IMG/VR virus record: IMGVR_UViG_2778261673_000008
Coordinates: 1 to 43,490 of that record
Length of the DNA stretch: 43,490 bases
Direction: 5' to 3' (one strand)
Source: a virus
Lineage: Duplodnaviria > Heunggongvirae > Uroviricota > Caudoviricetes
The notes under the pieces were generated by a model. The model saw nothing but the letters and a program-made list of their open reading frames with translations, was not told the origin of the DNA and did not search any database. This document shows, piece by piece, positions 1 through 43,490 of this stretch. How positions within the stretch are numbered: the stretch's first letter is position 1; every line of letters begins with the position of its first letter. A program made the position numbers and the translations under genes.

Positions 1-1257
1 GTGCTTACCGATACAAAATTAAAAAACCTCAAGCCGCAGGACAAACTGTACAAGGTCTCCGATCGTGACGGGCTGTATGTAGCTGTGCTTACGTCAGGTA
101 CGGTCTCGTTTCGCTATGACTACCGTATCAACGGTCGCCGCGAAACACTGGTAATCGGGCAGTATGGGCGTGACGGTATCAGCCTGGCAGAAGCGCGAGA
201 AGAACTGATTGCTGCAAAGAAGCTGCTTAAAGCAGGCCAGTCACCGGCTGCGGCTAAACGTGACGGTATCAAAAAGATTCGTGGTGCCGAGACGTTTGCG
301 GTACATACCGACAGTTATATGAAACACGTCATCCTGGCTGACAGTACCCGCGCAATGAAGCAGGCGGTGATCGACCGTGACATACTTCCTGTTCTTGGTA
401 ACAAAATGATGGCTGAAATTACCACATCGATGGTTCGTGATTTGTGTGACCGGATTGTCGAACGCGGCGGCCGGGCAACAGCAGTGCAGGCCAGGGAGAT
501 CATCAGCAGCGTATACCGTCATGCCAATGACCGTGGTCATGGTTTGTTTAATCCTGCTGCTGACATTAAACCTTCGTCTATCGCCATATTTAAACCACGA
601 GAGCGAACACTGACACCAGAAGAAATTGGTCTGTTCTTCCGCACGCTGGATGCCATTGGTGCTATGGGCACTATGAAAATGGCTTTAAAGCTGGTGCTTA
701 TCACTATGGTTCGTAAAGGCGAATTCACCAATGCAACGTGGGACGAAATAGATTTTAAAAAATGGACATGGACAATTCCTTCAGACCGCATGAAGGGAAG
801 CCGGGCGCACGTTATTTACCTGCCTAAACAGGCACAGGATATATTGGTCGGGCTGCAGATGTGCGCTGGTGGAAGTGAATATCTGGTTCCTGGTCGTTAC
901 AACTTCCGGAAGCCATTATCTAATGCCGCGCTGAACTCTCTGATCGACAGAACGGTGAAAATAATAAATGAAAATGGTGAGCATATTCAGGACTTCACCG
1001 TACACGATATGCGCCGTACAGCCAGTACGTTATTGCATGAGGCTGGTTATCCTTCAGACTGGATTGAAAAGGCTCTGGCACATGAGCAGAAAGGTGTGCG
1101 CGCCGTATATAACAAAGCGGAATACGCCAGACAGCGCGCCTACATGTTGCAGCAGTGGGCAGATATGATTGATTCCTGGATTGACGGGGAGCATACGGAT
1201 CTGATTCCGTTCTCCCCGTCGAAGTTTGAGAAGTGGATGGAAGACAGTAATAAATAA
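1..1257 (+). CDS. int: Tyrosine recombinase / phage integrase (P4-type)
   Basis: 418 aa ORF from GTG at pos 1; N-terminus LTDTKLKNLKP...GLYVAV...FRYDYRINGRRETL is characteristic of P4/CP4-57-type integrases; C-terminal HDMRRTAST catalytic region. Confidence 0.85.
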   Translation: MLTDTKLKNLKPQDKLYKVSDRDGLYVAVLTSGTVSFRYDYRINGRRETLVIGQYGRDGISLAEAREELIAAKKLLKAGQSPAAAKRDGIKKIRGAETFAVHTDSYMKHVILADSTRAMKQAVIDRDILPVLGNKMMAEITTSMVRDLCDRIVERGGRATAVQAREIISSVYRHANDRGHGLFNPAADIKPSSIAIFKPRERTLTPEEIGLFFRTLDAIGAMGTMKMALKLVLITMVRKGEFTNATWDEIDFKKWTWTIPSDRMKGSRAHVIYLPKQAQDILVGLQMCAGGSEYLVPGRYNFRKPLSNAALNSLIDRTVKIINENGEHIQDFTVHDMRRTASTLLHEAGYPSDWIEKALAHEQKGVRAVYNKAEYARQRAYMLQQWADMIDSWIDGEHTDLIPFSPSKFEKWMEDSNK

Positions 1258-1259
1258 TT

Positions 1260-1919
1260 CTATCCTTCCTGGACTTTGGTAAGCGTCAGATTTCCGCAGA
1301 ACACTGCGCCGGTGTCGATGTACATCTGGTTTGCATACACCAGTGGGTGATGTGCTGGCGTATGACCGAAGATGAACAAATCGGCACCGGTTATCTCCGA
1401 GACAATACCGTCCTGCGCGTCGCTAACCCGCTCACGATTCCATATCACCATTTCTTCCGGTACTGGCTTATCGAATGCGTATTCGTTGTGCGGGTAGTCT
1501 GCGTGGCAGATGACGACCTTCTTATTGCCGGTAACCAGTTCGATAATCATCGGGAGGTTGGTAACCTTTGGCAGAAGGTATTTGAGTTGCACATCCTGCT
1601 CAGAATCAAGTTGGTGCCACCATCCACCGCCGTTTGACATCCAATGTCCGAAACTTCCGCCGTTGACCAGTGCATCCAGCATCATCTGCTCATGGTTGCC
1701 ACGAACAGCTCGGAACCACGGCATAGTAATCAAATCCAGGCATTCGACGTTTTCAGCGCCGCGGTCAACAAGGTCACCAACGGAAATAAGCAAATCGCGC
1801 GCCGGGTCGAATGAAACTTTGTCGAGTTCGTTCATCAGCAGCGTGTAGCACCCATGCAGATCGCCGACGACGAAGATATTGCACCAGTCAGCGCCATTGA
1901 TGCGTTGATATAGGTTCAT
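1260..1919 (-). CDS. Ser/Thr protein phosphatase, lambda PPase-like (calcineurin-like metallophosphoesterase)
   Basis: From MNLYQR: motifs GDLHG, GDLVDRG, GNHE; closely resembles lambda phosphatase (nin ORF221) and E. coli PrpA/PrpB from memory. ATG overlaps the upstream TGA stop (ATGA). Confidence 0.85.
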
Positions 1920-2566
1920 GCTGCACGCTCCCGCCCCTGGTTGTCTGTTGGTGACAGCGGAGCATTGCTGAATGCATTTGTTAATCCGCCAATATCCAAC
2001 GCGTATCCAGGGTGTAGTTGCACTGCCGGGTCTTCGCACTGATTACCCCAAACATCGAAGCCATGAGACGACTGGCGGGCGAACAGTTCAATGCGAGAAA
2101 CATCGCCTAACAATTGCACAAGTTTTTCACGAACGACATCTGGTTTTCTTGAATGCTCAAGCCGCGGTGCGGTAAATGACTGAACGATCCCTGCATTAAT
2201 GCGCGGAGGTAGTTTTCCCTTTACTGCAAACAGGCAATCTTCACTATTGGCGCGAGTCATGTGACCCATACCCATAACCAGTTTATCTTGTTGTCGACTA
2301 CCACATTTTATCCACGTGAAGCCCTTCATGGTCATCAGACGGAATCCCCAGGATTCAACAACTTTTAGTGCTTCGAGTGGTTGTGTTGGCACCCACCACA
2401 TGGCCAACAGACAGTTTTCATCGGCCAAATCCCACACAGGAAGGCGGCAGATATCAAGCACACTCATAACCGGATATTTAAAACCGGCACCGCGATTACC
2501 ATCTGCGGCTTTGTCCCGGTATACCCAGGGTGGATCTGCATAGATTAGTGTGTATTTCTTAGTCAT
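1916..2566 (-). CDS. MT-A70 family N6-adenine DNA methyltransferase (orphan)
   Basis: Start at [14 protein letters not shown]; DPPW catalytic motif typical of MT-A70-like phage methylases; GGGGTGG RBS upstream. Confidence 0.8.
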
Positions 2567-2858
2567 AAACCACCCCACAACATCCTATGCCGCTATAGTC
2601 GCCACGGCGAAGGCCGTTACCTTTTGTGATACATTGGTCCCTGCGAACCGCGATCCTTGCACGTTCAACATCACCAGAAGCAACATCCATACACTGAAGC
2701 CAAAGGTGAGCGGCAATGCGGAACTGCCCTTTTTTCTCTCTTTCAATCGCGCGTTTTTCGATCTCTATCGCCGCAGGAGTAACGGCGACAATCTTTGACG
2801 GACTGCGCATTGAAACCTTGTTCATGTGATATTTTTCAAGTCGGCTTAACTTTCTCAC
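2559..2858 (-). CDS. Hypothetical protein (99 aa; start uncertain)
   Basis: ORF overlaps the methyltransferase start by 8 nt; GTG start with GAGAGGG upstream; no recognisable domain. Confidence 0.3.
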   Translation of the reverse strand: MRKLSRLEKYHMNKVSMRSPSKIVAVTPAAIEIEKRAIEREKKGQFRIAAHLWLQCMDVASGDVERARIAVRRDQCITKGNGLRRGDYSGIGCCGVVYD

Positions 2859-2967
2859 TTAATCCAACCCTCTCTGAAAATTAATGCCAGCAGATAAAGC
2901 CATGCTGAAACAGAGGCCAGGAATAAGTACCATCCTGACCATTTGCTCCAGTGCCTTAGCAGCACAC

Positions 2968-3216
2968 TCATGCAGCGTTGCTCACAGGACGATATACACG
3001 TTGCTGAACAGGAGGCTTTTTACCCTGGAACTCTGCCGGGCTTGCTGCCTGACGTTCATCAAGCCAACGCTCAACTTCATCACGGTTCCATGCGCAGCGT
3101 TTATCGGTGATATACCAGCGTTTAGGAAATTCCCCTGCGCGCTCCATACGGTCGATAGTGCTCCATGACAGTGGCACCACCGCCAGGAGTTCCTTCTTAC
3201 CTAATGCACCTTTCAT
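2968..3216 (-). CDS. AlpA-family DNA-binding protein (likely excisionase/regulator)
   Basis: 82 aa; LLAVVPLSWSTIDRMERAGEFPKRW...DEVERWL resembles AlpA/Xis winged-helix proteins; sits between recombination genes and int. Confidence 0.7.
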   Translation of the reverse strand: MKGALGKKELLAVVPLSWSTIDRMERAGEFPKRWYITDKRCAWNRDEVERWLDERQAASPAEFQGKKPPVQQRVYRPVSNAA

Positions 3217-3265
3217 AAATACCTCTCTTGGTTGCAGTGCGGCGCGCGTGGCGCCGCGGTGGTGG

Positions 3266-4147
3266 TTACATAGATGTTTCGTTTAATTCTTCCCGACGAA
3301 CGCTGTAAACGTCGGTGGCTTTTGCCAGCAGTTCGTCATCATCTGAAAGTTTTTGTGCAATGTATTTGTAAGCCTTATCCAGTTCGGAGACAGTGCTGTA
3401 ATTCATCGCTGCGCTGGTAAAGGCCATCAGCATTTCTTCTGGGTCACGGCTATCCGCTTTACGCGTTTGCTCATCAGGCTTTTTCACTGATTTAGCGTTG
3501 ATCAGACTGTTCATTCCCGCAGCAGTAGTCGTTTGCGGAGTAATGTCTCGCTCAACGCGCGGTGCCGTTTCCTGTAATTCGTCAGGGGTGTAAACACCGA
3601 GAAGTACATCAGGAGCGTGCAGGCGAGCCCATCGTTTCGTGCAAAGATAGGCAAGCTGCTGGCGCGGATCCTGTTCCCACAATGGAGAGTTACGCACTCC
3701 GGCTTGCGCCATACTGATGGTAAGCTCACGGGGTTCTGCTTCTCCTTTAAGAACTGCTGACACAGTTACCGTCAGATTCGGTGATTTATCTGTTTTGCCG
3801 TTAACATTCGACCAGTCACCGCTCCAGCGATAATTCAGGCGTGTCGCTAGCAGGCTGGAAGAGGATACGACCGCGTTTACCAACTGTGCTTCGTAGCCTA
3901 ACGTTCCGTTTACCACATGCGTTTTCTGCGCCACGGCGAAAGGGTTCATTCCCCACTGTGCCGCCTGCATGGTCACCGCCAGACAATCGGCAGGTTTGCC
4001 TTCAAGATGTTTCGGTACAGTCGCTTTGCTTTGTGACATCAACTCCGCGAAACGCACCAGTTGATTCATGCCCTCCGGGCTGAAGATTGCCGCAGCAGTA
4101 CCTACAGTTGCGCCTGGTTGTGATGTGATTGCGATATCATTGCTCAT
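3266..4147 (-). CDS. Single-strand annealing protein (RecT/Red-beta-like)
   Basis: 293 aa; QWGMNPF...NGTLGYEAQ resembles the Bet/RecT core; translationally coupled to the downstream exonuclease. Confidence 0.6.
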   Translation of the reverse strand: MSNDIAITSQPGATVGTAAAIFSPEGMNQLVRFAELMSQSKATVPKHLEGKPADCLAVTMQAAQWGMNPFAVAQKTHVVNGTLGYEAQLVNAVVSSSSLLATRLNYRWSGDWSNVNGKTDKSPNLTVTVSAVLKGEAEPRELTISMAQAGVRNSPLWEQDPRQQLAYLCTKRWARLHAPDVLLGVYTPDELQETAPRVERDITPQTTTAAGMNSLINAKSVKKPDEQTRKADSRDPEEMLMAFTSAAMNYSTVSELDKAYKYIAQKLSDDDELLAKATDVYSVRREELNETSM

Positions 4148-4965
4148 ACGTACATATCCTGTTTACGTGCCCAGTCAGGGCGTTTAATAATTTCCACTCC
4201 GCCCCACTCATCGTTGATGCGGCATTCGTGATAGGTATTCAGATCCCGGCGGAACAGAGCGTGCCCGGCATCGACATCCGGCGCATCCAGCTCGAACACG
4301 CGTACCGGATATCGACCACAATCAATGCTTTCGCTCACGGCAAGAAAGAAAAAACCATGCGGCTGACCAGTAACCCTCATTGCGCCTTCGCGGTACATTG
4401 CGTCCTGCACGTGGTAGCGGAATTCCTCGATGTGGCGTGCAAAACGGTCCATATCTGCAACCTTTTTCACGTCGACGATCACGTTGTGCTCGTTCAGCCA
4501 TTTGTCTGGACGAATGCGGCACAACTCACCCGTATCTTCATCGTTCCAGTACATTGATGCTTCGCAGTAACCAGGGGCTTCCAGCATCCAGCGTGCCGCC
4601 GGGTGAGCCATTGCGCTATCACGCATCAGCTCCAGTTTCCGCCACTGCTCGGCATCAAGTACCGTAATCCCCATATCCGCCACATCACGAAGAAATGCCT
4701 CTTCGTCAGCTTTACCTTGTTTCGTCCGACGATCGAATTTCGGTGAAACGATGAAGCGTTTGTCGAATTCTCCAGGTTCCAGAAGCAGGCAGTGCAATGC
4801 GGTTCCCATATCCAGTGCAGACTTTTTCTCTTCGTCTTCTGGTGCTGCCTGAACCCATTTAAGAAGCGCCGGATTCTTGGCAACCATGTCCAGTTGCGAC
4901 TTACTCACGCCGTCACCGGCGTGGTAGTCTTCGTTGCTGATGTCGAAATAAATTCCCGGTTTCAT
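4144..4965 (-). CDS. PD-(D/E)XK exonuclease (RecE / exonuclease VIII C-terminal-domain-like)
   Basis: 273 aa; N-terminal GIYFDISNEDYHAGDG and RPD...VDVKK nuclease motif; paired with the RecT-like gene. Confidence 0.65.
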   Translation of the reverse strand: MKPGIYFDISNEDYHAGDGVSKSQLDMVAKNPALLKWVQAAPEDEEKKSALDMGTALHCLLLEPGEFDKRFIVSPKFDRRTKQGKADEEAFLRDVADMGITVLDAEQWRKLELMRDSAMAHPAARWMLEAPGYCEASMYWNDEDTGELCRIRPDKWLNEHNVIVDVKKVADMDRFARHIEEFRYHVQDAMYREGAMRVTGQPHGFFFLAVSESIDCGRYPVRVFELDAPDVDAGHALFRRDLNTYHECRINDEWGGVEIIKRPDWARKQDMYV

Positions 4966-5262
4966 GCCGCGTCCCTCTGCCCATCAAGCTGATCAGCCAG
5001 ATCCCAGCGGGCGATAATTGCCATTGCCTCTCGCCGATAGGCATCCATCAGTTCTTCGAACTCAGGGCTGTCTTTAGCAGCCTCCAGTACTTCCTGACGA
5101 ACGCCTTTGCCTGTTACAACGTCGAAAGTTGAGGACAGTTGATGAAGTCGGATGCTCTCAATCAGTTCAACTTGTCGGTCATATAGCTGTTCTGACAGGC
5201 GGTAGTCCTTGTCGAATGCCAGCATGATTTTTTGAAGATTTTTCTGCTGATTAACGTTCATT
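4962..5262 (-). CDS. Hypothetical early protein (100 aa)
   Basis: Start taken at MNVNQQ (GGGAGGG RBS 9 nt upstream), not the longer ORF start; no recognised domain. Confidence 0.5.
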
Positions 5263-5264
5263 AT

Positions 5265-5416
5265 CAGCCCTCCCATATCTCGTTATCGTTGGCCACATCG
5301 CGAGCTTCTTTGCTGACGAAAGCCCACTTAATGCCTTCCTGTAAGGTGCTGAACTTCCAGCTCATGAATCCGCATGCAGTAACGCAGTACCAACCGTTGA
5401 TGATTTTCCACTGCAT
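5265..5416 (-). CDS. Small hypothetical protein (50 aa), first gene of the leftward early operon
   Basis: Not in ORF track (<60 aa); ATG at 5416 with GAGGT RBS; stop overlaps next gene start (TGATAATG). Translation MQWKIINGWYCVTACGFMSWKFSTLQEGIKWAFVSKEARDVANDNEIWEG. Confidence 0.35.
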
Positions 5417-5435
5417 AACTTGTTACCTCGGTCTG

Positions 5436-5513
5436 TTACCGTTGAGGTAATAATTATGCGTATATGGTTTGATGTCAATAGATATGAGTTAAAAAAATTA
5501 CCCGTTAGGTAAT
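5436..5513. promoter_or_regulatory. Left operator region: two copies of palindrome (A/G)TTACC-N5-GGTAAT
   Basis: GTTACC GTTGA GGTAAT at 5435-5451 and ATTACC CGTTA GGTAAT at 5497-5513, upstream of the leftward early operon. Confidence 0.55.
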
Positions 5514-5523
5514 CGAATAGGCA

Positions 5524-5548
5524 ATAAAAAAGCCGCCATAAGGCGGCT
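5524..5548 (-). terminator. Rho-independent terminator downstream of repressor gene
   Basis: GCCGCC-ATAA-GGCGGC hairpin followed by a T-run on the minus strand. Confidence 0.7.
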
Positions 5549-5569
5549 TACTTACTGAAAAATATGGTT

Positions 5570-6154
5570 TTATTGTTTGTTTTTTTCGTTCTGGTTGATG
5601 ACAAATTCAATGTAACTTTCGATCTTTGCTTTCTCGGTTTCGGGTAACAATGCGTAGCGCGAGCGATCATAGTTGATGGTCGCAGGGTCGTGCGGGTGAA
5701 TCAGTAATTCATAGCCGTGACGCCCGAATGCGGATGCAACATTCTCCAGGGTGGAAATGGAAACGCTGACCTCATTGTTTAACAGGCGGCTGATTGTCAC
5801 CTGGGCTACGCCGGATGCGCGGTGAAGTTTTCCCTGTGTTGAAAGGTCGCGGCTTTCGCTCATCCAGCGTTCCAGGTTGTGAGCCGCCAGCTGGCCAATG
5901 TCGCTTGGGCCGACAGGCTGAAAACCTTCCTGAGAAAGCGAGCGATCGATATCAAGCCAGTTACGGGGTTTATTGGCGGCAGCTTCAATTTTTCGTGCAA
6001 CCTGGTCGCCGATAACCTTCTTGCCAAGAGCCCAGCGGTTTACCAGATTTGCCTGAGTTCCAAGTTTTTCAGCCATCCGCGTCTGAACACCATTGAATTC
6101 ACGGTCGATCAAGTCGTTGAGATTTTGCCTGCGGACGTCCTGGATACTTTTCAT
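5570..6154 (-). CDS. Phage repressor with two tandem XRE-type HTH domains, no S24 peptidase domain
   Basis: 194 aa; HTH-like segments near residues 25-65 and 110-160; divergent from the Cro-like gene with operators in between; own terminator. Confidence 0.7.
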   Translation of the reverse strand: MKSIQDVRRQNLNDLIDREFNGVQTRMAEKLGTQANLVNRWALGKKVIGDQVARKIEAAANKPRNWLDIDRSLSQEGFQPVGPSDIGQLAAHNLERWMSESRDLSTQGKLHRASGVAQVTISRLLNNEVSVSISTLENVASAFGRHGYELLIHPHDPATINYDRSRYALLPETEKAKIESYIEFVINQNEKNKQ

Positions 6155-6208
6155 TTTCTGGAAAATCGCCTCATATCTGAATCAGAAGATGATTCAATTT
6201 AAAGCAAT

Positions 6209-6273
6209 ATTACCCAACAGGTAAATGCACCTCGTGGGTAACTATCCTTGATTTTTGTTACCTTATAGGTGAA
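6209..6273. promoter_or_regulatory. Right operator region between repressor and Cro-like gene (three sites)
   Basis: ATTACC CAACA GGTAAA (6209-6225), weaker GCACC TCGTG GGTAA (6227-6241), GTTACC TTATA GGTGAA (6257-6273). Confidence 0.55.
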
Positions 6274-6308
6274 TATTTATTATCTGAAATAAATATCAGG
6301 CAATAGCT

Positions 6309-6539
6309 ATGAGCGATAACGGACATTTCGATTTCAAAAAGCACTGGCTTGCACTTACTCCGGATGAGCGTGAAGCCTTCGCACAGGAAGCCGGAACGAC
6401 GAGTCACTATATCCAGACTCACTTAACAGGTAAGCGCAAAATGCCAGGTAAGGTATTGATGAATGGGCTTTTTAAAGCCTGTAAAACAAGACAATGGCTG
6501 CGCTCAAAAGCAGAACTGGCATACTTCTTCTACTCATGA
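6309..6539 (+). CDS. Cro-like HTH DNA-binding regulator
   Basis: 76 aa, divergent from repressor; HTH-like FAQEAGTTSHYIQTHLTGKR; followed by a terminator. Confidence 0.5.
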   Translation: MSDNGHFDFKKHWLALTPDEREAFAQEAGTTSHYIQTHLTGKRKMPGKVLMNGLFKACKTRQWLRSKAELAYFFYS

Positions 6540-6561
6540 TATCCAGCCACAACCCTCTGTA

Positions 6562-6586
6562 GACCGCCATCCGGCGGTCTTTTCAT
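6562..6586 (+). terminator. Rho-independent terminator after Cro-like gene
   Basis: GACCGCC-ATCC-GGCGGTC hairpin followed by TTTTC. Confidence 0.65.
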
Positions 6587-6594
6587 ATCTATTC

Positions 6595-6610
6595 GTACCT
6601 CAAAGGTAAT
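6595..6610. promoter_or_regulatory. Operator-like palindrome GTACC-N5-GGTAAT
   Basis: GTACC TCAAA GGTAAT just downstream of the terminator and upstream of the 6690 gene. Confidence 0.4.
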
Positions 6611-6689
6611 AAAAAACCAAATATGGTTGATCTTTTTTTTGTGTCAGCACAAAATAACCGTAATCCCAATACTAATAACAGGGCTTACC

Positions 6690-6890
6690 ATGGAAATCAT
6701 TACACGTATTGATGCCGCAAAGCGCGGACTTAAACGCTACTACACCGGAAAACCATGTAAGCACGGACATGACAGTGAACGCTGGGTTTACAACGGACAC
6801 TGTGTTGAGTGCACCATGGAATCAAACCGTCGTATCAGGGCAGAGATTAAGCAGATCATGATTAATTCCTCCCCACAACACTCAAGCTGA
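6690..6890 (+). CDS. Small zinc-binding protein (C-x-H-x-H...H-C-x2-C), function unknown
   Basis: MEIITRIDAAKRGLKRYYTGKPCKHGHDSERWVYNGHCVEC...; occupies the cII-like position between cro-like and O-like genes. Confidence 0.45.
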   Translation: MEIITRIDAAKRGLKRYYTGKPCKHGHDSERWVYNGHCVECTMESNRRIRAEIKQIMINSSPQHSS

Positions 6891-6905
6891 TAGCGGAGAT
6901 TAATC

Positions 6906-7721
6906 ATGAGCAGACATGCAACAGATTGGGCCTGGGAGACAGATCCAGGTAGCTCATCATTAAAGCTCATACTGCTCTCGATGGCTGACAGAGCCGATGA
7001 ATATAACCTCTGCTACCCCAGCATAGAACGCCTCGTTAAAGACACTTGCCTGAATAAAAAAACCGTGCAGGCCGGGCTTATATCGCTCATGAAAATGGGG
7101 CTTATTTCAGATACCGGAGAGAGAAAGGGAGCGACAAAAAGAGTGCGGGTTTTCTCTCTTAATATAACCAAAAACGGGAACATTAAAGGCAACCGGGAGG
7201 GGGGCAATGAACCCGAAAACGTTAATGTTCCCGAAAACGGGAATATACCCAAAAACGGGATGTTGAATGATCCCAAAAACGGGATGTTGAATGATCCCAA
7301 AAACGGGATCCAGAACCAGTCATATAACCAGTCATATAACCAAGAGAGGGAGAGCAGGACAAAAAACGGGGATTCTGTGCATCATGACCCCGGCGCAAAC
7401 AACGCCGTGATGAATAACTTTGTTCCTCCTGGTGGGCCAGGGCAATTAGGCAAATTTGTCATGCATGAACAATGGCAGCCATCAGATGACTTTCTTCGGA
7501 AAAGCTCATTGCAGGGGATCTACCTGGACAGTCTGCCAACGGCACAGGAACTTGCAGAGTTCAGAATTTACTGGATGGCTGAGGGTAAGGCATACCATCA
7601 GGCACAGTGGGAGCAGAAGCTGGCAAGGCGACTGCAGATTAGCAGACAGAAGCAATCAACATTACCTGATAACAACGTTCCGCACTGGAACAGCCCTGAA
7701 GCATGGGAGGATTTCTTGTGA
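6906..7721 (+). CDS. Replication initiator (lambda O-like role) containing iterons
   Basis: 271 aa; N-terminal winged-helix-like region; internal repeats PENGNIPKNGMLNDPKNGMLNDPKNG are encoded by DNA iterons; immediately upstream of the P-like gene. Confidence 0.65.
   Translation: MSRHATDWAWETDPGSSSLKLILLSMADRADEYNLCYPSIERLVKDTCLNKKTVQAGLISLMKMGLISDTGERKGATKRVRVFSLNITKNGNIKGNREGGNEPENVNVPENGNIPKNGMLNDPKNGMLNDPKNGIQNQSYNQSYNQERESRTKNGDSVHHDPGANNAVMNNFVPPGGPGQLGKFVMHEQWQPSDDFLRKSSLQGIYLDSLPTAQELAEFRIYWMAEGKAYHQAQWEQKLARRLQISRQKQSTLPDNNVPHWNSPEAWEDFL
7168..7308 (+). repeat. Iteron array (putative phage replication origin) inside the O-like gene
   Basis: CCC(A/G)AAAACGGGA repeated at 7168, 7212 (partial), 7230, 7248, 7272, 7296 with 18-24 bp spacing, followed by tandem CAGTCATATAACC x2 (7317-7342). 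Confidence 0.7.
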
Positions 7722-8503
7722 ACAACGTTTTTACCGCGATACAAAACCGTGACGGAGAAGCCCTTTCTCGCATGTCAGGTTATGAGCATCAGTACACCAA
7801 CAATGACAACGTGGTGAACATGTCAGCAGAGAGGCTTGTTGATGCCCTTTTCAAACAGCTGAAACAACTGTTTCCGGCGGCAGTGGTAACCAACCTGAAG
7901 ACGCCAGAGCAGGAAGTTGCTGCAAAACAGCAGTGGATTGCTGCGTTTGCCGAAGGGGGGATCCGAACCCGTGAACAGGTTTCTGCTGGTATGCGCCACG
8001 CCCGAGCCAGTGAATCTCCGTTCTGGCCGTCGCCTGGGCAATTCATCAAGTGGTGTAAAGACAGCAAGATGGTTCTTGGCGTCACCATTGACGATGTGAT
8101 GGCAGAGTTTCACCGGTACAGCAAGGAAAAAAGTTTATATCCTGGTGGTCCCGAAAGATTCCCGTGGCGGCATCCGGTTATGTACTGGGTCGTATGTGAT
8201 ACCCGCCGTGCAATGTATCAGCGCCAGCTTAGCGAGATTGAGGTTGAGAAACACGCGCGCAGGCTGCTCGATGATTGGGCGAAAAAGGTGGCTTCCGGAC
8301 AGCAGATACCCGATCCGGTGATCAGCATACAGGCAAAGCCAGAACCCATGAGTACGCCTCCGGACACAGGGAGAGATGTTTACCATCCACCAGGGCGAAG
8401 TTTCGGGTGCATGCCTAACGCCGCCACCCTTGGGGGAATAACACCGGCGCAGTGGCTGATGGAGGAATACAGGCGAGGAAAGGCAGCAGGATTTATCAAG
8501 TAA
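7718..8503 (+). CDS. Replication protein P-like (helicase loader)
   Basis: QQWIAAFAEGGIRTREQVSAGMRHARASESPFWPSPGQFIKWC is close to lambda P (RRQWVLAFRENGITTMEQVNAGMRVARRQNRPFLPSPGQFVAWC, from memory); GTG start with GGGAGGA RBS overlapping the O-like stop. Confidence 0.8.
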   Translation: MNNVFTAIQNRDGEALSRMSGYEHQYTNNDNVVNMSAERLVDALFKQLKQLFPAAVVTNLKTPEQEVAAKQQWIAAFAEGGIRTREQVSAGMRHARASESPFWPSPGQFIKWCKDSKMVLGVTIDDVMAEFHRYSKEKSLYPGGPERFPWRHPVMYWVVCDTRRAMYQRQLSEIEVEKHARRLLDDWAKKVASGQQIPDPVISIQAKPEPMSTPPDTGRDVYHPPGRSFGCMPNAATLGGITPAQWLMEEYRRGKAAGFIK

Positions 8504-8539
8504 TACCAGCGCGATAGCGCATTTTTTTACGCCTATATG

Positions 8540-8618
8540 ATTACCTTGTAGGTAATAAAATGTTCTAATTTCTATTGATTTCATGTCTTATGTGGTTTTT
8601 AATTACCTAAGGGGTAAA
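8540..8618. promoter_or_regulatory. Two operator palindromes upstream of the 8621 operon
   Basis: ATTACC TTGTA GGTAAT (8540-8556) and ATTACC TAAGG GGTAAA (8602-8618, 3 nt before the ATG), with TATGTGGTT between them. Confidence 0.5.
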
Positions 8619-8620
8619 TC

Positions 8621-8965
8621 ATGAGAAAACAGATACAGGCTCTTGGTCGACTCAAAACAGGCCAGATGAACAAAACAGAATCTGCGTATTGCCAGCACCT
8701 TGAGCTGCGTAAACGTGCAGGAGAAATCGTCTGGTATCGATTTGAGGGTATCAAGTTGCGGTTAGCTGACAACACGTTCTATACGCCCGATTTTGCTGTG
8801 ATGCTCGCCACCGGCGAGATGGAACTGCACGAAGTGAAAGGTTTCTGGACCGACGACGCCAGGGTGAAAACCAAAGTCGCCGCAGATCAGTATCCGTTCC
8901 GAATCATCGGGGTAACGGTTAAACCAAAGAAAGCAGGTGGTGGCTGGAACATCGAAGAGTTCTGA
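8621..8965 (+). CDS. Small phage protein, possibly DUF1064-like nuclease fold
   Basis: 114 aa; YTPDF...ELHEVKG...D pattern; assignment by recollection only. Confidence 0.4.
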   Translation: MRKQIQALGRLKTGQMNKTESAYCQHLELRKRAGEIVWYRFEGIKLRLADNTFYTPDFAVMLATGEMELHEVKGFWTDDARVKTKVAADQYPFRIIGVTVKPKKAGGGWNIEEF

Positions 8966-9005
8966 ATCGACGATCTTTTTAGTTATCAATGTTATCAATA
9001 AGTTA

Positions 9006-9014
9006 TGTGGATAA
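9006..9014 (-). promoter_or_regulatory. Consensus DnaA box (TTATCCACA on minus strand) next to a tandem GTTATCAAT repeat
   Basis: TGTGGATAA at 9006-9014; GTTATCAAT x2 at 8982-8999. Confidence 0.35.
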
Positions 9015-9026
9015 GCGAGGGTAAAG

Positions 9027-9509
9027 ATGAAACCGAGTTATGAAGAACTTGAAGAGCAACTGAACAGATCTCGACGTCTCTGTGATGCTGCTCTGGCTAA
9101 TGAGCGGGCATGGGAAACAGCCATGATGCAGGCATGCGGTGAAGACGGTCCGAAGTCAGTAGCTGATAAGTTTGCGGAACTTGAAGCCAGATGCGCGGCG
9201 CTGGCCGCTGAGAATGCGGGGCTGAAACACGCAATGGCCGTAACTCTTGAGCATGTGTCGGTCACGGATGCAGGGCAGGCTGGTGTTGCTGCAATGATTA
9301 TCAACGATGCCCTACACCATAGCGAAACCCCAGCCACCGACGCTTTCCTGGCTGAAGTGCGGGCGCAGGCGTTTAATGACCTTTGCTCGGTGTTCGTTAA
9401 GGACGCGACGGTTGCCGGGCTGGACGATGGCGACATCGTTACGGTGAAAGAAGCGACGGACGCCCTGCTGCATTGTGCGGAACAGATTCGCAAAGGAGGC
9501 AGTCAGTGA
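9027..9509 (+). CDS. Hypothetical protein (160 aa)
   Basis: ORF with GAGGG RBS; coiled-coil-like N-terminus; no recognised domain. Confidence 0.4.
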   Translation: MKPSYEELEEQLNRSRRLCDAALANERAWETAMMQACGEDGPKSVADKFAELEARCAALAAENAGLKHAMAVTLEHVSVTDAGQAGVAAMIINDALHHSETPATDAFLAEVRAQAFNDLCSVFVKDATVAGLDDGDIVTVKEATDALLHCAEQIRKGGSQ

Positions 9510-9940
9510 GCAAAATTAATTACCAGGCACTGCGTGAGGCGGCAGAGAAAGCCGGTGAAGATAAGTGGCAGGCTAAAAAAATAAATGGTGATTTTTTCGT
9601 TATTCGTCACGGTAGTTATACAAGACAGCATGGCTACACATCGTATCAACCCATTGCGGAGATTGATTGTAAGCCAGTCCGGGATTTTGTTGCCAAGGCT
9701 AATCCGGCTATCGTGCTGGAATTACTGGATGAACTGGAAGCAGCAAAAAAGCGCATTGCAGAACTGGAAAGCAACGAAGTCCTTGAAGTCGGAAATCAGT
9801 TTCTTGTTGTTCGCCATCCTGGGAAAACTCCTGTCATTAAGCACTGCACTGGTGACCTGGAAGAGTTTCTGCGGAAGTTAATCGAACAAGACCCGTTAGT
9901 AACTATCGACATCATTACGCATCAAAGGAGAGTGATATGA
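9506..9940 (+). CDS. Hypothetical protein (about 145 aa)
   Basis: GTG start after AGGAGG, overlapping upstream stop; translation MSKINYQALREAAEKA... Confidence 0.4.
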   Translation: MSKINYQALREAAEKAGEDKWQAKKINGDFFVIRHGSYTRQHGYTSYQPIAEIDCKPVRDFVAKANPAIVLELLDELEAAKKRIAELESNEVLEVGNQFLVVRHPGKTPVIKHCTGDLEEFLRKLIEQDPLVTIDIITHQRRVI

Positions 9941-10506
9941 CCACTATAACCGATAAGAAACAGTATCCAGGCGAGCAATATCTTAATGAGCTGATCACCA
10001 ACATAGAGTTTGCGGCAAGGACACCAGTTGAAGTCGTGAGAGCAATGGCAGCAGAGCTACAGAAGCGGCGCGAAGCTGATAGTGCCGAACCTGCAAGTAA
10101 TCATGAAGAGTTGCCGCTTGATTATCTCCAAGGTCAAAAAGATGGTCTTGAATGGGCTGCGCAGCTTGCAGAAGCAAATCACCCACAAACTGGCGACTGG
10201 ATTTACGATGACCCGCTGGAGCTGGCTAAAGCTATCAGAAAAGGTCCTGACATGCCCGAATTCGATGGACCAACTCCGGTAACTCCGGATGGTTGGATAA
10301 GCTGTAGTGAGCGAATGCCGGAAGACACCAAAATGTTACTGGCATTTAGTCAAGGTCAAATAGTGGCAGCATATTGGAACTGGGTAATGAGTCCAATTGA
10401 TTACAAAAAATATAGAGCTTTCACATATTTATCAGGAAATATCTTGGATGACGTAACCCACTGGATGCCGCTGCCAGAACCGCCGCAGGAGGTTAACCGT
10501 GGCTAA
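9937..10506 (+). CDS. DUF551-like protein
   Basis: C-terminal WISCSERMPED...THWMPLPEPP is typical of DUF551 phage proteins. Confidence 0.55.
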   Translation: MTTITDKKQYPGEQYLNELITNIEFAARTPVEVVRAMAAELQKRREADSAEPASNHEELPLDYLQGQKDGLEWAAQLAEANHPQTGDWIYDDPLELAKAIRKGPDMPEFDGPTPVTPDGWISCSERMPEDTKMLLAFSQGQIVAAYWNWVMSPIDYKKYRAFTYLSGNILDDVTHWMPLPEPPQEVNRG

Positions 10507-10780
10507 CCTGCAACTTGCCGTCAAAGGTGAATACTTCGATGCCATGATTCGCAGAGAGAAAACGGAAGAGTATCGCCTGTGTAATGACTATTGGAATAAG
10601 CGCCTCGTTAACCGTAAGTATGACCGCCTGATTATCACAAAGGGATATCCGAAGCGTGACGATTCCAGCCGCAGAATTGACGTTCCGTATGGCGGATATG
10701 AAATCAAGACAATCACACATCCGCACTTCGGCGATAAACCGGTAAAGGTTTACGCGATAAAGGTAAATATTGATGGCTAA
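10499..10780 (+). CDS. ASCH/PUA-like small protein
   Basis: 93 aa; N-terminal GEYFDAMIRREKTEEYR resembles the ASCH fold pattern; AGGAGG RBS, GTG start. Confidence 0.4.
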   Translation: MANLQLAVKGEYFDAMIRREKTEEYRLCNDYWNKRLVNRKYDRLIITKGYPKRDDSSRRIDVPYGGYEIKTITHPHFGDKPVKVYAIKVNIDG

Positions 10781-11111
10781 ATCAGCAGCAGAGCGCAAAG
10801 CCGCTCAGAGAGCCAGACAAGCTGCATCCGGTGTACGTAAGCTGGAGATTGTGCTTGATGCTCAGGAAATTGAAATGCTGGAGCGTAACTGTGCCACGCG
10901 TCGCCCCGGGCGTGCGCCTTACGAATTTGGTGAGTATATAGCGTTACTGATCCGCCAGGATGATGCACGCGTGCGCGGGCGTATAAAATCGATCAGCAGA
11001 AAACGTTGCGGTAAGTGCGGCGAGAGAGTTCCAGTTAATTCATGCCCGTGTAATGGTGACTCGCAATGCTGGGTGACTAAAGGCTGGCATGAAACGAAAT
11101 TAATAGTGTGA
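10770..11111 (+). CDS. Hypothetical protein with Cys-rich C-terminus (possible zinc ribbon)
   Basis: 113 aa; C-terminal CGKCGERVPVNSCPCNGDSQC; immediately upstream of the packaging genes; stop codon lies inside the palindrome GTGACATGTCACG. Confidence 0.4.
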   Translation: MMAKSAAERKAAQRARQAASGVRKLEIVLDAQEIEMLERNCATRRPGRAPYEFGEYIALLIRQDDARVRGRIKSISRKRCGKCGERVPVNSCPCNGDSQCWVTKGWHETKLIV

Positions 11112-11160
11112 CATGTCACGAGTAGATTATGCATGATGAATTTGATGTGTTTTGAATACT

Positions 11161-11186
11161 GCCGCCAACTATGGCGGCTTTATTTT
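11161..11186 (+). terminator. Rho-independent terminator
   Basis: GCCGCC-AACTAT-GGCGGC followed by TTTATTTT. Confidence 0.7.
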
Positions 11187-11196
11187 GCATGGTACT

Positions 11197-11231
11197 ATTA
11201 CCACAACGGTAACTATTACCACGGTGGTTAT
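11197..11231. promoter_or_regulatory. Two operator palindromes immediately upstream of the small terminase gene
   Basis: ATTACC ACAAC GGTAAC (11197-11213) and ATTACC ACGGT GGTTAT (11215-11231, reaching the start codon). Confidence 0.45.
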
Positions 11232-11826
11232 GATGCCTGCTGAACCTAAAACCTATAAACGCAAATCAACGCAATTTAAGCCACTAACAGCAATGCAGGA
11301 GGCTTATTGCCAGTCATACATCAAAACGCCTGAAAACCAGACTCAGGCAGCGATTAACGCAGGATTCTCCCCAAATACAGCGGCAGTTAAAGCCAGTGTC
11401 ATGATGCGCGATGAACGCATTCAAAAACGGATTGCCGAGTTGATGGAGGAGCGCAACAAACGAATGCGCGTCAGTGCTGATTACGTTCTCATGCGCCTGG
11501 TGGAGATCGACCAGATGGACGTGATCGACATCCTCAACGACGATGGGAGCCTTAAACCAATCCGTGAGTGGCCGAAAATCTGGCGCACTACGCTTAGTGG
11601 CTTTGATCTGTCATCGACCATCATGAACATGAACGAGGATTCGATAGAGACAATCCTCAAAAAAATTAAATGGCCTGACAAGGTGAAGAACCTCGAACTG
11701 ATTGGTAAGCACGTCGACGTCAACGCGTTCAAAGAACGCATGGATGTTAATGTGAATGTGACAATTGCTGATCGCATAGCAGCAGCCAGGAAGAGACTGA
11801 AAGAACGTCAGGATGGCAATCAGTGA
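11230..11826 (+). CDS. Terminase small subunit
   Basis: Start taken at MMPAEPKTYKRKS; AYCQSYIKTPENQTQAAINAGFSPNTAAVKASVMMRDERIQKRI resembles the Terminase_2 small-subunit family; stop overlaps large terminase start. Confidence 0.75.
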   Translation: MMPAEPKTYKRKSTQFKPLTAMQEAYCQSYIKTPENQTQAAINAGFSPNTAAVKASVMMRDERIQKRIAELMEERNKRMRVSADYVLMRLVEIDQMDVIDILNDDGSLKPIREWPKIWRTTLSGFDLSSTIMNMNEDSIETILKKIKWPDKVKNLELIGKHVDVNAFKERMDVNVNVTIADRIAAARKRLKERQDGNQ

Positions 11827-13298
11827 CAGATGCAGCGTTATCTCCTGAAGAGCAGTTGATCGAGGATATTGCAGGGTTCACTCACGATCCGCTTGGCTAT
11901 GCCCTCTATGCGTTCCCGTGGGGGGAAGAGGGGACTGAACTGGCACATGCTTCCGGCCCACGTCAGTGGCAGGCCGATGCGTTCCGAGAGATACGTGATC
12001 ACCTGCAGAATCCAGAGACGCGTTATCAGCCGCTTATGCTGGCACGTGCTTCTGGTCACGGTATTGGTAAATCCGCATTCATCTCAATGCTAATCAACTG
12101 GGGCATGTCCACTTGCGAGGATTGTAAGGTCGTGGTGACCGCCAACACCGACAACCAGCTACGAACGAAGACCTGGCCGGAAATTATCAAGTGGTCGAAC
12201 CTTGCTATCACGAAAGACTGGTTTACCTGTACCGCTACCGCGATGTACAGCAATGATCCTGGGCACGACAAGCGGTGGCGAGCTGACGCAATCCCCTGGT
12301 CTGAGCACAACACTGAGGCATTCGCCGGACTACACAACGAGCGCAAACGCATCATCGTGGTATTCGATGAAGCGTCGAACATTGCGGATCTGGTGTGGGA
12401 AGTTGCTGAGGGTGCGCTTACGGACGAAGACACTGAGATTATCTGGGTGGCGTTCGGAAACCCTACACGTAATACCGGGCGTTTTCGCGAATGTTTCCGC
12501 AAATACAAACACCGCTGGAAAACTGCGCAGATTGACAGCCGGACGGTGGAAGGTACTAACAAACAGCAGTTGCAGAAATGGGTTGATGACTACGGGGAAG
12601 ACAGCGACTTCGTTAAAATCCGTGTGCGCGGCATATTCCCTGATGCATCTGAATTGCAGTTTATCCCTACCGGTCTTACTGATGAGGCAATGAAACGGGT
12701 GGTAACCGCTGCGCAGGTGGCACATGCTCCGGTGATAATCGGTGTTGACCCGGCATATTCAGGCGTTGATGACGCGGTGATATACCTGCGGCAGGGGTTG
12801 CATAGTAAGGTGCTATGGACTGGCAACAAGACCACTGACGATCTGATTATGGCGAAGCGTATCGCTGACTTTGAAGACCAGTATCAGGCTGACGCGGTGT
12901 TCATCGACTTCGGTTACGGAACCGGTCTGAAGTCAATCGGTGACGGCTGGGGGCGCACATGGCAACTTGTTCCGTTCGGTGGTGCGTCAACTGACCCTCA
13001 GATGCTCAACAAGCGCGGGGAGATGTTCAACTCATGCAAGACATGGCTGAGGTTGGGCGGGATGCTGGATGACCAGGAAACAGCGGACGATCTGTCGGCG
13101 GCAGAGTACAAAGTTCGCGTGGACGGTAAAATCGTTATCGAACCGAAGGAAGATATCAAAGAACGACTTGGGCGTTCGCCTGGTAAAGGCGATGCGCTAC
13201 TGCTGACGTTTGCTTTCCCGGTGTCAAAGCGCCTGCGACTTCCCGGGCAGCAGAACCAGCAAGGCAAGGCGCTTACCGAGTACGATCCATATGCTTAG
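11823..13298 (+). CDS. Terminase large subunit
   Basis: 491 aa; Walker A-like ASGHGIGKS and Walker B-like IVVFDEA, then nuclease region; GTG start overlapping terS stop. Confidence 0.85.
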   Translation: MTDAALSPEEQLIEDIAGFTHDPLGYALYAFPWGEEGTELAHASGPRQWQADAFREIRDHLQNPETRYQPLMLARASGHGIGKSAFISMLINWGMSTCEDCKVVVTANTDNQLRTKTWPEIIKWSNLAITKDWFTCTATAMYSNDPGHDKRWRADAIPWSEHNTEAFAGLHNERKRIIVVFDEASNIADLVWEVAEGALTDEDTEIIWVAFGNPTRNTGRFRECFRKYKHRWKTAQIDSRTVEGTNKQQLQKWVDDYGEDSDFVKIRVRGIFPDASELQFIPTGLTDEAMKRVVTAAQVAHAPVIIGVDPAYSGVDDAVIYLRQGLHSKVLWTGNKTTDDLIMAKRIADFEDQYQADAVFIDFGYGTGLKSIGDGWGRTWQLVPFGGASTDPQMLNKRGEMFNSCKTWLRLGGMLDDQETADDLSAAEYKVRVDGKIVIEPKEDIKERLGRSPGKGDALLLTFAFPVSKRLRLPGQQNQQGKALTEYDPYA

Positions 13299-14113
13299 TC
13301 TTTATTTTTATCCTCGAAACCTGATAATCCAGATAGAACACCAAAGTTATTAAAAACGTTTGGCTTACCAGATTTTAATCCGGATAAGTTGTGTTGCTCC
13401 AAAAAGTTGCTAATTGTTTGGCCGTTGCCAAGTGCAAGGCTTTTTATTTGAGATTTTTCAGGGTATTTGAGTTTGTATTCGTCGAAATCATTTTGGAGGG
13501 TCTTATATGCCTCATTCATTCTTCCAAGAGTTTCCGATATCTCTTTTAATGAATGATTTAGAGCTGCTAACTGAGCACTGGCGGATCTCAATTCGTCATC
13601 TTTAGCTTTCAACTCGGCAGTCAATTCCCCCATACTATTCTTTGATCGAATAATCTCTTCTTTCATCTCTTGGATGTCTTTTTCCGCGCCAGTCTTAACT
13701 TTGTCGTATGTAACATCTTTTTTAGCCAATAACCTCTGCAGTCTTGTTTCACGCTGGATTTTTCTTGCCTTCAGGTGATTTTCGATTGAGTCATTATTAT
13801 CAAGAGGCTTTGCTTGCCATACGTTAATGATATTGTTTACCCATGGTAATAGGCAGCAGATAGCAATTACAGATAAGCATGGATAAAACATAACAGTTTT
13901 CCATGTGCTGTTATCTGAGATATATGAAATTTTATCTATTATGTTTGATTTGCTAAAAAATAGATAAAGAATTGATTTCCAGTTGAAGGCGCACCAGGAC
14001 ATAACAAAAGCACCAAGCACAGGGTTTTTGGCTCGATTCACGGCAGTATTGGCAGTAGATAAAAACAGCTCTTTGAACGATTCAAACATGCTAATTACCT
14101 TGAAGTTTTTCAT
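13295..14113 (-). CDS. AT-rich moron: membrane protein with long coiled-coil domain
   Basis: Start taken at MKNFKV; two hydrophobic segments (about residues 32-53 and 73-96), then a 130-aa K/E-rich coiled coil; opposite strand to flanking late genes; operator palindrome 4 nt upstream of the ATG. Confidence 0.5.
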   Translation of the reverse strand: MKNFKVISMFESFKELFLSTANTAVNRAKNPVLGAFVMSWCAFNWKSILYLFFSKSNIIDKISYISDNSTWKTVMFYPCLSVIAICCLLPWVNNIINVWQAKPLDNNDSIENHLKARKIQRETRLQRLLAKKDVTYDKVKTGAEKDIQEMKEEIIRSKNSMGELTAELKAKDDELRSASAQLAALNHSLKEISETLGRMNEAYKTLQNDFDEYKLKYPEKSQIKSLALGNGQTISNFLEQHNLSGLKSGKPNVFNNFGVLSGLSGFEDKNKD

Positions 14114-14116
14114 GAT

Positions 14117-14133
14117 TATACCTTTAAGGTAAT
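14117..14133. promoter_or_regulatory. Operator palindrome TATACC-N5-GGTAAT overlapping the moron promoter
   Basis: Minus-strand reading ATTACCTTAAAGGTATAATCATG: palindrome includes a TATAAT hexamer directly before the ATG. Confidence 0.45.
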
Positions 14134-14148
14134 TTGCGGTCATCAAGC

Positions 14149-14172
14149 AAAAAAATGCCCGGCGAACCGGGC
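14149..14172 (-). terminator. Rho-independent terminator between tRNA and moron
   Basis: GCCCGG-CGAA-CCGGGC hairpin with T-run on the minus strand. Confidence 0.6.
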
Positions 14173-14249
14173 GAACTGGAAGCAATGAGTTATGCCTTCC
14201 GTGGCTGTACTGGTTTACAGCATGAAGTCATCGCAATGGCGTCCTGCTG

Positions 14250-14292
14250 TAAAAAGGGCGGTGATAGTCCTTCAAGGGAAACTATCACCGCC
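14250..14292 (-). terminator. Long stem-loop / terminator 3' of the tRNA
   Basis: 12-bp stem GGCGGTGATAGT / ACTATCACCGCC with 12-nt loop, followed on the minus strand by CTTTTTA. Confidence 0.5.
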
Positions 14293-14335
14293 AAGCACCT
14301 GGAACTTCTGGCATCACGGTCCTTAGGCGTGATTC

Positions 14336-14412
14336 TGGCGTGGCATGCAGGATTCGAACCTGCGACCAACCGCTTAGAAGGCGGTTGCTCTGTCCAACTG
14401 AGCTAATGCCAC
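14336..14412 (-). tRNA. tRNA-Arg (anticodon UCU), phage-encoded
   Basis: Hand-folded cloverleaf: acceptor GTGGCAT/ATGCCAC, D-arm GCTC/GAGC, anticodon stem ACCGC/GCGGT with loop CTTCTAA, T-arm GCAGG-TTCGAAT-CCTGC, encoded CCA. Confidence 0.85.
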
Positions 14413-14733
14413 AACGCTGAGAGCACTTAGCCTGTTAAGGCGCCACACTTTGTCGCGGCTCCATAAATGCTCTCATCGTTGTACCCTCGTCTCTTCCGAG
14501 GCGTCACACCGAATCGCCGGGATGGTGAATCCCCGTGCGCGGAATAAAACCGCTCGACTTGCACATTCCGGCTACCTGGTTCGTTTGCCCGAGCAAGGGA
14601 GGGTGCCCCTTAAACGTATCCAGACCGCTATCGGCGCATGTGCCATACGCCGTACTGCTCAAAATAAAAGCTCACTCCACCTGTTCAATTTAACGACAAG
14701 CCAGTCAGGTTAATAACCGGAATGAACTCTTTG

Positions 14734-14750
14734 ATTACCTGAAAGGTAAT
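14734..14750. promoter_or_regulatory. Operator palindrome ATTACC TGAAA GGTAAT upstream of the portal operon
   Basis: Perfect palindrome; followed about 40 bp later by CATATGTGGTT and GGTAATAA, the same composite element as at 34,549-34,619. Confidence 0.5.
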
Positions 14751-14839
14751 AATTTGTGCGTTAAATGTCAACTATCTACGATAAATAAATCATATGTGGT
14801 TAAATTGGTAATAATTTAATTGCGTACGGAGTCATTGAT

Positions 14840-15046
14840 ATGTGCATGGGTAGCTCACCATCAGTGCCTGCAACACCAGAAGTTCAGGCAGCACCACAGG
14901 AGCAGGATGCCGCCGTTGTTGATGCCCGCGACGAAGAAACTCGTCGCCGTCGCGCTGCTGCTGGTCGTAGTTCTACGCTGCTTACCGGTTCTCAGGGCGA
15001 CACATCAACCGCTAATACCAGCGGTAAAACGCTGCTTGGTCAGTAA
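14840..15046 (+). CDS. Small hypothetical protein (68 aa)
   Basis: GGAG RBS; initiation region GGAGTCATTGATATG nearly identical to that of the portal gene (GGAGTCATTGAAATG). Confidence 0.4.
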   Translation: MCMGSSPSVPATPEVQAAPQEQDAAVVDARDEETRRRRAAAGRSSTLLTGSQGDTSTANTSGKTLLGQ

Positions 15047-15060
15047 CCGGAGTCATTGAA

Positions 15061-16740
15061 ATGGCGGAAACAACTAAAGAGCGATTGAACAAACAGTTCG
15101 CACAACTTGAAAGCGAGCGTCAGTCGTTCGAGCCGCACTGGCGCGAGTTGAGTGATTACATCAACCCGCGTGGTTCCCGCTTTCTGACTTCTGAGGTCAA
15201 CCGTAACGATCGGCGCAATACACGCATTATTGATTCGACCGGGACTATGGCGGCGCGCACTCTCGCCAGCGGCATGATGTCAGGCATCACAAGCCCCGCG
15301 CGTCCGTGGTTTCGCCTGGCTACGCCAGATCCTGAAATGATGGATTATGGCCCTGTTAAGTTGTGGCTTGAGGCGGTGCAGAACCGCATGAACGATATGT
15401 TCAATAAGTCGAATCTCTATCAGTCGCTGCCGCAGTTATACGGAAGCCTCGGCACATACAGCACTGGTGCAATGGCAGTGCTGGAGGATGACGAGGACAT
15501 CATTCGCACAATGCCATTCCCGATAGGCAGTTACTACCTGGCTAACTCACCTCGTGGCAGTGTGGACACCTGTTTTCGCAAGTTCTCTATGACTGTTCGT
15601 CAGCTTGTTCAGGAGTTCGGGCTAAATAACGTCAGCGAATCCGTAAAAAGCATGTGGGAAAGCGGCACCTACGAGAAGTGGATTGAAGTGATGCATTCGG
15701 TTTACCCGAACATTGACCGCGATACATCGAAGCTGGATAGCAAGAACAAGCCATTCAAATCGGTTTATTACGAGGTTGGTGGCGATAACGACAAGTTGTT
15801 GCGTGAGTCCGGATTCGATGAGTTTCCAATTATGGCTCCGCGCTGGGAAGTTAACGGCGAAGATGTTTATGGATCATCATGCCCGGGTATGCTGGCGCTT
15901 GGACCTGTTAAGGCATTGCAGCTTCTCCAGAAGCGCAAGTCGCAGTTGATTGATAAAGCCACCAATCCGCCGATGGTTGCTCCGACTTCCCTCAAGAATC
16001 AGCGCGCCTCCCTTCTTCCTGGCGACATCACGTATATCGATCAGATTACTGGTCAGGATGGCTTCAGGCCTGCTTATCTGGTTAACCCCAGTACAGCAGA
16101 TTTGGTGGCAGACATTCAGGACACTCGTCAAATCATTAACAGCGCCTACTTTGTCGATCTGTTCATGATGTTGCAGAACATCAATACCCGCTCGATGCCT
16201 GTTGAAGCGGTGATCGAAATGAAAGAAGAAAAACTTCTGATGTTGGGGCCGGTTCTGGAGCGTCTGAACGACGAATGTCTTAATCCTCTCATTGACCGCG
16301 CTTTCTCGATGATGGTGCGTAAAAACATGCTGCCGCCACCGCCTGACGCGATGGAAGGCATGCCCCTGAAGGTCGAATACATTTCCGTCATGGCTCAGGC
16401 GCAGAAGTCTATCGGCCTGTCCAGTCTGGCGTCCACGGTTAACTTCATTGGTCAACTTGCGCAAGCGAAACCAGAAGCTCTCGACAAACTCAACGTTGAT
16501 CAGGCGATCGATGCATTCGCTGATATGTCCGGAGTGTCTCCAACCGTCATTGTTCCGCAGGAACAGGTTGAGCATGCTCGCCAGCAACGGGCACAGCAGC
16601 AACAGCAGCAACAAATGATGGCGATGGGGATGGCGGCGGCACAGGGTGCCAAGACGCTAAGCGAAGCTAAAACTTCGGATCCGAGTGTTTTGTCAGCTAT
16701 GGCGAATGCAGTTAGTGGTCAGGGTGGGCAATCACAATGA
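15061..16740 (+). CDS. Portal (head-to-tail connector) protein, podovirus type
   Basis: 559 aa, T7 gp8-like size; position after the terminase genes; C-terminal Q-rich tail. Confidence 0.75.
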   Translation: MAETTKERLNKQFAQLESERQSFEPHWRELSDYINPRGSRFLTSEVNRNDRRNTRIIDSTGTMAARTLASGMMSGITSPARPWFRLATPDPEMMDYGPVKLWLEAVQNRMNDMFNKSNLYQSLPQLYGSLGTYSTGAMAVLEDDEDIIRTMPFPIGSYYLANSPRGSVDTCFRKFSMTVRQLVQEFGLNNVSESVKSMWESGTYEKWIEVMHSVYPNIDRDTSKLDSKNKPFKSVYYEVGGDNDKLLRESGFDEFPIMAPRWEVNGEDVYGSSCPGMLALGPVKALQLLQKRKSQLIDKATNPPMVAPTSLKNQRASLLPGDITYIDQITGQDGFRPAYLVNPSTADLVADIQDTRQIINSAYFVDLFMMLQNINTRSMPVEAVIEMKEEKLLMLGPVLERLNDECLNPLIDRAFSMMVRKNMLPPPPDAMEGMPLKVEYISVMAQAQKSIGLSSLASTVNFIGQLAQAKPEALDKLNVDQAIDAFADMSGVSPTVIVPQEQVEHARQQRAQQQQQQQMMAMGMAAAQGAKTLSEAKTSDPSVLSAMANAVSGQGGQSQ

Positions 16741-17033
16741 CAGATTACGAAGACGATCAACTGAAAGAAGAAAACGCCCGTAAGCAACGTGACATGGCGC
16801 AGCGTGAAATTGATGACATTCGCTTTGTCATGAGCAGTGAACAGGGGCGTCGCGTTGTCTGGTCGGTGCTGGAGAAAGGCCGTGTGTTTTCCGCTATCTC
16901 ACCGATGGACGCTATGGCAATGGCATTTAATGAGGGGCAACGCAATCTGGCGCTGGAACTGTTTCAGCGCGTTATGGCGCATTGCCCTGAACAGTATTTG
17001 AAGATGGCCAAAGAGGCCAGTGAACAGGAGTGA
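16737..17033 (+). CDS. Hypothetical protein (98 aa)
   Basis: ORF translationally coupled to the portal gene. Confidence 0.4.
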   Translation: MTDYEDDQLKEENARKQRDMAQREIDDIRFVMSSEQGRRVVWSVLEKGRVFSAISPMDAMAMAFNEGQRNLALELFQRVMAHCPEQYLKMAKEASEQE

Positions 17034-17035
17034 TC

Positions 17036-17731
17036 ATGAATTTATTTGAGCGTTTGCTGTATCGCCGTCTTTGCAATGAGCAACCAGTCGATGGTGGTGC
17101 AGCTCCGGCTGCGTCAGAACCGTCAGCGCCTGCAGGTGATAACCCTGCTCCAGTTGGTGATCCATCACAACAGGAAGGTGATAAGCCACAACCTGTTGCT
17201 GATGGCGATAAACCTGCTGATGACAAAAAGCCTGAAAACGATAAGCAGGATGAAAAAAAGGACGGCGATAAATCAGAGGGTGCGCCTGAGAAGTACGAGT
17301 TTCAGGCAGCCGAAGGCGTAGAGCTGGATACAGAAGCGTTGAAGGAATTCGAGCCGGTGGCGCGAGAACTTAACCTGACCAACGAGCAAGCGCAAAAGCT
17401 GGTTGATGCTTATCCGAAGATTCTGGCAGGTGTTCAGCAGCGCCAGGCAGAAGCCTGGCAGAAAACAACCGAGCAGTGGGCTGCGGATGTAAAAGCTGAC
17501 AAAGAAATCGGTGGCGACAAGTTGATTTCTAACCTTAGCGCCGCACAGCGTGCGCTTGACCAGTTCGGGACACCTGAACTCAAAGAATATCTGAACACCA
17601 CCGGGCTGGGTAATCACCCTGATCTGGTCAAAACGTTCGTGAAAATCGGAAAGGCGATGTCTGAAGATGGCATGGTCACCGGTGGTAATGAAGGCCAGCG
17701 TAGTGCGGCCGAAGTGCTCTATGGCAAATAA
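17036..17731 (+). CDS. Putative scaffolding protein
   Basis: Acidic, low-complexity N-terminus, helical C-terminus; between portal and major capsid genes; GGAG RBS before ATG 17036. Confidence 0.5.
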   Translation: MNLFERLLYRRLCNEQPVDGGAAPAASEPSAPAGDNPAPVGDPSQQEGDKPQPVADGDKPADDKKPENDKQDEKKDGDKSEGAPEKYEFQAAEGVELDTEALKEFEPVARELNLTNEQAQKLVDAYPKILAGVQQRQAEAWQKTTEQWAADVKADKEIGGDKLISNLSAAQRALDQFGTPELKEYLNTTGLGNHPDLVKTFVKIGKAMSEDGMVTGGNEGQRSAAEVLYGK

Positions 17732-17745
17732 GAGAGGAAATGACA

Positions 17746-18732
17746 ATGGCTGTTAAAGGCTTAACTGCGCTAACGCTGGCTGACTGGGGTAAGCGCGTCG
17801 ATCCAAACGGGAAAGTCGATAAGATTATCGAGCTTCTCGGTCAAACTAACCCGATCCTTCAGGATATGCCTTTTGTCGAAGGGAACCTTCCTACCGGACA
17901 CCGAACCACCATTCGTTCTGGTTTACCTTCAGCTACCTGGCGTTTGCTGAACTATGGCGTACAGCCAAGCAAATCAACCACAGTGCAGGTAACCGATTCC
18001 GTTGGCATGCTGGAAACCTATGCGGAAGTCGATAAGTCACTGGCTGATCTGAACGGCAATACCGCCGAATTCCGCCTGTCTGAAGACCGCGCATTTATTG
18101 AAGCGATGAATCAGCAGATGGCGCAGACGCTGTTTTATGGTGATTCCAGCGTTAACCCTCAGCAGTTTATGGGACTGTCCTCCCGCTATTCCAGCCTGTC
18201 TGCGGGTAATGCTCAGAACATCATTGATGCTGGTGGCACGGGTACAGATAACACCTCAATCTGGTTAGTGGTGTGGGGCGAAAACACCGTGCATGGCATC
18301 TTCCCGAAAGGGCAGAAGGCTGGCATCCAGATGGAAGATAAAGGCCAGGTGACACTGGAAGATGCTAATGGCGGCAAGTACGAAGGCTATCGCACCCATT
18401 ACAAATGGGATAACGGACTTGCTCTGCGTGACTGGCGTTATGTTGTTCGCATTGCAAACATCGATGTCAGCAATCTTTCAGAACCATCCTCTGCCGCAAA
18501 TATTGCGAAGTTGATGGTTAAAGCACTACATCGCATTCCAAACCGTGGCATGGGCCGCCCGGTGTTCTACATGAACCGCACTGTAGGCCAGGCTCTTGAT
18601 CTGCAGTCTCTGGAGAAAACATCTCTGGCTATCAGCGTAAAAGAGACAGAAGGCGAGTGGTGGACTTCATTCCGTGGTGTACCAATCCGTGAAACTGATG
18701 CGCTTCTGGAAACAGAAGCCCGCGTGGTGTAA
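17746..18732 (+). CDS. Major capsid protein
   Basis: 329 aa at the canonical position after the scaffold; start at second ATG (better RBS spacing). Confidence 0.7.
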   Translation: MAVKGLTALTLADWGKRVDPNGKVDKIIELLGQTNPILQDMPFVEGNLPTGHRTTIRSGLPSATWRLLNYGVQPSKSTTVQVTDSVGMLETYAEVDKSLADLNGNTAEFRLSEDRAFIEAMNQQMAQTLFYGDSSVNPQQFMGLSSRYSSLSAGNAQNIIDAGGTGTDNTSIWLVVWGENTVHGIFPKGQKAGIQMEDKGQVTLEDANGGKYEGYRTHYKWDNGLALRDWRYVVRIANIDVSNLSEPSSAANIAKLMVKALHRIPNRGMGRPVFYMNRTVGQALDLQSLEKTSLAISVKETEGEWWTSFRGVPIRETDALLETEARVV

Positions 18733-18783
18733 CGCCTGTTATTAACCTGTGGGTCGTAACAGACCCACTAATGGAGAAAGAAG

Positions 18784-19221
18784 ATGATCACCGACAAACT
18801 GTTGATGTTCTCCGAAGCTCAGGCGGTTACGAATACCGCGGCTTCTACTGACGTAATCGATCTCGGTCCAATTGACGGAAAACGTCGTGATATCGGCGTG
18901 GGTTACCCGCTTGAGTTTTGGGCGCTGGTTAACACAGCCGCCGCGGCAAGCGGTGATGCAACTGTAAACATCCAGTTGCAGACGAGTGAGAATAACACCT
19001 CATGGACCACTATTTATGATAGTGGCGCACTGGCAAAGACCGCCCTGACAGCAGGTAAACGAGTTGTTTCTGCAAAGGTGCCTGCCGGTGTTCAGCGATA
19101 TCTGCGTGTTAACTACTCCGTCGCAACTGGCCCACTAACGGCTGGCGAATTCACTGCTGGTATCAGTCTTGATGTTGATGCCAATACGCCGTATCCGATC
19201 CGCTCAAAAGTAACTGGTTAA
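18784..19221 (+). CDS. Hypothetical structural protein (145 aa)
   Basis: Beta-rich sequence following the capsid gene; function not assignable. Confidence 0.4.
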   Translation: MITDKLLMFSEAQAVTNTAASTDVIDLGPIDGKRRDIGVGYPLEFWALVNTAAAASGDATVNIQLQTSENNTSWTTIYDSGALAKTALTAGKRVVSAKVPAGVQRYLRVNYSVATGPLTAGEFTAGISLDVDANTPYPIRSKVTG

Positions 19222-19231
19222 GGTGATATCG

Positions 19232-19567
19232 ATGTCAGGTGAGAAACCAAGATACCGCGTTCTGCGCCTCTCTCATATCCATAACACTCTGTGGCCGGAG
19301 GGGGCAGAAATCGAATACGAAGGTGAGCCTGGTAGCGCACTGGAACCTGTTAACGATGCAGCCAGACAGGCAAAAGCAAAAGTTGCAGGAAAGGTGTCAA
19401 TGGCAACAACCAGCACCAAAATCATCAACGATGTGTCAGATGATGGTGAACTGGATAAGCTCCGTGAAGAGTACGAATTGCTCTTTAACGAGAAGCCACA
19501 CCATAACGCCAAAGCCGAAACGCTCCGCGAGAAGATCGCAGATAAGCGTAAAGAACTGGGCGTGTAA
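19232..19567 (+). CDS. Hypothetical protein
   Basis: Start taken at MSGEKPRY (GGTGAT RBS); followed by a terminator. Confidence 0.4.
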   Translation: MSGEKPRYRVLRLSHIHNTLWPEGAEIEYEGEPGSALEPVNDAARQAKAKVAGKVSMATTSTKIINDVSDDGELDKLREEYELLFNEKPHHNAKAETLREKIADKRKELGV

Positions 19568-19585
19568 GCCTCGCGGATCAGACAA

Positions 19586-19606
19586 GGGGCTTCGGCCCCT
19601 TTATTG
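19586..19606 (+). terminator. Rho-independent terminator
   Basis: GGGGC-TTCG-GCCCC followed by TTTATT. Confidence 0.7.
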
Positions 19607-19617
19607 CAGGAGTGTAT

Positions 19618-19941
19618 ATGGAACTCGTAAACCTCAAAACCGGCACTGACAGCTACCAGGATGAGAGCGGAGAAACCAGAACTCGCGATGAATACCCGTG
19701 GGGGCTGTGCATCACTCTTAATAACGACACATTGAATAAGCTGAAGGCGCAACCTCAGGGCGTCGGAACAGAAGTGATGATAACTGCAAAGGCTGTTATT
19801 CGAGGCCTGTCTGCCAGAGAAACTGACGATGGGGTTAATCGCAGCGCCGATCTGCAGATCACTGATATGGCGATCGCTCCTGTTTCCGGGGATGTAGAAA
19901 AATCAGCGGCTGAAACCCTGTACGGCAATGGGGGTGAGTAA
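19618..19941 (+). CDS. Hypothetical protein (107 aa)
   Basis: AGGAG RBS before ATG 19618. Confidence 0.4.
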   Translation: MELVNLKTGTDSYQDESGETRTRDEYPWGLCITLNNDTLNKLKAQPQGVGTEVMITAKAVIRGLSARETDDGVNRSADLQITDMAIAPVSGDVEKSAAETLYGNGGE

Positions 19942-20546
19942 TGGCCTCTGTAGTAGAGATCTGCAATCGTGCGCTGTCCAATATTGGCAATAGCCGCAGC
20001 ATTAACAGCCTGACGGAAGCCAGCAAGGAAGCGGGGGAATGTTCGCTGCACTTTGAGGCCTGCCGTGATGCTGTGCTTTCTGATTTTGACTGGAACTTTG
20101 CTACCAAACGCGTGGCGCTTGCAGATACGAACAATCCACCGCCTGACTGGGAATATGCGTACCAGTACCCGTCCGATTGTCTGCGCATTACTGAAATTAT
20201 GCTTCCTGGTGTACGCAATCCAACAGCAGCAATGCGCGTTCAGTACGAAGTTGGTGCAGACACCAACGGAACAGGAAAATTGATCTATACAGACCAGCCG
20301 CAGGCATGGCTCAAGTATGTCTCTCGCGTTTCAGATGTGAACATGTTTGATGCCATTTTTATGGAGGCGCTGGCCTGGCGTCTTGCGGCAGCCATTAACA
20401 TGGCGCTGACTGGGAATGCGGATCTCGGTACATTTGCTCTCAATATGTACAATCGCGTGATTCTTAGTGCTGGTTCGCATAGCCAGAATGAATCACAGGA
20501 ACCACAGCCACCGGTTGACGAGTTTACCATTGCGAGGTTGTCCTGA
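19941..20546 (+). CDS. Tail tubular protein A-like (T7 gp11-like position)
   Basis: 201 aa directly preceding an 823-aa protein; assigned by size and synteny. Confidence 0.5.
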   Translation: MASVVEICNRALSNIGNSRSINSLTEASKEAGECSLHFEACRDAVLSDFDWNFATKRVALADTNNPPPDWEYAYQYPSDCLRITEIMLPGVRNPTAAMRVQYEVGADTNGTGKLIYTDQPQAWLKYVSRVSDVNMFDAIFMEALAWRLAAAINMALTGNADLGTFALNMYNRVILSAGSHSQNESQEPQPPVDEFTIARLS

Positions 20547-23017
20547 TGGCTATCAGTTGGATCCAGCCCAGCTTTGCCGGTGGTGAGATTGGACCGTCGT
20601 TGTACGGTCGTATCGACATGGCGAAGTACCAGGTGGCATTGCGCAAGTGCGATAACTTTATCGTGCGGCAGTATGGCGGCGTTGAGAATCGACCTGGTAC
20701 GCGTTTTGTCGGTGCCGCCAAATACCCAAATCGGAAATGCCGCCTGATACCGTTCCAGTTCTCGACGGTTCAGACTTATGCTCTGGAGTTCGGACACCAG
20801 TACATGCGCGTTATCAAAGATGGTGCGTTGGTGCTGAACAGCAGCAATGTTATTTATGAAATTGCCACGCCATATACTGAAGCCGATCTGTTCCGAATTA
20901 AATTCACGCAAAGCGCAGACGTGCTTACGCTTGTTCATCCGGCATACCCGCCGAAAGAGTTGCGTCGCTATGCGCATGACAACTGGCAACTGGTTGATGT
21001 GGTAACGAAGAACGGACCATTTGAAGATATCAATATTGACGAGTCAGTGACGGTTTATGCCAGCGCCAGCACCGGGACAATTACGTTAACGGCAAGCGCC
21101 TCTATTTTTGGCGCGGAGCAGGTAGGCAAATTGTTCTATCTGGAACAGCCTGCAGTGGATTCAGTGCCGGTATGGGAAACCAGTAAGAGTACGTCGATTG
21201 GCGATATTCGCCGTGCAGACAGTAACTACTATCGCGCCGTTACAGCAGGCAAAACAGGTACTTTGCGCCCTTCGCATACAGAAGGCACATCATGGGATGG
21301 CTGGGGCGGATCCGGTGATGATGATACTGGTATTGAGTGGGAATATCTGCACAGTGGTTTTGGCATTGCCCGTATCACTGCTGCAAATGGAACTACTGCA
21401 ACTGCCGAGGTGATTTCCTATATCCCTTCGCAGGTCGTTGGCGAGGATAATGCCAGCTATAAATGGGCTAAATATGCCTGGAACAGTGTTAATGGTTATC
21501 CTGGCACTGTTGTTTATTATCAACAACGTCTTTACTTCGCCGCATCGACTGCGTTCCCTCAGACTATCTGGGCCAGCCGTACCGGGGATTATAAGGATTT
21601 TGGCAAAAGCAATCCTACGCAGGATGACGACAGAATTATCTACACCTATGCCGGGCGTCAGGTTAATGAGATCCGCCACCTGATTGATGTTGGTTCGCTG
21701 GTGGCGCTGACTTCCGGAGGTGAGTACGTCATCACCGGAGACCAGAACAAAGTGTTAACCCCATCATCATTTGCATTCAGCTCTCAGGGATCAAATGGCT
21801 CGAGCAATGTCCCACCAATTGCCGTGGCGAATATTGCTCTGTTCGTCCAGGAGAAAGGCAGTGTTGTCCGTGATCTGGCCTACTCATTCGATGTTGACGG
21901 CTATCAGGGGAACGACCTGACCATCCTTGCCAATCATCTTTTTCAGAAGCACAGCATTGTTGACTGGTGCTTCTCTATTGTCCCTTACTCCAGCGCCTTC
22001 TGCATTCGTGATGACGGTAAATTACTGGTGATGACCTATTTGCGTGATCAGCAGGTTTTTGCATGGGCACCACAATCCAGTACCGGAAAATATGAAAGCA
22101 CATGCAGTATCAGCGAAGGCAATGAAGATGCGGTGTATTTCGTCGTTAACCGAACCGTTAACGGGCAAACAGTGAGATACATCGAGCGACTGTCCAGCCG
22201 TTTATTTACCAGCGATGAAGATGCTTTCTTTGTTGATTCTGGCCTTAGCTATGATGGAAGAAATACGTCTGACAGAACGATGATCATCACTGGTGGTTCT
22301 GGCGAATGGGATTACCGCGAGGAATATACAATCAGTGTTTCTGGTGGTGCGTACTTCACCAGTAGTGATGTCGGTGCGCAACTACAGTTCCCTTATACCG
22401 GAACTGATCCTGGTACTGGCGATGAAGTGTCAAAAGAATTACGTTGCGACATTATTTCTGTAACCAGCAACACCGCTGTAGTGGTTCGTGCTAACAGGAA
22501 CGTCCCGCCATCCCTCAGGAATGTGGCCACCACGAACTGGCAGATGGCGCGCCGGACATTTGGAGGCCTGTCTCATCTTGAAGGCCAGACCGTAAACATT
22601 CTCTCTGATGCGAACGTGGAACCACAGAAAGTAGTTTCCGGAGGTGCCGTCACGCTGGAATCTCCGGGGGCTGTAGTGCACATCGGCCTGCCAATAACTG
22701 CTGAATTCGAAACACTGGATATCAACATTAACGGACAGGAAACGCTGCTGGACAAAAAACAGGTGATCCCGTCCGTTACTCTGGTTGTGAATGCCAGTCG
22801 CGGCATCTGGGCGACTACGCCCGGCGGTAAATGGTACGAATATCCACAGCGTGAATTCGAGTTCTACGATGATCCTGTTGATGACGCTACCGGAAAAGTA
22901 GAAGTGAAACTGGACAGTAACTGGGGCAAAAACGGACGTGTAAGAATCCGTCAGCTTGACCCGTTGCCGCTGTCTGTTCTTGCCGTTATTCCTCGTCTTA
23001 CTGTTGGGGGATTCTGA
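20546..23017 (+). CDS. Tail tubular protein B-like (T7 gp12-like)
   Basis: 823 aa; assigned by size and position. Confidence 0.6.
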   Translation: MAISWIQPSFAGGEIGPSLYGRIDMAKYQVALRKCDNFIVRQYGGVENRPGTRFVGAAKYPNRKCRLIPFQFSTVQTYALEFGHQYMRVIKDGALVLNSSNVIYEIATPYTEADLFRIKFTQSADVLTLVHPAYPPKELRRYAHDNWQLVDVVTKNGPFEDINIDESVTVYASASTGTITLTASASIFGAEQVGKLFYLEQPAVDSVPVWETSKSTSIGDIRRADSNYYRAVTAGKTGTLRPSHTEGTSWDGWGGSGDDDTGIEWEYLHSGFGIARITAANGTTATAEVISYIPSQVVGEDNASYKWAKYAWNSVNGYPGTVVYYQQRLYFAASTAFPQTIWASRTGDYKDFGKSNPTQDDDRIIYTYAGRQVNEIRHLIDVGSLVALTSGGEYVITGDQNKVLTPSSFAFSSQGSNGSSNVPPIAVANIALFVQEKGSVVRDLAYSFDVDGYQGNDLTILANHLFQKHSIVDWCFSIVPYSSAFCIRDDGKLLVMTYLRDQQVFAWAPQSSTGKYESTCSISEGNEDAVYFVVNRTVNGQTVRYIERLSSRLFTSDEDAFFVDSGLSYDGRNTSDRTMIITGGSGEWDYREEYTISVSGGAYFTSSDVGAQLQFPYTGTDPGTGDEVSKELRCDIISVTSNTAVVVRANRNVPPSLRNVATTNWQMARRTFGGLSHLEGQTVNILSDANVEPQKVVSGGAVTLESPGAVVHIGLPITAEFETLDININGQETLLDKKQVIPSVTLVVNASRGIWATTPGGKWYEYPQREFEFYDDPVDDATGKVEVKLDSNWGKNGRVRIRQLDPLPLSVLAVIPRLTVGGF

Positions 23018-23481
23018 TGATCGATGTTCGAATTATTCCCGCCACCGAAGAGCATCTTCAGATGATTTTGCCGGATGTTCGTCAGGCTGATATTGACGAA
23101 CTGTATGCGGTATCGCTGATGACTACCGAAGATGCGCTGCGTGTTGGTCTTCGCACTGCGACTATGGCCTGGTCAGGATTTGCGAACGGAGAACTGGTAA
23201 CCATGTTTGGTGTATCTCCGGCGTCAATGATCGGTGGCAATGGTACGCCCTGGCTGGTCGGGACCAGCCGTATTGAAAAATATCAGAAGACATTTCTTCG
23301 CCACTGCCGCCCTGTATTGCAGCAGATGCTGGCAGTTTATCCGCTCCTGGAAAACTACGTCGACGAGCGCAACCATGTTGCCAAAGCATGGCTGCACTGG
23401 CTTGGATTCAGGCTTGAAGAAGCCGCGCCTTATGGTGCTCTTGGTCTTAATTTCCACAGATTTCACATGGAGAGAAAATAA
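23017..23481 (+). CDS. Hypothetical virion-associated protein (154 aa)
   Basis: ORF coupled to the tail tube gene; gp13-like position. Confidence 0.4.
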   Translation: MIDVRIIPATEEHLQMILPDVRQADIDELYAVSLMTTEDALRVGLRTATMAWSGFANGELVTMFGVSPASMIGGNGTPWLVGTSRIEKYQKTFLRHCRPVLQQMLAVYPLLENYVDERNHVAKAWLHWLGFRLEEAAPYGALGLNFHRFHMERK

Positions 23482-24026
23482 TGTGCGATCCGGTTATTGC
23501 TGGTGGCGCAATGCTCGCCATGAGTGGCATTCAGGCATACACCCAGTACCAACAGGGAAAGTATGCCTCGAAGGTTGCAGAAGCGAACGCAGATATAGCC
23601 ACAGCTCAGGCAAATGATGCAATAAACAGAGGTAACGCTGAAGCTGAGCAACGGCGCAGAGAGACCCGACAGCGGCTTGGTACACAGGCGGCGACAATGG
23701 GGGCGACCGGCGCTGATTTATCTACAGGTAACGCGCTGGATATATTTGGTGACACTGCTCAGTTTGGCGCTCTTGATTCGCTAACGACGGTGAATAACGC
23801 GCAACGCGAGGCTTACGGTTATCAGGTTCAGGCTGCCAACTATAAAGCAGAAGCCAGTTCAGCCCGTAAACAGGGGAATGTGGGAGCAGCAACAACATTG
23901 CTCACTGCGCCTCTGAAGGCATACGGTGCGTACCAGATGCTTGGAGGGACATGGAGTCCGTTTACTCAAAGCACCCCTGCGCCAATCGGAGCAGCAGCAG
24001 GAACCAGATTACCCGGAGGATTATAA
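23481..24026 (+). CDS. Internal virion protein (gp14-like)
   Basis: 181 aa, Ala/Gln-rich, hydrophobic N-terminus; position before the large core proteins. Confidence 0.5.
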   Translation: MCDPVIAGGAMLAMSGIQAYTQYQQGKYASKVAEANADIATAQANDAINRGNAEAEQRRRETRQRLGTQAATMGATGADLSTGNALDIFGDTAQFGALDSLTTVNNAQREAYGYQVQAANYKAEASSARKQGNVGAATTLLTAPLKAYGAYQMLGGTWSPFTQSTPAPIGAAAGTRLPGGL

Positions 24027-26539
24027 TGCCAGTCGTACCAACAGTATCCGGACGTCAGGTTGAGAGCCGTGGAGTTCAGTCAGCAGGCTTGCAGACGTTT
24101 TCTCAGCCAGGTATTGGTGATGCTTTTGTTCGGGCAGGGGCAGAGGCAATTGATGTTTTGGGGCAGGCAAAACAGCGTGCCAATATTGCCTTGGCTCAGG
24201 AGGCATCTCTTAACCTCAGTCAGATAAGCAGTGATTTGCTGAATAATCCTGAAACAGGATTGCTTAACCTGAAAGGGAAAAATGCTATTGGAAAAGGCCA
24301 TGAGTATACGCAGCAGTTTGATGCTCAGGTCGAACAACTGGCTATGTCGCTGCCGGATGAACAGGCTCGTAATGCTTTCATGCAGCAGGCACAGCAGCAG
24401 CGCATTCAGTTCACTACGCAGGCCGGGCGGCACGAGATAGGGCAAATTAATGCCTACGAAGAAGGTCAGTTTCAGGCGACGCTGCTGAACAATGGTAAAA
24501 ATGCCGCAGCATTGTATGGCGACAATGCCGCATACGTATTGGCTAATAAGCAAACTTTCCAGCAAATTGAGGAGTACGGTGCTGCACATGGCTGGAGCGA
24601 CGAGCAAATACAGGCCAAGAAAATCGAGTTTAAAGAGAAGGTTGCTGATGCAGCATTGTCCCAGTGGTCGGCAAACAATGCGACCGCATTCATCCAAAGT
24701 AATGGCGAGTTAAGTGATACTGCTGCTGGAGCTCGCCGTGCTGTAACAGATAGTGGCTCTTCCGAGCGTGTCCGTGGCATACGCAACAATAACCCCGGAA
24801 ATCTCGAATACAGCAAAACTAATCCGTGGGTAGGCCAGACCGGTGATGATGGTAGATTTGCTAAATTCGAAACACCTGAACACGGGATTCGTGCATTAGG
24901 GCGGAACCTGATGTCGTATCAGCGGCAGGGTATTGATACCGTCAGCGAGATAATTAATCGCTGGGCACCGCCTACTGATAAAAATGACACTATGTCGTAT
25001 ATCAAAGCAGTGTGCGAACAACTTGGCGTTTCTGCTGATGAGCCTCTCGATGCATCAAATCCTGATACCCTGAAGGCGCTTTGTGCAGCCATTATCCATC
25101 ATGAGAACGGTAGCCAGCCATACAGTGATCAGCAGTTAACTGCTGGTGTCAGTGCAGCACTTGGTTTATCAACAATTCCAACCAACACCAAACGCTATAC
25201 CGGTAATGCAGCATTCGATGCGGCATCTCCTGAGGCTCAGGCAAGTTTTATGCGGCAGGCGGATCAACTGCGTCGGCAGCAGCAGGCTGAATATAAAACG
25301 ATGATTGACAGCCAGGTTCGCGATGCGACGGCTGCGTATATGCGTGGCGTTGAATTTCCTAACCCACCAGGTGAGGCTGATTTTATTGCAGCTTATGGCG
25401 TCAGAGAAGGAAACCTGCGATATACCGAGTTCAGAAATACGCAGATCGCTGGACAGTATATAGGCTCTTTCCGCAACATGCCGACAAGCAGCATTACCGC
25501 ATATGTTGAGCAATTACGCCCGGATACTGGTGAGACAGGAGAGGGTTATGCGTCTCGCGCAGCTCTTTATGACAACGTTGTTTCGGCTGCAAATCAGGTG
25601 ATAAAGCAGCGGCAGTCGGATCCTGTGCAGTTCTCTCTTGCCTCCGGACAGGCAAAGCCTATCGACATGAGCAATAAGGATAACTTTGGTCAGAGCGTTG
25701 CCTTGCGTGCCGCTCAGGTCAGTGACCTTGCTAAGTCATATGGCACTCCACTGACGTTCTTTTCCAAAGACGAGGCCAATCAGATCGGTGTTTTCTTTCG
25801 TGATGCTCCAGTTTCCCAACAGGCAGCATATCTCGATACCATCAGGCAGAGCACTGGTGGTGGGCAGGTGTATATGTCAGCACTACAGCAGATCAGTGCC
25901 AACGCTCCATCTGCTGCCGTTGCCGGGATACTGATGGACAAGCCTGGTGGTATTTTGGCAGAAAAAAACTGGTTTAATCCGGATGTTTCCGTGTCTCCTG
26001 AAACCGCTGCGCAGACAATTCTTGCTGGCGCGGCGGCTCGTAAAGGTACTGATGATGCGAAAGGTATTCCGATGCCTAAAGATGCTGATCTTCGCCTTGA
26101 GTTTTCTGACATGGTGAAGGATGCATTTGCTGGTGATGCTCAGGGGGCATCAATGGCATACGAGATCGCAAAGGACTATTACGCTGGTGTGATGGCGAAA
26201 AAAGGCGTGGTATCAGGCGAAATTGACACTGATATCTGGAAACAGGCTGTTAACGTAGCTACAGGTGGCGTGCATGACTATAACGGAATGGGGAATGTCC
26301 TTTTGCCGTGGGGAATGTCTGTAGAGCAATTCGATAAGCAGGTTAATCAGGCTTGGAATGAACAAGTTGTCGGCACCGGGATAAAAACACCGCCTGGTCA
26401 GTATGGTTTGCAAAGTTACGGCGATAGTCAGTACCTGGTGAAACTTGGTACTGGTTATCTGCTGAAAGATGATGGTTCTCCTGTTGTTCTTGATCTGACA
26501 CAGAAGCGTCAGAGATTCTCCGGAGATATTCCGCAATGA
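24026..26539 (+). CDS. Internal virion / ejection protein (837 aa)
   Basis: Start taken at MPVVPT after GGAGGA; conserved-looking block GIRNNNPGNLEYSKTNPWVGQTGDDGRFAKFETPEHG may be an enzymatic domain. Confidence 0.5.
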   Translation: MPVVPTVSGRQVESRGVQSAGLQTFSQPGIGDAFVRAGAEAIDVLGQAKQRANIALAQEASLNLSQISSDLLNNPETGLLNLKGKNAIGKGHEYTQQFDAQVEQLAMSLPDEQARNAFMQQAQQQRIQFTTQAGRHEIGQINAYEEGQFQATLLNNGKNAAALYGDNAAYVLANKQTFQQIEEYGAAHGWSDEQIQAKKIEFKEKVADAALSQWSANNATAFIQSNGELSDTAAGARRAVTDSGSSERVRGIRNNNPGNLEYSKTNPWVGQTGDDGRFAKFETPEHGIRALGRNLMSYQRQGIDTVSEIINRWAPPTDKNDTMSYIKAVCEQLGVSADEPLDASNPDTLKALCAAIIHHENGSQPYSDQQLTAGVSAALGLSTIPTNTKRYTGNAAFDAASPEAQASFMRQADQLRRQQQAEYKTMIDSQVRDATAAYMRGVEFPNPPGEADFIAAYGVREGNLRYTEFRNTQIAGQYIGSFRNMPTSSITAYVEQLRPDTGETGEGYASRAALYDNVVSAANQVIKQRQSDPVQFSLASGQAKPIDMSNKDNFGQSVALRAAQVSDLAKSYGTPLTFFSKDEANQIGVFFRDAPVSQQAAYLDTIRQSTGGGQVYMSALQQISANAPSAAVAGILMDKPGGILAEKNWFNPDVSVSPETAAQTILAGAAARKGTDDAKGIPMPKDADLRLEFSDMVKDAFAGDAQGASMAYEIAKDYYAGVMAKKGVVSGEIDTDIWKQAVNVATGGVHDYNGMGNVLLPWGMSVEQFDKQVNQAWNEQVVGTGIKTPPGQYGLQSYGDSQYLVKLGTGYLLKDDGSPVVLDLTQKRQRFSGDIPQ

Positions 26540-28338
26540 GTTACTTTGGCCTTAATCCAGTAAACCAGAATCAGCAACTTGACGAAGCAGCATCAAATCC
26601 AGCGGGCTTTAACAGCGATGTTGGTTTTTTCGACAATGCTGTAGGAGCGGCATTGTCTGGTTTGTACTCCGGGCTGGTGGCAAAGCCAGATCAGTTGCTA
26701 TGGGCAGGGATGGATAAAATCGTATCCCCGATTGCTCAGTTTATTAACGAAAACACCTCGCTCAATGATACTTCAGTTTCATACATTGCCGAGCAGAGAA
26801 AACTAGCAGAGCAGCAGGTTAAGCGGCTGACGCCTGATGCCGCGACAACCGGAACCGCCGGGCAGGTTCTTTATGGGTTGTTCGATATGGGCGGGCAGGC
26901 TGTTGTCGGTACAACGCTCGGTGGTCCTGTCGGAGGTGCAGCGGCGGTAACTTCGCTACAGGGTTTTTCTGAGTTTGAACGGCTGACAGCACAGGGTGTT
27001 GATTTCAGGACGGCGCAGGAAGCGGGATTAGTGCAGGGCATTACTGCTGGTGCCGGAACACTGATCCCTATGAGCCTCGGGTTACGTGCTGGTGGTGCGC
27101 TGGCGGAAGGTGTGGCGGCTCAGCTTGCGCGGACGGGTGAGAGTTCAGTGCGACGCGCCGCAGCAACAGCAGTACGTGCAACGCCAGATATTGCCTATGC
27201 CGCAGGTACAAATATTGCGTTCGGTATGGCACAGCGTGGGCTTACTGCAAAAACGCTTCGTGATGGTGGCTATAGCGAAATGGCTAACCAGTATGATGTG
27301 TTGGATCGACAGGCAATTGCTATTGATGCTGTTCTTGGGGTGGCGTTTGGTGGTGTCGGCAGATTTATTAACTCTCGCGGCGAGTCTACAAGCGCACCAA
27401 ATTTTTCACCAGTTGATATCGATGCTGCACTGGCGGCGAATGCCGCTCATCATGCTGAAATTGATATTGCTCCCGGCGTGCCGATCAACGTGCTTTCGCG
27501 TAATTCGCACATTCAGGCTCTGCGAAAAGCCATGTCTGATGTTAGCCAGGGGAGACCTGTAGACGTTGCCAGCATTGTTGAGTCTGCATCTTTCAGTGAA
27601 ATTCCTGGGCGCAAGAGTCTGCTGTCTCAGGCAGTTAATGAGGCTCTGTCATCTGTAGATGATGGAGTAACGGCGCGCGCTATAGAAAATCGGTTGCTTG
27701 AAGAACGGGCCGCGCAGCTTTTGCCGCGTGGCGATAGACAGGTTTACCAGTCTGAAATCGCTAATAACCAACGAATTATTGAAAATCTCACTGAACAGCG
27801 CGCACAAATTCTTGCAGAAGAGCCAACCGGTAGCGGTAAGGCTTTATCTCGTGCTCGATCAGATAAACAGGCCAGACTTCGCGATATTGACCAACGAATC
27901 CGGCAGGCACAAGAACGCCTGGAATTTTCTCGTAACGCGTTGGCACCGCATGAGCCTGGCGGTCAGTTTTTTGAAGCTCGAGCAGAACTGGCACGGCGAC
28001 TGCAGGTAGAAAGTGAACTTAATGCTCAGGCTGTTTCATTCTATAAAACAGCAGAGGTCAGGACGCCAGACGAAGTAGCTCCTTTTGAGCCTGATAAAAT
28101 ATTGCAACAGGCAGAACAAAAAATGATGGCGGATCAGGCAGGAGATATTGATCTGCGCATAGCTGAAGACTCGCTGCTTGAATCACCTGACATGATAATC
28201 ACCGTGCTGGATGATGATGGTAATCCACAATCGCGCAGCGCGCGTGAAGTACTGGATGAAGCGAACAGGGAAAGTGAGCAGGCAATACAGGACTCCAGCC
28301 TGTTTGATGTCGCTGTGGCGTGTTTCTTGAGAGGTTAA
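26536..28338 (+). CDS. Internal virion / ejection protein (600 aa)
   Basis: Gly/Ala-rich N-terminal half, charged coiled-coil C-terminal half. Confidence 0.5.
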   Translation: MSYFGLNPVNQNQQLDEAASNPAGFNSDVGFFDNAVGAALSGLYSGLVAKPDQLLWAGMDKIVSPIAQFINENTSLNDTSVSYIAEQRKLAEQQVKRLTPDAATTGTAGQVLYGLFDMGGQAVVGTTLGGPVGGAAAVTSLQGFSEFERLTAQGVDFRTAQEAGLVQGITAGAGTLIPMSLGLRAGGALAEGVAAQLARTGESSVRRAAATAVRATPDIAYAAGTNIAFGMAQRGLTAKTLRDGGYSEMANQYDVLDRQAIAIDAVLGVAFGGVGRFINSRGESTSAPNFSPVDIDAALAANAAHHAEIDIAPGVPINVLSRNSHIQALRKAMSDVSQGRPVDVASIVESASFSEIPGRKSLLSQAVNEALSSVDDGVTARAIENRLLEERAAQLLPRGDRQVYQSEIANNQRIIENLTEQRAQILAEEPTGSGKALSRARSDKQARLRDIDQRIRQAQERLEFSRNALAPHEPGGQFFEARAELARRLQVESELNAQAVSFYKTAEVRTPDEVAPFEPDKILQQAEQKMMADQAGDIDLRIAEDSLLESPDMIITVLDDDGNPQSRSAREVLDEANRESEQAIQDSSLFDVAVACFLRG

Positions 28339-28343
28339 ATTAA

Positions 28344-30818
28344 ATGAGACAGGAATGTATACAAGCGGTCCAGCAGGCGGCGCAGCGCACGTTAACGGCG
28401 CGAGAAATACAGAACATTGAAGACCGCATTTATCGAAATATGCGCTCCATTGCTCGTGATGACCCGATGTCGTGGAGACAACTTTCCGAATCAGAGCGAC
28501 TATATCGTGCAGCACAATTGGCCTCTGAAGAATTACAGCGAGAAGCGGCATTAAAGAAACGTCGTGTGGCCCTCACTATAGCCGCACGTCAGAGATTGGA
28601 TAAATTTATCAATAGCTATCAAGGGGCTGATGGGAAACTTGGCGCTCTTAACCGTACTATTGCTTTTAATGCAGACGGTAAATCGAATTTCCTCTCTGTT
28701 GAGTCCAGAACAAAAGCTACTCGTGATTATGCATTGAGTCAATTGCAAGAGGCATTTGAAGCAGTTGATCCTCGCTTTTTTGGCCTGTTTGAAGATGAAG
28801 CTGGCGTGCGTGACCTGGTATATGAAATGCGAGGGCAAAATACTGGCAATGCTAAAGCAAGAAAAGGTGCTAAGGCGTGGAGAGAAGTGACAGATCTACT
28901 GCGCCGCCGGTTTAATGATGCTGGTGGGGACATTGGCTATCTCGAAAACTGGGGGATCCCTCAACATCATTCTATGGAAAAGGTTGGGGCGGTATCAAAG
29001 GATAAGTGGGTTAGCGATGTTATAGGTAAGCTGGATCGCAAATATTATATCCGAGCCGATGGACAACTGATGAACGATGCCGAGTTGTCTGCATTTCTTG
29101 GAGAGGCTTATAACACGATCGCTACTGGTGGGCTGAATAAGCTTACTGATACCGGAATGCGAATTTCCGGCGCACGTGCTAACCGTGGTAATGCATCACG
29201 ACAGATACATTTCAAAGATGCAGATTCCTATCTGCAATATCAGCAACTTTATGGCGATCGCTCTCTATGGGAAATCATGGTCGGTCACCTGGAAGGTATC
29301 AGTAAAGATATTGCACTGGTGGAAACATATGGCCCAAACCCCGATCATGTTTTCCGCTCTCTTCTTGATCAGGTGAAGGCAGAAACGGCAACAGCTAACC
29401 CGAGTAAAACCGGTAAAGTCGAGCGGCTGGCGAACAACACAGAGAATCTGTACAACTTTATTTCCGGAAAGACACAGCCTGTAGCGAATCCGCACATCGC
29501 GCGATGGTCTGACAATATCCGCAACTGGCTGGTTGCCAGCAGACTCGGATCCGCGTTGCTATCATCGTTCTCTGATCTTGGAACCATGTATCTGTCTGCG
29601 AAGGTGACCAACCTTCCAATGAACCAGTTATTCCGCAACCAGCTTGAAGCTATGGACCCAACGAACCGTACAGAACTTGCGCGGGCGCGCCGCGCTGGTC
29701 TGGCGATGGAATCTCTACTTGGCAGCGTTAACCGCTGGGCGATGGATAATATGGGGCCGTCAGTGTCTCGTTGGGCGGCAACGGCGGTAATGCGTGCCAG
29801 TGGGCTTACAGCATGGTCAGATGCGCACAAGCGCGCCTATGGCGTAACCATGATGGGAAGCCTGGGAGAAGTAGTGTCACGGACACCAGACCTTCGTAGC
29901 CTCGATGACTCTGATTTTCGTATCCTGAAAAGCAAAGGGATTACTGACACAGACTGGAGCGTATGGAAGCTGGCGCAACAGGAGGACTGGGGGAACGGTA
30001 ATAATACGATGCTGACACCGGAAAGCATTATGCGTATCCCTGATTCAGCAGTTAAACATCTTGGTGAGCCTGAGCGCGTGAAATTTGAGGCAATGCGTAA
30101 ATTGCTCGGTGCCGTAACTGAAGAAGTTGATATGGCTGTTATTACACCGGGAGCTCGTGAGCAACTGATAACCGGTTCTGGTATTCAGCGTGGAACATGG
30201 AAAGGTGAATTAACGAGAAGTGTTTTCCTGTTTAAATCGTTCCCTATCTCGGTTGTTATGCGTCACTGGTCACGCGCTATGGGTATGCCGTCTGCTGGTG
30301 GGCGTGCGGCATATATTGCGACGTTTATTGCCAGTACGACCATTCTTGGCGCTTTGTCGCAGCAACTTAACGACCTTGCGTCTGGTCGTAATCCTCGAGA
30401 GATGACAGGAGAAGATGCCGCAAAATTCTGGCTTGGTGCTCTACTGAAAGGTGGTGGTCTTGGCCTTTACGGTGACTTTTTATTGTCAGATCACACCAGG
30501 TACGGAAGCGGCGCGCTGGCGTCGATGCTTGGCCCGGTAGCTGGTCTGGTTGATGACGTAGTGAAGATTGCTCAGGGCATACCGTTAAATGCTGTGGAAG
30601 GGAAGAGTGAGCAGACTGGTGGTGATCTGGTTAAGCTGGGGAAAGGTTTGATGCCTGGTGCGAATCTCTGGTACTTGAAGGTGGCTCTCGATCACATGAT
30701 CTTTAACCAGATGCAGGAGTATTTTTCACCAGGCTATTTGCGTAAAATGGAGCAACGTTCGAAGAAAGAGTTTAACCAGACATACTGGTGGAGACCTCAG
30801 GATGTCACTCCGCAATAA
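28344..30818 (+). CDS. Internal virion / ejection protein (824 aa, gp16-like position)
   Basis: Large protein with hydrophobic segments in the C-terminal third; last large gene before the cargo island. Confidence 0.5.
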   Translation: MRQECIQAVQQAAQRTLTAREIQNIEDRIYRNMRSIARDDPMSWRQLSESERLYRAAQLASEELQREAALKKRRVALTIAARQRLDKFINSYQGADGKLGALNRTIAFNADGKSNFLSVESRTKATRDYALSQLQEAFEAVDPRFFGLFEDEAGVRDLVYEMRGQNTGNAKARKGAKAWREVTDLLRRRFNDAGGDIGYLENWGIPQHHSMEKVGAVSKDKWVSDVIGKLDRKYYIRADGQLMNDAELSAFLGEAYNTIATGGLNKLTDTGMRISGARANRGNASRQIHFKDADSYLQYQQLYGDRSLWEIMVGHLEGISKDIALVETYGPNPDHVFRSLLDQVKAETATANPSKTGKVERLANNTENLYNFISGKTQPVANPHIARWSDNIRNWLVASRLGSALLSSFSDLGTMYLSAKVTNLPMNQLFRNQLEAMDPTNRTELARARRAGLAMESLLGSVNRWAMDNMGPSVSRWAATAVMRASGLTAWSDAHKRAYGVTMMGSLGEVVSRTPDLRSLDDSDFRILKSKGITDTDWSVWKLAQQEDWGNGNNTMLTPESIMRIPDSAVKHLGEPERVKFEAMRKLLGAVTEEVDMAVITPGAREQLITGSGIQRGTWKGELTRSVFLFKSFPISVVMRHWSRAMGMPSAGGRAAYIATFIASTTILGALSQQLNDLASGRNPREMTGEDAAKFWLGALLKGGGLGLYGDFLLSDHTRYGSGALASMLGPVAGLVDDVVKIAQGIPLNAVEGKSEQTGGDLVKLGKGLMPGANLWYLKVALDHMIFNQMQEYFSPGYLRKMEQRSKKEFNQTYWWRPQDVTPQ

Positions 30819-30827
30819 GGAAGTGTT

Positions 30828-31007
30828 GTGTTTTTAATTATTTTGAGTGTGATAATTTCTGGTGGATTGTTATTTATTGACCGCTACAAATATTTTCTTA
30901 ACCCTCAGACTCAAGCTATTTGCTGGTTCATCTTTGTTGTGCAGGGAGTAGTTCTTTTTGCAAGCCTTATTGAGGGGAGGCCTCTTATTTTTATTGGGTA
31001 AATAGGT
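30828..31007 (+). CDS. Small hydrophobic protein (59 aa), not in ORF track
   Basis: GTG start 4 nt after AAGGAAG; translation MFLIILSVIISGGLLFIDRYKYFLNPQTQAICWFIFVVQGVVLFASLIEGRPLIFIG; AT-rich. Confidence 0.25.
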
Positions 31008-31013
31008 GACTAC

Positions 31014-31310
31014 ATGCAAGCTATAGGATTCATTGTTTATATCGTCGTTGGTCTTTTTCAGTTGGCAGCAATTATGGCTGGGCTTGAATCATGGTGGGGA
31101 TTGCACTGGATAATTGCAGCCCCCATTGCTTTCATCGTGAGCTATATTCCATTTGTTGGAGCGATTGTTGGTATGGTTGGCGCTGTGGATGTATGGCGGT
31201 GGGAGTGGTGGCAGGCTGGCCTTCTATTCTTTGGTGGGATAATCTTTGCTATTGTCTGCGGTGGAATGTCATCATTTTTCGAATGGCTATCATTCAGAAA
31301 AGGGACGTGA
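31014..31310 (+). CDS. Small integral membrane protein (98 aa, about 3 TM helices)
   Basis: Hydrophobic throughout with W-rich loops; stop codon lies inside the palindrome CGTGACATGTCACG. Confidence 0.5.
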   Translation: MQAIGFIVYIVVGLFQLAAIMAGLESWWGLHWIIAAPIAFIVSYIPFVGAIVGMVGAVDVWRWEWWQAGLLFFGGIIFAIVCGGMSSFFEWLSFRKGT

Positions 31311-31341
31311 CATGTCACGGGCCGCTTTCGCGCCCTTGTTT

Positions 31342-31503
31342 TTAACGAATGCCACCGCCGCCCGGGCGGGAATCCGCAGAACGCCCACCGCAGCGGGAGC
31401 CGTCAGCGGCAGTATCGCTGTCGTGCTGACAACGGCCGGCAAAGGCCTGAGTTGAAGCTACCAGAGACAACAAAACGAACAGTGCAGCAAATGCTTTTTT
31501 CAT
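31342..31503 (-). CDS. Possible small secreted peptide (53 aa)
   Basis: MKKAFAALFVLLSLVASTQAFA signal-peptide-like N-terminus; upstream TTGACG-N16-TATAGA promoter-like sequence; a competing plus-strand ORF exists. Confidence 0.25.
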   Translation of the reverse strand: MKKAFAALFVLLSLVASTQAFAGRCQHDSDTAADGSRCGGRSADSRPGGGGIR

Positions 31504-31573
31504 TGTGAAATTTCCATCTATAAGCCACCTCAATGTGGCGTCAATGAGTGTAGCACTGACTTTTGTTTCGTCC

Positions 31574-31599
31574 ACAAAAAAAGCCCGCAGCGCGGGCTT
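31574..31599 (-). terminator. Rho-independent terminator of the 31598-32137 gene
   Basis: AAGCCCGC-AGC-GCGGGCTT hairpin with 7-nt T-run on the minus strand, overlapping the stop codon. Confidence 0.75.
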
Positions 31600-32137
31600 A
31601 CCAAAACTTGTACCACGGTGATTTATCCTTCAATGGACAATCCTTCCATCGTGTGGCCAACCATTCATATTCTTTAAAATATGTGTTTATGTTTTCTTTT
31701 TCTCTAATGGCTTGTATAAGAGGTAGCGCAATCTGATAGTTATTTACAACGGAGCTGTAAAATACTTCCTTAATCATGGTCTCATCATAAGTTTTCCGCT
31801 TCACGCTCACAGCCATGCGTTCGTAGAAACCTAGACAGTAAATTATTTCTCTCTTCTCTGTCTTTTCTTCATCCGTAAGATCAGCCTGCCCATTGCTTGG
31901 ATACATATAAGAGCGGAATGATTTGTTCGATTCGTGAATGCGGCGCATAGTAGATAGGCCTTTCTTATAATCTACATCAAACCTGCTTTCACCAAGGAAT
32001 ACTGAAGTGTGTACTTTTCTCGCTGTATTTACATTATAAATAATAGTAGCGATAGCTATGAACAAGCCAAGCGAAACCGCGACTGCACTTACTATTTGAG
32101 CCACGGCCATGGCAAATTGCATTTCTTCACTTAACAC
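31598..32137 (-). CDS. AT-rich membrane-anchored protein of unknown function
   Basis: Single N-terminal TM helix then a 150-aa domain rich in Y/K/E; very low GC relative to neighbours; own terminator. Start GTG 32137 or ATG 32122. Confidence 0.5.
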   Translation of the reverse strand: MLSEEMQFAMAVAQIVSAVAVSLGLFIAIATIIYNVNTARKVHTSVFLGESRFDVDYKKGLSTMRRIHESNKSFRSYMYPSNGQADLTDEEKTEKREIIYCLGFYERMAVSVKRKTYDETMIKEVFYSSVVNNYQIALPLIQAIREKENINTYFKEYEWLATRWKDCPLKDKSPWYKFW

Positions 32138-32264
32138 AAACTGTCTCCAGACATGAAAACGGGGCCTAATGGCCCCGTCATTAAACTATCCGAATGTTAA
32201 ACGCCTTCGTACTCGTCAAATTTTCTCATGTGGGCTCCTCCTGTATCGGTGCCTAATCGCTATG

Positions 32265-32281
32265 GATCACCCGTGAGGTAA
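32265..32281. promoter_or_regulatory. Operator-like palindrome ATCACC-N5-GGTAAT
   Basis: ATCACC CGTGA GGTAAT between the Bro gene 3' end and the 32137 gene start. Confidence 0.35.
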
Positions 32282-32346
32282 TAGTAAGCTATTCACCTGC
32301 AATCTGTACAGAATTATTTAAAGGCACATCCCTGTGCCGCCGTCCG

Positions 32347-33057
32347 TCAGAAGAACCCTGCTTTGTCGTTGATATACTCCGCGTGGGTCTGGATATCACG
32401 CAGGCATTTGCTCACACCGACAATGTAGCAGAACATGGTGGTCAGCTCCGCCGCCGCGCCCGATACATCATGCCCGTCGTCCTGCAACTGATTCAGCAGA
32501 TTCATCAGCAATGAGTTCTCCGTCAGGCCGAGAACACCAGACGGCGAATGAATCAGACTGCGGTAGCCGGGCTTCAGTGGGGCACTGTAGGTTTTGTTCT
32601 CTATCTTCATTGCCTGCATCACTGCTGACGCCGTGGCGTTGGCTACCTGGTCGGCAACCATCTTTATGCGTTCTTCCTGCGGGAACGAGTTTTTAATGTA
32701 GCTTCCTGTTCGACGGATCTGAGGAAGTACCTCACCTGTAACCCATTTACGAAAGCGGTAGGGGATAGTGCCTAGTGTCACTGCGTCGCGGCAGCGGAGG
32801 ATCAGTGTGTAGAGGCCTGACTCGGAGATGATGTTGATCTCTTTTACTCGGCTGTCAAAAATTGCACGATGTTCATGCCCTATGTTGAACATAGACCTTT
32901 CATCATCATCCAGTTTTTCAAGTGCTTGGGTGACGTTTTGGATACGCAGCGCACTACAAACGTCTTGGGCTACAAACCATGGTTGGCCATCGATAATGAT
33001 GGAACGGATAGGGTTAACAGATTCAAATTTGAAGATGGCAGTTTGAGCATTAGCCAT
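32347..33057 (-). CDS. Bro-N domain antirepressor-like protein
   Basis: Start taken at MANAQTAIFKFE (GGAG RBS); N-terminal IFKFESVNPIRSIIIDGQPWFVAQDVCSAL is a Bro-N signature; C-terminal domain is paralogous to ORF 34206-34463. Confidence 0.7.
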   Translation of the reverse strand: MANAQTAIFKFESVNPIRSIIIDGQPWFVAQDVCSALRIQNVTQALEKLDDDERSMFNIGHEHRAIFDSRVKEINIISESGLYTLILRCRDAVTLGTIPYRFRKWVTGEVLPQIRRTGSYIKNSFPQEERIKMVADQVANATASAVMQAMKIENKTYSAPLKPGYRSLIHSPSGVLGLTENSLLMNLLNQLQDDGHDVSGAAAELTTMFCYIVGVSKCLRDIQTHAEYINDKAGFF

Positions 33058-33325
33058 GGTGGTTATCTCCACTTAGTGATTTTAATCACCACCGCAACGC
33101 CAATTACTGGTGGTGAACTGGACAAGGTTGGCGTACCGGCCTAAGTGGTACCGGTGTCCTTTCGGACCCCTGCCCAGCCCACCATAATTCGGATATAGCT
33201 GTGCTTAACGCATAAAAAAACCACGTCTGGCGTGGTATGCGCCACTTAGTAACCCGGGACGCCAATCCCGGCACTGGATTTTGCCAGTGCCCGATTACTA
33301 TGGCACAAGAGGAGTGCGATGTAAA

Positions 33326-33435
33326 TTTACCGAAAAGGTAATGATAAGCGCGAATAAATATCAAAATCAACCGTATTTGGTTGATGGAGTTTAATGCTTG
33401 ATCACCTGAAAGCAAGATATTACCTTTAAGGTAAT
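33326..33435. promoter_or_regulatory. Two operator palindromes in the divergent region between Bro and the 33455 gene
   Basis: TTTACC GAAAA GGTAAT (33326-33342) and ATTACC TTTAA GGTAAT (33419-33435, 20 nt before the ATG). Confidence 0.5.
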
Positions 33436-33454
33436 GTTATTGTGAGGAAAAGCA

Positions 33455-34183
33455 ATGGAAGTTTTCTGGATAGTTGTTGGTGTGGTTGCGGTGATTATTT
33501 ACGTTATCAACCAGAACAAGACTAAGATCTCTGATCGTACGGTCGTAAATCATAACAAAACGATAAAGACCGAAGATGGGGAGATAACGATTAATCGTAC
33601 ACAGGTGATAGAACACACCTCTACTCAGTTTCAAAAAACTGGAGGTAATGCGCCTAATATTTCCGCACCTCCTGCTTATGATAGTGCGGTAATCCAGACA
33701 TATTATAAACAGCAGGAGTTAGCAAAAGAGAGGCAACTGATTCAGCCAAAGCCATTTACAGCAGAGCTTCCACCTGGAGTGTCAACGCGTCCGGCATATC
33801 ATGGAAGATTCCCTGGTGATGACACATCGTCTCAGTCATCTAAAAAAGCACCTCAGGCAGTATCAGAGCCAGCAAGAATACCTTCTGTATCGCCGCCAAA
33901 AGAAGAATCAGCTAACAGAGTTTCAAGTGGTAGCAAGCAGTGCTTGCGATGCAGAATAAACCTTCCATATGAAAAATTCAGGAAATCGTCAAAAAATCCA
34001 GATGGATTGACTAAGTGGTGTGCAAGGTGTCTCGATGGCCCAAAGAATACACGCCATATGAAGTGGTGCCCAATTTGTAATGTCCGCAGAAAACGAACCA
34101 GCTTTTACCCTAATAATCAAAATGCGGATGGTTTAATGGCATGGTGCAAAACGTGCTGGGATGAGCACAAAGCGAAACGATAG
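33455..34183 (+). CDS. Membrane-anchored protein with C-terminal tandem zinc-ribbon-like motifs
   Basis: N-terminal TM helix (VFWIVVGVVAVIIYVI), Pro/Ser-rich linker, two repeats of C-x2-C...DGL..WC-x2-C (CLRCRIN...DGLTKWCARC and CPICNV...DGLMAWCKTC). Confidence 0.5.
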   Translation: MEVFWIVVGVVAVIIYVINQNKTKISDRTVVNHNKTIKTEDGEITINRTQVIEHTSTQFQKTGGNAPNISAPPAYDSAVIQTYYKQQELAKERQLIQPKPFTAELPPGVSTRPAYHGRFPGDDTSSQSSKKAPQAVSEPARIPSVSPPKEESANRVSSGSKQCLRCRINLPYEKFRKSSKNPDGLTKWCARCLDGPKNTRHMKWCPICNVRRKRTSFYPNNQNADGLMAWCKTCWDEHKAKR

Positions 34184-34208
34184 GCCGCTCTTGCGGCCTT
34201 TAAATTTA
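34182..34208 (+). terminator. Terminator hairpin between convergent genes
   Basis: AGGCCGC-TCTT-GCGGCCT followed by TTTAAATTT. Confidence 0.55.
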
Positions 34209-34463
34209 CCGGGTTTGTTTTCGTAATTGTTCGGCACAATAGTCGAGATGTGTTTGCAGATCCCGCATAGACATCTGTGAGCTGGTGACGTAGTTAATCA
34301 GTGCAGTCAGTTCGGCAAGTGGGCCATCGACATTAAATCCATCCTTATCGAGATCCCGGAGTAATTTCATCAAGTGCGATCCCTCCACCAGTGACCTGAC
34401 GCCTCCCGGCGTGTGAATCCTTTCGGTAAATCCCTCTTCCAGTGGATAGTGATACTGCTGCAT
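34206..34463 (-). CDS. Small protein paralogous to the Bro C-terminal domain; candidate SOS-controlled antirepressor
   Basis: Start taken at MQQYHYPLEEGF (GGAG RBS); aligns with the Bro C-terminus (HTPGGVRSLVEGSHLMKLLRDLDKDGFNVDGPLAELT versus HSPSGVLGLTENSLLMNLLNQLQDDGHDVSGAAAELT); LexA box 22 bp upstream. Confidence 0.5.
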   Translation of the reverse strand: MQQYHYPLEEGFTERIHTPGGVRSLVEGSHLMKLLRDLDKDGFNVDGPLAELTALINYVTSSQMSMRDLQTHLDYCAEQLRKQTR

Positions 34464-34484
34464 CTTATCTTCTCCATGCAATAA

Positions 34485-34500
34485 CTGTATATTTATACAG
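34485..34500. promoter_or_regulatory. LexA (SOS) box
   Basis: AACTGTATATTTATACAGTAT matches CTGT-N8-ACAG and the TACTGTATATATATACAGTA consensus; lies in the promoter region of the 34206-34463 gene. Confidence 0.7.
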
Positions 34501-34548
34501 TATCAAATAATTTATTTGCTATCCAGCACGTTTTGAAAATTACCTGAA

Positions 34549-34565
34549 AGGTAATATCTGTTCGA
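34549..34565. promoter_or_regulatory. Operator palindrome ATTACC TGAAA GGTAAT upstream of the tailspike gene
   Basis: Identical to the site at 14734-14750; followed by CATATGTGGTT (34594-34604) and GGTAATAAAAT (34610-34620). Confidence 0.5.
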
Positions 34566-34658
34566 ATTCACAGTCTATCTATCCATATGTGGTTTTTCAG
34601 GTAATAAAATAACCGGATATGCGGCGCAACGGGTGCTGCGACTATCTGGAGATTTAAC

Positions 34659-37070
34659 ATGACGGTCTCAACCGAAGTCGACCATAACGACTACACAGGG
34701 AACGGCGTTACCACATCTTTCCCGTACACGTTCCGCATCTTCAAGAAGTCAGATCTCACCGTCCAGGTCGCTGACCTTAACGAAAATATTACGGTGCTGA
34801 CTCTGGATACCGATTACTCCGTTACCGGGGCGGGTACCTATTCTGGCGGGAATGTCGTGCTGATGTCACCGCTGGCCAACGGATGGCAGATTTCTATCTC
34901 GCGCGACCTCCCAGTTACCCAAGAGACTGACCTCCGTAACCAGGGGAAGTTCTTCGCAGAGGTCCATGAGGATGCGTTCGACAAGCTGACCATGCTTATC
35001 CAGCAGTGTTTCAGCTTTCTACGCCTGGCGCTGCGCAAGCCGTCGTTCATCGCGAACTATTATGACGCACTCAACAACCGCATTCGTAACCTTCGTGACC
35101 CGTCACAGGCGCAGGACGCAGCCACGAAGAATTATGTTGATGGGCAGATCGTTGACAACACCAATGCCTGGAAAGCTGGTGATGCCATTCTTGATCAGAA
35201 GATTGACAGTAATTTTGCGAGAACTCTACGGGTTCCAGAAAGCACTGTTGACCAACTAAGCCCGGTATCTGTTCGGAAAAACTCGTTGTTAGGATGGGAT
35301 AGCAACGGAAAGCCAATACCTGTTTTTTCGATGACAGATACAGCAGATCTCGCAATAAAGTTAGCATCTCATGAAGATGGTCTTGGTATGTCTTTGCTGG
35401 GCATGCCAGGGTCTGGATCTTTAAATCAACTTATTGGTAAGTGGACTTGTCCTGAGGCATGGGGCGTTATTACTGATTCCCAGCCAGACGCTCATGCTAA
35501 TTCTAAAAAAATGTTTAATATGTTTGAGTGGTTACGATCTTTAGGTGGCGGTGTAGCATATTTCACACCAGGTAAAACCTATTGGATTGATTTTATTCAG
35601 TTCGTACCCAGCAATGTTGTAATTATAGGATATGGGGCTACGGTAAAACAGATAAACCCATTGTCAATGTATGGTCGTGGTGGTTTCGTTTTTGGGAGTG
35701 GCAGAGAATGGAACTATAAAAAAGCAAAAGCGGCATACAATTCCGGTAATTACCCGTCTTCCGTTGCTGATTCTACGATGGCAGAGTTACCACTGAAATC
35801 TTACCTGAGAGATAATCAGTCTTATGTTCAGTGTGAGAAATGTAAAGTTTATGGCTTGCGCATGTCTGCAGTGTTTACTGATTCCAGCTATTGGGGAGGC
35901 TATGCATTTAATTGTGTTAATGCACAGCATATAAGATTTTTCGATGTGGTTGGTGATGGTTGGACTCAATTGTTTAACTTTGGTAACGATAGTTCTTCCT
36001 CTTCTCCATCTTGTTATGATGTAATTGCAAAAGGTGCTACCGTTGAAAAGGCGGATCTTGTTCGCACTTATTATGCATTTGGTTTTATTGCAAACTCAAC
36101 AGATTGCTGGATTGAAGATTGTGATCTACTTAAGCCTATGACTGCCGGAACTATTAATGGTTCAGGAGCTGCTACAAACTTTGTAGAAAACTGTGGGTTT
36201 AAAGATTTACGAGCTGCAAAATTAGGTCGTACAGTATCTTCGGAGATGGTTCTATTAAATAATGCAAAAGGCTGTCTTGTTGAGAATATAGATGTTGGTG
36301 ACTGCATTAATGGTGTAGCCACCTACTATACTGATGATTCATATAATGATGCTAACATGCCGAATATTATAAGAAACATTTCTGCATCAGCTGATAATGT
36401 TGTCGCTCTTCGTGCAAAATACTCTGTTATTGATGCATTTCATGGTAAGGGGGCATACATAAATGAGTTGTATTTCGCAAATAATAACGCAAGCGGAAAC
36501 AAAATAAATAAAAACCCTAAATCTATAGGCTTTGGTGGCACAAACCTGCAATCATGGTTTTTAACCAATAATACTGTTCTTGGTTGGTTCAGAAGATATT
36601 TTTATTTAAGACCATCAGAAATAATTCTGAACGACAAAGCAGACACATTATCATGGACATTTAACAAATTAGTATCAACAAAAAACGGTGTTGATCTTTA
36701 CTTCATGTGGAGGGTTCCAGATGATATAAAAGCTATTGATGATATAAGAGCTTTTATAAGATTTAACATTTCACCTGATCAGAATGCAGCAGCAGCAGGA
36801 TCTACTGTTGAAGCAAGTTTAATTCAGATGATATCGTTTGACGGAGATATAAATACAGATCCTTACACGGCGTTTTCTAATTCAAAAGTTGCTACATCTG
36901 GAGTTGAAAACACTACAATAGTAACTCAAATGGGGTCAACTGCCCCTGGCTTTGTAAAAATGGCAGATGAAACACATGGACTTGCATATAGTTGGTATGT
37001 GTTATTTAAAATGACACATAACGTAAATAACAATTATATGAAAGAAATCAGAATAGCGGGGTATAATTAA
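34659..37070 (+). CDS. Tailspike / tail fibre protein
   Basis: 803 aa; N-terminal segment of phage-typical GC content, then a long AT-rich C-terminal part with beta-rich N/G/S/T/Y composition. Confidence 0.7.
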   Translation: MTVSTEVDHNDYTGNGVTTSFPYTFRIFKKSDLTVQVADLNENITVLTLDTDYSVTGAGTYSGGNVVLMSPLANGWQISISRDLPVTQETDLRNQGKFFAEVHEDAFDKLTMLIQQCFSFLRLALRKPSFIANYYDALNNRIRNLRDPSQAQDAATKNYVDGQIVDNTNAWKAGDAILDQKIDSNFARTLRVPESTVDQLSPVSVRKNSLLGWDSNGKPIPVFSMTDTADLAIKLASHEDGLGMSLLGMPGSGSLNQLIGKWTCPEAWGVITDSQPDAHANSKKMFNMFEWLRSLGGGVAYFTPGKTYWIDFIQFVPSNVVIIGYGATVKQINPLSMYGRGGFVFGSGREWNYKKAKAAYNSGNYPSSVADSTMAELPLKSYLRDNQSYVQCEKCKVYGLRMSAVFTDSSYWGGYAFNCVNAQHIRFFDVVGDGWTQLFNFGNDSSSSSPSCYDVIAKGATVEKADLVRTYYAFGFIANSTDCWIEDCDLLKPMTAGTINGSGAATNFVENCGFKDLRAAKLGRTVSSEMVLLNNAKGCLVENIDVGDCINGVATYYTDDSYNDANMPNIIRNISASADNVVALRAKYSVIDAFHGKGAYINELYFANNNASGNKINKNPKSIGFGGTNLQSWFLTNNTVLGWFRRYFYLRPSEIILNDKADTLSWTFNKLVSTKNGVDLYFMWRVPDDIKAIDDIRAFIRFNISPDQNAAAAGSTVEASLIQMISFDGDINTDPYTAFSNSKVATSGVENTTIVTQMGSTAPGFVKMADETHGLAYSWYVLFKMTHNVNNNYMKEIRIAGYN

Positions 37071-37342
37071 TGACTGGTTCAGATGCAAAACAGGCAGATG
37101 TGTTATTCAAGGCTATCGTTGATTATTATGGAAACATGAGCGGAAGCGATATCACTACAGCGCAAGTAAATCAACGTGACAAAATCATAGCAAGTGGAGT
37201 TATTGAATGTGACGACGCTATAGATTTAAAAATACTTGAACTTCAAGACAAGTATATTGATGCAGAAAATGAAGCATCTACTGAAACGATGTTATTAAAA
37301 AGAAAGCAGGTTGTTGAAGAGGCAATTCTTTTATTGTCATAG
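37070..37342 (+). CDS. Hypothetical protein (90 aa), AT-rich
   Basis: Start overlaps the tailspike stop (TAATGA); acidic. Confidence 0.4.
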   Translation: MTGSDAKQADVLFKAIVDYYGNMSGSDITTAQVNQRDKIIASGVIECDDAIDLKILELQDKYIDAENEASTETMLLKRKQVVEEAILLLS

Positions 37343-37460
37343 AAAAACACGTTTTCAATGATCATTTGTCATGATTACCATTTATCCATAAATGGTTTAT
37401 TGTGTATGATGGACTGACCAAACTAAGGAGGTTCATCATGCATAGTAAACGGTGGTCATC

Positions 37461-37865
37461 ATGTCTGCATCGCTAACCGCTGATACAATAAATCAGGGGC
37501 TTAGCTATGGTGCGCTGGCAGCAGTCATCGCCGGCGTACCTCCTGAAGTGGCGCTGGGATCGCTGGCCGGGGCGGTAATTTTTGTTACCTCTGCAGTTGA
37601 GTATCCGTTCAAGCGCCGCGTTCTCCTGGCGCTACTCAGCTTTCTCTGCGGTCTTCTCTTCTACAAACCCACAGCATCAATCCTTATCGGCGTTGCCAGC
37701 ATGATCCCCACCATCACACAGGACTCGTTCGAGCGGGGCATTGTCTACTCCGCCGGCGCGTTCGTTGCCGCAATTGTCGCGGTGCGGGTTGGGATATGGC
37801 TGTATCACCGCTCTGACAATCCGCGCGATTTAATCCCGGGAGGAAAAGACGATGACAGGCCATGA
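37461..37865 (+). CDS. Putative holin-like membrane protein
   Basis: Several hydrophobic segments, charged C-terminus, directly upstream of the lysis genes; start ambiguous (GTG 37452 or ATG 37461). Confidence 0.5.
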   Translation: MSASLTADTINQGLSYGALAAVIAGVPPEVALGSLAGAVIFVTSAVEYPFKRRVLLALLSFLCGLLFYKPTASILIGVASMIPTITQDSFERGIVYSAGAFVAAIVAVRVGIWLYHRSDNPRDLIPGGKDDDRP

Positions 37866-38157
37866 TCTGCTGCTTATCGCTAATTCCATCATCTGCGGCG
37901 GTATAGCGCTGCGGGTGATGTTCTTCCAGCGCAACGGATCGCGCCATCGCCGCTGGGGCGGGTGGATAGCCTATTTCCTCATCGTGGCGGCGGCCAGCAT
38001 CCCGCTGCGCACCGCGTACTCATACCTGTACCACTTCCCTATGACCGCAGATCTTTCTGAGGTCGTTATCAATGCTGTGATGTTCGCCGCGGTGCTGAAG
38101 ACACGCGGCAACGTCGTGCAAATCTTCAAGATATCGAGGTCGCAACATGGACATTAA
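37852..38157 (+). CDS. Putative holin/antiholin membrane protein
   Basis: 101 aa with 2-3 TM segments, GGAGGAAAAG RBS, immediately before the endolysin gene. Confidence 0.45.
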   Translation: MTGHDLLLIANSIICGGIALRVMFFQRNGSRHRRWGGWIAYFLIVAAASIPLRTAYSYLYHFPMTADLSEVVINAVMFAAVLKTRGNVVQIFKISRSQHGH

Positions 38158-38776
38158 CGAGTTTCAGAAAGCTGCCGGCGTTAACTTGTCGCTGGCCACG
38201 CGCTGGCATCCGCACATTGTGGCGGCCATGAAAGAGTTTGGCATCATCAAGCCGCTGGATCAGGCGATGTTTATTGCCCAGGCCGGGCATGAAAGCACTG
38301 GCTTTACCCAGCTCGTTGAGAGCTTCAATTACAGCGTGGCGGGGCTGGCTGGTTTCGTCCGTGCCGGGCGACTGACGCAGGGCCAGGCTAATTCCCTCGG
38401 GCGCCGGCAGGGTGAACCATCGTTGCCACTGGAGAGGCAGCGGGCCATTGCCAATCTGGTGTACAGTAAACGCATGGGGAATAACGGGCCGACAGACGGC
38501 TGGTTTTACCGCGGGCGCGGGCTTATCCAGATCACCGGGCTGAACACCTATCGCGACTGCGGCAACGGCTTGAAGGTGGATCTGGTTAAGCAGCCGGAGC
38601 TGCTGGCGCAGGACGAGTATGCAGCGCGGAGCGCGGCGTGGTACTTCGTGAAATATGGATGCCTGAAGTACACCGACGACCTGATGCGCGTCACGCAGAT
38701 CATCAACGGCGGGCAGAATGGCATCGACGATCGCCGTGTGCGTTACCTGTCGGCCAAGAAGGCGCTGGCATCATGA
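38147..38776 (+). CDS. Endolysin, glycoside hydrolase family 19 (chitinase-like lysozyme)
   Basis: Motifs FIAQAGHESTGF and YRGRGLIQITGLNTYRDCG are typical of GH19 phage lysozymes. Confidence 0.85.
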   Translation: MDINEFQKAAGVNLSLATRWHPHIVAAMKEFGIIKPLDQAMFIAQAGHESTGFTQLVESFNYSVAGLAGFVRAGRLTQGQANSLGRRQGEPSLPLERQRAIANLVYSKRMGNNGPTDGWFYRGRGLIQITGLNTYRDCGNGLKVDLVKQPELLAQDEYAARSAAWYFVKYGCLKYTDDLMRVTQIINGGQNGIDDRRVRYLSAKKALAS

Positions 38777-39255
38777 TCACGGCATTCGTGAAAGCATACT
38801 GGAAACAGTTGCTTATCGTGTCGATGCTTGCTGCTCTGGTGGCCGGCGGCGTTATAGCCTGGAATATTCACGGTGACAGACAGTACGACGCCGGGTATGC
38901 GCAGGCGAAGGCTGACCGCAAAGCAGAAGATGAGAAAGCCCGTCAACATGATGAACAGGAGAAAGCAACCAATGAACGTGAGGCGCAGCAGAGGATCGAC
39001 CAGGCGCGCAATGATGCTCTTGATGCTGCCGCTCGCGCTGGCCGGCTGCAGCAGCAGCTCGTTGCCATCCGTGAGCAGCTCAGGCAGTATAACGCCACTG
39101 TCGGCGCTGGGTCGTCAGCCGCAGACACCGGAGTTTTGCTTGCCGACGTGCTCAGCAAATCTCTCGAGAGAAACAGACAACTGGCAGAGTATGCTGACCG
39201 GGCAGCCGAAGCCGGAAGAGTCTGCGAAAAACAGTACGACACCCTGACCAGATAG
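38773..39255 (+). CDS. i-spanin (Rz-like)
   Basis: ATG overlaps the endolysin stop; N-terminal TM helix then charged coiled coil; contains an embedded lipoprotein ORF in another frame. Confidence 0.7.
   Translation: MITAFVKAYWKQLLIVSMLAALVAGGVIAWNIHGDRQYDAGYAQAKADRKAEDEKARQHDEQEKATNEREAQQRIDQARNDALDAAARAGRLQQQLVAIREQLRQYNATVGAGSSAADTGVLLADVLSKSLERNRQLAEYADRAAEAGRVCEKQYDTLTR
39011..39249 (+). CDS. o-spanin (Rz1-like lipoprotein) embedded in the Rz gene
   Basis: +1-frame ORF MMLLMLPLALAGCSSSS...: lipobox LAGC, Pro/Ser-rich mature part, ends 6 nt before the Rz stop. Confidence 0.65.
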
Positions 39256-39404
39256 CATGGCATTTTTCATGGTACTGATTTCCGGTGACGGTATATAAAA
39301 CGGTACGAGGAAAATTTAGCTTTAGAAAAGTGTTATCACTCAATTGGTTATGGCGTCCGTAAATAATTGAGTGGGAATGATTTGACCCTGCACTATGAAT
39401 GAAC

Positions 39405-39436
39405 AAAACCCTCTGTTACTACAGAGGGTTTTTTAT
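39405..39436. terminator. Bidirectional hairpin terminator at the host side of the junction
   Basis: AAAACCCTCTG-TTACTA-CAGAGGGTTTT flanked by A-run and T-run. Confidence 0.6.
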
Positions 39437-39472
39437 CTTCAAGAATTATAGGATTGAAGTTACTAACATCGA

Positions 39473-40012
39473 TTAATTAAACCAGCTGTCCGATTTGTTC
39501 TCTTCTGCTTTGCCCACGCTTTTCATCAGATCGCGACCGCCTTCAGTCATATTTCTGTTGGCGTCAGCTTCAGATTGCACCACATCGGTTTGCGCAGCTT
39601 TGTGCTTCAGTTCCTGATCGATAAATTCGTTTTCTCGCTTAACGCGGGCTTCTTCTTTCGCCAGCGCCAGTTTTTGTTTCTGAATCTCTAAGCTGCGTAG
39701 CTCATCTTCATAACTTTGATCGCGTTTTTTGTCCGCAGAGGCTTCGGCGTCCAGTTTATCCTGACGAGCTTTCTTATTTGCCGCTGCCGTTGCCGCTCTT
39801 TTGTTAGCGGCGGCCTGGGCATTTGCGCGACGTTGCTTCTCTTGCTGGATTTCCCTGTTGCGCTCCGCGACCCATTCGTCATGCTGCCTTTGCTCTTCAT
39901 TTTTACCTTGCTGTTCCGCTTCTGCGACAGCAGAGAGTTGATCCTGCAATGATGAGGCGATAGCCGGATAGCTTAAGGAGGCTAAGATGGCGCAAAGAAA
40001 AACTTTCTTCAT
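39473..40012 (-). CDS. yfgI: Host periplasmic protein, YfgI-like
   Basis: 179 aa with signal peptide and charged coiled coil; synteny with yfgH/yfgG/pdeF-like genes; identity from memory, not searched. Confidence 0.55.
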   Translation of the reverse strand: MKKVFLCAILASLSYPAIASSLQDQLSAVAEAEQQGKNEEQRQHDEWVAERNREIQQEKQRRANAQAAANKRAATAAANKKARQDKLDAEASADKKRDQSYEDELRSLEIQKQKLALAKEEARVKRENEFIDQELKHKAAQTDVVQSEADANRNMTEGGRDLMKSVGKAEENKSDSWFN

Positions 40013-40027
40013 GACTCCTCCTGATTA

Positions 40028-40546
40028 TTAGCTCTTTTCAGGACATTTGGTATTTGGCTGAATACGCGTTTCGTTATACGTCGTGGTAATAACAACGGCT
40101 AAACCTGTCGTAAACTGGCACTCTTTACCCACCTGGGTAGAGGTATACACTTTGGTGCCTTCCTTATAGGTTAAAGAAACACCTTCCACTAAGGTTTTAT
40201 CATTCACCATAGAACCCGCTGCCGCGCCTACAGCTCCGCCGCCAACTGCACCTGCCGTCGTTCCGGAATTGCTGCCAGACCCGACGTTGTGGCCGATAAC
40301 ACCGCCAGCGACTGCGCCAATAAGCGCGCCGAAGGCTTGTGCGTTCCGTTTATTTTGGGAGTTGTCTACGGCAACTTTTGCGGGAAGAATGGAAATAATA
40401 TTAACGGTTTTAGTTTCTTGTTTGGTATTCAGTTGATCGGTTTGATAAACATCGGCAGCATGATCGTCAGCATTTGACTGGCATCCTGCCAGAGTGAATG
40501 ACGCTAACATTGCCACAGGCAGAAGACATTTTTTAAATTTCATCAC
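40028..40546 (-). CDS. yfgH: Host outer-membrane lipoprotein with glycine-zipper motif, YfgH-like
   Basis: 172 aa; lipobox LAGC; GALIGAVAGGVIGHNVGSG glycine zipper. Confidence 0.55.
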   Translation of the reverse strand: MMKFKKCLLPVAMLASFTLAGCQSNADDHAADVYQTDQLNTKQETKTVNIISILPAKVAVDNSQNKRNAQAFGALIGAVAGGVIGHNVGSGSNSGTTAGAVGGGAVGAAAGSMVNDKTLVEGVSLTYKEGTKVYTSTQVGKECQFTTGLAVVITTTYNETRIQPNTKCPEKS

Positions 40547-40856
40547 TATTCCTTGTTATACACATTACGAAAAATAAGACATTTAAGATCATCAAAAGAG
40601 GAAAGTAAATGTATTGCGTATAAAGGGATAGATTAAATTTATTAAAATTCACGCAGGGAATAATTTATAAAAATATATCATTACAACATATATATTAATT
40701 TTATATTTATTTCGCAGCCAAACAGGATAAACATCAGTCAGGATAAAGACGTAAAATTTAAGATGAAAGAATATCTGCCGCTTTGATAATCCCAAACAGC
40801 AAAAGCATCCGACAGCGAAGTGCCGTTATGTTCTGTGAAAGTGGAGAAGGTAACCG

Positions 40857-41048
40857 CTAACGTTGTACCGGTGATTCGACGGAGAGTGTGGATTGCTGAG
40901 CTTCTTTTTTGCTCTGATGGTGCTGCCAGGCACCGACGGACGAGTAGATAAAACGGCCAAAGAAGAAGATAAAGCTGATGAGCAGTACGATACGGGTCAT
41001 GCGACTGTTAAATCGGTGTCGTTTTCGCATACTGGTTGCCTGACTCAC
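40857..41048 (-). CDS. yfgG: Small host membrane protein, YfgG-like
   Basis: 63 aa with one TM segment; position between yfgH-like and pdeF-like genes. Confidence 0.5.
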   Translation of the reverse strand: MSQATSMRKRHRFNSRMTRIVLLISFIFFFGRFIYSSVGAWQHHQSKKEAQQSTLSVESPVQR

Positions 41049-41399
41049 AAAAGGTTCCTTGAAGTATGTCCCACGCTGTGGACGGTACTTACATTAAGGC
41101 ACAACAGGACAAAATGGTCAATTCTTCGTTATGTAAAAAAGCGTCAGTGGATACATATTTTAATGTTATGGAAGTTAATTTAATTATTTACAATGATGAT
41201 GTAATAATGATGAATTAACATGATAAACGTAATAATTCATTAATCAGGGTTATTTTGTTTGATATATATCAATTGGTACTTTCATATGACACTTAGAATC
41301 AATGCTCTCTATAGTGATGAATAATCATCATTCGAAGTCAGGTGGGATGCCTGTCTGAATACACCTCCTTCAGGATGTGGGGGATTCTGCTGAGCATCT

Positions 41400-43490
41400 A
41401 TGAAACTGAATGCAACTTATATAAAAATACGTGATAAATGGTGGGGGCTTCCGCTGTTCCTGCCTTCTTTAATCTTGCCCATTTTCGCCCACATTAATAC
41501 TTTCGCGCATATTTCTTCCGGTGAGGTTTTTCTCTTTTATCTGCCTCTGGCACTGATGATCAGCATGATGATGTTTTTCAGCTGGGCGGCATTGCCAGGG
41601 ATCGCCTTAGGGATTTTTGTCCGCAAATATGCAGAGCTGGGTTTTTACGAAACGCTATCATTAACGGCTAATTTTATTATCATTATCATTCTCTGTTGGG
41701 GCGGTTACAGGGTCTTTACTCCCCGGCGTAACAACGTTTCACATGGTGATACCCGTTTAATTTCCCAGCGTATATTCTGGCAGATTGTGTTTCCTGCAAC
41801 GCTGTTTCTGATACTTTTCCAGTTTGCTGCATTTGTAGGATTACTGGCGAGCAGAGAAAATCTGGTCGGTGTCATGCCTTTTAACCTCGGGACTTTAATC
41901 AATTATCAGGCCTTACTGGTGGGTAATCTGATCGGTGTCCCGCTGTGCTACTTCATCATTCGGGTAGTGCGAAATCCATTTTATTTACGTAGCTATTATT
42001 CGCAATTAAAACAGCAGGTTGATGCCAAAGTCACCAAAAAAGAGTTCGCGCTCTGGCTACTGGCATTAGGTGCTTTATTGTTGCTGTTATGCATGCCGTT
42101 AAATGAAAAAAGCACAATTTTTAGCACCAATTATACCTTGTCATTATTGCTGCCCCTGATGATGTGGGGAGCGATGCGCTATGGTTATAAGCTGATTTCG
42201 CTGCTCTGGGCGGTCGTGTTGATGATCAGCATCCACAGCTATCAAAATTACATTCCCATTTATCCTGGCTATACCACGCAGCTGACCATAACCTCCTCCA
42301 GTTATCTGGTATTCTCTTTTATTGTCAATTATATGGCTGTACTGGCAACCCGTCAGAGAGCGGTAGTCAGACGCATTCAGCGGCTTGCGTATGTGGACCC
42401 GGTGGTTCATCTGCCAAATGTTCGCGCCCTGAATCGCGCGTTGCGTGATGCCCCCTGGTCTGCGCTTTGTTATTTACGCATCCCTGGCATGGAAATGCTG
42501 GTTAAGAACTATGGCATCATGCTGCGGATTCAATACAAGCAAAAACTTTCTCACTGGCTGTCACCCTTGCTGGAACCGGGTGAAGATGTTTATCAGCTTT
42601 CGGGTAACGATCTCGCGCTGCGACTGAATACAGAATCGCACCAGGAGCGCATTACCGCACTGGATAGCCATCTCAAGCAATTTCGTTTCTTTTGGGATGG
42701 CATGCCGATGCAACCGCAGATTGGCGTCAGTTACTGCTATGTGCGCTCGCCAGTGAATCATATCTACCTGCTGCTGGGAGAGCTAAATACGGTCGCCGAA
42801 CTTTCCATCGTGACCAACGCCCCGGAAAATATGCAGCGTCGCGGGGCAATGTATTTGCAACGCGAATTGAAAGATAAAGTCGCGATGATGAATCGACTAC
42901 AGCAGGCGCTGGAACACAACCATTTTTTCCTGATGGCCCAGCCGATTACCGGTATGCGTGGTGATGTTTACCATGAAATTCTTCTGCGCATGAAAGGTGA
43001 GAATGATGAACTGATCAGCCCCGATAGCTTCTTGCCGGTCGCGCACGAATTTGGTTTATCGTCGAGTATCGACATGTGGGTCATTGAGCATACGCTGCAA
43101 TTTATGGCTGAAAACAGAGCGAAGATGCCCGCTCACCGTTTTGCTATTAATCTGTCTCCAACCTCGGTATGTCAGGCTCGTTTTCCTGTTGAAGTCAGTC
43201 AGTTGCTGGCTAAATATCAGATTGAAGCGTGGCAACTTATTTTTGAAGTCACCGAAAGTAATGCTCTGACCAATGTTAAGCAGGCGCAAATCACCTTGCA
43301 GCATCTTCAGGAATTAGGCTGCCAGATTGCGATTGATGATTTCGGCACCGGCTACGCCAGCTATGCACGGCTTAAAAATGTGAATGCCGATCTGCTTAAA
43401 ATTGACGGCAGCTTTATCCGCAATATTGTGTCAAATAGTCTGGATTATCAGATAGTGGCGTCGGGTGATGCTGCCAACTTACTGATTTAG
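41400..43490 (+). CDS. pdeF: c-di-GMP phosphodiesterase, MASE1-GGDEF(degenerate)-EAL; PdeF/YfgF-like
   Basis: N-terminal multi-TM MASE1-like domain; EAL-domain motifs EVTE, DDFGTGYAS, KIDGSF; ORF ends with in-frame TAG at the last base of the window. Confidence 0.7.
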   Translation: MKLNATYIKIRDKWWGLPLFLPSLILPIFAHINTFAHISSGEVFLFYLPLALMISMMMFFSWAALPGIALGIFVRKYAELGFYETLSLTANFIIIIILCWGGYRVFTPRRNNVSHGDTRLISQRIFWQIVFPATLFLILFQFAAFVGLLASRENLVGVMPFNLGTLINYQALLVGNLIGVPLCYFIIRVVRNPFYLRSYYSQLKQQVDAKVTKKEFALWLLALGALLLLLCMPLNEKSTIFSTNYTLSLLLPLMMWGAMRYGYKLISLLWAVVLMISIHSYQNYIPIYPGYTTQLTITSSSYLVFSFIVNYMAVLATRQRAVVRRIQRLAYVDPVVHLPNVRALNRALRDAPWSALCYLRIPGMEMLVKNYGIMLRIQYKQKLSHWLSPLLEPGEDVYQLSGNDLALRLNTESHQERITALDSHLKQFRFFWDGMPMQPQIGVSYCYVRSPVNHIYLLLGELNTVAELSIVTNAPENMQRRGAMYLQRELKDKVAMMNRLQQALEHNHFFLMAQPITGMRGDVYHEILLRMKGENDELISPDSFLPVAHEFGLSSSIDMWVIEHTLQFMAENRAKMPAHRFAINLSPTSVCQARFPVEVSQLLAKYQIEAWQLIFEVTESNALTNVKQAQITLQHLQELGCQIAIDDFGTGYASYARLKNVNADLLKIDGSFIRNIVSNSLDYQIVASGDAANLLI

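Follow-up and report, generated by a model that had tools for sequence, protein, structure and literature searches.

The interval from 1260 to 2858 of the window (the whole 43,490-nucleotide stretch of DNA that was analysed) comprises the last three genes of a probable early-left operon. The preferred reading, to which a probability of about three in four is given, is that its MT-A70 methylase is a resident gene of that operon and its phosphatase an independent, swappable cargo gene. An initial annotation had placed a lambda-type Ser/Thr phosphatase and an MT-A70 methylase here and both are present, but they are not the only genes of the interval, as a third, PerC-like gene occupies 2559..2825 (or 2858). 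The same annotation had taken co-translation of the two as a hint of coordinated function. This was not borne out: the same ATGA precedes a DUF1382 gene in phiV10 and an unrelated 82-aa open reading frame (orf82) in HEMP4, overlaps are usual in this operon, and a phosphatase was found near the methylase at a single one of 40 related loci.

1..1257, plus strand: tyrosine integrase, 418 aa (Pfam Arm-DNA-bind_3, Phage_int_M, Phage_integrase)
1241..1913, no strand assigned: swapped cargo cassette relative to phiV10, ~673 bp (alignments with phiV10 and PAS61)
1260..1919, minus strand: NinI/lambda-type binuclear-metal Ser/Thr protein phosphatase, 219 aa (ATG start, TAG stop)
1916..1919, minus strand: ATGA overlap of methylase stop and phosphatase start (from the sequence; junction conserved in phiV10 and HEMP4)
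1916..2566, minus strand: orphan MT-A70 (beta-class, DPPW) N6-adenine methyltransferase, 216 aa (ATG start, TGA stop)
2559..2825, minus strand: PerC-like small transcriptional activator, 88 aa (Pfam PerC 5e-07, phrog_868 9.6e-55)
2855..2971, minus strand: predicted membrane protein, 38 aa, orf38 (translation; the phiV10 and SPN1S annotations name a membrane protein)
2968..3216, minus strand: AlpA-family excisionase or regulator, 82 aa (Pfam Phage_AlpA; phrog_66 'excisionase and transcriptional regulator')
3266..4147, minus strand: RecT recombinase (open reading frame and PGAP name in a 99.9%-identical genome)
4144..4965, minus strand: PD-(D/E)XK exonuclease (open reading frame and PGAP name in the same genome)
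5450..5478, minus strand: candidate early-left promoter, TTGACA-17 nt-AATTAT (consensus scan, 10/12 matches, a pattern no more frequent than in shuffled sequence)

Host element and early-left operon

The host element is an E. coli prophage of the phiV10/epsilon15 podovirus type, the taxonomy of its relatives being Uetakevirus; a lambda-type phage was ruled out. It is inserted beside guaA, and the PGAP context in the 99.9%-identical genome reads guaA, int ... yfgI. Phages PAS61 and BP9 share 98.4-98.5% DNA identity with it over 3.3 kb and have the same gene order, whereas phiV10 and other relatives match at 97-99% without the phosphatase. The gene order is already annotated (serine/threonine protein phosphatase and MT-A70 family methyltransferase) in RefSeq entries, among them APEC O1 and ETEC H10407, and in PAS61; the PAS61 paper does not mention either gene, and no methyltransferase is named in the ZX5 paper. 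Both proteins are ordinary members of well-known families, and finding them has little weight as a discovery. The GATC count of the prophage was uninformative: it has 159 sites, where one model predicts 153 and another 210.

As first proposed, the methylase and phosphatase genes close the leftward operon, next to int. The integrase gene, which encodes P4-type arm-binding and catalytic domains, converges with the operon, leaving 2 bp between its stop and that of the phosphatase. The RecT and exonuclease genes are upstream members of the same operon. Four-base overlaps occur at five of its eight junctions, including both ends of orf38, and the end of the PerC-like gene extends 8 nt into the start of the methylase gene; the PerC-like protein would have 99 aa if the GTG at 2858 were used. 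The ATGA shared by the methylase stop and the phosphatase start was confirmed at bases 1916-1919 of the minus strand, and a GGGAG Shine-Dalgarno-like element is found 8 nt upstream of the phosphatase ATG, within the 3' end of the methylase gene. The longer open reading frames 1260..2039 and 1916..2578, with GTG starts, were set aside as listing artefacts, as annotated relatives start at ATG.

The candidate promoter is located just downstream of the terminator (5530-5549) of a repressor-like gene. Between 5450 and 1260 the consensus scan returned no promoter-like or terminator-like site on the minus strand, and the sole minus-strand terminator-like site that the pattern scan found beyond the candidate promoter is at 235..223, inside int and past the end of the phosphatase gene. 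Upon induction or infection, transcription would begin at the candidate promoter near 5450-5478 and proceed through two small open reading frames, exo, recT, alpA, orf38, the PerC-like gene, the methylase gene and finally the phosphatase gene. Ribosomes ending at the methylase TGA would either restart at the overlapping ATG or initiate afresh at GGGAG, and in both cases the phosphatase would be made along with the rest of the operon.

The phosphatase and its variable slot

Identity with the phiV10 integrase gene is lost at ...TGGATGG, at about 1240, and resumes at 1914 (GTTCAT, which is ATGAAC on the minus strand). The intervening cassette takes in all of the phosphatase gene except its first two codons, together with the 2-bp spacer and the end of the integrase gene, whose last five codons, from about 1241, belong to it. 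The GC content of the cassette, 0.517 against 0.49 in the flanks, was uninformative.

Three alleles of the slot were counted in 5,426 complete E. coli genomes, by DNA similarity thresholds rather than by prophage-by-prophage inspection: DUF1382 in 373, the phosphatase in about 146 (some 27% of these prophages), and orf82, as in phage HEMP4, together with the Ant antirepressor (AntA) in 19. All three begin at the same ATGA. Where phiV10 has DUF1382, SPN1S and epsilon15 have 58-59-aa open reading frames without a Pfam match, and at related loci in other genera methylase and int are separated by 30 to ~500 bp, with no phosphatase in between. Judged from these comparisons, the fixed terminal slot takes at least three interchangeable cargo genes, of which the phosphatase is one. 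Recombination would place the cassettes between the ATGA(AC) start and the last integrase codons. The best nin-region DNA relatives of the phosphatase gene, in HK225 and phi80, are only 78-79% identical, and so the databases searched hold no recent donor.

Classical morons are cargo genes flanked by a promoter and a terminator of their own. The phosphatase gene was rejected as one, since the consensus scan found neither element flanking it on the minus strand and it starts inside the preceding gene.

The assignment of the phosphatase to the lambda type was upheld by profile and structure searches. Residues 1-217 match the lambda phosphatase structure 1G5B (E=6.7e-100), and the protein matches phrog_246 'NinI-like serine-threonine phosphatase' (9e-108) and Pfam Metallophos. 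Its alignment with lambda Nin221 is free of gaps across 217 residues (67% identity), and the motifs GDLHG (19-23), GDLVDRG (48-54) and GNHE (74-77), as well as H139 and H186, are identical to those of lambda in the alignments. GDxHG, GDxVDRG and GNHE are the signature motifs of the lambda phosphatase (1G5B), and its distal histidines bind metal. From its sequence the protein is predicted to be, in all likelihood, an active phosphoprotein phosphatase that depends on Mn, as lambda NinI does.

It could be argued that one or both genes are decaying, non-functional remnants, as prophage accessory genes often decay and some Stx2a phages have truncated (partial 93-187 matches) or IS-disrupted copies of the methylase (PMC10810198). 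This is scarcely credible here: both open reading frames are full length against the family models and the solved structure, their catalytic motifs are intact, the phosphatase is at least 99% conserved in 130 genomes, and both genes are present in PAS61, a phage recovered in infective form (PMC11522302).

If the phosphatase is active, it may dephosphorylate host proteins while the phage grows lytically. The literature search on the in vivo role of NinI and other phage Ser/Thr phosphatases yielded only the non-essentiality of ninI for plaque formation in lambda (PMC10695390); a mycobacteriophage metallophosphoesterase found there is unrelated and acts as a nuclease. The phosphatase would be expected to be dispensable here, its effect varying with the host or the conditions.

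A more specific version would make the phosphatase a counter-defence or host-modulating effector with a defined target, for example phosphorylation by a host Ser/Thr-kinase abortive-infection system or a stress-signalling pathway, and the terminal slot a hotspot for accessory genes. Such a role would fit a slot that holds diverse interchangeable accessory genes, an antirepressor among them, a highly conserved allele found in about 27% of these prophages, and the dispensability of ninI in the laboratory, as expected of a conditional accessory function. However, PADLOC assigned no defence or anti-defence identity to the phosphatase (nor to the PerC-like open reading frame, orf38, DUF1382 or orf82), the literature gave no target, and the consensus scan showed neither the promoter nor the terminator that a classical moron would bring with it. 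A dedicated effector is therefore considered unlikely, although it would refine the swappable-cargo explanation rather than truly oppose it.

Linkage of the methylase and phosphatase

The co-occurrence of the two genes was assessed at 40 species-level loci encoding relatives of the methylase. A phosphatase homologue was present within 3 kb at one of them and was not adjacent; at this exceptional locus (L026, from Ewingella) the two genes are on the same strand within ~1 kb. Conserved adjacency was consequently rejected, this single loose co-occurrence being all that was found. Conversely, this methylase is absent beside most NinI-type phosphatases, which are encoded in nin regions or, as in BUCT711, a Klebsiella Uetakevirus, in the rightward operon.

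The proposal that methylase and phosphatase form a functional pair, co-translated for host takeover or counter-defence, draws on the ATGA overlap and common operon, on the Ewingella locus, and on a close methylase relative that reportedly targets 16S rRNA in 30S subunits (PMC10810198). Both could, for instance, act on the translation apparatus, the one by methylating 16S rRNA and the other by dephosphorylating ribosomal proteins or translation factors. The proposal is nonetheless improbable. The same junction serves the DUF1382 and orf82 alleles, DUF1382 is the commoner neighbour (373 genomes versus ~146) and is also the neighbour in Stx2a phages, 39 of the 40 methylase loci have no phosphatase nearby, and most NinI genes are found without this methylase. 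As four-base overlaps occur at five of the eight junctions, coupling is a trait of the operon and not of this pair; in compact phage operons a 4-nt overlap alone does not amount to evidence of functional partnership.

The strongest form of the idea, in which the pair deliberately reprograms host translation on induction through MT-A70 action on 16S rRNA and phosphatase action on ribosomal proteins or translation factors, is very improbable. Were it true, the slot would serve to adjust how often induction occurs, and DUF1382, Ant and the phosphatase would be its alternative settings.

The slot also has a practical use. In phiV10-type prophages it offers a clean natural allele series (DUF1382, phosphatase, orf82 with Ant) with identical flanks, which makes isogenic tests of the in vivo role of a NinI-type phosphatase possible.

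The methylase, its substrate and comparison with known systems

The MT-A70 call was confirmed: the protein covers the whole Pfam model (PF05063; residues 1-172 of 172 in the model, E=1.2e-22, 81.1 bits against a cut-off of 23.9) and matches phrog_359 (2e-119). The catalytic motif IV, DPPW, is at residues 11-14, near the N-terminus in the permuted beta order, and is invariant in six aligned relatives. Residues 1-187 form the core; the C-terminal tail (188-216) is lineage-specific, and the tails of relatives diverge after residue 187. From these features the enzyme is most likely a SAM-dependent methyltransferase that acts on N6 of adenine in nucleic acid.

The methylase had been described as an orphan, and this was corroborated: PADLOC found no restriction enzyme or other defence-system match among its neighbours and ten other unassigned prophage open reading frames. 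A Type II restriction-modification system was rejected, as no cognate endonuclease is adjacent and PADLOC reported MTase_II for the methylase only.

The closest characterised relative is M.EcoPA8orf6770P (gp5 of the Stx2a phage phiPA8), with 82% identity over residues 1-187 in a comparison whose reference loci carry verbatim the terminator and primer flanks quoted in PMC10810198. Alone, that enzyme reportedly has weak, non-specific DNA activity; as a holoenzyme with PNB-2 it prefers 16S rRNA and 30S subunits and raises spontaneous induction, and a DPPW-to-APPA mutant lost function (PMC10810198). It shares the DPPW motif and is likewise encoded by a small MT-A70 gene in an int-proximal, early-region position. 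It differs in lineage (Sepvirinae rather than Uetakevirus), in its STEC-type tail after residue 187, which is unrelated to the tail here, and in its neighbours: PNB-2 (118 aa, winged-HTH) is encoded upstream where a PerC-like gene is found here, and a DUF1382 gene follows the methylase in Stx2a phages, as in phiV10, where the phosphatase is found here. The PerC-like open reading frame was rejected as a PNB-2 homologue, as BLASTP gave no alignment. PNB-2 itself has only a sub-threshold HTH_11 match in Pfam.

By analogy, the methylase of this prophage might act mainly on 16S rRNA and tune induction as M.EcoPA8orf6770P with PNB-2 does, rather than protect DNA as an anti-restriction function. The identity across the catalytic core, the substrate preference of the phiPA8 holoenzyme and the small size of the protein, which has no obvious target-recognition domain beyond the MT-A70 core, are consistent with this. 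On the other hand, no PNB-2 homologue was found in the window or, by tblastn, in any of the 40 related methylase loci; the C-terminal tail, which the authors of the phiPA8 study suggested may bind PNB-2, is replaced here; and the upstream neighbour varies (PerC-like here, DndB-like in SPN1S, small genes elsewhere). That study also left the modified rRNA base unidentified (PMC10810198), and M.EcoGV, described as highly similar, reportedly methylates GATC in DNA when overproduced, as cited second-hand (PMC10810198, PMC6602927). A role mainly on 16S rRNA is thus possible but doubtful. The best guess by analogy is that the substrate would be replicating phage or host DNA, methylated with low or GATC-like specificity, with 16S rRNA as the main alternative.

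The anti-restriction function suggested by the initial annotation is unproven: the reported target of the closest relative is 16S rRNA, which it methylates together with a partner absent here, and M.EcoGV is reported to methylate GATC. Unmethylated lysogen DNA would not be decisive, since prophage methylases such as M.EcoGI and M.EcoGII can be silent in lysogens (PMC5778455). As a close relative of a claimed 16S rRNA methyltransferase that lacks the specificity partner, the protein is well suited to showing whether the core enzyme methylates DNA or RNA.

Within the genus the methylase is closely shared: the phiV10 protein is 98% identical and those of SPN1S and epsilon15 are 76-77% identical. 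The PerC-like, 38-aa membrane protein, AlpA and RecT neighbours are the same in the Uetakevirus early-left operon; in SPN1S a DndB-like gene is directly upstream of the methylase. To judge from these comparisons, the methylase is a fixed, conserved gene of the early operon across the genus and is also present in Stx2a phages.

Further afield, the protein shares its Pfam domain with eukaryotic MT-A70 enzymes (METTL3, ciliate MTA1/AMT1), with PDB matches to ciliate MT-A70 proteins (~1e-13) and METTL3 (~3e-06). Those enzymes are heterodimers with an inactive paralogue and have extra domains, whereas the prophage protein is a lone one of 216 aa, without a paralogue in its vicinity. M.EcoGI and M.EcoGII are likewise orphan, prophage-encoded, beta-class adenine methyltransferases of E. 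coli, silent in lysogens and proposed to protect phage DNA (PMC5778455), but the analogy is functional only. Homology with M.EcoGII was rejected, as it is a 349-aa DPPY protein of another family with a central target-recognition region (PMC5778455), in contrast to the 216-aa, DPPW, MT-A70 protein here.

The phosphatase belongs to the same family as E. coli PrpA and PrpB (PphA/PphB), with which it aligns over its full length, and is distinguished from them by being phage-borne; it was rejected as an equivalog of either, scoring 266.1 bits against a cut-off of 326 (NF008516) and 221.5 against 332 (NF007425). Its nearest counterpart is lambda NinI, of the same length class (221 aa, against 219 aa here) and also in phrog_246. 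As the initial annotation correctly stated, the lambda gene is in the nin region; it lies in rightward orientation between ninH (Nin68) and Q, whereas here the gene comes last in the leftward operon, directly beside int.

Genes at 1260-2858 and their operon

The left end of the window holds the following features.

1..1257, plus strand: integrase gene (ORF list, raw sequence)
1260..1919, minus strand: phosphatase, 219 aa, ATG start, TAG stop (ORF list, junction translation)
1916..2566, minus strand: methyltransferase, 216 aa, ATG start, TGA stop (ORF list, junction translation)
2559..2825, minus strand: PerC-like ORF, 88 aa (99 aa with the GTG start at 2858)
5478..5450, minus strand: promoter-like site (consensus scan)

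The 219-aa and 216-aa ORFs have bases 1916-1919 in common (ATGA on the minus strand), and GGGAG lies 8 nt 5' of the phosphatase ATG. The coordinates and ATGA overlap in the initial annotation are therefore correct as read in the ORF list, raw sequence and junction translation. The two genes that it placed at 1260-2858 are there, but its title omitted a third, whose product is PerC-like by Pfam and PHROG matches.

Both family assignments were borne out. The phosphatase matched the lambda phosphatase crystal-structure sequence (1G5B; E=6.7e-100, residues 1-217) and phrog_246 ('NinI-like serine-threonine phosphatase'), and was 67% identical to lambda Nin221 with zero gaps. GDLHG, GDLVDRG, GNHE and the aligned His139 and His186 are the same as in lambda; from work on 1G5B, we take the former to be signature motifs and the histidines to be metal-binding. 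The protein is predicted from this conservation to be an active lambda-type phosphoprotein phosphatase; it scored below the NCBIfam equivalog cut-offs for both chromosomal proteins, PrpA and PrpB. The methylase matched the Pfam MT-A70 model over its entire length (E=1.2e-22), has DPPW at residues 11-14, and found ciliate MT-A70 and METTL3 chains in the PDB.

From the promoter-like site the minus-strand order is two small ORFs, exo, recT, alpA, a 38-aa membrane ORF, the perC-like gene, the methylase and the phosphatase, which is indeed distal in the leftward operon and beside int. Neighbouring genes overlap by 4 nt (ATGA or GTGA) at five of the eight junctions, by 8 nt at one and by 13 nt at another, so the methylase-phosphatase overlap is in the usual style of the operon. 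The scan found no minus-strand promoter- or terminator-like site within the operon, and the sole minus-strand terminator-like site past 5450 was inside int; co-transcription is thus plausible from scan and gene layout. The int and phosphatase genes converge with 2 bp between their stop codons (window 1255-1262) and no terminator between them, and early-left transcripts should therefore enter int antisense.

The hydrophobic 38-aa ORF (2855-2971, minus strand) has a 4-nt overlap on either side; the phiV10, SPN1S and PAS61 annotations call it a membrane protein, but PGAP left it uncalled in a near-identical E. coli genome. The only real intergenic gap of the operon, between recT and alpA (3217-3265), holds a GC-rich 7-bp stem-loop (GCGGCGC-N5-GCGCCGC) where the epsilon15 annotation places a 'transcriptional pausing' stem-loop; against shuffled sequences the fold was not significant (z = -1.2), and it has no T-run on its 3' side.

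The variable slot beside int

PAS61 and BP9 matched the leftmost 3.3 kb of the window at 98.4-98.5% identity with the order int / phosphatase / methylase kept, while phiV10, ZX5, O157 typing phages 9 and 10 and others matched it at 97-99% without the phosphatase. All of these phages are Uetakevirus (epsilon15-like) podoviruses. A complete genome 99.9% identical in this region carries the prophage between guaA and yfgI, and its annotation names epsilon15-type structural genes. The label 'lambda-type' therefore fits the phosphatase, but not the phage. Public records of phage and bacterial genomes already annotate this arrangement, but the paper on PAS61 leaves it unmentioned.

Alignment with phiV10 was lost at about 1240, within the last int codons, and regained at 1914 (GTTCAT, ATGAAC on the coding strand), which places the swapped segment at about 1241-1913. 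The start codon and second codon are common to the phosphatase and phiV10 alleles. The last five int codons vary with the allele (...WMEDSNK in the window, ...WMAGE in phiV10). In phiV10 the slot holds a 63-aa DUF1382 gene with a 4-nt overlap with the methylase stop; in HEMP4, an 82-aa ORF from the same ATGA and then an AntA-type antirepressor; and in SPN1S and epsilon15, unrelated 58-59-aa ORFs. Among 5,426 complete E. coli genomes, the DUF1382 allele, counted with both flanks, occurred in 373, the phosphatase allele in about 146 (130 at >=99% identity, 16 at 95-99%) and the HEMP4-type allele in 19. In every phosphatase-allele row inspected, APEC O1 and ETEC H10407 included, int and the MT-A70 gene flanked the phosphatase. 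Where other genera have this operon, methylase and int lie 30 to about 500 bp apart and no phosphatase separates them. The phosphatase is an occupant of a variable slot, which forms a natural allele series of modest value.

Co-translation had been taken as a hint of coordinated host takeover or counter-defence. That proposal found no comparative support: among 40 species-level loci with methylase relatives (57-91% identity), only one, in Ewingella, encoded a homologue of the phosphatase (49% identity) no more than 3 kb away, and several small ORFs separate it from the methylase. NinI-type genes elsewhere are neighbours of ninE in nin regions, with the nearest relatives by DNA sequence in HK225 and phi80 (78-79% identity). 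The homologue in BUCT711, a Klebsiella Uetakevirus, is instead in the rightward operon, beside a replication gene. DUF1382 is the commoner downstream partner of the methylase, in both phiV10-type and Stx2a phages. Its gene overlaps the 3' end of the MT-A70 gene in a phiV10-type podovirus (L001, 2755-2949) and a Stx2a Sepvirinae phage (L005, 4003-4299), and this neighbour, more conserved than the phosphatase, is kept despite differing methylase tails.

Lambda still forms plaques without ninI, provided that polar effects on Q are eliminated (PMC10695390), and no defence-related role of the phosphatase was found in the literature. On present evidence it is probably an accessory enzyme that is produced along with the other early-left genes and is of condition-dependent benefit.

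Other variable and accessory regions

A DndB-like (DGQHR) gene directly precedes the MT-A70 gene and overlaps it by 4 nt in SPN1S (L002, 3517-4512) and Citrobacter werkmanii (L018, 2009-3001), where the window has the PerC-like gene; a second variable slot thus lies immediately 5' of the methylase. Colinearity with the best-matching genome (L009, strain 20KM2222) breaks down in the nin-like region (about 8500-11800), and offset shifts of about 1.4 kb and 0.3 kb indicate further mosaic cassette differences (Ead/Ea22-like, DUF551 genes).

Five to six iteron-like direct repeats (7160-7351; consensus about ATATACCCAAAAACGGGA, spacing 18-24 bp) sit within an O-like/DnaT-like replication gene (6906..7721) and presumably mark the phage replication origin. 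A tRNA-Arg (anticodon TCT; 14336-14412, minus strand) lies downstream of the terminase genes, on the opposite strand to the structural genes, beside a 296-aa minus-strand ORF (13295..14185) with weak coiled-coil-type matches only. Two reverse-oriented cargo genes (31598-33072, minus strand), encoding DUF4760 and BRO-N family proteins, lie amid late genes before the tail-spike gene; neither had a PADLOC match.

Substrate of the methylase

The methylase is an orphan, as first proposed: neither its neighbours nor ten other unassigned prophage ORFs gave a restriction enzyme or other PADLOC match. M.EcoGII was rejected as a homologue; it belongs to a different family and is a functional analogue only.

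The closest studied relative is M.EcoPA8orf6770P of the Stx2a phage phiPA8 (82% identity over methylase residues 1-187); the reference Stx2a loci contained verbatim the terminator and primer flanks quoted in PMC10810198. By itself this enzyme is reported to have weak, non-specific activity; with PNB-2, the product of its upstream gene, it reportedly forms a 1:1 complex that prefers 16S rRNA and 30S subunits, and a DPPW-to-APPA mutation is reported to abolish its effect on spontaneous induction (PMC10810198). M.EcoGV, called highly similar to it, methylates GATC in DNA when overproduced (as noted in PMC10810198) and is listed as GATC-specific (PMC6602927).

The favoured reading is that the window protein methylates adenine in DNA, with a specificity that is low or GATC-like, and that it is produced early in the lytic cycle; rRNA as the main substrate has about one chance in four. 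The methylase may have an anti-restriction role, and would be of use for testing DNA against rRNA as the substrate. The preference for DNA follows from comparison with phiPA8: a PNB-2 homologue is absent from the window (BLASTP of the upstream ORF; tblastn of 40 related loci was likewise negative), beyond residue 187 the methylase and the Stx-phage enzyme have unrelated tails, and the variable upstream position holds a PerC-like gene where phiPA8 has PNB-2.

Follow-up and report, generated by a model that had tools for sequence, protein, structure and literature searches.

A palindrome family around the rep gene of a phiV10/epsilon15-type prophage as the local part of a predicted prophage-wide operator set

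The immunity region of a prophage contained in a 43,490-nucleotide stretch of DNA (the window) carries copies of a 17-bp palindrome, ATTACC-N5-GGTAAT, that are very probably operators of a non-cleavable repressor, Rep. On the sequence evidence, these copies would be the local members of a set of about 15 sites spread over the whole prophage, from which Rep would be released by way of an antirepressor, Ant. The finding is sound but mostly known: structures of the Rep family are available, and phage epsilon15 already has these sites in its annotation. The element is a podovirus prophage of the phiV10/epsilon15 type, a group that belongs to Uetakevirus, rather than a lambdoid one. Sites, statistics, conservation, positions and protein homologies were computed here. 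The features of the immunity region are listed below, with palindromes given without strand.

5435 to 5451, predicted OL proximal operator GTTACCGTTGAGGTAAT, overlapping the -10/+1 of PL; half-sites invariant in the cassette alignment
5450 to 5478, minus strand, PL, the leftward early promoter TTGACA-17-AATTAT (promoter scan, 10/12 matches)
5497 to 5513, predicted OL distal operator ATTACCCGTTAGGTAAT, a perfect palindrome
5530 to 5549, minus strand, intrinsic terminator of the rep transcript (sequence scan; the same feature is annotated in phiV10)
5570 to 6154, minus strand, rep, a 194-aa SPC32H Rep-type prophage repressor (match to PDB 5D50_A)
6209 to 6225, predicted OR-a operator ATTACCCAACAGGTAAA, rep-proximal; GGTAAA invariant in five phages
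6226 to 6242, predicted OR-b operator TGCACCTCGTGGGTAAC, the middle site, degenerate and spaced 17 bp from OR-a
6257 to 6273, predicted OR-c operator GTTACCTTATAGGTGAA, within the spacer/-10 of the putative PR
6309 to 6539, plus strand, cro-like HTH protein of 76 aa, first gene of the rightward operon (PHROG 35, E 6e-13)
6594 to 6610, predicted sixth local operator CGTACCTCAAAGGTAAT, between the terminator of the cro-like gene (6561-6580) and the ORF at 6690-6890

All five palindromes claimed for this region in a preliminary description were found in the window sequence. The rep gene lies between them and is divergent from the cro-like HTH gene, whose family, PHROG 35, is annotated 'transcriptional repressor'. 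Three predicted sites at OR and two at the leftward promoter are seen in the sequence, with the promoter scan and alignments. The middle OR site had been placed at 6227-6241, which is only its 15-bp core; the site is present, and the full 17-mer occupies 6226-6242. On the leftward side the two OL sites bracket PL, the centre of the distal site lying 27 bp upstream of the PL -35 and 62 bp from the proximal site. At OR the sites are spaced by 17 bp and 31 bp and keep a fixed register around an invariant TTGATT in the alignment of five phages. The putative PR reads TTGATT (6248-6253), 17 nt, GAATAT (6271-6276), with the TTGATT invariant in the five phages, and an alternative PR from the promoter scan is TTGTTA-17-TATTAT at 6255-6283. 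The right half of OR-a, read on the minus strand as TTTACC, is likely the -35 of the rep promoter; the putative P-rep, read by eye from hexamers, runs TTTACC (6225-6220), 17 nt, TTAAAT (6202-6197). We infer the promoters other than PL: those at PR, P-rep, 8575 and terS are our own hexamer readings, none of which was flagged by the promoter scan. In the five-phage alignment OR-b stays in register and its ACC...GGTAA core does not vary, and its counterpart is strong in epsilon15, SPC32H and BUCT711 whereas it is degenerate in the window; judged on these sequences, the weak middle OR site is real. The preliminary description overlooked the local copy at 6594-6610, which has a syntenic counterpart in Tyrion at 35365, as well as ten copies elsewhere in the prophage.

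Rep itself matches 5D50_A in a phmmer search of PDB (E 4e-42) over residues 1-190 of 194, and its PDB matches are only to the Rep of phage SPC32H. Overall identity to SPC32H Rep is 43%, with 53% in the N-terminal, 34% in the middle and 45% in the C-terminal domain. The middle domain gives a Pfam HTH_3 match at aa 106-147, and a Pfam search with E up to 0.1 found no peptidase domain in Rep, only HTH families. The summary of the published SPC32H structure in PMC9986798 assigns DNA binding to the N-terminal domain of SPC32H Rep, dimerisation to the middle domain, and tetramerisation and antirepressor binding to the C-terminal domain; papers citing the SPC32H work describe a tetramer that binds palindromic DNA via its N-terminal domains. 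The preliminary description had given Rep two tandem HTH domains and no peptidase. Two HTH-like regions are indeed present and Pfam detects no peptidase, but the second HTH does not hold up as a reader of DNA, since the published domain in this position, according to that summary, serves dimerisation.

It had also been pointed out that the half-site differs by one base from that of lambda. As a sign of kinship this does not stand. BLASTP of Rep against the lambda CI N-terminal domain gave no alignment, and no CI, 434 or P22 repressor chains were among the PDB matches of Rep. Because CI does not align and the PDB matches are only to SPC32H Rep, the resemblance is coincidental, and lambda homology as its cause is ruled out by the BLASTP and PDB results.

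The layout does resemble lambda in several respects: the repressor and cro genes diverge, OR is tripartite, OL has several sites, and the operators are 17 bp long with two-fold symmetry. A lambda-like bistable switch, in which a CI-like repressor opposes Cro at a three-site OR, only OL and OR matter and the other copies are incidental, would accommodate the divergent rep and cro-like genes, the three OR sites and the paired OL sites, as well as the position of the PR-nearest site inside the PR core and of the rep-nearest site on the putative rep -35. We regard this explanation as improbable. The other copies are non-coding, syntenic in five phages and in part of a duplicated promoter cassette; Rep, unrelated to CI, lacks an S24 peptidase domain; and the best consensus match at OR is the rep-proximal site, the reverse of lambda OR3, with affinity deduced from the match. 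The two systems differ in their unrelated proteins, in the S24 autocleavage domain that Rep lacks, in operators that extend beyond OL and OR, and, as proposed here, in induction through an antirepressor. Spacing differs too, adjacent lambda sites lying about 24 bp apart and window pairs bracketing promoters at 62 bp. Of the lambda OR/OL logic put forward earlier, the tripartite OR and paired OL are borne out, but the operators are distributed over about 13 promoter regions rather than OL and OR only.

Motif counts over the window showed the palindrome family to be strongly enriched. With at most one mismatch, the core TTACC-N5-GGTAA has 16 matches in the whole window versus 0.62 expected, and 0 of 100 shuffled windows contained 16 or more. 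The 17-mer palindrome with at most 3 mismatches has 47 matches in the window versus 15 expected. All but one of the 16 core matches are non-coding, although non-coding DNA makes up 8% of the prophage (binomial P 5e-16), and a composition-matched model for non-coding DNA predicts 0.12 core matches. Ten further copies fall beyond the immunity region, nine of them in non-coding DNA. Similar numbers hold in SPC32H, epsilon15, Tyrion and Klebsiella phage BUCT711, where 13-18 palindrome copies per genome, versus 0.4-0.7 expected, are syntenic. A separate candidate for a second enriched motif, ATGTGGTT, was dropped, as the bare 8-mer with one mismatch is near expectation (48 versus 40) and shows no enrichment; the composite ATGTGGTT-N7-TAnnA is mildly enriched.

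The copies outside the immunity region are as follows.

8540 to 8618, plus strand, second promoter-operator cassette (sites 8540-8556 and 8602-8618), preceding a DUF1064 gene
11197 to 11231, plus strand, two predicted operators side by side (11197-11213 and 11215-11231, spacing 18 bp)
14117 to 14133, predicted operator inside the spacer/-10 of the minus-strand promoter ATGACC-17-TATAAT (14143-14115)
14734 to 14750, predicted operator upstream of the structural (portal-head-tail) operon
32266 to 32282, operator-like copy ATCACCCGTGAGGTAAT, flanked by the BRO gene and a DUF4760 gene
33326 to 33342, predicted operator adjoining the -35 of the minus-strand isrK-C4-BRO antirepressor promoter
33419 to 33435, predicted operator just upstream of the ORF at 33455-34183, 93 bp from the 33326 site
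34539 to 34555, predicted operator in the divergent ant/tailspike intergenic region

Promoter scans place copies on promoter cores at PL, the moron promoter (14143-14115, minus strand, which drives the moron ORF) and the BRO antirepressor promoter; the predicted start of the isrK-C4-BRO transcript, near 33290, coincides with the 5' end of isrK. The 8540 and 8602 sites lie 62 bp apart and bracket a TTGATT at 8575-8580. The 11197/11215 pair follows a terminator (11161-11178) and adjoins an extended -10 (TGgTACTAT), directly ahead of the small-terminase start codon (ATG, 11233). Ahead of the structural and tailspike operons a copy stands 40-55 bp upstream of the likely -10, and occlusion is not obvious there.

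Seven protein_bind features labelled 'repressor' in the epsilon15 GenBank record (AY150271.2) have the identical consensus, ATTACC-N5-GGTAAT. They lie before terS, before the gp3/portal operon, in the gp19-tailspike gap, at OL and before a RuvC-like gene, and correspond to window sites 11197, 14734, 34539, 5435/5497 and 8540. Thus the 11197 site is the counterpart of epsilon15 12-27, and the copies at 14734-14750 and 34539-34555 are syntenic with the annotated sites 2931-2947 and 19895-19911. The records differ in that the three OR sites are present yet unannotated in epsilon15, and in that epsilon15 has three OL sites and the window two. The record of phiV10, the closest named relative of the window phage, annotates no operators.

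Copies that stand between a terminator and the next gene (6594 after 6561-6580; 11197 after 11161-11178), together with the structural and tailspike copies well upstream of the likely -10, are the kind of placement expected if dispersed copies were elongation roadblocks, like the 'stoperators' of mycobacteriophage L5, that stop read-through between operons rather than act as promoter operators. L5 stoperators are asymmetric 13-mers that work in a single orientation within transcribed DNA. The gp71 stoperators of L5 do share with the window the spread of many repressor sites over the genome in short intergenic gaps. We nevertheless consider roadblocks unlikely: wherever a promoter could be called, a copy overlaps its -10/+1 or its spacer, or copies bracket it in a fixed cassette, and the window sites are symmetric and promoter-associated whereas the L5 sites depend on orientation. 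That the repeats are RNA or DNA hairpins, acting as processing sites, terminators or stabilisers rather than protein operators, is scarcely credible. A stem of 5-7 bp is possible in each copy and several copies lie in 5' leaders. These stems fold weakly (-3.3 to -5.6 kcal/mol) and lack a U-tract, their sequence is invariant and not merely complementary, and many copies sit upstream of a -35, hence would not be transcribed. Orthologous OR sites also carry one-sided, uncompensated changes, such as TGCACC...GGTAAC and TCACC...GGTAA. The weak folding and the one-sided changes rule out the RNA hairpin or terminator reading.

As to the protein that reads the palindromes, the N-terminal helix-turn-helix of Rep would recognise the half-site TTACC. 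Four phages share the helix NLVNRW (aa 36-41) unchanged though Rep identity drops to 43%, and a protein search found it near-invariant in 86 Rep homologues. At the three loci with the most divergent helices, all have (A/P)NL(V/I)(N/S)RW and the same TTACC/GGTAA sites. No relative with both a changed recognition helix and a changed palindrome was found in the phage tblastn search, the 86 homologues and the three loci; these relatives came from Escherichia, Salmonella, Klebsiella, Enterobacter and Serratia, and Citrobacter proteins were checked for the helix only. Another reader, the cro-like HTH protein (6309-6539) or an early-left AlpA-like or PerC-like regulator, with Rep acting elsewhere, seems quite improbable. 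The cro-like protein is 76-84% identical among four phages that share the palindrome, it belongs to a PHROG annotated as transcriptional repressor, and the literature searched, which consisted of citing papers, gave no direct binding data for the motif and no description of the operators. Against this reading, the epsilon15 curators attribute the sites to the repressor, binding to palindromic sites is reported for the Rep homologue of SPC32H, and operator pairs suit a protein with two DNA-binding dimers. It is moreover the norm for repressor and Cro to share operators, so that this is more a complement than an alternative: the cro-like protein, equally conserved, could read the same palindromes that we assign to Rep.

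The prophage also encodes the predicted means to relieve Rep.

32347 to 33057, minus strand, predicted second antirepressor, with BRO-N and an Ant-like C-terminal domain (Pfam Bro-N, E 1e-19)
33106 to 33290, minus strand, isrK-type RNA (33214-33290) then C4 antisense RNA (33106-33189), in the leader of the BRO antirepressor gene
34206 to 34463, minus strand, ant, an 85-aa predicted antirepressor (PDB 5D50_E 'Anti-repressor protein', E 6e-47, ~87% identity)
34485 to 34500, LexA (SOS) box CTGTATATTTATACAG, perfect, 22 bp upstream of the ant start codon

The SPC32H Rep/Ant antirepression system was reportedly described by Kim and Ryu (2013, J Virol) and Kim et al. (2016, PNAS). The window shares with it (PDB 5D50, 5D4Z) a full-length Rep homologue, the closely similar Ant, a rep gene divergent from the cro-like gene, an ant gene divergent from the tailspike gene, a LexA box at ant, and the same palindrome at the same positions. 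SPC32H differs in having neither the BRO-Ant fusion of the window nor its isrK and C4 RNAs. In epsilon15 a conserved LexA box, CTGTATAAACATACAG, is found at the same place. Residues 155-228 of the BRO protein are 43% identical to Ant, and the protein matches PHROG anti-repressor families. Both RNAs match their Rfam models over full length and above the gathering score; for C4 (RF01695) the score is 63.6 bits against a gathering score of 45. The lack of a cleavage domain in Rep had been presented as an anomaly. It ceases to be one given a predicted LexA-controlled antirepressor gene 28 kb away: a LexA box in front of the gene for its Ant partner accounts for the lack of a peptidase domain in Rep.

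These observations suggest the following scheme, for which tetramer formation, N-terminal DNA binding, Ant action and LexA control are taken from the literature on the homologue. The five sites and the 6594 copy would be the local share of about 15 operators, all placed at or beside promoters, through which one protein, Rep, would directly silence early and late units, whereas lambda repressor controls only two early promoters. The controlled units would be PL, PR/P-rep, the DUF1064 gene, the small terminase, the structural operon, tailspike/ant, the BRO antirepressor and the moron gene. At OR, PR and the -35 of the rep promoter would lie under the three sites, so that Rep would repress PR and probably also regulate its own gene. 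Induction would proceed without RecA-mediated cleavage: DNA damage would take LexA off the box at 34485-34500, the 85-aa Ant would then be made and bind the C-terminal domain of Rep, and Rep would leave the DNA. Citing literature has Ant contacting this C-terminal oligomerisation domain and not the DNA-binding surface. The BRO-fused Ant-like protein may be kept off by Rep at its own promoter and by the C4 antisense RNA. In phage ZX5, whose repressor is identical, overexpressing that protein left no free phage and lowered lysis-gene transcription by >99.9%.

Phages P1 and P7 offer a parallel in layout, with a non-cleavable repressor, C1, many dispersed operators over separate operons that include an antirepressor operon, and, in immI, a C4-family antisense RNA that controls the antirepressor gene ant from its leader. 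P1 itself is a plasmid prophage with asymmetric 17-mer operators; the window phage is a 39-kb integrating podovirus with two-fold symmetric palindromes. Rep has no Pfam or PDB match to a C1-type repressor, and no icd-like ORF was seen in the window. The route from an SOS signal through a small LexA-repressed protein to a non-cleavable repressor is shared with 186 Tum, Gifsy GfoA/GfhA and N15 AntC. No sequence relationship to these was seen, the PHROG and PDB matches of Ant being only to the SPC32H Ant family.

The paired sites may bear on how Rep engages DNA. By core position the window pairs are 5436/5498 and 8541/8603, both 62 bp apart, and 9 of 10 operator pairs in five genomes have exactly this spacing. 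In the five phages the 8540-8618 cassette aligns with the PL cassette column for column, and both operators and a TATTGA -35 block are invariant in the ten cassettes. At PL and the 8575 promoter, two sites about six helical turns apart would bracket the -35 and -10, and we infer that one Rep tetramer, with its two DNA-binding dimers, might clamp both. Tentatively, such a clamp may act genome-wide instead of as a switch at two promoters, each tetramer gripping a pair of in-phase palindromes at the 62-bp spacing (or pairs that are adjacent or far apart) and thereby directly locking early, late, lysis-side and antirepressor promoters; we hold this to be possible but doubtful, and a loop of 62 bp is tight, which counts against a single tetramer spanning the pair. 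Under the clamp reading, about 15 operators would need to change jointly, so that operator and recognition helix would have stayed fixed in all the relatives examined. Heteroimmunity of phiV10-type and epsilon15-type repressors, suggested by their 42% identity, is unsupported, as the operators are shared. DNA engagement by tetrameric repressors 'has not been extensively characterized', according to PMC9986798, and the fixed 62-bp pairs provide a simple test system for how a two-dimer tetrameric repressor engages DNA.

The immunity region is carried by 562 of 5,426 complete E. coli genomes. The operator map therefore applies to a common prophage group, which includes the O157 phage phiV10, used as a reporter and diagnostic phage. 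Operators, promoter cassette and LexA/Ant route together make a parts list for induction prediction and phage engineering, and the lambda-based expectation of a local switch is corrected. If the clamp reading is true, cross-immunity would be predicted across the group, the evolution of specificity would shift from operator recognition to the Rep-antirepressor interface, and two antirepressor routes, a LexA-gated Ant and a C4-RNA-gated BRO-Ant fusion, would meet at that interface.

On direct reading, all five palindromes placed around the repressor gene (rep, 5570-6154, minus strand) by the preliminary description are present, two at the leftward early promoter (OL) and three between rep and the divergent cro-like gene (OR; cro-like gene 6309-6539, plus strand):

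5435-5451, OL operator, GTTACCGTTGAGGTAAT, sequence read directly
5497-5513, OL operator, ATTACCCGTTAGGTAAT, sequence read directly
6209-6225, OR operator, ATTACCCAACAGGTAAA, sequence read directly
6226-6242, degenerate site between the OR sites, TGCACCTCGTGGGTAAC (6227-6241, as first described, is its 15-bp core)
6257-6273, OR operator, GTTACCTTATAGGTGAA, sequence read directly

A search that allowed up to one mismatch to the core TTACC-N5-GGTAA added a sixth local copy, previously unlisted, at 6594-6610, and others starting at 8541, 8603, 11198, 11216, 14118, 14735, 32267, 33327, 33420, 34540 and 35801. The resulting 16 copies in the 43.5-kb window compare with 0.62 expected, a count reached in none of 100 shuffles of the window; the enrichment is real and well past chance. 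Placed on our gene map, 15 of these 16 copies fall within the non-coding 8% of the prophage (binomial P ~5e-16), and a first-order Markov model predicts 0.12 core copies in non-coding DNA. The copy at 35801, inside the tailspike gene, may be a chance occurrence. Ahead of the lysis genes the window retains only a half-site, ATTACC (37374-37379), where epsilon15 has a full palindrome (24703-24719 of its locus); a deletion appears to have taken the remainder.

phiV10, vB_EcoP_ZX5 and their relatives among the Uetakevirus podoviruses share 98-99% identity with the region, which occurs in 562 of 5,426 complete E. coli genomes; the element is not lambdoid. An integrase is followed by the leftward early operon (methylase, PerC-like, AlpA-like, RecT, exonuclease), rep and the rightward operon (cro-like, DnaT-like and P-like replication genes). 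The genes for terminase, head, tail, tailspike and lysis come next. The assignment of the palindrome to a repressor is already made in the epsilon15 GenBank record (AY150271.2), in which seven protein_bind features labelled "repressor" have the same ATTACC-N5-GGTAAT sequence: one each before the small terminase gene, the gp3/portal operon and the RuvC-like gene, one between gp19 and tailspike and three at OL. Three further, unannotated sites lie at the epsilon15 OR in the layout described for the window (ATTACCATAAAGGTAAA, GTTACCATAACGGTAAT, TTCACCAGAAAGGTAAT). Core copies are syntenic in all four relatives searched.

Core copies in relatives, with numbers expected from shuffling
SPC32H (Salmonella podovirus): 18 copies, 0.74 expected
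epsilon15: 15 copies, 0.68 expected
Enterobacter phage Tyrion: 15 copies, 0.53 expected
Klebsiella phage BUCT711: 13 copies, 0.42 expected

Pfam places HTH_3 at residues 106-147 of the rep product and a weak HTH at 21-61, and detected no peptidase domain, in agreement with the two HTH regions and lack of a cleavable domain first described. Rep is a full-length match to the SPC32H repressor (PDB 5D50 chain A; E 4e-42), the only solved protein that it hits with an E cutoff of 0.01. According to papers that cite the SPC32H structure (among them PMC9986798), SPC32H Rep has an N-terminal DNA-binding, a middle dimerisation and a C-terminal tetramer-forming and Ant-binding domain, and sits as a tetramer on palindromic DNA, the two N-terminal domains on each palindrome belonging to different dimers. 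Given that layout, the second HTH corresponds to the dimerisation module and is not a second DNA-reading head. A switch operating by lambda OR/OL logic alone is contradicted by this unlike protein family and by copies spread and conserved beyond OL and OR.

Among four repressors, the phiV10 and epsilon15/SPC32H types share only 43% identity (N-terminal 53%, middle 34%, C-terminal 45%), with the helix segment NLVNRW invariant; 86 homologues read (A/P)NL(V/I)(N/S)RW throughout. Loci with the most divergent segments, including that of a Serratia protein, keep three TTACC/GGTAA-type OR sites. An invariant helix and invariant sites fit Rep as reader of the palindrome, and leave no covariation between them to compare. 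In lambda, Cro uses the operator sites of the repressor; by analogy the highly conserved cro-like protein (PHROG 35) may share the Rep palindromes.

An 85-aa ORF (34206-34463, minus strand) encodes a protein ~87% identical to the SPC32H antirepressor Ant (5D50 chain E, E 6e-47), yet the Rep C-terminal domain, its binding partner, is only 45% identical. A perfect LexA box (CTGTATATTTATACAG, 34485-34500) lies 22 bp upstream of ant, and epsilon15 has one in the equivalent position. Together, the Ant homologue and LexA box directly explain a Rep without a cleavage domain: Kim and Ryu reportedly found in 2013 that ant is repressed by LexA and that Rep is inactivated by Ant, not by RecA-mediated cleavage. 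Two further LexA-like boxes (CTGT-N8-ACAG) were seen, one at 34558-34573 (CTGTTCGAATTCACAG), 2 bp downstream of the ant/tailspike intergenic palindrome and not conserved in epsilon15, the other at 14205-14220, between the moron promoter region and the tRNA gene. The ZX5 repressor is identical to that of the window. Its overexpression abolished free phage and lowered holin and endolysin transcripts by >99.9%, and overexpression of the ZX5 BRO-type antirepressor reduced lysogeny; the ZX5 study defined no operators.

A module resembling P1 immI is located between ant and the tail genes:

33214-33290, minus strand, isrK-type RNA, leader of the BRO-N gene
33106-33189, minus strand, C4 antisense RNA, leader of the BRO-N gene
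32347-33057, minus strand, BRO-N protein gene, downstream of both RNAs

The last 74 residues of the BRO-N protein are 43% identical to Ant. The module is absent from SPC32H and epsilon15, and appears to offer a second route of antirepression, gated by RNA.

The three-site OR is supported by alignment of five phages, because all three sites keep a constant register relative to a -35, TTGATT, that does not vary; even the middle site, which is degenerate in the window and in Tyrion, retains ACC...GGTAA as an invariant core. We read the putative rightward promoter as TTGATT, 17 nt, GAATAT, and the putative rep promoter, on the minus strand, as TTTACC, 17 nt, TTAAAT, using the invariant GGTAAA half of the rep-proximal site. 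A promoter scan placed the leftward promoter at TTGACA-17-AATTAT (minus strand), with its -10/+1 under one operator and the other operator upstream of the -35. This promoter and that of the DUF1064/RuvC-like gene, each from five phages, give ten cassettes that align column for column (operator, ~18 nt, TATTGA, ~17 nt, -10 fused to a second operator), with both operators and the -35 block invariant. Operator spacing is exactly 62 bp in nine and 63 bp in one; 62 bp is about six helical turns, placing paired operators on the same DNA face. Elsewhere, a palindrome abuts the -35 of a promoter whose predicted start is the 5' end of the isrK-type RNA, and the small terminase palindrome directly follows what we read as a putative extended -10 (TGgTACTAT). 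Weak stems (-3.3 to -5.6 kcal/mol), one-sided changes between orthologous sites and the position of many copies upstream of a -35 make a hairpin role for the palindromes unlikely. Copies downstream of terminators possibly act as roadblocks.

In a near-identical E. coli prophage (12526-13200), RefSeq starts the small terminase gene at a TTG equivalent to window 11152, which would enclose a terminator and two Rep operators (11152-11232); comparison with epsilon15 indicates ATG 11233 as the true start. Between the terminase and portal genes an AT-rich moron ORF (13295-14113, minus strand) is inserted, encoding a predicted coiled-coil/membrane protein that could be placed in no family. The moron promoter (14143-14115, minus strand, ATGACC-17-TATAAT) has a palindrome in the spacer/-10, so the moron would be repressed in the lysogen, which is unusual for a moron. 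Beside the tRNA-Arg gene (14339-14412, minus strand), ~280 GC-rich bp without ORFs (14420-14700) matched no Rfam family; at the corresponding place the epsilon15 entry lists an RNase III processing site.

In the window and in epsilon15 alike, a composite motif, ATGTGGTT-7 nt-TAnnA, is found ahead of the structural, tailspike and lysis operons:

14794-14813, 34587-34606 and 37390-37409, window
2991-3010, 19943-19962 and 24754-24773, epsilon15 locus

Counts are 4 against 1.4 expected (window) and 5 against 0.9 (epsilon15), and each syntenic copy follows a Rep palindrome, or what is left of one, at a distance of 40-55 bp. The motif is a candidate element of late promoters, to which no activator has been assigned.

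The system belongs to the SPC32H/epsilon15 Rep-Ant family, all of whose testable defining features were found. With its non-cleavable repressor, many dispersed operators and antirepressor module guarded by C4 antisense RNA, its regulatory logic is closer to that of phage P1 than of lambda. Novelty, if any, is confined to four points: the phiV10-type operator map, the proposed promoter clamp with its fixed 62-bp spacing, operators that do not vary across all relatives examined, and the putative second antirepressor route.

Follow-up and report, generated by a model that had tools for sequence, protein, structure and literature searches.

The window, meaning the whole 43,490-nucleotide stretch analysed, holds an E. 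coli prophage of the epsilon15/phiV10 type (genus Uetakevirus) with guaA as its integration site. Its repressor Rep (rep, 5570..6154, minus strand) is a 194-aa protein composed of an N-terminal HTH and a C-terminal tetramerisation and Ant-binding domain. Rep matches SPC32H Rep (PDB 5D50 chain A) over its full length (E 4e-42) and shares 100% identity with phiV10 p40 and ZX5 ORF21. Overexpression of ZX5 ORF21 blocks the lytic cycle, with holin and endolysin transcripts reduced by over 99.9% (PMC9782041), and Rep is described as a tetramer on palindromic sites (PMC9638917). Within the recognition helix, N36, R40, and W41 show little or no variation across the family. Rep is inactivated by the antirepressor Ant, which matches PDB 5d50_E (E 5.6e-47); ant lies on the minus strand at 34206-34463 (34206..34500 with its LexA box), and the box itself, CTGTATATTTATACAG at 34485-34500, was read directly from the sequence.

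A 17-bp palindrome, ATTACC-N5-GGTAAT, heads almost all transcription units of the prophage and totals 14-18 sites with imperfect copies included. The prophage repressor almost certainly binds it, as predicted from sequence. Lambda-like OL and OR arrays of this motif lie on either side of rep, over predicted PL and PR; promoter calls here and below are consensus matches alone, and the promoter scan as a whole does not exceed shuffle expectation. The OL proximal operator (5435..5451, GTTACCGTTGAGGTAAT, 1 mismatch, 19.5 bits) covers the -10/+1 of PL (5478->5450, minus strand, TTGACA-17-AATTAT), while the distal operator (5497..5513, ATTACCCGTTAGGTAAT, 0 mismatches, 21.3 bits) is 62 bp away centre to centre and is preceded by the rep terminator (5549-5530). 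This 62-bp pair is kept in phiV10, epsilon15, SPC32H, and Tyrion, and measures 63 bp in BUCT711. OR (6209..6273) consists of O1 (6209-6225, ATTACCCAACAGGTAAA), a degenerate O2 (6226-6242, TGCACCTCGTGGGTAAC), and O3 (6257-6273, GTTACCTTATAGGTGAA), which covers the -35 of PR (6255-6283, TTGTTA-17-TATTAT). Its triple spacing of 17 plus 30-31 bp recurs in epsilon15 and SPC32H.

Beyond the immunity region, an operator at 6594..6610 (CGTACCTCAAAGGTAAT, 2 mismatches, 13.8 bits) sits between the terminator of the cro-like gene (6561-6580) and the 6690 gene, and its core ACC-N5-GGTAAT is invariant in five genomes. The DUF1064 ("nin") unit is headed by a pair 62 bp apart, with a distal copy at 8540-8556 and a proximal copy at 8602-8618 that covers the RBS and ends 2 nt 5′ of the ATG at 8621. 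Both half-sites and the intervening TTGAnn -35 are invariant in six genomes, and the predicted architecture of the pair is that of PL (-62 and +1). Ahead of the small terminase gene terS are tandem operators 18 bp apart (11197-11213 and 11215-11231), flanked by a terminator (11161-11178) and the ATG at 11233, in a region with no recognisable sigma-70 promoter. The terS pair is kept in phiV10, epsilon15, SPC32H, and Tyrion, and the epsilon15 record labels the counterpart of its first copy as a repressor site.

The control regions of the portal operon (14734..14812) and the tailspike (34539..34605) share a layout in which a perfect distal operator is followed by a degenerate proximal site consisting of half-sites only. 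At the portal operon, the distal operator (14734-14750) lies 62 bp upstream of the proximal site (14796-14812, GTGGTTAAATTGGTAAT), which covers the -10-like GGTAATAAT; the block is gap-free and invariant in six genomes. At the tailspike, the distal operator (34539-34555) is 50 bp from the proximal site (34589-34605, GTGGTTTTTCAGGTAAT), which is beside the -10 TAAAAT, and half-sites and spacing are kept in six genomes. The epsilon15 homologues of both regions are annotated as repressor sites. Within the 16-kb structural operon, none of seven internal junctions carries an operator.

Accessory units carry the motif as well, and a further operator lies directly left of the window, ahead of int. 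The AT-rich moron gene (13295-14089, minus strand, GC 36.7%), whose start at 14089 is backed by a full-length phrog_4780 match, has an operator at 14117..14133 (17.5 bits) over the -10 TATAAT of its promoter (14143->14115, minus strand, ATGACC-17-TATAAT), preceded by a terminator (14172-14157). The operator at 32266..32282 (ATCACCCGTGAGGTAAT, 1 mismatch, 16.8 bits) heads a leftward unit of a 10-codon ORF and a DUF4760 gene (31598-32137). A P1 immI-like unit, composed of isrK (33214-33290), C4 (33106-33189), and BRO-N (32347-33057), has its operator at 33326..33342 (TTTACCGAAAAGGTAAT, 21.0 bits) over a leftward promoter (33370->33341, minus strand, TTGATT-18-TATCAT). The top-scoring operator of the window (33419..33435, ATTACCTTTAAGGTAAT, 0 mismatches, 25.4 bits) lies 19 nt 5′ of the accessory gene 33455-34183.

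The promoter region of the lysis unit (37374..37410, plus strand) contains an ATTACC half-site (37374-37379), the motif CATAAATGGTT, and a -10 TATGAT, lacking the full distal operator that relatives have there (phiV10 24691, epsilon15 24703, SPC32H 24781, Tyrion 26407). Silence of this unit in the lysogen is still required, which counts against a model based on Rep. A second conserved motif, CATATGTGGTT, occurs at four promoters and hints at a further regulator, in which case late genes may be controlled by more than Rep.

The palindrome is strongly enriched. Allowing at most two mismatches, ATTACCNNNNNGGTAAT has 16 matches against 1.23 +/- 0.95 expected from 100 dinucleotide shuffles, none of which reaches 16. 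Intergenic DNA makes up 7.7% of the prophage and holds 5/5 matches with no mismatch, 12/12 with at most one, and 14/16 with at most two; the two coding-region matches, at 24008 and 35800, are as many as chance predicts. A weight matrix trained solely on OL/OR sites from six genomes finds, outside the immunity region, nine sites that score 14 bits or more (0.155 expected from 200 shuffles, maximum 2) and 11 that score 12 bits or more (0.37 in shuffles). Its top three scores in the window fall at accessory and late units outside the immunity region. In an unbiased dyad count, TTACC-N5-GGTAA has 10 exact copies and the next unrelated dyad has two.

These counts bear out the sequence-only reading, which placed the same palindrome ahead of nearly all units: matches number 16 against 1.2 expected, all 12 with at most one mismatch are intergenic, and a scan with the OL/OR matrix gives nine strong sites in other places, where 0.16 would be expected. 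Most of the coordinates in that reading are correct (14117-14133, 14734-14750, 8540/8602, 11197/11215, 6594, and 33326/33419); its 32265-32281 should be 32266-32282, and its 34549-34565, off by 10 nt, should be 34539-34555. It assigned two sites to the 33455 gene, of which 33419 belongs there and 33326 lies over the leftward isrK/C4/BRO promoter. The proximity to start codons that it described is seen at 8602 (2 nt), 11215 (1 nt), and 33419 (19 nt), and the overlap of operators with the -10-like hexamers GGTAATAAT and GGTATAAT is real.

Six phages of four host genera (Escherichia, Salmonella, Enterobacter, and Klebsiella) retain the palindrome together with its positions and pair spacings (62, 50, and 17-18 bp). 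Half-sites persist although the repressors are just 42-45% identical and the flanks and N5 spacer vary. An outgroup is provided by the unrelated Pseudomonas lambdoid phage PseuP_224, whose cI has an N-terminal domain 39% identical to that of Rep and whose genome contains TTACC-N4-GGTAA four times, always flanking cI and nowhere else. This association connects the half-site with the Rep-type HTH. Enrichment, intergenic-only location, conserved sequence, position, and spacing, and the half-site found next to a homologous repressor gene in PseuP_224 together support a repressor-type operator common to the immunity region and nearly all units. To this extent, the earlier proposal that one repressor may silence late and accessory genes as well is supported. 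It is probable that the palindromes are Rep operators and that dispersed repression extends to these units.

A different phage regulator could bind the palindromes instead of or in addition to Rep, with distal copies (at about -62 to -82) activating middle and late promoters. Candidates are the Cro-like protein (6309-6539, phrog_35) and a conserved RHH-like/Cys4 protein of 113 aa (10770-11111, phrog_536); distal sites do occupy class I activator positions, and -35 hexamers are weak at the portal and tailspike promoters. However, the dispersed sites share their sequence with OL/OR around rep, proximal copies over the -10, +1, or RBS have repressive geometry, PseuP_224 links the half-site to a Rep-type HTH, and CATATGTGGTT is a better activator-site candidate, which makes this reading unlikely. 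It is quite unlikely that only OL/OR function, with the remaining copies acting as neutral decoys, marking recombination scars at module junctions, or being occupied at a low level without regulatory effect. Homology to phiV10 and ZX5 does break on a palindrome (33331-33349), and the lysis-unit operator was lost here without obvious harm. Against this reading, the three best scores of the window lie outside the immunity region, portal, tailspike, nin, and terS keep invariant half-sites and spacings in all four host genera although adjacent bases vary, and placement over -10, +1, or RBS is systematic.

The sequence-only reading likened the sites to mycobacteriophage stoperators; by such a mechanism, Rep bound at the palindromes would halt RNA polymerase elongating through from upstream units. 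This analogy is not supported and is very unlikely to describe the mechanism, even though most site clusters lie directly 3′ of terminators and the terS pair sits between terminator and start codon with no recognisable promoter. The sites are symmetric and so cannot be orientation-dependent, they lie at 5′ unit ends and mostly overlap plausible promoters, 0/7 internal gaps of the structural operon carry one, and Rep is unrelated to the monomeric two-domain repressors of cluster A (PMC9283540). RNA hairpins in the 5′ UTR that sequester the RBS or serve as processing sites are extremely unlikely: Shine-Dalgarno sequences do fall inside several copies (8602, 11215, and 14117 on the reverse strand) and the 17-mer can fold at -3.6 to -4.5 kcal/mol, but these hairpins are weak and, in native context, do not outperform shuffles (z about -1), distal copies are located 5′ of the predicted start sites, and, among 64 distinct sites, 53/62 arm-pair deviations are one-sided and break pairing while only 2/62 are compensatory, indicating a protein site.

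Dispersed sites of this kind are not new, although the sequence-only reading was not aware of a description for an enterobacterial podovirus-type prophage. The epsilon15 record (AY150271.2 / NC_004775.2) annotates seven palindromes as "protein_bind: repressor, lysogeny", including those ahead of terS, gp3/portal, and tailspike; phiV10-group records hold no such annotation. Epsilon15 shares the 17-bp palindrome at OL, the nin-type unit, terS, gp3/portal, and tailspike, and epsilon15 and SPC32H (PDB 5D50/5D4Z), of the same genus, share a homologous repressor and a LexA-controlled antirepressor. The epsilon15 record marks only seven perfect copies and not OR, whereas this prophage also has imperfect ones. 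It also has sites at accessory units absent from epsilon15 (AT-rich moron, DUF4760, 33455 gene, and isrK/C4/BRO) and, unlike epsilon15, lacks a full site ahead of the lysis genes.

As in P1, whose immI is under C1 control, the predicted targets include an immI-type unit that encodes C4 antisense RNA and an antirepressor. The P1 C1 regulon is classical and comprises 22 dispersed operators, so that one repressor likewise acts on numerous unlinked promoters across the genome of an enterobacterial phage (PMC8546580). P1 is instead a plasmid-prophage myovirus, its operator is the asymmetric 17-mer ATTGCTCTAATAAATTT rather than a symmetric site, and C1 is unrelated to Rep and modulated by Lxc and Coi (PMC8546580). 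In mycobacteriophage cluster A (L5, Bxb1, TipsytheTRex), genome-wide repressor sites also silence beyond early promoters; these stoperators are orientation-dependent asymmetric 13-mers in short gaps within operons, where a monomer with two DNA-binding domains stops elongation (PMC9283540). This prophage differs in its symmetric sites, found at unit starts only, and its unrelated tetrameric repressor. Multipartite OL/OR arrays around the repressor gene and divergent PR/PRM-type geometry are shared with the lambda-type switch, and PseuP_224 cI shares the N-terminal HTH and TTACC half-site. Lambdoid phages, including PseuP_224, confine operators to the immunity region and need the antiterminator Q for late genes, in contrast to the operators at late and accessory units here; of the prophage genes checked, none was annotated as a Q homologue or looked like one.

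The palindromes look like ordinary promoter operators, and their clusters come after terminators and lie over predicted promoters or RBSs, a layout that fits promoter occlusion by paired operators, as for P1 C1. Rep would act as an SPC32H-type tetramer with two DNA-binding units, each N-terminal HTH reading an ATTACC half-site. In the lysogen, it would occupy OL, OR, and operators at essentially all other promoters, with predicted targets including int, PL, PR, the replication and DUF1064 units, terminase, portal/structural genes, tailspike, three accessory units, and the P1-immI-like isrK/C4/BRO unit, and would block initiation there. Operators occur singly or as pairs of a strong distal site and a proximal site over the -10, +1, or RBS, spaced by 17-18, 50, or 62 bp, the two longer distances amounting to about 5-6 helical turns. 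This geometry suggests that one tetramer bridges both sites and occludes or loops out the promoter; the 50-bp spacing (4.8 turns) is only roughly in phase, which counts against the model. DNA damage would free the ant promoter from LexA, and Ant may then strip Rep from all operators simultaneously, so that the whole genome would be derepressed in one step.

A Uetakevirus prophage occupies positions 1-39383 of the window, and the remainder is E. coli chromosome adjoining guaA. Escherichia phages HEMP4, ZX5, phiv142-3, TL-2011b, and phiV10 share 98-99% identity with the prophage across the structural region, and E. coli EC1722-1 has a near-identical prophage in the interval from guaA to yfgI. 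The attR core attgagtgggaatgatt at 39367-39383 is the same as the attP core given in PMC9782041 for ZX5, phiV10, and epsilon15. Because the window starts at the integrase start codon, the left prophage end lies just outside it.

The palindrome ATTACC-N5-GGTAAT is a 17-bp putative binding site for the prophage repressor (Rep). The sequence-only reading had placed it in front of nearly every transcription unit, and this network is real: the sites are enriched, intergenic, and conserved. With up to two mismatches allowed, ATTACCNNNNNGGTAAT yields 16 matches against 1.23 +/- 0.95 expected, a count reached by none of 100 dinucleotide shuffles. The window holds five perfect copies and seven with one mismatch; on the PGAP gene map of the near-identical prophage, all five perfect copies and all 12 with at most one mismatch are intergenic, in a prophage of which intergenic DNA makes up only 7.7%. 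The two coding matches (24008 and 35800) are about the number due to chance. The weight-matrix scan against shuffled sequence that the same reading had suggested was run with a matrix trained only on sites from the operator arrays flanking rep (OL and OR) of six genomes. Outside the immunity region, it scores nine sites at 14 bits or more, against 0.155 expected (200 shuffles, maximum 2), and the three top-scoring sites in the whole window (33419, 14734, and 34539) all lie outside that region. A motif-blind census of all 5-N(3-9)-5 dyads ranks TTACC-N5-GGTAA first with 10 exact copies, while the next unrelated dyad has 2. Chance and AT-richness are thus ruled out as the source of the motif by the dinucleotide shuffles, the OL/OR-only matrix, and the dyad census. 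Altogether, 14-18 sites stand at about 13 of 16 transcription units, an arrangement of one repressor with many operators at unlinked promoters. Small corrections to the earlier coordinates are needed at the tailspike site (34539-34555, not 34549-34565) and at the site placed at 32265, which starts at 32266. A text search of the literature for the motif returned nothing relevant.

A function of the palindromes as RNA or DNA hairpins is also ruled out, as the folds are weak (RNA only -3.6 to -4.5 kcal/mol) and compensatory variation is lacking. Among 64 distinct sites from six genomes, 53 of the 62 deviating arm pairs are one-sided, with pairing broken, and compensatory changes account for just 2; hardly any variation affects the ACC...GGT core. 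Since the deviations are mostly one-sided and hardly compensatory, the arms behave like a protein site rather than a hairpin.

Rep is an XRE/HTH_3-type protein encoded at 5570-6154 and is 100% identical to the repressor of phiV10 and ZX5. It is homologous over its full length to the SPC32H repressor (PDB 5D50_A, E 4e-42, residues 1-190), with an N-terminal HTH and a C-terminal domain for tetramerisation and binding of the antirepressor (Ant). SPC32H Rep is described as a tetramer on palindromic DNA, with DNA-binding pairs drawn from different dimers, and it is disassembled by Ant, itself a tetramer (PMC9638917). An Ant homologue is encoded at 34206-34463 (PDB 5d50_E, E 5.6e-47), and a perfect LexA box, CTGT-N8-ACAG, lies ahead of ant at 34485-34500. 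When the ZX5 repressor is overexpressed, free phage disappears and the mRNA levels of holin and endolysin fall by >99.9% (PMC9782041).

The rep gene is flanked on both sides by lambda-like palindrome arrays. OL contains two copies 62 bp apart (5435 and 5497), and OR contains three (6209, 6226, which is degenerate, and 6257). These arrays overlap PL (TTGACA-17-AATTAT, minus strand) and PR (TTGTTA-17-TATTAT), the best-matching promoters in this region. An unrelated lambdoid phage of Pseudomonas encodes a cI with 39% identity to Rep in the N-terminal domain, and its genome has TTACC-N4-GGTAA four times, always flanking cI and nowhere else; this phage is an independent link between the Rep-type HTH and the half-site. 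The recognition-helix residues N36, R40, and W41 are invariant or nearly so across the family, which fits an unchanged half-site. A covariation check of helix against half-site found both invariant across the family, with the Pseudomonas outgroup differing only in spacing (N4 versus N5). The palindromes are almost certainly the operator set of Rep.

The palindrome is equally enriched in five other genomes, those of phiV10, epsilon15, SPC32H, Enterobacter phage Tyrion (16 matches against 1.0 expected), and Klebsiella phage BUCT711 (14 against 0.76), whose repressors are 42-78% identical to Rep. Scans and alignments of the six genomes place sites at homologous positions: the OL pair 62-63 bp apart, the OR triple, a 62-bp pair before the DUF1064/RuvC unit (the nin unit), an 18-bp pair before the small terminase gene (terS), and single sites after the cro-like terminator and before the gp3/portal unit, tailspike, lysis genes, and int. 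The half-sites are invariant in the portal, tailspike, and nin alignments, and the N5 spacer and flanks vary. In all six genomes, a proximal GGTAAT half-site stands at a gap-free distance from the distal palindrome, 62 bp for portal, 50 bp for tailspike, and 62 bp for nin. The int operator, ATTACCTTAAAGGTATA, lies just left of window position 1 (507-523 of L006), 58 nt upstream of int, with a -10-like TATACT in its right arm. It is kept in all six genomes, which suggests that int is also under Rep control.

Site clusters directly follow rho-independent terminators (5549-5530, 6561-6580, 11161-11178, and 14172-14157), and a T-run hairpin precedes the 8540 operator. The clusters overlap the -10, +1, or RBS of the following unit, and all sites are located at unit starts; none of the seven internal gaps of the 16-kb structural operon (15047-28343) contains one. 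In PL and the nin promoter alike, one operator is centred near -62 and another near +1. An operator covers the -10 of the moron promoter (ATGACC-17-TATAAT), and 2 and 1 nt, respectively, separate the proximal copies at 8602 and 11215 from the start codon. As read from the sequence, this layout is that of promoter occlusion by classical operators. The terS pair, with no recognisable sigma-70 promoter between terminator and ATG, is the sole place with a roadblock-compatible geometry, and a roadblock role there is plausible.

The sites do not qualify as stoperators, as they are symmetric, stand at unit starts, and are absent from the internal gaps of the structural operon. Stoperators of cluster A mycobacteriophages are asymmetric, monomer-bound 13-mers that act in an orientation-dependent manner and lie in short gaps within operons, at a distance from promoters (PMC9283540). 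The window site is instead a symmetric 6-N5-6 palindrome without orientation, and Rep is homologous to a tetrameric protein. By inspection, deviations from symmetry show no consistent strand bias. The P1 C1 regulon, with 22 dispersed operators of the asymmetric 17-bp form ATTGCTCTAATAAATTT (PMC8546580), resembles the Rep network in its mode of working, one repressor acting on dispersed operators, but not in family membership: the window operator is symmetric and of other sequence, and Rep is unrelated to C1.

A network of this kind in an enterobacterial podovirus, of which the sequence-only reading was not aware, is already on record and is the closest counterpart. The depositors' epsilon15 entry AY150271.2 marks seven perfect palindromes as 'protein_bind: repressor / lysogeny', located before terS, gp3, and the tailspike, at OL (three), and before the RuvC unit, and all read ATTACC(N5)GGTAAT; the network had therefore already been proposed for such a phage. 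Records of the phiV10 group carry no repressor-site annotation. The window is like the epsilon15/SPC32H-type set in its Rep homologue, in a palindrome identical to the annotated epsilon15 sites, in homologous site positions, and in a small LexA-controlled Ant.

Three cargo units carry high-scoring operators of their own. Rfam identifies the Hfq-binding sRNA isrK (33214-33290, minus strand, 67.7 bits) and a C4 antisense RNA (33106-33189, minus strand, 63.6 bits) directly upstream of a BRO-N gene (32347-33057); together they form an antirepressor module that resembles P1 immI. The 33326 Rep palindrome overlaps the promoter of this module, TTGATT-18-TATCAT. Formerly allotted to the 33455 gene, the site thus belongs to the leftward isrK/C4/BRO unit. 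With this module and the LexA-controlled Ant, the prophage carries two antirepressor-type modules. Homology to phiV10, ZX5, and most relatives stops at the 33326 palindrome (33331-33349), and the gene at 33455-34183, which has a perfect operator to itself, is an insertion that TL-2011b shares. This hints that operators coincide with mosaic junctions. PADLOC returned only matches too weak to interpret for the operator-bearing cargo genes.

Three further features lie beside operators. Downstream of the 32266 operator and just before the DUF4760 gene, the minus strand at 32140-32229 has a leader/attenuator-like arrangement: a strong SD serves a 10-codon ORF (MRKFDEYEGV), and a GC-rich hairpin and T-run come after it. 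Immediately after the distal tailspike operator, CTGTTCGAATTCACAG at 34557-34572 resembles a LexA box (CTGT-N8-ACAG) and is probably fortuitous, given that neither phiV10 nor epsilon15 conserves it. A possible leftward promoter (TTGACA-17-TACCTT, 14743-14771, minus strand) has its -10 inside the 14734 palindrome and is directed at tRNA-Arg(tct) (14336-14412), and its GTCAA core does not vary among six genomes, so that divergent promoters may share the 'portal' operator.

A second motif, CATATGTGGTT, occurs as exact TATGTGGTT copies at 8589-8597, 14793-14801, and 34586-34594 and as a variant at 37387-37397. Its copies are on the coding strand, 47-59 bp past the distal Rep operator and just upstream of -10-like hexamers, and the motif is conserved in relatives ahead of the nin, portal, tailspike, and lysis units. 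With one mismatch allowed, TATGTGGTT is not enriched. By inspection, it fits neither a degenerate Rep half-site nor a DnaA box or IHF site. CATATGTGGTT may be a -35/spacer-region element or the site of a phage activator. A candidate late regulator, and possible activator acting at CATATGTGGTT, is the conserved 113-aa protein encoded just before terS (10770-11111). It has an RHH-like (beta-alpha-alpha) N-terminus and a Cys4 C-terminus (C-x2-C...C-x-C), is at least 77% identical among aligned homologues, and carries the PHROG label 'transcriptional regulator'. It has no Pfam or PDB match, and the quality of its AlphaFold model (pLDDT 56.8) is too low to search for similar folds.

At its lysis unit (37374-37410), the prophage retains only an ATTACC half-site, whereas in phiV10, epsilon15, SPC32H, and Tyrion a full palindrome precedes the same lysis promoter motif by about 50 bp. 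Along with this difference, the prophage has another tailspike and an additional gene at 37070-37342. If late promoters need an activator, Rep control of them is partly redundant, which would explain the tolerated loss of the full lysis operator.

The pairing of sites fits a repressor that has two DNA-binding units, and one Rep tetramer would bridge a strong distal and a weaker proximal site. Distances of 62, 93, and 31 bp come near integral helical turns, and 50 bp corresponds to 4.8 turns. Upon induction, LexA control would be relieved, Ant would remove Rep, and all units would be freed at once. A broader and rather doubtful model holds that all promoters of this phage group depend on one tetrameric repressor acting through phased pairs, strong at the distal site and weak at a proximal site over the -10, +1, or RBS, 50 or 62 bp away. 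Micro-loops would let one LexA-controlled antirepressor switch on early, late, and cargo genes together; new cargo (moron, DUF4760, the 33455 gene, and isrK/C4/BRO) would come under control by gaining its own operator, and operators would mark module-exchange junctions.

The operator network is real and conserved, almost certainly that of Rep, a further case of the kind annotated in the type species, and is only loosely 'stoperator-like'. In practical terms, the window adds a modest amount: an operator map more complete than the epsilon15 annotation, including imperfect sites and cargo operators, the assignment of 33326 to isrK/C4/BRO, and the paired-site geometry. The operator, repressor, and antirepressor would form a compact portable set for engineering reporter phages based on phiV10 and epsilon15. 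In a lambda-type cascade, late genes are silent only through the missing antiterminator. If Rep occupies all of its sites, Uetakeviruses, unlike phages with such a cascade, have a flat single-repressor regulon. A regulon of this form would explain how a non-cleavable repressor and one antirepressor can control the whole genome, and it would predict that operator-bearing cargo encodes lytic-phase functions rather than lysogenic-conversion genes.

Follow-up and report, generated by a model that had tools for sequence, protein, structure and literature searches.

The segment at positions 7167–7342 of the window, the whole 43,490-nucleotide stretch of viral DNA analysed here, is very probably the replication origin of a phiV10-like temperate E. 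coli phage, as judged from its sequence, and lies inside the linker part of the phage's own initiator gene. An origin within the initiator gene is the textbook arrangement of lambda, and the general view of origin function is unchanged by the finding; in the phiV10-like group the arrangement was previously unannotated. The phiV10 record annotates no origin, and full-text searches for the repeat motifs and for accounts of an origin in phiV10/epsilon15 phages returned nothing relevant. The lambda ori-in-O arrangement that a first-pass annotation had proposed for this DNA is supported by comparison, in that repeat conservation, dyad symmetry, an identity with phi80, gene position and a P-type loader gene all point to it. 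For phiV10-type phages, which serve in O157:H7 typing, as reporters and in biocontrol, the segment is a concrete candidate origin to annotate, to clone or to avoid in engineering.

The array comprises six copies of CCC(A/G)AAAACGGGA at 7167–7308, four exact and two degenerate in a scan of the window. Exact copies of CCCRAAAACGGGA start at 7230, 7248, 7272 and 7296, and those at 7167 and 7212 carry one and two mismatches, respectively; the direct repeats of the first-pass annotation are found where it had placed them. When up to two mismatches are allowed, CCCRAAAACGGGA has 10 matches on both strands of the whole window (expected 1.54 ± 1.14; at least 10 in 0/100 dinucleotide shuffles), six of which fall inside 142 bp, and the same scan reveals no second cluster in the 43.5 kb. 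The individual units are iteron 1 (ACCAAAAACGGGA, 7167–7179, degenerate), iteron 2 (CCCGAAAACGTTA, 7212–7224, degenerate), iteron 3 (TTCCCG-AAAA-CGGGAA, that is TTCCCGAAAACGGGAA, 7228–7243), iteron 4 (TACCCAAAAACGGGAT, 7246–7261), and iterons 5 and 6 (both ATCCC-AAAAAC-GGGAT, 7270–7285 and 7294–7309), and an outlying weak seventh copy (ACAAAAAACGGGG) lies at 7359–7371. The window units have internal dyad symmetry, with 6-bp arms in iteron 3 and 5-bp arms in iteron 5, and the two outer units are degenerate. Start-to-start distances are 45, 18, 18, 24 and 24 bp; the 18–24 bp spacing given earlier therefore holds for all copies except the first, whose start lies 45 bp before that of the second. 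Tandem Repeats Finder (TRF), proposed as a check in the first-pass annotation, reports an 18-bp array at 7211–7260, a 24-bp array at 7248–7309 (100% matches) and a 12-bp array at 7314–7342.

The initiator gene (6906–7721, plus strand) encodes a protein of 271 aa that contains a winged-helix N-domain, the repeat-encoded linker and a DnaT-like C-domain. Pfam places HTH_36 (PF13730) at residues 18–67 (1.8e-10) and DnaT at residues 184–252 (1.2e-15); the protein matches phrog_1032 'replication initiation protein' (2e-107) and is 98% identical to phiV10 p43 'putative primosomal protein'. The N-terminal winged-helix DNA-binding domain (residues 1–87; 6906–7166, plus strand), presumably the iteron reader, was modelled by AlphaFold2 with a pLDDT of 89.6 as four helices and a beta-hairpin wing, using as alignment the results of a protein database search with this domain, which were mostly short fragments. 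The model confidence collapses at residue 90, where the repeats start. The best fold matches of the N-domain are HTH_36 phage initiators (TM 0.8–0.9 in a viral fold search), and its matches in the PDB are dimeric winged-helix regulators. The DnaT-like C-domain (residues 180–265; 7443–7700, plus strand) is matched by phmmer to the DnaT C-domain structures 4OU6, 4OU7, 2RU8, 6AEP and 9ZBT with E values of 7e-21 to 3e-19. Identity with full-length DnaT was rejected, as the NCBIfam equivalog PRK02854 (DnaT), whose cut-off is 201 bits, reaches 85 bits and covers residues 181–264 only; the name 'primosomal protein DnaT' given to phiV10-type initiators is misleading, reflects the C-domain only and is thereby corrected.

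The description of the initiator as "O-like" fits its function and architecture but not its family. Membership in Phage_rep_O (PF04492) was rejected because the window initiator matches HTH_36 instead; among 44 N-domains of the family, HTH_36 is matched by all 44, and marginal Phage_rep_O matches occur in 5 (best E 0.0078). An hhalign comparison with lambda O and gp15 gives E 9.6e-5 at a probability of 58% over 44 columns, lambda O is absent from the best 50 viral fold matches of the N-domain, and BLASTP finds no similarity of the window initiator to lambda O, the C-terminal half included. A profile search of viral contigs with an alignment of lambda O and phi80 gp15 recovered near-identical lambda O copies only. 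By sequence, profile and fold comparisons, kinship between the initiator and lambda O is at the general winged-helix level only, and by its sequence the protein is of the HTH_36 plus DnaT_C type, a DopC-like architecture, beside a P-like gene.

That P-like gene (7718–8503, plus strand) bears out the earlier claim of a helicase-loader gene immediately downstream. It is of the lambda-P type (Pfam Phage_lambda_P, PF06992, 1.5e-56; phrog_109 'P-like helicase loader'), shares 31% identity with lambda P (1e-35) and matches the solved lambda P chains 8V9T (2.4e-31) and 6BBM (3.4e-15). Its start is likely GTG 7718, which has GGAGG ahead of it and overlaps the initiator stop (GTGA), with the in-frame ATG 7703 as the alternative; the 4-nt overlap between initiator and loader is the same in lambda O/P and in the phiV10 annotation. 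Upstream of the replication genes, a terminator-like hairpin at 6561–6580 (plus strand) is a putative terminator in the phiV10 annotation, and a scan of 5400–9100 for promoters and terminators gave results not above chance. Two minus-strand 'terminators' at 7256–7299 were discarded as hairpins between neighbouring iteron arms, a by-product of the dyad units. The cumulative GC skew has its minimum at about 4.5–8 kb, which is confounded by a switch in transcription direction.

The comparison across homologs covered initiator genes of about 60 diverse bacteria and phages with N-domain identities of 35–87%, from Enterobacterales, Vibrio, Acinetobacter, Pseudoalteromonas, Marinomonas and Desulfovibrionaceae. 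In nearly all of them the most-repeated 11-mer lies directly after the N-domain, at about nucleotides 270–480 of the gene; the first-pass annotation had made its reading depend on conservation of the repeats in homologous initiator genes, and conserved they are. The homolog repeats are mostly CCC–A-tract–GGG variants at a spacing of 17, 18, 22 or 24 bp. The core motif persists down to about 41% N-domain identity and is lost below about 40%, and its copy number shows no significant correlation with overall N-domain identity (Spearman 0.23, p=0.14). The arms co-vary while the dyad is kept, as in AACAGTCCC-aaaaac-GGGACTGTT (locus L139) versus AACACACCC-aaaaac-GGGTGTGTT (locus L140), and other compensatory arm pairs among the relatives are GTACCG/CGGTAC and GTCCCA/TGGGAC; dyad arms in the family reach 9 bp. 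When the contiguous dyad arms of the consensus unit of each locus are scored by a crude statistic, the value is 4.05 versus 3.09 in shuffles, a modest excess. This statistic sometimes picks the wrong register, and individual examples are much clearer.

All window iterons and the 12-mer tandem lie within the open reading frame 6906–7721 (plus strand) in a single reading frame, where they encode (P/T)(K/E)NG units plus QSYNQSYNQ, in line with the repetitive, PKNG-rich linker described earlier. The repeats could accordingly be viewed as the by-product of a slippage-prone protein linker and have no function as DNA. Agreement with this view comes from the single frame of the window units, from the low complexity of a linker that is modelled without confidence from residue 90 onward, and from near-identical phages that differ by whole 18- or 24-bp units with the frame kept, as slippage predicts. 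The codons argue otherwise, because the units are confined to rare CCC and GGG codons: proline is CCC in 5/5 cases (background 7%; p=4e-4) and glycine is GGG in 6/6 (background 16%; p=6e-4), with three identical units counted once in both tests. In the relatives, moreover, the iteron motif occupies at least two frames in 49/62 loci, 30 of which use all three, and yields unrelated peptides, which indicates that the repeat DNA is conserved and not the peptide. Together with the dyad symmetry, the compensatory arm changes and the identity of one unit with annotated phi80 protein-binding sites, this makes a mere linker by-product highly improbable. The window copies are themselves in one frame, and the frame argument is borrowed from the relatives.

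The repeats accompany the N-domain in genomes that differ widely, beside partner genes that are P-like, DnaB-like or of other kinds. The motif is absent in homologs that have the DnaT-like C-domain but another N-domain, namely TL-2011b, with which the P gene is also common, and SPN1S. These observations bear on whether another protein, either a host factor or the product of the small open reading frame 6690–6890, binds the repeats. This frame lies directly upstream of the initiator gene, encodes a Cys/His-rich protein and is conserved (phrog_1081), and binding of the repeats by the initiator is so far predicted from sequence; however, the repeats follow the N-domain and are missing where it is replaced, and dyad units suit a dimeric winged-helix reader, so that a different binder has very little probability. 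Recognition by the initiator N-domain remains the preferred reading. An apparent natural N-domain swap in the O157 typing phages 9 and 10, in which the match starts inside the repeats, was rejected as an assembly gap with a run of N. The repeats also account for the broken assemblies and truncated gene calls found at this locus.

Directly after the last iteron, the 12-mer AACCAGTCATAT is repeated 2.4 times at 7314–7342 (TRF, 100% matches), which we propose as the unwinding or helicase-entry region. The first-pass annotation had described it as a tandem of CAGTCATATAACC x2; the tandem is present, but its unit is 12 bp instead of 13 bp. It is the window version of a family-wide 12/13-mer element, GAAYC-N3-CA, which adjoins the array in most relatives and occurs at 22.3/kb after the last iteron versus 0.29/kb elsewhere, and the right flank in the family also carries A-runs and an A-over-T skew together with these 12/13-mers. 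The combination of an HTH_36 N-domain, dyad repeats directly behind it and then GAAYC-type 12/13-mers provides a simple rule to locate origins in hundreds of prophages.

Duplex stability was calculated as nearest-neighbour energy in 40-mers along the initiator gene. In the positive controls, lambda and phi80, the least stable 40-mer of the initiator gene lies directly after the last iteron, and the same is true in 42/61 family loci (7.1 expected). In the window's gene, the 40-mer 7308–7347 ranks second in instability (z=2.1), and the minimum of stability, 7149–7188 (z=3.0), is on the left flank. The right flank of the window has an AT content of 57% versus 52% for the whole gene and a dG of −48.2 versus −43.0 for the AT-rich region of lambda. 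The left-flank minimum would fit an origin of opposite polarity, with unwinding and helicase entry at 7149–7188 and not at the 12-mer block. This segment, however, overlaps degenerate iteron 1 and the last stretch of sequence that encodes the N-domain. Across the family, 54/61 loci have a right flank less stable than the left one, and only 4/61 have their gene-wide minimum on the left. The right flank also bears the conserved 12/13-mers and A-runs, and the right is the side on which lambda opens (PMC7466680) and on which phi80 opens in the stability control. Opening on the left is thus unlikely, and we favor the side of the 12-mers.

The window shares with lambda an origin placed mid-gene, in the linker behind the DNA-binding N-domain, as well as dyad repeats of the form ATCCC...A-tract...GGGAT (ATCCCTCAAAACGAGGGAT in lambda, ATCCCAAAAACGGGAT in the window). 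In both genes the last repeat is followed by a segment of low stability and A-over-T skew (PMC7466680), the least stable 40-mer of the gene in lambda and the second least stable in the window, and in both a P-type loader gene starts with a 4-nt overlap at the initiator stop. The two differ in the C-domain (O C-domain in lambda, DnaT-like in the window), in the length of the unit (18–19 bp in lambda, 14–16 bp in the window, whose spacer is 3 bp shorter), in unit number (four in lambda, six at 18/24-bp spacing in the window) and in the flank, an AT tract of about 40 bp in lambda in contrast to the window's 12-mer tandem, whose AT content is modest. An iteron core is shared with phi80: TTCCCGAAAACGGGAA at 7228–7243 is identical to an annotated phi80 gp15-binding site (JX871397; L162 6684–6699). 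phi80 gene 15 has its array at the same position, its least stable segment after the last site and the P-type gene 14 next to it. Its sites, however, number four and are spaced 21 bp apart, and GAACC-type 12/13-mers are lacking. gp15 belongs to Phage_rep_O (6e-25) and has no detectable pairwise similarity to the window initiator.

Plasmid iterons double as control elements. By analogy, the repeats might be initiator sites that serve mainly in autoregulation, as a transcriptional roadblock or in copy control, with replication starting elsewhere. The AT-rich region of the window's right flank, weaker than that of lambda, would agree with this, and a perfect DnaA box and a small tandem repeat lie at 8982–9014, 1.7 kb downstream of the array. 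DnaA boxes, however, show no enrichment in the window (13 versus 9.7 expected), and no second iteron cluster is present there to mark another start. The least stable stretch that adjoins the last iteron in 42/61 loci, together with the conserved 12/13-mer, fits an origin better, and the same arrangement recurs in lambda and phi80, whose records annotate the sites as ori iterons and gp15 binding sites, respectively. We therefore regard a purely regulatory role as improbable, slightly more so than opening on the left flank, and retain the interpretation of 7167–7342 as an origin.

On this interpretation, dimers of the N-domain would occupy the six iterons of 14–16 bp, four of them good and two degenerate, to form a complex resembling the lambda 'O-some'; dimer binding is proposed because the units are dyad-symmetric, go together with the N-domain and show identity with phi80 sites. 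The resulting strain would be relieved in the adjoining low-stability, A-rich segment with the 12-mer tandem at 7314–7342, the counterpart of the AT-rich side of lambda, a placement that follows the stability profiles in the window and across the family. The DnaT-like C-domain may then hold the opened strand, recruit the P-like loader in complex with host DnaB, or do both, so that DnaB would be loaded; this role is suggested by domain homology only, as solved DnaT C-domain relatives bind single-stranded DNA. We infer the roles of the DnaT-like domain and of the 12-mers purely by such reasoning. The origin would be placed where the protein tolerates change, as the repeats encode a low-complexity linker.

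Similar tandem elements adjoin plasmid and chromosomal origins. RK2 oriV/TrfA and F oriS/RepE combine, as here, a winged-helix initiator, direct repeats and 3–4 adjoining tandem 12/13-nt repeats (PMC4081077), and the RK2 and F initiators bind one strand of the unwinding-element 13-mers sequence-specifically (PMC4081077); oriC has 13-mers in its opening region that are comparable to the window 12-mers. Unlike in RK2 and F, the window origin is inside the initiator gene and its iterons are dyad-symmetric, which by analogy suggests that the initiator acts as dimers, as in lambda. Tentatively, the GAAYC-N3-CA 12/13-mer may itself be a sequence-specific origin element, either a strand-specific contact of the initiator or a helicase-entry site like the RK2 and oriC 13-mers, and the identical iteron of two dissimilar initiators may reflect deeply conserved or convergent recognition. 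If the former were true, HTH_36-type phage initiators would have a widespread origin architecture, marked by the 12/13-mer, that is so far undescribed; if the latter were, an iteron common to the window initiator and phi80 gp15 would possibly allow cross-talk between both replicons.

The same gene pair, an HTH_36 plus DnaT_C protein followed by a lambda-P-like protein, is known as DopC/DopE from Cellvibrionales and Oceanospirillales (PMC5509034). DopCE is chromosomal and domesticated, and no iteron-like sequences were found in dopC (Brezellec et al. 2017, PMC5509034), whereas the window pair is phage-borne and has a full iteron array; it may thus represent the phage-borne, origin-carrying counterpart of the domesticated pair. 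Proteins of the same N-domain fold and family further include the 'O' of phi24B and Min27, the 'primosomal protein' of SfII, gp53 of Acinetobacter AB1, and the proteins of Vibrio H20 and Edwardsiella GF-2. None of the records examined for these phages annotates an array, yet their genes contain dyad-symmetric arrays at the same position as in the window, and their C-domains and helicase or loader partners differ from those of the window. The more distant HTH_36 members have other repeat sequences, GGGCAGGAGCTGCCC in phi24B and GTCAAAATCTGAC in SfII.

The locus shares 98% identity with Escherichia phage phiV10 and related phages (genus Uetakevirus, epsilon15 group). It comprises a repressor gene (5570–6154, minus strand), a small regulator gene (6309–6539), a terminator (6561–6580), a small Cys/His-rich ORF (6690–6890, plus strand), the initiator gene (6906–7721), a lambda-P-type loader gene (7718–8503) and a DUF1064/resolvase-like gene (8621–8965). 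The small ORF directly upstream of the initiator gene encodes 66 aa (…KPCKHGH…HCVEC…), is kept in phages as phrog_1081 (function unknown) and lacks a Pfam match. The phiV10 record labels the initiator a 'putative primosomal protein' and annotates no origin; none is annotated for this instance in the phage records we fetched, and no description of this origin or its motifs was found in the open-access literature.

Within the initiator gene, exact copies of CCCRAAAACGGGA are located at 7230, 7248, 7272 and 7296, and inexact copies at 7167 (one mismatch) and 7212 (two mismatches). The first-pass annotation had described direct repeats here at 18–24 bp spacing; the repeats are present, and the spacing holds for four intervals (18, 18, 24 and 24 bp) but not for the first, which is 45 bp. 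With up to two mismatches allowed, CCCRAAAACGGGA has ten matches in the window against 1.54 expected, a number that none of 100 shuffles reaches, and six of the ten fall inside 142 bp. Tandem Repeats Finder, one of the checks proposed at first pass, reports an 18-bp array, a 24-bp array (100% matches) and a 12-bp array, AACCAGTCATAT x2.4, at 7314–7342. All copies lie in a single reading frame of ORF 6906–7721 and encode (P/T)(K/E)NG units followed by QSYNQSYNQ, which agrees with the repetitive linker that had been proposed.

A pure peptide repeat without a role for the DNA is contradicted by codon, reading-frame and dyad evidence. Within the units, Pro is encoded by CCC in 5/5 cases and Gly by GGG in 6/6, compared with 7% and 16% of the respective codons elsewhere in the window, and the bias is still significant when three identical units are counted once. 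We compared 68 loci from one-genome-per-species contigs with N-domains (the winged-helix HTH_36 part) 40–87% identical to that of the window, and added phages from Vibrio, Edwardsiella, Acinetobacter and E. coli. The array is conserved in these homologous genes: in nearly all relatives the gene-wide most-repeated 11-mer lies at gene nt ~270–480, directly after the N-domain, and is usually a CCC-A-tract-GGG variant with 17, 18, 22 or 24-bp spacing. Many spacings are not divisible by three, so that the motif occupies two or three frames in 49/62 loci (all three in 30) and yields unrelated peptides, such as SPKNG, IPKTE and SQKRT from one DNA motif in the relative L093; what is conserved is therefore the DNA. 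The units have dyad symmetry, and their arms vary together among relatives, as in GTACCG-AAAA-CGGTAC and GTCCCA-ACAA-TGGGAC, or AACAGTCCC-aaaaac-GGGACTGTT versus AACACACCC-aaaaac-GGGTGTGTT.

The initiator contains an HTH_36 domain (aa 18–67) and a DnaT C-domain (aa 184–252), the latter matching solved DnaT C-domain structures at E ~1e-20. The whole protein scores 85 bits against the DnaT equivalog model, under the cut-off of 201, so 'primosomal protein' describes the C-domain only. An AlphaFold2 model of aa 1–92 is a winged helix (pLDDT 89.6), the confidence of which drops sharply at aa 90, where the repeats start. Its best fold neighbours are HTH_36 phage initiators (TM 0.8–0.9), and those in the PDB are dimeric winged-helix regulators. 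As had been noted, a helicase-loader gene follows immediately: the product is homologous to lambda P (31% identity; Pfam 1.5e-56; 2.4e-31 to solved loader chains). Its start is likely the GTG at 7718, preceded by GGAGG; the resulting 4-nt overlap with the initiator stop is exactly that of P with O in lambda.

An origin located inside the gene of its initiator is a textbook feature of lambdoid phages (PMC7466680). In the lambda record, four ori iterons (ATCCCTCAAAACGAGGGAT and variants) are annotated within O, and the phi80 record marks four binding sites for gp15 within gene 15; their core, TTCCCGAAAACGGGAA, is identical to window positions 7228–7243. Other window units (ATCCCAAAAACGGGAT) have the arms and A-tract of lambda, with a spacer 3 bp shorter. 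Lambda O and gp15 are Pfam Phage_rep_O proteins, whereas BLASTP shows no similarity of the window initiator to either of them; in a profile comparison the alignment is confined to the recognition helix and wing (E 9.6e-5, probability 58%), and marginal Phage_rep_O matches appear in only 5/44 family members. Lambda O carries an HTH_36 domain according to HHpred, and its homology with DopC apparently concerns the N-terminus only (Brezellec et al., PMC5509034). Judged from sequence profiles, the window initiator is related to lambda O at the winged-helix level. The earlier term 'O-like' thus applies to function and gene layout, but not to family membership: the instance falls in another initiator family, HTH_36 + DnaT_C. 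It is somewhat unexpected that an iteron is identical to that of phi80 although the domain presumed to read it is apparently unrelated. DopC and DopE, chromosomal descendants of this family, are reported to lack iterons, in contrast to the window.

Sequence comparison associates the repeats with the N-domain, which makes it unlikely that another protein binds them. The window has the DnaT-like C-domain in common with TL-2011b and SPN1S, and the P gene with TL-2011b as well; in both the N-domain is unrelated and the motif is absent. Across the family the array persists next to partner genes that are P-like, DnaB-like or of another kind. Globally, N-domain identity does not correlate significantly with the number of core copies, and the association is therefore qualitative. 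More distant HTH_36 initiators carry other dyads at the same gene position: GGGCAG-GAG-CTGCCC x3 in the phi24B 'O' gene and GTCA-AAATC-TGAC x5–6 in SfII. These arrays, unannotated in the Stx phage phi24B (L160, 2290–2355, GGGGTGGGGCAGGAGCTGCCC x3) and in the 'primosomal protein' gene of Shigella phage SfII (L161, 2089–2250, GTCAAAATCTGAC x5–6, 15 bp), are probable origins of those phages. Salmonella phage SPN1S (L009), which has no P-like gene, contains GTCCGC/GCGGAC clusters in both orientations with ~11-bp spacing at 1384–1453 and 1620–1703, possibly its own origin or operator sites.

The tandem CAGTCATATAACC noted at first pass is present, but is a copy of a family-wide element rather than specific to the window. 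In 41/61 loci the last iteron is directly followed by [GT]AAYC-N3-CA in two or three tandem copies; the density there is 22.3 per kb, compared with 0.29 per kb in the remainder of these loci. Their periods of 12 nt (25 cases) and 13 nt (15 cases) indicate that this somewhat unexpected 12/13-mer element, like the iterons, is not frame-locked. In function it may come closest to the 13-mers that occur in tandem within the unwinding elements of oriC, RK2 and F; those of RK2 and F are bound by the initiator on one strand, with sequence specificity (PMC4081077). The coding-strand A-over-T skew of the post-iteron segment is 0.31 versus 0.20 for the gene (window 0.41; lambda 0.45), and 33/60 loci have an A-run of at least 5 there. 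Beyond the 12-mer-like element, ~40–60 nt past the last iteron, the enterobacterial prophages L137, L139, L140, L142, L147–L149 and L152 conserve AAAGATCTAAA, which includes a GATC site; phi80 has AAAAGATCT at the equivalent position, and the window does not contain the motif.

Stability was determined from nearest-neighbour profiles of 40-mers, with lambda and phi80 as positive controls. In lambda O the least stable 40-mer coincides with the known AT-rich region (z=3.0), and in phi80 with the segment that follows the last site (z=2.7). Across the family, 42/61 loci have their gene-wide minimum no more than 90 nt beyond the last iteron (7.1 expected), and in 54/61 the left flank is the more stable of the two. 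The window departs from this pattern in part: its least stable 40-mer lies on the left flank (7149–7188, z=3.0), and the 12-mer block (7308–7347) is second (z=2.1). Reverse polarity, with opening on the left, is possible for the window but runs counter to the family pattern.

The array, dyad-symmetric, conserved as DNA, associated with the N-domain, containing a phi80-identical site and accompanied by adjacent low-stability conserved 12/13-mers and a P-type loader gene, is very probably the functional replication origin of this phage. N-domain dimers would bind the units to form an O-some-like complex, the right flank would open, and the DnaT-like C-domain would contact single-stranded DNA and/or the P-DnaB complex to load DnaB. 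Transcription through the gene assists the lambda origin, and an early rightward promoter may help here likewise; a promoter scan gave no support above chance. That the repeats are solely autoregulation sites, with the real origin elsewhere, is improbable: the window has no second cluster of the iteron motif, DnaA boxes are not enriched across it (13 versus 9.7 expected), and the conserved melting-prone flank suits an origin better.

Among 80 near-identical viral contigs, the array varies between 5 and 9 units, in steps of entire 18- or 24-bp units only, and the 12-mer is present in 1 to 3 copies; the window has the commonest form. phiV10 has three 12-mers, and the BP9 record one 24-bp unit fewer. 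The protein therefore tolerates gain or loss of 6–8-residue blocks, which fits an origin in an unconstrained linker. A close relative, L079 (IMGVR_UViG_2925908680_000005), has nine units and a gene of 888 nt; in two other relatives, L017 and L051, the ORF at this locus is shortened to 549 and 696 nt, possibly by frameshifts or sequencing errors in the repeats. Many database proteins of this gene are short fragments, and a run of N in O157 typing phage 9 (L002, KP869107.1, locus 1901–2000) marks an assembly break at the array start; repeats evidently disturb assembly and gene calling. In typing phage 10 (KP869108.1) the match extends to the record end. The 138-kb Escherichia phage BP9 record (L003, PP488543.1), classified as Vequintavirus, ends in an immunity/replication segment of phiV10 type (133437–138010) with 97% identity to the window, and such a segment also occurs in the unannotated 115-kb record 'phage PH444'; both may reflect assembly chimerism or prophage contamination.

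Elsewhere in the window, the 61-bp intergenic region after the DUF1064/resolvase-like gene (8966–9026) contains GTTATCAAT x2 in tandem (8982–8999), directly followed by the window's only perfect DnaA box, TGTGGATAA (9006–9014). The leftward early operon contains a gene pair for a RecT-like annealing protein and exonuclease VIII (RecE-like; 3266–4965, minus strand), and a tRNA-Arg gene (anticodon TCT) lies within phage sequence at 14336–14412 (minus strand). GC content is 0.41–0.43 at 34500–38000 and 40500–42500, compared with ~0.50 in the rest, which suggests horizontally acquired modules, e.g. tailspike or O-antigen modification genes.

Follow-up and report, generated by a model that had tools for sequence, protein, structure and literature searches.

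The window, which is the whole 43,490-nucleotide stretch analysed here, is an E. coli prophage of the epsilon15/phiV10 type (Uetakevirus); around the palindromes described below, it is 97% identical to PAS61, ZX5, TL-2011b and phiV10, and 80% identical to epsilon15 (eps15). The 13-mer GTGACATGTCACG occurs exactly twice in the window, at 11108-11120 and 31307-31319, both on the plus strand. These two copies, designated site A and site C, and the features that surround them are as follows.

10773-11111, plus strand: gene for a 112-aa protein with a predicted ribbon-helix-helix (RHH) fold and a Cys4 zinc motif, of the phiV10 gp55, eps15 gp49 and N15 gp46 family (phrog_536)
11108-11119, no strand assigned: site A, a 12-bp perfect palindrome, GTGACATGTCAC; the common 13-mer reaches 11120
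11161-11186, plus strand: intrinsic terminator between site A and terS, GCCGCCAACTATGGCGGC plus TTTATTTT, at a distance of 41 nt from site A
11230-11826: terS (Terminase_2)
31014-31310, plus strand: gene for a 98-aa membrane protein (phrog_3075), the last gene of the virion operon, with its stop codon in site C
31306-31319, no strand assigned: site C, a 14-bp perfect palindrome, CGTGACATGTCACG, with the 12-bp core GTGACATGTCAC at 31307-31318
31319-31343, plus strand: terminator-like hairpin, (G)GGCCGC-TTTC-GCGCCC followed by TTGTTTTT
35095-35106, no strand assigned: a third match to the half-sites, GTGACCCGTCAC, inside the tailspike gene

The original prediction had described a duplicated 13-bp perfect palindrome and placed its copies one base off. 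The duplication of the 13-mer is exact, but a perfect palindrome of odd length is impossible; the palindromic unit is the 12-bp core, extended to 14 bp at the second copy. Its account of the setting was correct: each copy overlaps the TGA of the preceding gene, which is 11109-11111 in site A (the stop of ORF 10770/10773-11111) and 31308-31310 in site C (the stop of ORF 31014-31310), and the two copies flank the virion module, which runs from terS (11230) to the end of the final virion-operon gene (31310). The duplication was also rightly judged to be improbable. For a given 13-mer, the expectation is 0.0013 recurrences in the window, both strands counted; perfect 12-bp palindromes number 11 in the window, against 10.6 expected, and the probability that any two of these 11 match exactly is about 0.013. 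Chance does not account for the duplication of the palindrome.

When the element is written as two inverted half-sites, GTGAC-N2-GTCAC, the window contains three matches against 0.04 expected, and no match for GTGAC-Nk-GTCAC with k = 0, 1 or 3-7. The third match is at 35095-35106, where it covers tailspike codons R-D-P-S at about residue 145. For the receptor-binding protein of phiV10 the first 205 aa are taken as the anchor domain (PMC10408124); the match falls within the anchor domain, away from the junction of the anchor and receptor domains, and synonymous positions vary in homologous tailspikes, breaking it. For these two reasons it is treated as a chance occurrence and is probably fortuitous.

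Both sites adjoin signals for transcription termination. The hairpin at 11161-11186 dominates the centroid fold, and a homologous terminator is annotated in eps15. The hairpin at 31319-31343 begins at the last base of site C; its stem has one bulge here, which is the reason why a simple terminator scan missed it in the window, and is perfect in most relatives, and the site C terminator is annotated in both phiV10 and eps15. In Uetakeviruses, the sites are all found at the 3' ends of transcription units, with a stop codon 5' and an intrinsic terminator 3'. At junction A the order is stop codon, site, 22-41 nt, terminator, repeats resembling repressor operators, and terS; at junction C it is stop codon, site, 1-3 nt (occasionally 11-17), and terminator; at junction B, read along the minus strand, a cargo-gene stop codon is followed by 4 nt, the site, 0-4 nt, and a bidirectional terminator.

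The half-site sequence GTGACA was also considered as the -35 element of a promoter. At site A it gives GTGACA-18-CATGAT in the window and GTGACA-17-TAAATT in eps15, SPN1S and Tyrion, a σ70-like match of 9/12 positions that is followed by the terminator; the number of such matches equals that expected from shuffled sequence. The layout of promoter then terminator is absent at site C and in the other lineages. A promoter is possible at site A only, and not above the shuffle expectation.

The palindrome is conserved at the corresponding junctions of related phages. Epsilon15, SPN1S and Tyrion each have three perfect copies, one at each of junctions A, B, and C. Junction A is where the last early gene (eps15 gp49 or phiV10 gp55) has its stop codon; junction B is directly 3' of the TerL terminator, convergent with a reverse-oriented cargo gene; and junction C is on or beside the stop codon of the last virion-operon gene, directly 5' of its terminator. 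Copies B and C of phiV10 are perfect, and copy A is a one-mismatch version, GTGACATGTTAC, that is divided by the ends of the GenBank record, which opens inside the palindrome. BUCT711 has A, C, and two copies within virion genes (23066 and 26462). The window lacks site B because the reverse ORF 13295-14185 directly abuts TerL. The original prediction would have lost its ground had the motif been missing from relatives at these positions; every Uetakevirus examined carries the motif at the corresponding junctions. In GenBank, the eps15 and phiV10 entries mark terminators and repressor, IHF, and RNase III sites, and leave the palindromes unannotated.

Larger sets of loci, retrieved independently of the motif, give the same result. 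Among 80 IMG/VR loci recovered through the 98-aa membrane protein upstream of site C, the 12-mer is intact in 77 and has one mismatch in 2; in the remaining locus the palindrome and the terminator are both lost. Around the conserved 12-mer of these loci both flanks, the terminator sequence, and the downstream genes vary. For site A, 79 loci were recovered through the gp55-like protein alone; the 12-mer is intact in 74 and has a single mismatch in 4, and site B is also seen in 51 of the 79. Sites with the N2 spacing outnumber those with any other spacing by 93 to 0 in one set of Uetakevirus loci (479 kb) and by 125 to 2 in another (469 kb). Invariance of the 12-mer while adjacent bases, terminators, and neighbouring genes vary points to purifying selection on the 12-mer itself.

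The borders of variable regions in Uetakeviruses coincide with sites A, B, and C. Beyond site B, at least five unrelated minus-strand cargo genes are found behind the same arrangement of TerL, terminator, and palindrome; at site A, two unrelated alternative downstream modules begin right after ...CACGA. Site C follows three different membrane-protein genes in eps15, phiV10, SPN1S, Tyrion, and BUCT711, and the terminators and islands downstream of it differ as well; the island beyond site C in the window carries DUF4760 and Bro-N antirepressor genes.

The likely reader of the palindrome is encoded next to site A. The 112-aa protein belongs to no Pfam family; phrog_536 is labelled "transcriptional regulator", and an exhaustive HMMER search returned only 154 cluster representatives. 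PADLOC does not identify the protein as a known defence component. An AlphaFold2 model built on a 59-sequence alignment (pLDDT 93; the single-sequence version has pLDDT 46) begins with a basic helix at the N-terminus (residues 5-19), continues through an extended segment and two helices (30-42 and 52-74), and ends in a Cys-rich loop followed by a C-terminal helix. On this model, whose structural matches include Arc, the protein is confidently predicted to be an RHH DNA binder with a Cys4 zinc motif; its N-terminus (AERKAAQRARQAA) is arginine-rich and predicted to be helical. Homologues detected by tblastn occur in Pectobacterium myovirus ZF40 (gp22), the linear plasmid-prophages N15 and phiKO2, P2-like Yersinia phages, Aeromonas phages, and many Vibrio phages.

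Phages with a homologue of this gene carry a motif with a common grammar, YGTGAC-NN-GTCACR, in which inverted half-sites of 5-6 bp have a fixed spacing of two bases and a free central dinucleotide. The motif is present about three times per genome in the homologue-bearing lineages examined, with the exception of Aeromonas phage, which carries its own variant. GTGAC-Nk-GTCAC (k = 0-7) was counted in whole genomes carrying a homologue, for which about 0.04 sites are expected per genome and spacing. The N2 count is 3 in the window, eps15, ZF40, N15, Vibrio K233, Tyrion, and SPN1S, 4 in BUCT711, and 2 in phiV10 (plus one imperfect site); the P2-like Yersinia phage has 1, with a one-mismatch copy 33 bp away. 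In these counted genomes the other spacings from 0 to 7 are represented by a single N3 site, in Vibrio K233. In 913 kb around genes like N15 gp46 and those of K233, N2 sites number 110 against 2 for all other spacings. Lambda and P22 have neither a homologue nor an N2 site; the two GTGAC-N1-GTCAC sites of lambda are coding sequence for V-T-V-T.

Fixed half-sites, the spacing of 2, and the free centre hold across about 10 lineages, and the central dinucleotide is lineage-specific (AT, TG, AC/GC, or CG, with TG/CA in N15). The loci within each lineage are phylogenetically related, and the independent support therefore comes from some 8-10 lineages, not from hundreds of loci. In the Aeromonas phage, the canonical motif is replaced by three exact copies of GTGACCGGACAC, one of them directly before the homologue; none of these sites is symmetric, and they all point the same way relative to the downstream ribosome-binding site. 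A further distant locus carries a pair of half-degenerate sites, separated by 31 bp. In the wider searches, many IMG/VR matches to the 15-mer encode the C-V-T-C-H-G of DnaJ-like zinc fingers and are irrelevant; arrays of CGTGACA repeats occur in high-GC contigs (L030, L060, L062, L091, and L119).

Outside the Uetakeviruses the sites are typically intercistronic, taking in the stop codon of one gene and lying 2-12 nt before the Shine-Dalgarno sequence of the next, as at N15 gene 47, in several IMG/VR contexts, and at the three Aeromonas sites; in Vibrio K233 and locus L341, a copy precedes the start of terS by 11-19 nt. Intragenic sites are found in ZF40 (5125 and 7622, in gp08 and a cII-like gene), in the virion genes of BUCT711, and in repA of all N15-like loci.

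Three associations connect the motif with the RHH/zinc protein: co-occurrence, adjacency, and co-variation. In annotation tables, the RHH gene is the only one visibly common to Uetakeviruses, ZF40, N15, the P2-like phages, and the Vibrio phages. In Uetakeviruses, in ZF40, and at every N15-like locus, the stop codon of the homologue is overlapped by the motif or separated from it by no more than 9 nt; the motif is also at the stop codon of divergent IMG/VR homologues (about 60-70% identity) whose downstream DNA is unrelated, and in locus L342 it is 3 nt upstream of the ATG of the homologue. The nearest site is farther away, 0.2-3.4 kb from the homologue gene, in Vibrio K233 and the Yersinia phage. 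The Aeromonas homologue is only about 30% identical, and its motif variant differs too. By this guilt by association, we infer that motif and protein are a pair; an inverted-repeat site is compatible with a two-fold symmetric dimer, and an RHH dimer, as modelled, on two inverted half-sites with an unconstrained centre would be the simplest match of protein to site.

The palindrome is real as a cis element and strongly conserved, it has a plausible cognate protein, and the association of the two is solid. What the pair does is less secure: at roughly even odds (a probability of about 0.5), the palindromes are a conserved operator of the RHH/zinc protein that controls the flow of transcription at operon boundaries. 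The cognate binder would most likely be a dimer of the product of ORF 10773-11111, judging from the sequence associations; we infer that the site is bound as DNA rather than RNA, and likewise the sign of the effect on transcription. ORF 10773-11111, the last gene of the early-right operon, would be expressed after induction, and its product would occupy sites at the 3' ends of transcription units: site A where the early operon ends, directly ahead of the terminator and terS; site C where the virion operon ends, directly ahead of its terminator; and, in relatives, site B between TerL and the cargo island. Most characterised RHH proteins are repressors, and the bound protein may act as a repressor-like roadblock or insulator that sets the amount of transcription across these junctions. 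Such an insulator would also block antisense transcription that enters the virion operon from convergent cargo genes; the adjacent terminators work in one direction only, so that protein bound here would be an additional barrier in the antisense direction.

A bound protein cannot activate a downstream promoter at the intercistronic sites or at those of Aeromonas, where the 13-15 nt from site to start leave no room for one; this leaves an effect of the roadblock type. Several observations stand against the operator reading, among them the distance between site and gene in Vibrio K233 and the Yersinia phage. A roadblock has no obvious benefit for sense transcription when it stands just 5' of a terminator or covers the stop codon of its own gene; the intragenic sites suit an architectural role no less than a regulatory one; and the asymmetry and shared orientation of the Aeromonas sites hint at a directional mechanism, possibly at the RNA level. 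As to the original prediction, a regulator-binding site is supported in kind, by association (conserved junctions and co-occurrence with the RHH gene); that the site defines the late operon is too narrow, in that relatives have a third copy after TerL and other copies are intragenic or precede unrelated genes.

An operator of this kind has counterparts among small RHH proteins of phages and plasmids. Arc and Mnt (of P22 immI) and CopG and omega likewise act on short symmetric DNA sites, and the part of the genome at site C resembles the P22 immI module in that it also holds an antirepressor gene. In contrast to the phage motif, whose sites are dispersed at 3' ends or between cistrons, the Arc/Mnt operators overlap promoters and adjoin each other; the phage protein has an additional zinc motif, and the sequence of its site is unrelated.

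Site A alone is also reminiscent of lambda Q and qut, in that the last early gene encodes a regulator and is followed by a presumed site, a terminator, and the late packaging genes. The 112-aa protein has no match to the Q family in Pfam, NCBIfam, or the PDB; unlike qut, sites B and C and the intercistronic sites have no promoter; and the transcript from the putative site A promoter would be only about 27-45 nt. A Q/qut-like reading is possible for site A and unsupported elsewhere. ZF40 and N15 encode separate Q-like antiterminators as well, so the RHH family is not simply "the" late regulator.

If the pairing is true, it defines a recognition code and a regulon for the phrog_536 family, which has been annotated only as "hypothetical" or "transcriptional regulator". 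Members occur in podo-, sipho-, and myoviruses, and also in plasmid-prophages, whose hosts are Enterobacterales, Vibrio, and Aeromonas. The pairing would also give epsilon15-like phages, which have no known control of late genes, a testable control element at the early/late junction and at the borders of islands that carry antirepressor, defence, and serotype-conversion cargo. The element is unusual in two respects: it stands at operon ends and the borders of cargo islands, and it resembles matS minus one base. A literature search did not find GTGACATGTCAC or the N15 and Vibrio variants in a relevant context. The 12-mer offers a practical landmark of module boundaries for the engineering of phiV10-type reporter phages.

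The resemblance to matS bears on an unlikely alternative, in which the sites are architectural elements like those of MatP/matS or a plasmid centromere, dispersed sites that are bridged to fold, tether, or insulate phage DNA or to engage MatP/SMC complexes of the host. matS is the 13-bp sequence GTGAC[AG]N[TC]GTCAC (PMC3603311), and MatP reads it via its RHH domain (PMC12756933). The half-sites of the two elements are identical (GTGAC ... GTCAC, often GTGACA/TGTCAC); both are present in few, dispersed copies, which in the phages are sometimes intragenic; and an RHH dimer, the reader of matS, is also the presumed reader of the phage motif. matS/MatP and the phage motif are found in the same host clades. 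The centres differ, however: matS has an N3 centre, R-N-Y, whereas the spacing of the phage motif is strictly one base shorter, N2, giving 12 bp, and the window has three N2 sites and no N3 site that could fit the 13-bp consensus. The proteins differ as well, in that MatP has a four-helix bundle and a C-terminal coiled coil, both missing from the 112-aa protein, which consists of the basic N-terminal helix, RHH core, and Cys4 zinc motif and has only generic RHH structural similarity to MatP; homology to MatP, considered as a candidate, was unsupported by BLASTP, hhalign, and a PDB profile search. In addition, the phage sites lie at operon or cistron junctions of a 40-kb phage, whereas matS is spread across an 800-kb chromosomal domain. 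Half-sites of matS with one base less between them are a natural experiment in the spacing specificity of RHH proteins, and a near-matS motif bears on the reported avoidance of matS by prophages.

An effect at the RNA level is a rather improbable alternative to the operator reading. Here the same protein, through its Arg-rich N-terminal helix and/or zinc motif, would bind the transcribed motif and tune termination or translation initiation, for which Mu Com and lambda N/boxB are the models. The placement of many sites agrees with it: the motif is 0-3 nt 5' of the terminator hairpin at Uetakevirus sites B (minus strand) and C (plus strand) and in other contexts, and it is 2-12 nt 5' of a Shine-Dalgarno sequence at N15 gene 47, at L010, L011, L056, and L068, at K233, L341, and L342, and at the three same-orientation Aeromonas sites. 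The basic N-terminal helix of the protein is in keeping with RNA binding too, whereas the RHH is a fold that binds double-stranded DNA, and short intergenic spacers alone would put any intercistronic site beside a Shine-Dalgarno sequence. As RNA the palindrome is a poor structure: its hairpin has 4-5 bp (-2.7/-3.6 kcal/mol; z -1.5/-1.9) and is gone when folded in context. The stem is invariant, without covariation, and the would-be loop varies, the reverse of what RNA operators typically show; in the Aeromonas variant one stem pair is broken and no compensating change restores it. Moreover, intragenic sites exist, and that of N15 repA is in the opposite sense.

Recombination or module exchange, in which the 12-14 bp serve chiefly as a junction sequence for swapping cargo genes and modules, is improbable to much the same degree as the RNA-level effect. 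Of this role, which the original prediction had listed, one part is borne out: mosaic breakpoints abut the edge of the palindrome at junctions A, B, and C, and Uetakevirus-type phages encode recombinases of the RecE/RecT type. No dedicated recombinase, however, tracks the motif across lineages, 12-14 bp is marginal homology, and any conserved site between exchangeable modules would coincide with junctions. Recombination also leaves unexplained the grammar of half-sites and spacing, the lineage variants, the linkage to the RHH gene, and the repA sites of N15.

It is improbable, more so than either of the preceding readings, that a host factor or another phage protein binds the site and the RHH gene is a mere neighbour. 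The pairing of RHH protein and site is, as stated, one of association, and the site resembles both matS and the SlmA site of the host. Lambda and P22, however, grow in the same hosts with zero copies, the motif changes with the lineage of the RHH protein (Aeromonas), and no other gene is visibly shared by the motif-bearing phage groups. The SlmA site, GTGAGTACTCAC, is bound by a TetR-family protein; it is also a 12-bp palindrome with the same outer GTGA/TCAC, but it has G/C at positions 5 and 8, where the phage motif has an invariant C/G. CRP recognizes TGTGA-N6-TCACA and FNR recognizes TTGAT-N4-ATCAA; the gap between GTGA and TCAC is 4 bp here against 8 bp in the CRP consensus, and the spacing fits neither regulator.

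A MatP-like system of the phage family's own is as improbable as a host factor. According to this reading, a minimal RHH/zinc protein reads a "phage matS" at 2-4 sites per genome, and the phage chromosome is thereby bridged, insulated, or marked, instead of its genes being regulated in the classical way. One base less between the half-sites presumably makes such sites invisible to host MatP; possible effects are the delimiting of the virion module and cargo islands, or the displacement of SMC/MukBEF-type complexes of the host.

A packaging (pac) recognition site, another role in the original prediction, is very improbable: site A is about 110 bp upstream of terS, copies stand just before terS in K233 and L341, and the phiV10 record opens inside the palindrome, but the motif has about three copies per genome, it accompanies unrelated packaging systems (Terminase_2, Terminase_4, lambda-type, as in N15 with its cos and Nu1/A-type terminase, and P2-type), and the N15 sites are far from cos, with no copy near it. 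A literature search returned nothing on the virion ends of epsilon15/phiV10-type phages. The start of the phiV10 record inside the palindrome has a simpler origin, as the record merely begins at the base after the last stop codon.

Two short elements lie between site A, the palindrome copy on the stop codon of the gp55-like ribbon-helix-helix/zinc gene, and the small-terminase gene terS:

11138-11160, hypervariable G/T run between site A and the terminator, containing GATGTGTTTTGAA
11191-11222, pair of direct repeats (GGTACTATTACCAC, GGTAACTATTACCAC) past the terminator and ahead of terS

The epsilon15 counterpart of the direct repeats (positions 12-27 of its record) is annotated as a prophage-repressor binding site. 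Similar operators are annotated ahead of the portal unit and of the tailspike, an arrangement suggesting that the late units are directly under repressor control. A comparison of relatives found the G/T run to be hypervariable although they are otherwise near-identical; this short run changes in both length and sequence, with the variants gatgtgtttt, gatgggtttt, gatggatttt, gatggtttt, gatggggttt, and gacgggtttt.

The phiV10 GenBank record (L001) is linearised within site A (…AGTGTGA/CATGTTACG…), directly after the last stop codon, so that the element cannot be seen in this entry, whose "terminator" feature at 39104..39104 is a placeholder of a single base. In some relatives (BUCT711 and the IMG/VR loci L020, L021, L097, and L099) an extra gene separates the gp55 homologue and palindrome from terS:

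34-440 of BUCT711 (L178), extra inserted gene

Judged only by eye, the inserted gene of these loci looked like a putative UmuD/HumD-type gene; it is preceded by a strong TTGACT-17-TATACT promoter that overlaps the LexA-box-like sequence TACTGTTTAAATATACAGTA.

Further features lie at or past the TerL stop, where the tRNA-Arg gene is inside the variable island that separates TerL from the portal gene, and in the island 3' of site C, the palindrome copy at the end of the virion operon:

13295-14185, minus strand, 296-aa ORF overlapping the TerL stop
14336-14412, minus strand, tRNA-Arg, anticodon TCT (ARAGORN)
31598-32137, minus strand, DUF4760 protein
32347-33072, minus strand, Bro-N antirepressor-like protein

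The 296-aa ORF fills the position held in relatives by a terminator and palindrome (site B); it has no Pfam family, and its PADLOC matches are only weak and coiled-coil/SMC-like (DndD, LmuB, and JetC; E 3e-5 to 9e-3). The DUF4760 and Bro-N genes (31598-33072) are convergent with the virion operon.

Beyond these relatives, an N15-type motif, CGTGACTGGTCACG, lies inside the 5' part of repA (N15, L122, position 33237) and is kept there in every N15-like contig (L126-L174); a further copy occurs in the gene 33/32 intergenic region of the anti-immunity locus. The P2-like Yersinia phage vB_YenM_42.18 (L123, region 8073-11720) encodes a homologue of the gp55-like protein, gp15, upstream of the Ppl-type defence gene gp17 (PHP plus ABC/SMC ATPase; PADLOC Ppl, E 4e-28), and has a double site at 11675 and 11708, just past gp17, in the P2 cargo hotspot. 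Vibrio phage K233 (L124) has, in addition to three GTGAC-N2-GTCAC sites, a 13-bp site, GTGACACCGTCAC, at 19491-19503 that matches the true matS consensus of E. coli MatP and overlaps a stop codon. In the high-GC viral contigs L030, L060, L062, L091, and L119 the palindrome copy is surrounded by dense CGTGACA/GTGACA repeat arrays, which look like iteron or centromere-type arrays.

Follow-up and report, generated by a model that had tools for sequence, protein, structure and literature searches.

The morons of the lambdoid phages HK97 and HK022, reportedly described by Juhala et al. in 2000, are extra genes of different base composition whose flanking genes are direct neighbors in related phages, with a promoter and a terminator of their own, and HK97 gp15 is an inner-membrane exclusion protein. 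The ban operon of phage P1 is C1-operator-controlled and comprises a dicF-like region, tRNA-Asn, tRNA-Thr, tciABC, tRNA-Ile, and ban. Rare-codon tRNAs are found in prophages (ileZ-argN-argO of Stx phages, comparable to host argU), and HK022 encodes put, an RNA of ∼70 nt and two stems that acts in cis as an antiterminator just downstream of pL. In epsilon15 and phiV10, the gap between the large terminase gene (terL) and the portal operon holds a cargo gene of the Pfam family Phage_gp49_66 (phiV10p03; ABK13674 in epsilon15) that has no promoter of its own, its ribosome-binding site beginning at a terminator T-run, and that is followed by a bidirectional terminator.

The window analyzed here (43,490 nucleotides, the whole stretch of DNA) derives from an Escherichia coli prophage of the genus Uetakevirus, phiV10/epsilon15-like, and carries between terL and the portal operon a leftward transcription unit in which a conserved RNA, a tRNA, and terminators precede a cargo slot (table 1). 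The slot has the same position and orientation as that of epsilon15 and phiV10, downstream of the same terminator, but its cargo is unrelated and has a predicted promoter; the bidirectional terminator of other slot variants is missing, and no terminator was found 3′ of the cargo gene. Like the lambdoid morons, this is an extra gene between genes adjacent in relatives, with a different base composition and a small membrane protein as its product; a predicted promoter is conserved with it. The gene differs from the lambdoid morons in lacking a terminator of its own, in bearing an operator of the phage repressor on its predicted promoter, and in lying inside a conserved antisense RNA/tRNA unit rather than at a bare gene junction. 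Similar to the P1 ban operon, the unit is a probably repressor-controlled accessory operon that combines accessory genes with tRNAs and a DicF-like element, and P1 has both the same structured RNA (155 bits with our covariance model R1, 2 nt past tRNA-Ile) and, at the 3′ end of its dicF-like region, a homolog of the terminator 2 region; the order of elements and the cargo differ, however, and P1 C1 is unrelated to the HTH_3 repressor Rep with its motif ATTACC-N5-GGTAAT. The tRNA resembles other prophage rare-codon tRNAs in that it reads AGA in a temperate coliphage with AGA-enriched genes, but it has a distinct sequence and lies on the strand opposite to that of the late genes, as part of an RNA unit that is probably under repressor control. 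A rare-codon tRNA plus an accessory gene of unknown function is a routine finding in a temperate phage, and the cassette is to that extent ordinary; what stands out is an unannotated RNA that precedes the tRNA.

Table 1. Features of the leftward unit and of the surrounding prophage (window coordinates)
Feature	Position	Strand	Details or basis
Integrase	1-1257		
Cargo gene, 264 aa	13295..14089	-	Homolog starts, phrog_4780, dN/dS, AlphaFold, hydropathy/heptads
Predicted short 5′ UTR	14090..14109	-	Sequence reading; conserved CAGAAAAAA...AGG...ATG layout in homologous loci
Predicted sigma-70-like cargo promoter	14115..14143	-	-35 ATGACC 14143-14138, 17-nt spacer, -10 TATAAT 14120-14115
Operator-like palindrome ATTACCTTAAAGGTATA	14117..14133	.	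2 mismatches to ATTACC-N5-GGTAAT
Terminator 2, predicted	14149..14172	-	GCCCGG-TTCG-CCGGGC hairpin 14172-14157, then T7 ATTTTTTT
Terminator 1, predicted; DicF-like	14250..14303	-	14-bp hairpin 14292-14257, then CTTTTT
Phage tRNA-Arg(UCU), CCA encoded	14336-14412	-	ARAGORN; Rfam RF00005
19-bp helix, 3′ arm abutting tRNA 5′ end	14411..14482	-	Inverted repeat I2; compensatory changes in alignment A2
Conserved structured RNA core, ∼200 nt, 7 helices, 32 base pairs	14469..14665	-	Covariation; model R1
Perfect operator ATTACCTGAAAGGTAAT overlapping putative leftward promoter	14734..14771	-	Operator at 14734-14750
Lysis cassette, complete	37452-39255		Holin, endolysin, Rz-like genes
Attachment core ATTGAGTGGGAATGATT	39366-39382		

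The tRNA and Its Terminators

PhiV10-type phages integrate at the 3′ end of guaA (PMC9782041). The attachment core of the present prophage, beyond which host yfgI/yfgH/yfgF-like genes follow, lies far from the tRNA, which is phage cargo and not the integration site, as an earlier note on this DNA had held.

The tRNA-Arg(UCU) recognized in that note is real (anticodon TCT), being called by ARAGORN and scoring 73.3 bits against RF00005, for which the gathering score is 29. The best-matching host tRNA-Arg shares 85.9% identity with it over positions 7–77. Of 77 close relatives, 76 carry the phage tRNA, and 505 E. coli records contain copies at ≥95% identity; GenBank records of Uetakevirus already annotate it. 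AGA makes up 7.4 per 1,000 codons in the phage genes and 15 per 1,000 in the cargo gene, and the tailspike gene contains 11 AGA codons. In standard codon tables E. coli uses AGA at ∼2 per 1,000 codons, and relative to this figure AGA is enriched ∼3-fold in the phage genes. We predict that the phage tRNA supplements AGA decoding.

The two terminator-like hairpins were likewise recovered, in minus-strand orientation and in the interval separating the tRNA from the cargo gene, and both are predicted intrinsic terminators conserved in Salmonella, Klebsiella, and Citrobacter relatives. The resemblance of terminator 1 to DicF is partial in alignment, and its identification as a DicF sRNA (RF00039) was rejected (16.9 bits, E = 1.7, positions 14256–14303, with a gathering threshold of 48 bits). 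In other genera variable inserts take the place of the tRNA; ARAGORN called these inserts only at a low threshold and inconsistently, and we therefore do not call them tRNAs or tmRNAs. The tRNA, both terminators, and ∼430 nt of noncoding sequence (14149–14839) are retained by almost every E. coli relative and, in part, by other genera, and only 13295–14148, comprising the promoter and the gene, is variable. The single minus-strand cassette originally envisaged is thus variable in its gene, but the tRNA and terminators belong instead to a leftward noncoding unit conserved throughout Uetakevirus.

A Structured RNA Ahead of the tRNA

The RNA upstream of the tRNA is unannotated and had gone unnoticed in the first reading of the sequence. 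In alignments A3 and A4, 96.6–98% of cells are paired, compared with 27–45% in slid controls, and 11 pairs show compensatory changes. The covariation score was matched by none of 500 shuffles, and the result for pairs with compensatory change by 0/500 on A3 and 9/500 on A4. Model R1 scores 173.5 bits on the core in the window. The folding energy of the leader alone is unremarkable (z = −1.6), the structure being revealed by covariation only. Rfam gave no match for it in this region at E up to 10 and nothing for the leader RNA in 15 related loci at the gathering threshold, and literature searches found no mention of its invariant 15-mer. The 19-bp helix that follows is the counterpart of a feature annotated as “RNaseIII mRNA processing” in epsilon15.

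Upstream of the RNA, a putative leftward promoter (TTGACA at 14771–14766, a 17-nt spacer, and TACCTT at 14748–14743, matching the −10 consensus at 3/6 positions) overlaps a perfect operator. The TTGACA and the operator are invariant across 10 genera, and the epsilon15 equivalent of the operator is annotated with repressor and IHF binding. As read from the sequence, this is likely the start of the RNA–tRNA unit, and the operator may also serve the rightward promoter of the portal operon. The epsilon15 annotators placed the equivalent operator on the rightward strand, which, like the weak −10 box, counts against a leftward promoter.

The RNA is always co-oriented with its own transcription unit. 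Lambdoid/Stx phages account for 42 of the 71 IMG/VR hits, where it lies ∼25 nt past the predicted pL and downstream of diverse cI genes; it is also found in the ban operon of P1-like phages, following tRNA-Ile, and in Uetakevirus, where it leads the leftward unit of RNA, tRNA, and cargo. Among 5,426 complete E. coli genomes the region was matched in 1,095, with the structured RNA in part of these. Its place in lambdoid/Stx phages is that of putL/nutL, and in Uetakevirus it precedes two terminators through which a promoterless cargo must be read, whereas its ∼200 nt and seven helices set it apart from the much simpler put. A relationship by descent was rejected, a search of the complete HK022 genome with R1 (E up to 1) being negative, and the likeness to put is one of position only. 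By this analogy, we tentatively raise the possibility of an undescribed regulatory RNA family, of temperate enterobacterial phages, acting in cis like put, through antitermination or Rho resistance. Such an action would let the untranslated tRNA unit, and a promoterless cargo behind two terminators, be expressed after derepression. Downstream terminators, sought as support for antitermination, were not predicted in the P1 and Stx contexts, so that the idea is drawn from position only.

A Variable Cargo Slot

The earlier reading of the gene as accessory is supported in that it is swappable: in prophages with TerL 98–99% identical it is missing or replaced. Among 77 such IMG/VR prophages the terL-to-portal gap ranges from 1,045 to 2,207 bp; 11 carry this cargo family and 4 have an empty slot. 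Similarity of phiV10, phiv142-3, and TL-2011b to the cassette is confined to its flanks, the slot of phiv142-3 being empty. The slot is hypervariable and accommodates at least seven unrelated cargo families (Phage_gp49_66, phrog_4846, phrog_27507, phrog_3163, phrog_3054, an HNH endonuclease, and the present coiled-coil family), and no known defense systems were found among the alternative cargo genes. In most other variants, the ribosome-binding site of the cargo starts right after the T-run of terminator 2. Distant TerL relatives (50–58% identity) lack the slot, as their gap is only ∼300 bp. Homologs of the cargo protein at 24–33% identity occupy the equivalent slot in Rahnella, Pantoea, and other prophages, and the coiled-coil family appears to have been long resident there.

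Its location 3′ of the phage tRNA gene would allow the variable DNA to be taken for an integrative element targeting that gene, in the manner of genomic islands at host tRNAs. However, ∼190 nt separate the tRNA from the junction, which falls at the terminator T-run/ribosome-binding site, there is neither an integrase nor a repeated tRNA 3′ end, and relatives without the tRNA possess the same slot. We dropped this reading on the absence of repeats and a recombinase, and it is the least probable of those considered here. The cargo swaps resemble homologous or illegitimate recombination at the shared flanks, that is, the end of terL and the terminator.

Start Codon, Predicted Promoter, and Probable Repressor Control

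The gene is AT-rich, as had been noted, with a GC content of 36–38% over 13300–14050 compared with 53–56% in terL and portal, and its TAA stop codon (13297–13295) overlaps the TAG of terL (13296–13298). The TATAAT recognized before it is accompanied, 17 nt upstream, by ATGACC, giving 10 of 12 consensus matches, and this putative promoter is conserved alongside the gene across loci of E. coli, Salmonella, Klebsiella, and Rahnella. Transcription likely starts in the A-run at ∼14109–14106, and the PGAP-annotated ATG 14113 lies upstream of this predicted start.

In the earlier note, the gene was an 818-bp open reading frame translated from ATG 14113 on a leaderless or nearly leaderless transcript, the TATAAT driving a start at or just before that codon to give a 272-aa protein. 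This form is indeed the PGAP annotation (WP_000787773.1), and ATG 14113 is only 1 nt past the TATAAT box. A start ∼7 nt past the −10 box would nonetheless fall downstream of that ATG. The homologous proteins all begin M(L/F)ES, equivalent to ATG 14089, the alignment with the phrog_4780 profile (3e-137) begins at residue 9 of the 272-aa version, and a Shine-Dalgarno sequence, AAGG at 14101–14098, stands 8 nt upstream of ATG 14089. ATG 14113 itself is a lineage-specific change from CAG to CATG within the conserved 5′ UTR, all other family members reading CAGAAAA at this point. Because the start is ATG 14089 with its Shine-Dalgarno sequence, the transcript is not leaderless, and we regard the longer form as very improbable.

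A palindrome does overlap the TATAAT, as previously seen, but the motif recurs elsewhere in the phage and copies the dispersed repressor operator of the genus, ATTACC-N5-GGTAAT, which has 31 strand-matches in the window versus 0.9 expected, with copies in the repressor/cro intergenic region (6209–6273). The status of the motif as a repressor site is taken from the GenBank annotation of epsilon15, in which the identical motif is labeled a “repressor” binding site at seven places. The cargo copy overlaps the spacer and the −10 box, and both mismatches fall in the half overlapping the −10 box (GGTATA instead of GGTAAT). The cargo gene is therefore probably gated by the repressor in the lysogen and not a constitutive moron. 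We predict that Rep keeps the cargo promoter mostly silent during lysogeny and that the protein is produced upon infection or induction; the putative promoter travels with the gene, bringing the operator copy across its spacer and −10 box. In a sister phage, overexpression of the repressor lowers lysis-gene transcripts by >99.9% (PMC9782041). Against this, the Klebsiella prophage L013 has the same promoter palindrome together with cI/cro operators of another type; the palindrome there is therefore not the site of the resident repressor and may be a relic or the target of another binder.

The Cargo Protein and Its Possible Role

The protein comprises an N-terminal membrane domain (residues 1–100), a continuous coiled coil (∼95–210), and a disordered, fast-diverging tail. 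Of two transmembrane segments suggested earlier, one is strongly hydrophobic (∼62–92, Kyte-Doolittle 2.15) and the other marginal (∼24–45, 1.23); the long coiled coil is upheld by hydrophobic fractions of 0.71/0.69 at heptad a/d positions over residues 95–210. AlphaFold produced a poor model without an alignment (pLDDT 60) and a good one with it (pLDDT 85), and in the latter a single helix spans residues 63–208. Residues 92–130 contain 10 Lys/Arg, and by the positive-inside rule the coiled coil is predicted to be cytoplasmic, on a protein modeled as anchored in the inner membrane. By sequence comparison the gene is real and under purifying selection, with a dN/dS of 0.13 overall and 0.41 in the tail relative to the Salmonella homolog. 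We found 177 homologs. Divergence is modular, with 65–72% identity in the N-terminal domain versus 20–66% in the tail, and the family of the N-terminal domain comprises ∼1,130 clusters at 50% identity.

Pfam, NCBIfam, and PADLOC-DB 2.0, searched with the protein and 103 family members, returned coiled-coil noise only and no kinship with any known exclusion or defense family; matches to DndD, LmuB, JetC, and SMC were all below curated cut-offs and confined to the coiled coil. Matches in PHROGs were only to families without known function, and Foldseek of the AlphaFold model against PDB and BFVD gave nothing below E = 0.5. Neither in sequence nor in fold was the cargo protein found to resemble HK97 gp15 or other Sie proteins.

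The anatomy of the locus, its conservation, the corrected start codon, the purifying selection, and the operator-motif match are established. As an explanation of the whole, we favor, with a probability of roughly 0.55, a conserved leftward unit with a repressor-gated membrane coiled-coil cargo that acts in conflict. The protein would act at the inner membrane in phage–phage or phage–host conflict, possibly excluding superinfecting DNA, or countering or triggering membrane-based defense in the course of lytic growth. Its activity would reside in the conserved membrane hairpin, with specificity conferred by the rapidly diverging coiled coil and tail.

A classical moron, expressed constitutively in the lysogen for superinfection exclusion at the inner membrane like HK97 gp15 or P22 SieA, would share the putative promoter, opposite orientation, AT-richness, patchy distribution, and membrane anchor seen here, and the degenerate half-site, along with a palindrome in a prophage of different immunity type, implies that repression may be weak or absent. 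An operator-like site over the spacer and −10 box is hard to square with constitutive expression, the gene lacks a dedicated terminator, and homology to known Sie or defense proteins was not found; we consider such a moron doubtful, although deserving of some weight. Apparent gating by the repressor would also suit a protein of the lytic program and not of conflict or exclusion, such as a modulator of lysis timing or the holin, a protein tethering replication or packaging to the membrane, or an anti-defense factor, as would the predicted cytoplasmic coiled coil and the retention of the family in one slot of epsilon15-like phages across deep divergence. The gene is dispensable, however, most relatives with TerL 98–99% identical lacking it or holding unrelated cargo, and a complete lysis cassette is already present elsewhere in the prophage, so that we think a lytic role unlikely, and less probable than a moron.

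Implications

Under the favored reading of a repressor-gated conflict protein, the cargo gene would exemplify accessory cargo integrated into immunity control instead of escaping it. The terL-to-tRNA slot is a natural point of cargo exchange and may be a compact hunting ground for new phage-conflict genes, and the large family to which the N-terminal membrane domain belongs is still without a Pfam model. The locus also contains a covariation-supported RNA, without an Rfam family, that is common to lambdoid/Stx, P1-like, and epsilon15-like phages and stands at the position of an antitermination signal. Should it prove functional in cis, it would represent just the second RNA-only antiterminator class known from phages.

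A Variable Cargo Slot on a Conserved Backbone

The whole 13200–14900 stretch is present in 39 E. coli records (37 of 5426 complete genomes) at 98.8–99.9% identity or more, and megablast matches only its flanks in phiV10, phiv142-3, TL-2011b, the O157 typing phages 9 and 10, and related Uetakevirus. Among 80 IMG/VR prophages with 98–99% identical TerL and 47 more distant genomes, terL and the portal gene lie between 1045 bp (empty slot) and 2207 bp apart. The cassette that the earlier note placed here is real but its boundaries were drawn wrongly, as 13295–14148 alone varies, and the tRNA and terminators belong to a conserved backbone. This backbone (14149–14839, running from terminator 2 past the tRNA as far as the small gene that precedes the portal gene) is 97–99% identical in all E. 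coli loci and recognizably conserved in other genera. Of the 77 E. coli loci long enough to reach the portal gene, 76 carry the tRNA. TerL relatives at 50–58% identity have no slot.

The slot carries at least seven unrelated cargo families, with a function assigned for an HNH endonuclease alone; the family found in the window occupies 11 of 77 loci. In most variants the ribosome-binding site of the cargo gene directly follows the terminator T-run without a promoter, and a bidirectional terminator separates cargo from terL; the window's variant has its own predicted promoter and lacks the bidirectional terminator. Unrelated cargo genes share a junction in which AAGGTG comes directly after the T-run and ATG about 7 nt later (loci L001, 2040–2110; L002, 1700–1740; and L144), and therefore appear to have been swapped precisely behind a common ribosome-binding site, needing terminator read-through. 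Even the "empty" slot retains a 7-codon remnant ORF. The window's cargo gene is of an ordinary kind: an accessory gene at a hot spot for phage cargo, beside a rare-codon phage tRNA. A second AT-rich gene (39% GC), which lies near the tailspike region and matches DUF4760 (8e-31), likewise appears to be of accessory or moron type. A lysis cassette is also encoded in the window.

Features of the window, in window coordinates
Feature	Position	Strand	Remark
Integrase	1-1257
Operator sites	5435, 5497, 6209, 6257, 6594, 8540, 8602, 14117, 14734, 32266, 33326, 33419, 34539, 35800
Perfect operators	14734-14750, 33419-33435, 34539-34555
HTH_3 repressor (Rep)	5570-6154	-
CATATGTGGTT(T/A) motif	6614-6625	-
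CATATGTGGTT(T/A) motif	8587-8598, 14791-14802, 34584-34595
Small terminase subunit	11152-11826
terL	11823-13298
Cargo gene	13295-14089	-	264 aa
Predicted cargo promoter	14143-14115	-	ATGACC-17 nt-TATAAT
Second terminator hairpin and T-run	14172-14157	-
Region homologous to P1 dicF-like 3' end	14149-14190	-
First terminator hairpin and T-run	14292-14257	-
DicF-like match over first terminator hairpin	14250-14303	-	16.9 bits
tRNA-Arg(TCT)	14336-14412	-
19-bp helix	14411-14482	-
Structured RNA	14469-14665	-	173.5 bits
Portal gene	15061-16740
DUF4760 gene	31598-32137	-
BRO-N anti-repressor-like gene	32347-33072		beside C4, isrK and two operators
C4 antisense RNA	33106-33189	-	63.6 bits
isrK	33214-33290	-	67.7 bits
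att core	39366-39382		host genes beyond

A Structured RNA Ahead of the tRNA

Between the tRNA and the portal operon, 430 nt of noncoding DNA are conserved. An alignment of 16 sequences, drawn from at least eight genera plus P1, mEp460, and one Stx2a phage, resolves an RNA of ~200 nt with seven helices (32 pairs) in which 98% of cells are paired, compared with 27–44% in slid controls. Compensatory changes occur in 11 pairs, a number reached by none of 500 shuffles, and invariant U-G pairs together with frequent G-U pairs place the RNA on the minus strand, that of the tRNA. Its invariant 15-mer GCCGGAATGTGCAAG occurs in more than 120 IMG/VR contigs, and 73 of these loci yielded 71 full-length matches (94–184 bits) that repeat the covariation picture (96.6% paired, 154 compensatory cells). 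A covariance model derived from the 16-sequence alignment detects the RNA once in the window and once in P1 (155 bits); in epsilon15 it recovers a reduced copy, and in HK022 it has no match. A search of Rfam 15 with E up to 10 returned no match to the RNA.

The structured RNA occurs in three settings. In lambdoid and Stx phages, 42 hits follow cI genes of various types in the same orientation, ~25 nt past the predicted pL. P1-like phages carry the RNA in the C1-controlled ban operon, upstream of ban, with its start 2 nt past the tRNA-Ile, and Uetakevirus has it between tRNA-Arg and the operator region. One IMG/VR lambdoid contig (L170) has two tandem co-oriented copies ~800 nt apart downstream of cI (3984–4165 and 4791–4970).

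A covarying 19-bp helix joins the structured RNA to the tRNA, its 3' arm ending at the first base of the tRNA, and corresponds to an "RNaseIII" processing feature annotated in epsilon15. The same helix follows the structured RNA in Stx2a_1447 (L145, ~1676–1800). The strand of the tRNA also bears two terminator-like hairpins, each with a T-run, as the earlier note had proposed. The first resembles DicF below the Rfam threshold, and the region of the second shares homology with the 3' end of the annotated "dicF-like region" in the P1 ban operon.

The tRNA and Its Replacements

Both ARAGORN and Rfam support the tRNA-Arg(UCU) called from sequence. Over positions 7–77 it shares 85.9% identity with the best host tRNA-Arg, and copies at 95% identity or more are found in 505 E. 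coli records. The att core given for phiV10/epsilon15-type phages (PMC9782041) lies at the far end of the prophage, bordering host genes, so the tRNA at 14.3 kb is, as the earlier note stated, internal phage cargo and not the integration site. The default explanation for such a tRNA is codon supplementation. Per 1000 codons, AGA is used 7.4 times in genes of the prophage and 15 times in the cargo gene, against ~2 times in E. coli in standard codon tables. In the prophage, AGA codons are concentrated in the tail, injection, tailspike, and replication genes, with none in the portal or capsid genes.

In genera without tRNA-Arg, unrelated inserts of 100–230 nt occupy its exact place (L097, L098, L099, L100, L104, and L010; alignment A2 of related loci, columns ~690–915). 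GTTGTGGTG...CACCACAAC(CA) closes the inserts, a subset of which also carries an ACCA tail and T-arm-like GGTTCGAnTCC hairpins. ARAGORN did not call the inserts as tRNAs or tmRNAs.

The Cargo Gene and Its Product

The cargo gene is real, with a dN/dS of 0.13 against its Salmonella homolog and an AlphaFold pLDDT of 85 with an alignment. Its stop codon overlaps that of terL, and its AT richness is evident from a GC content of 36–38% compared with 53–56% in the neighbors. The start at 14113 read in the earlier note agrees with PGAP/RefSeq (272 aa, WP_000787773.1, 13295–14113), but the conserved start is ATG 14089, so that the annotated start is 24 nt too far upstream and the protein has 264 aa. 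Nearly all of 120 homologs are ~240–275 aa and open with M(L/F)ES, the phrog_4780 alignment begins at residue 9 of the 272-aa form, and AAGG lies 8 nt upstream of ATG 14089. The sequence after the -10 box is CAGAAAAAA in homologous loci and CATGAAAAA in the window lineage; judged from this comparison, the extra ATG at 14113 is a lineage-specific change within the 5' UTR. Because of the conserved start and its AAGG, the mRNA is predicted to carry a short leader, against the leaderless reading proposed previously.

The long coiled coil reported earlier is borne out by a single predicted helix over residues 63–208 (AlphaFold) with an unbroken heptad pattern, which the positive-inside rule puts in the cytoplasm. 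Of the two transmembrane segments also reported, one is strongly hydrophobic and the second marginal. Searches of Pfam, NCBIfam, and PADLOC gave nothing past coiled-coil noise, and no fold match to the protein model was found. A large family is defined by the N-terminal ~100 aa: it comprises 1130 clusters (50% identity, E up to 1e-3), lacks a Pfam model, and showed no Pfam or PADLOC domain in any of 103 members. This domain is always N-terminal, in coiled-coil proteins of 220–390 aa, and bears the motif R-x-K-N-P-x-x-G-A-F-x-x-S-W-x-x-F-N-W-K; in alignment A1 of proteins with the domain (P0121–P0268), N36 is invariant and R19, P23, G26, F28, W32, W37, S46, P70, and P82 nearly so. Within the close family, identity is 65–72% in the membrane domain and falls to 20–30% in the tail. 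Such a pattern would fit a conflict protein in which the membrane-active part is conserved and the recognition part variable. Homologs at just 24–33% identity fill the same slot in other epsilon15-like prophages. One homolog adjoins hok in a chromosomal islet.

Proposed Control by the Phage Repressor

The palindrome ATTACC-N5-GGTAAT occurs at no fewer than 13 places in the window (31 strand-matches with up to 3 mismatches vs. 0.9 expected), including the repressor/cro intergenic region. The sites are often paired 62 bp apart around promoters and stand upstream of operons for early, structural (portal), anti-repressor, and tailspike genes. This distribution suggests direct silencing of many operons by a single repressor, in the manner of P1 C1. 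Exactly this motif is annotated as a "repressor" binding site at seven places in the epsilon15 GenBank record, among them the counterpart of 14734–14750, which has IHF and "RNaseIII" features nearby. Four copies of the motif CATATGTGGTT(T/A) are present (0.44 expected), each preceding an operon at a distance of ~40–45 nt from an operator; the motif may belong to a promoter module specific to the phage, such as an extended -10 box. The C4 antisense RNA, isrK, BRO-N gene, and operators resemble the immI region of P1/P7, and form a second immunity region in a Uetakevirus.

The predicted cargo promoter has 10 of 12 consensus matches and is overlapped by a palindrome, as the earlier note observed; this operator-like site, ATTACCTTAAAGGTATA, covers the spacer and -10 box. 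The whole promoter with its palindrome accompanies the cargo gene in E. coli, Salmonella, Rahnella, and one Klebsiella prophage. We infer that Rep gates the cargo gene in Uetakevirus hosts; in the Klebsiella prophage, where the cI/cro operators differ, the palindrome would be a relic or serve another factor.

A Possible Role for the Structured RNA

The most interesting element of the locus is the structured RNA that heads the conserved unit, just outside the region described in the earlier note and not seen there. It occupies a position similar to that of putL/nutL, and has no homology to HK022 put. No terminators are predicted downstream of it in the P1 and Stx contexts. The putL/nutL-like position, together with two terminators before promoterless cargo, suggests that the structured RNA may act in cis as an antiterminator.
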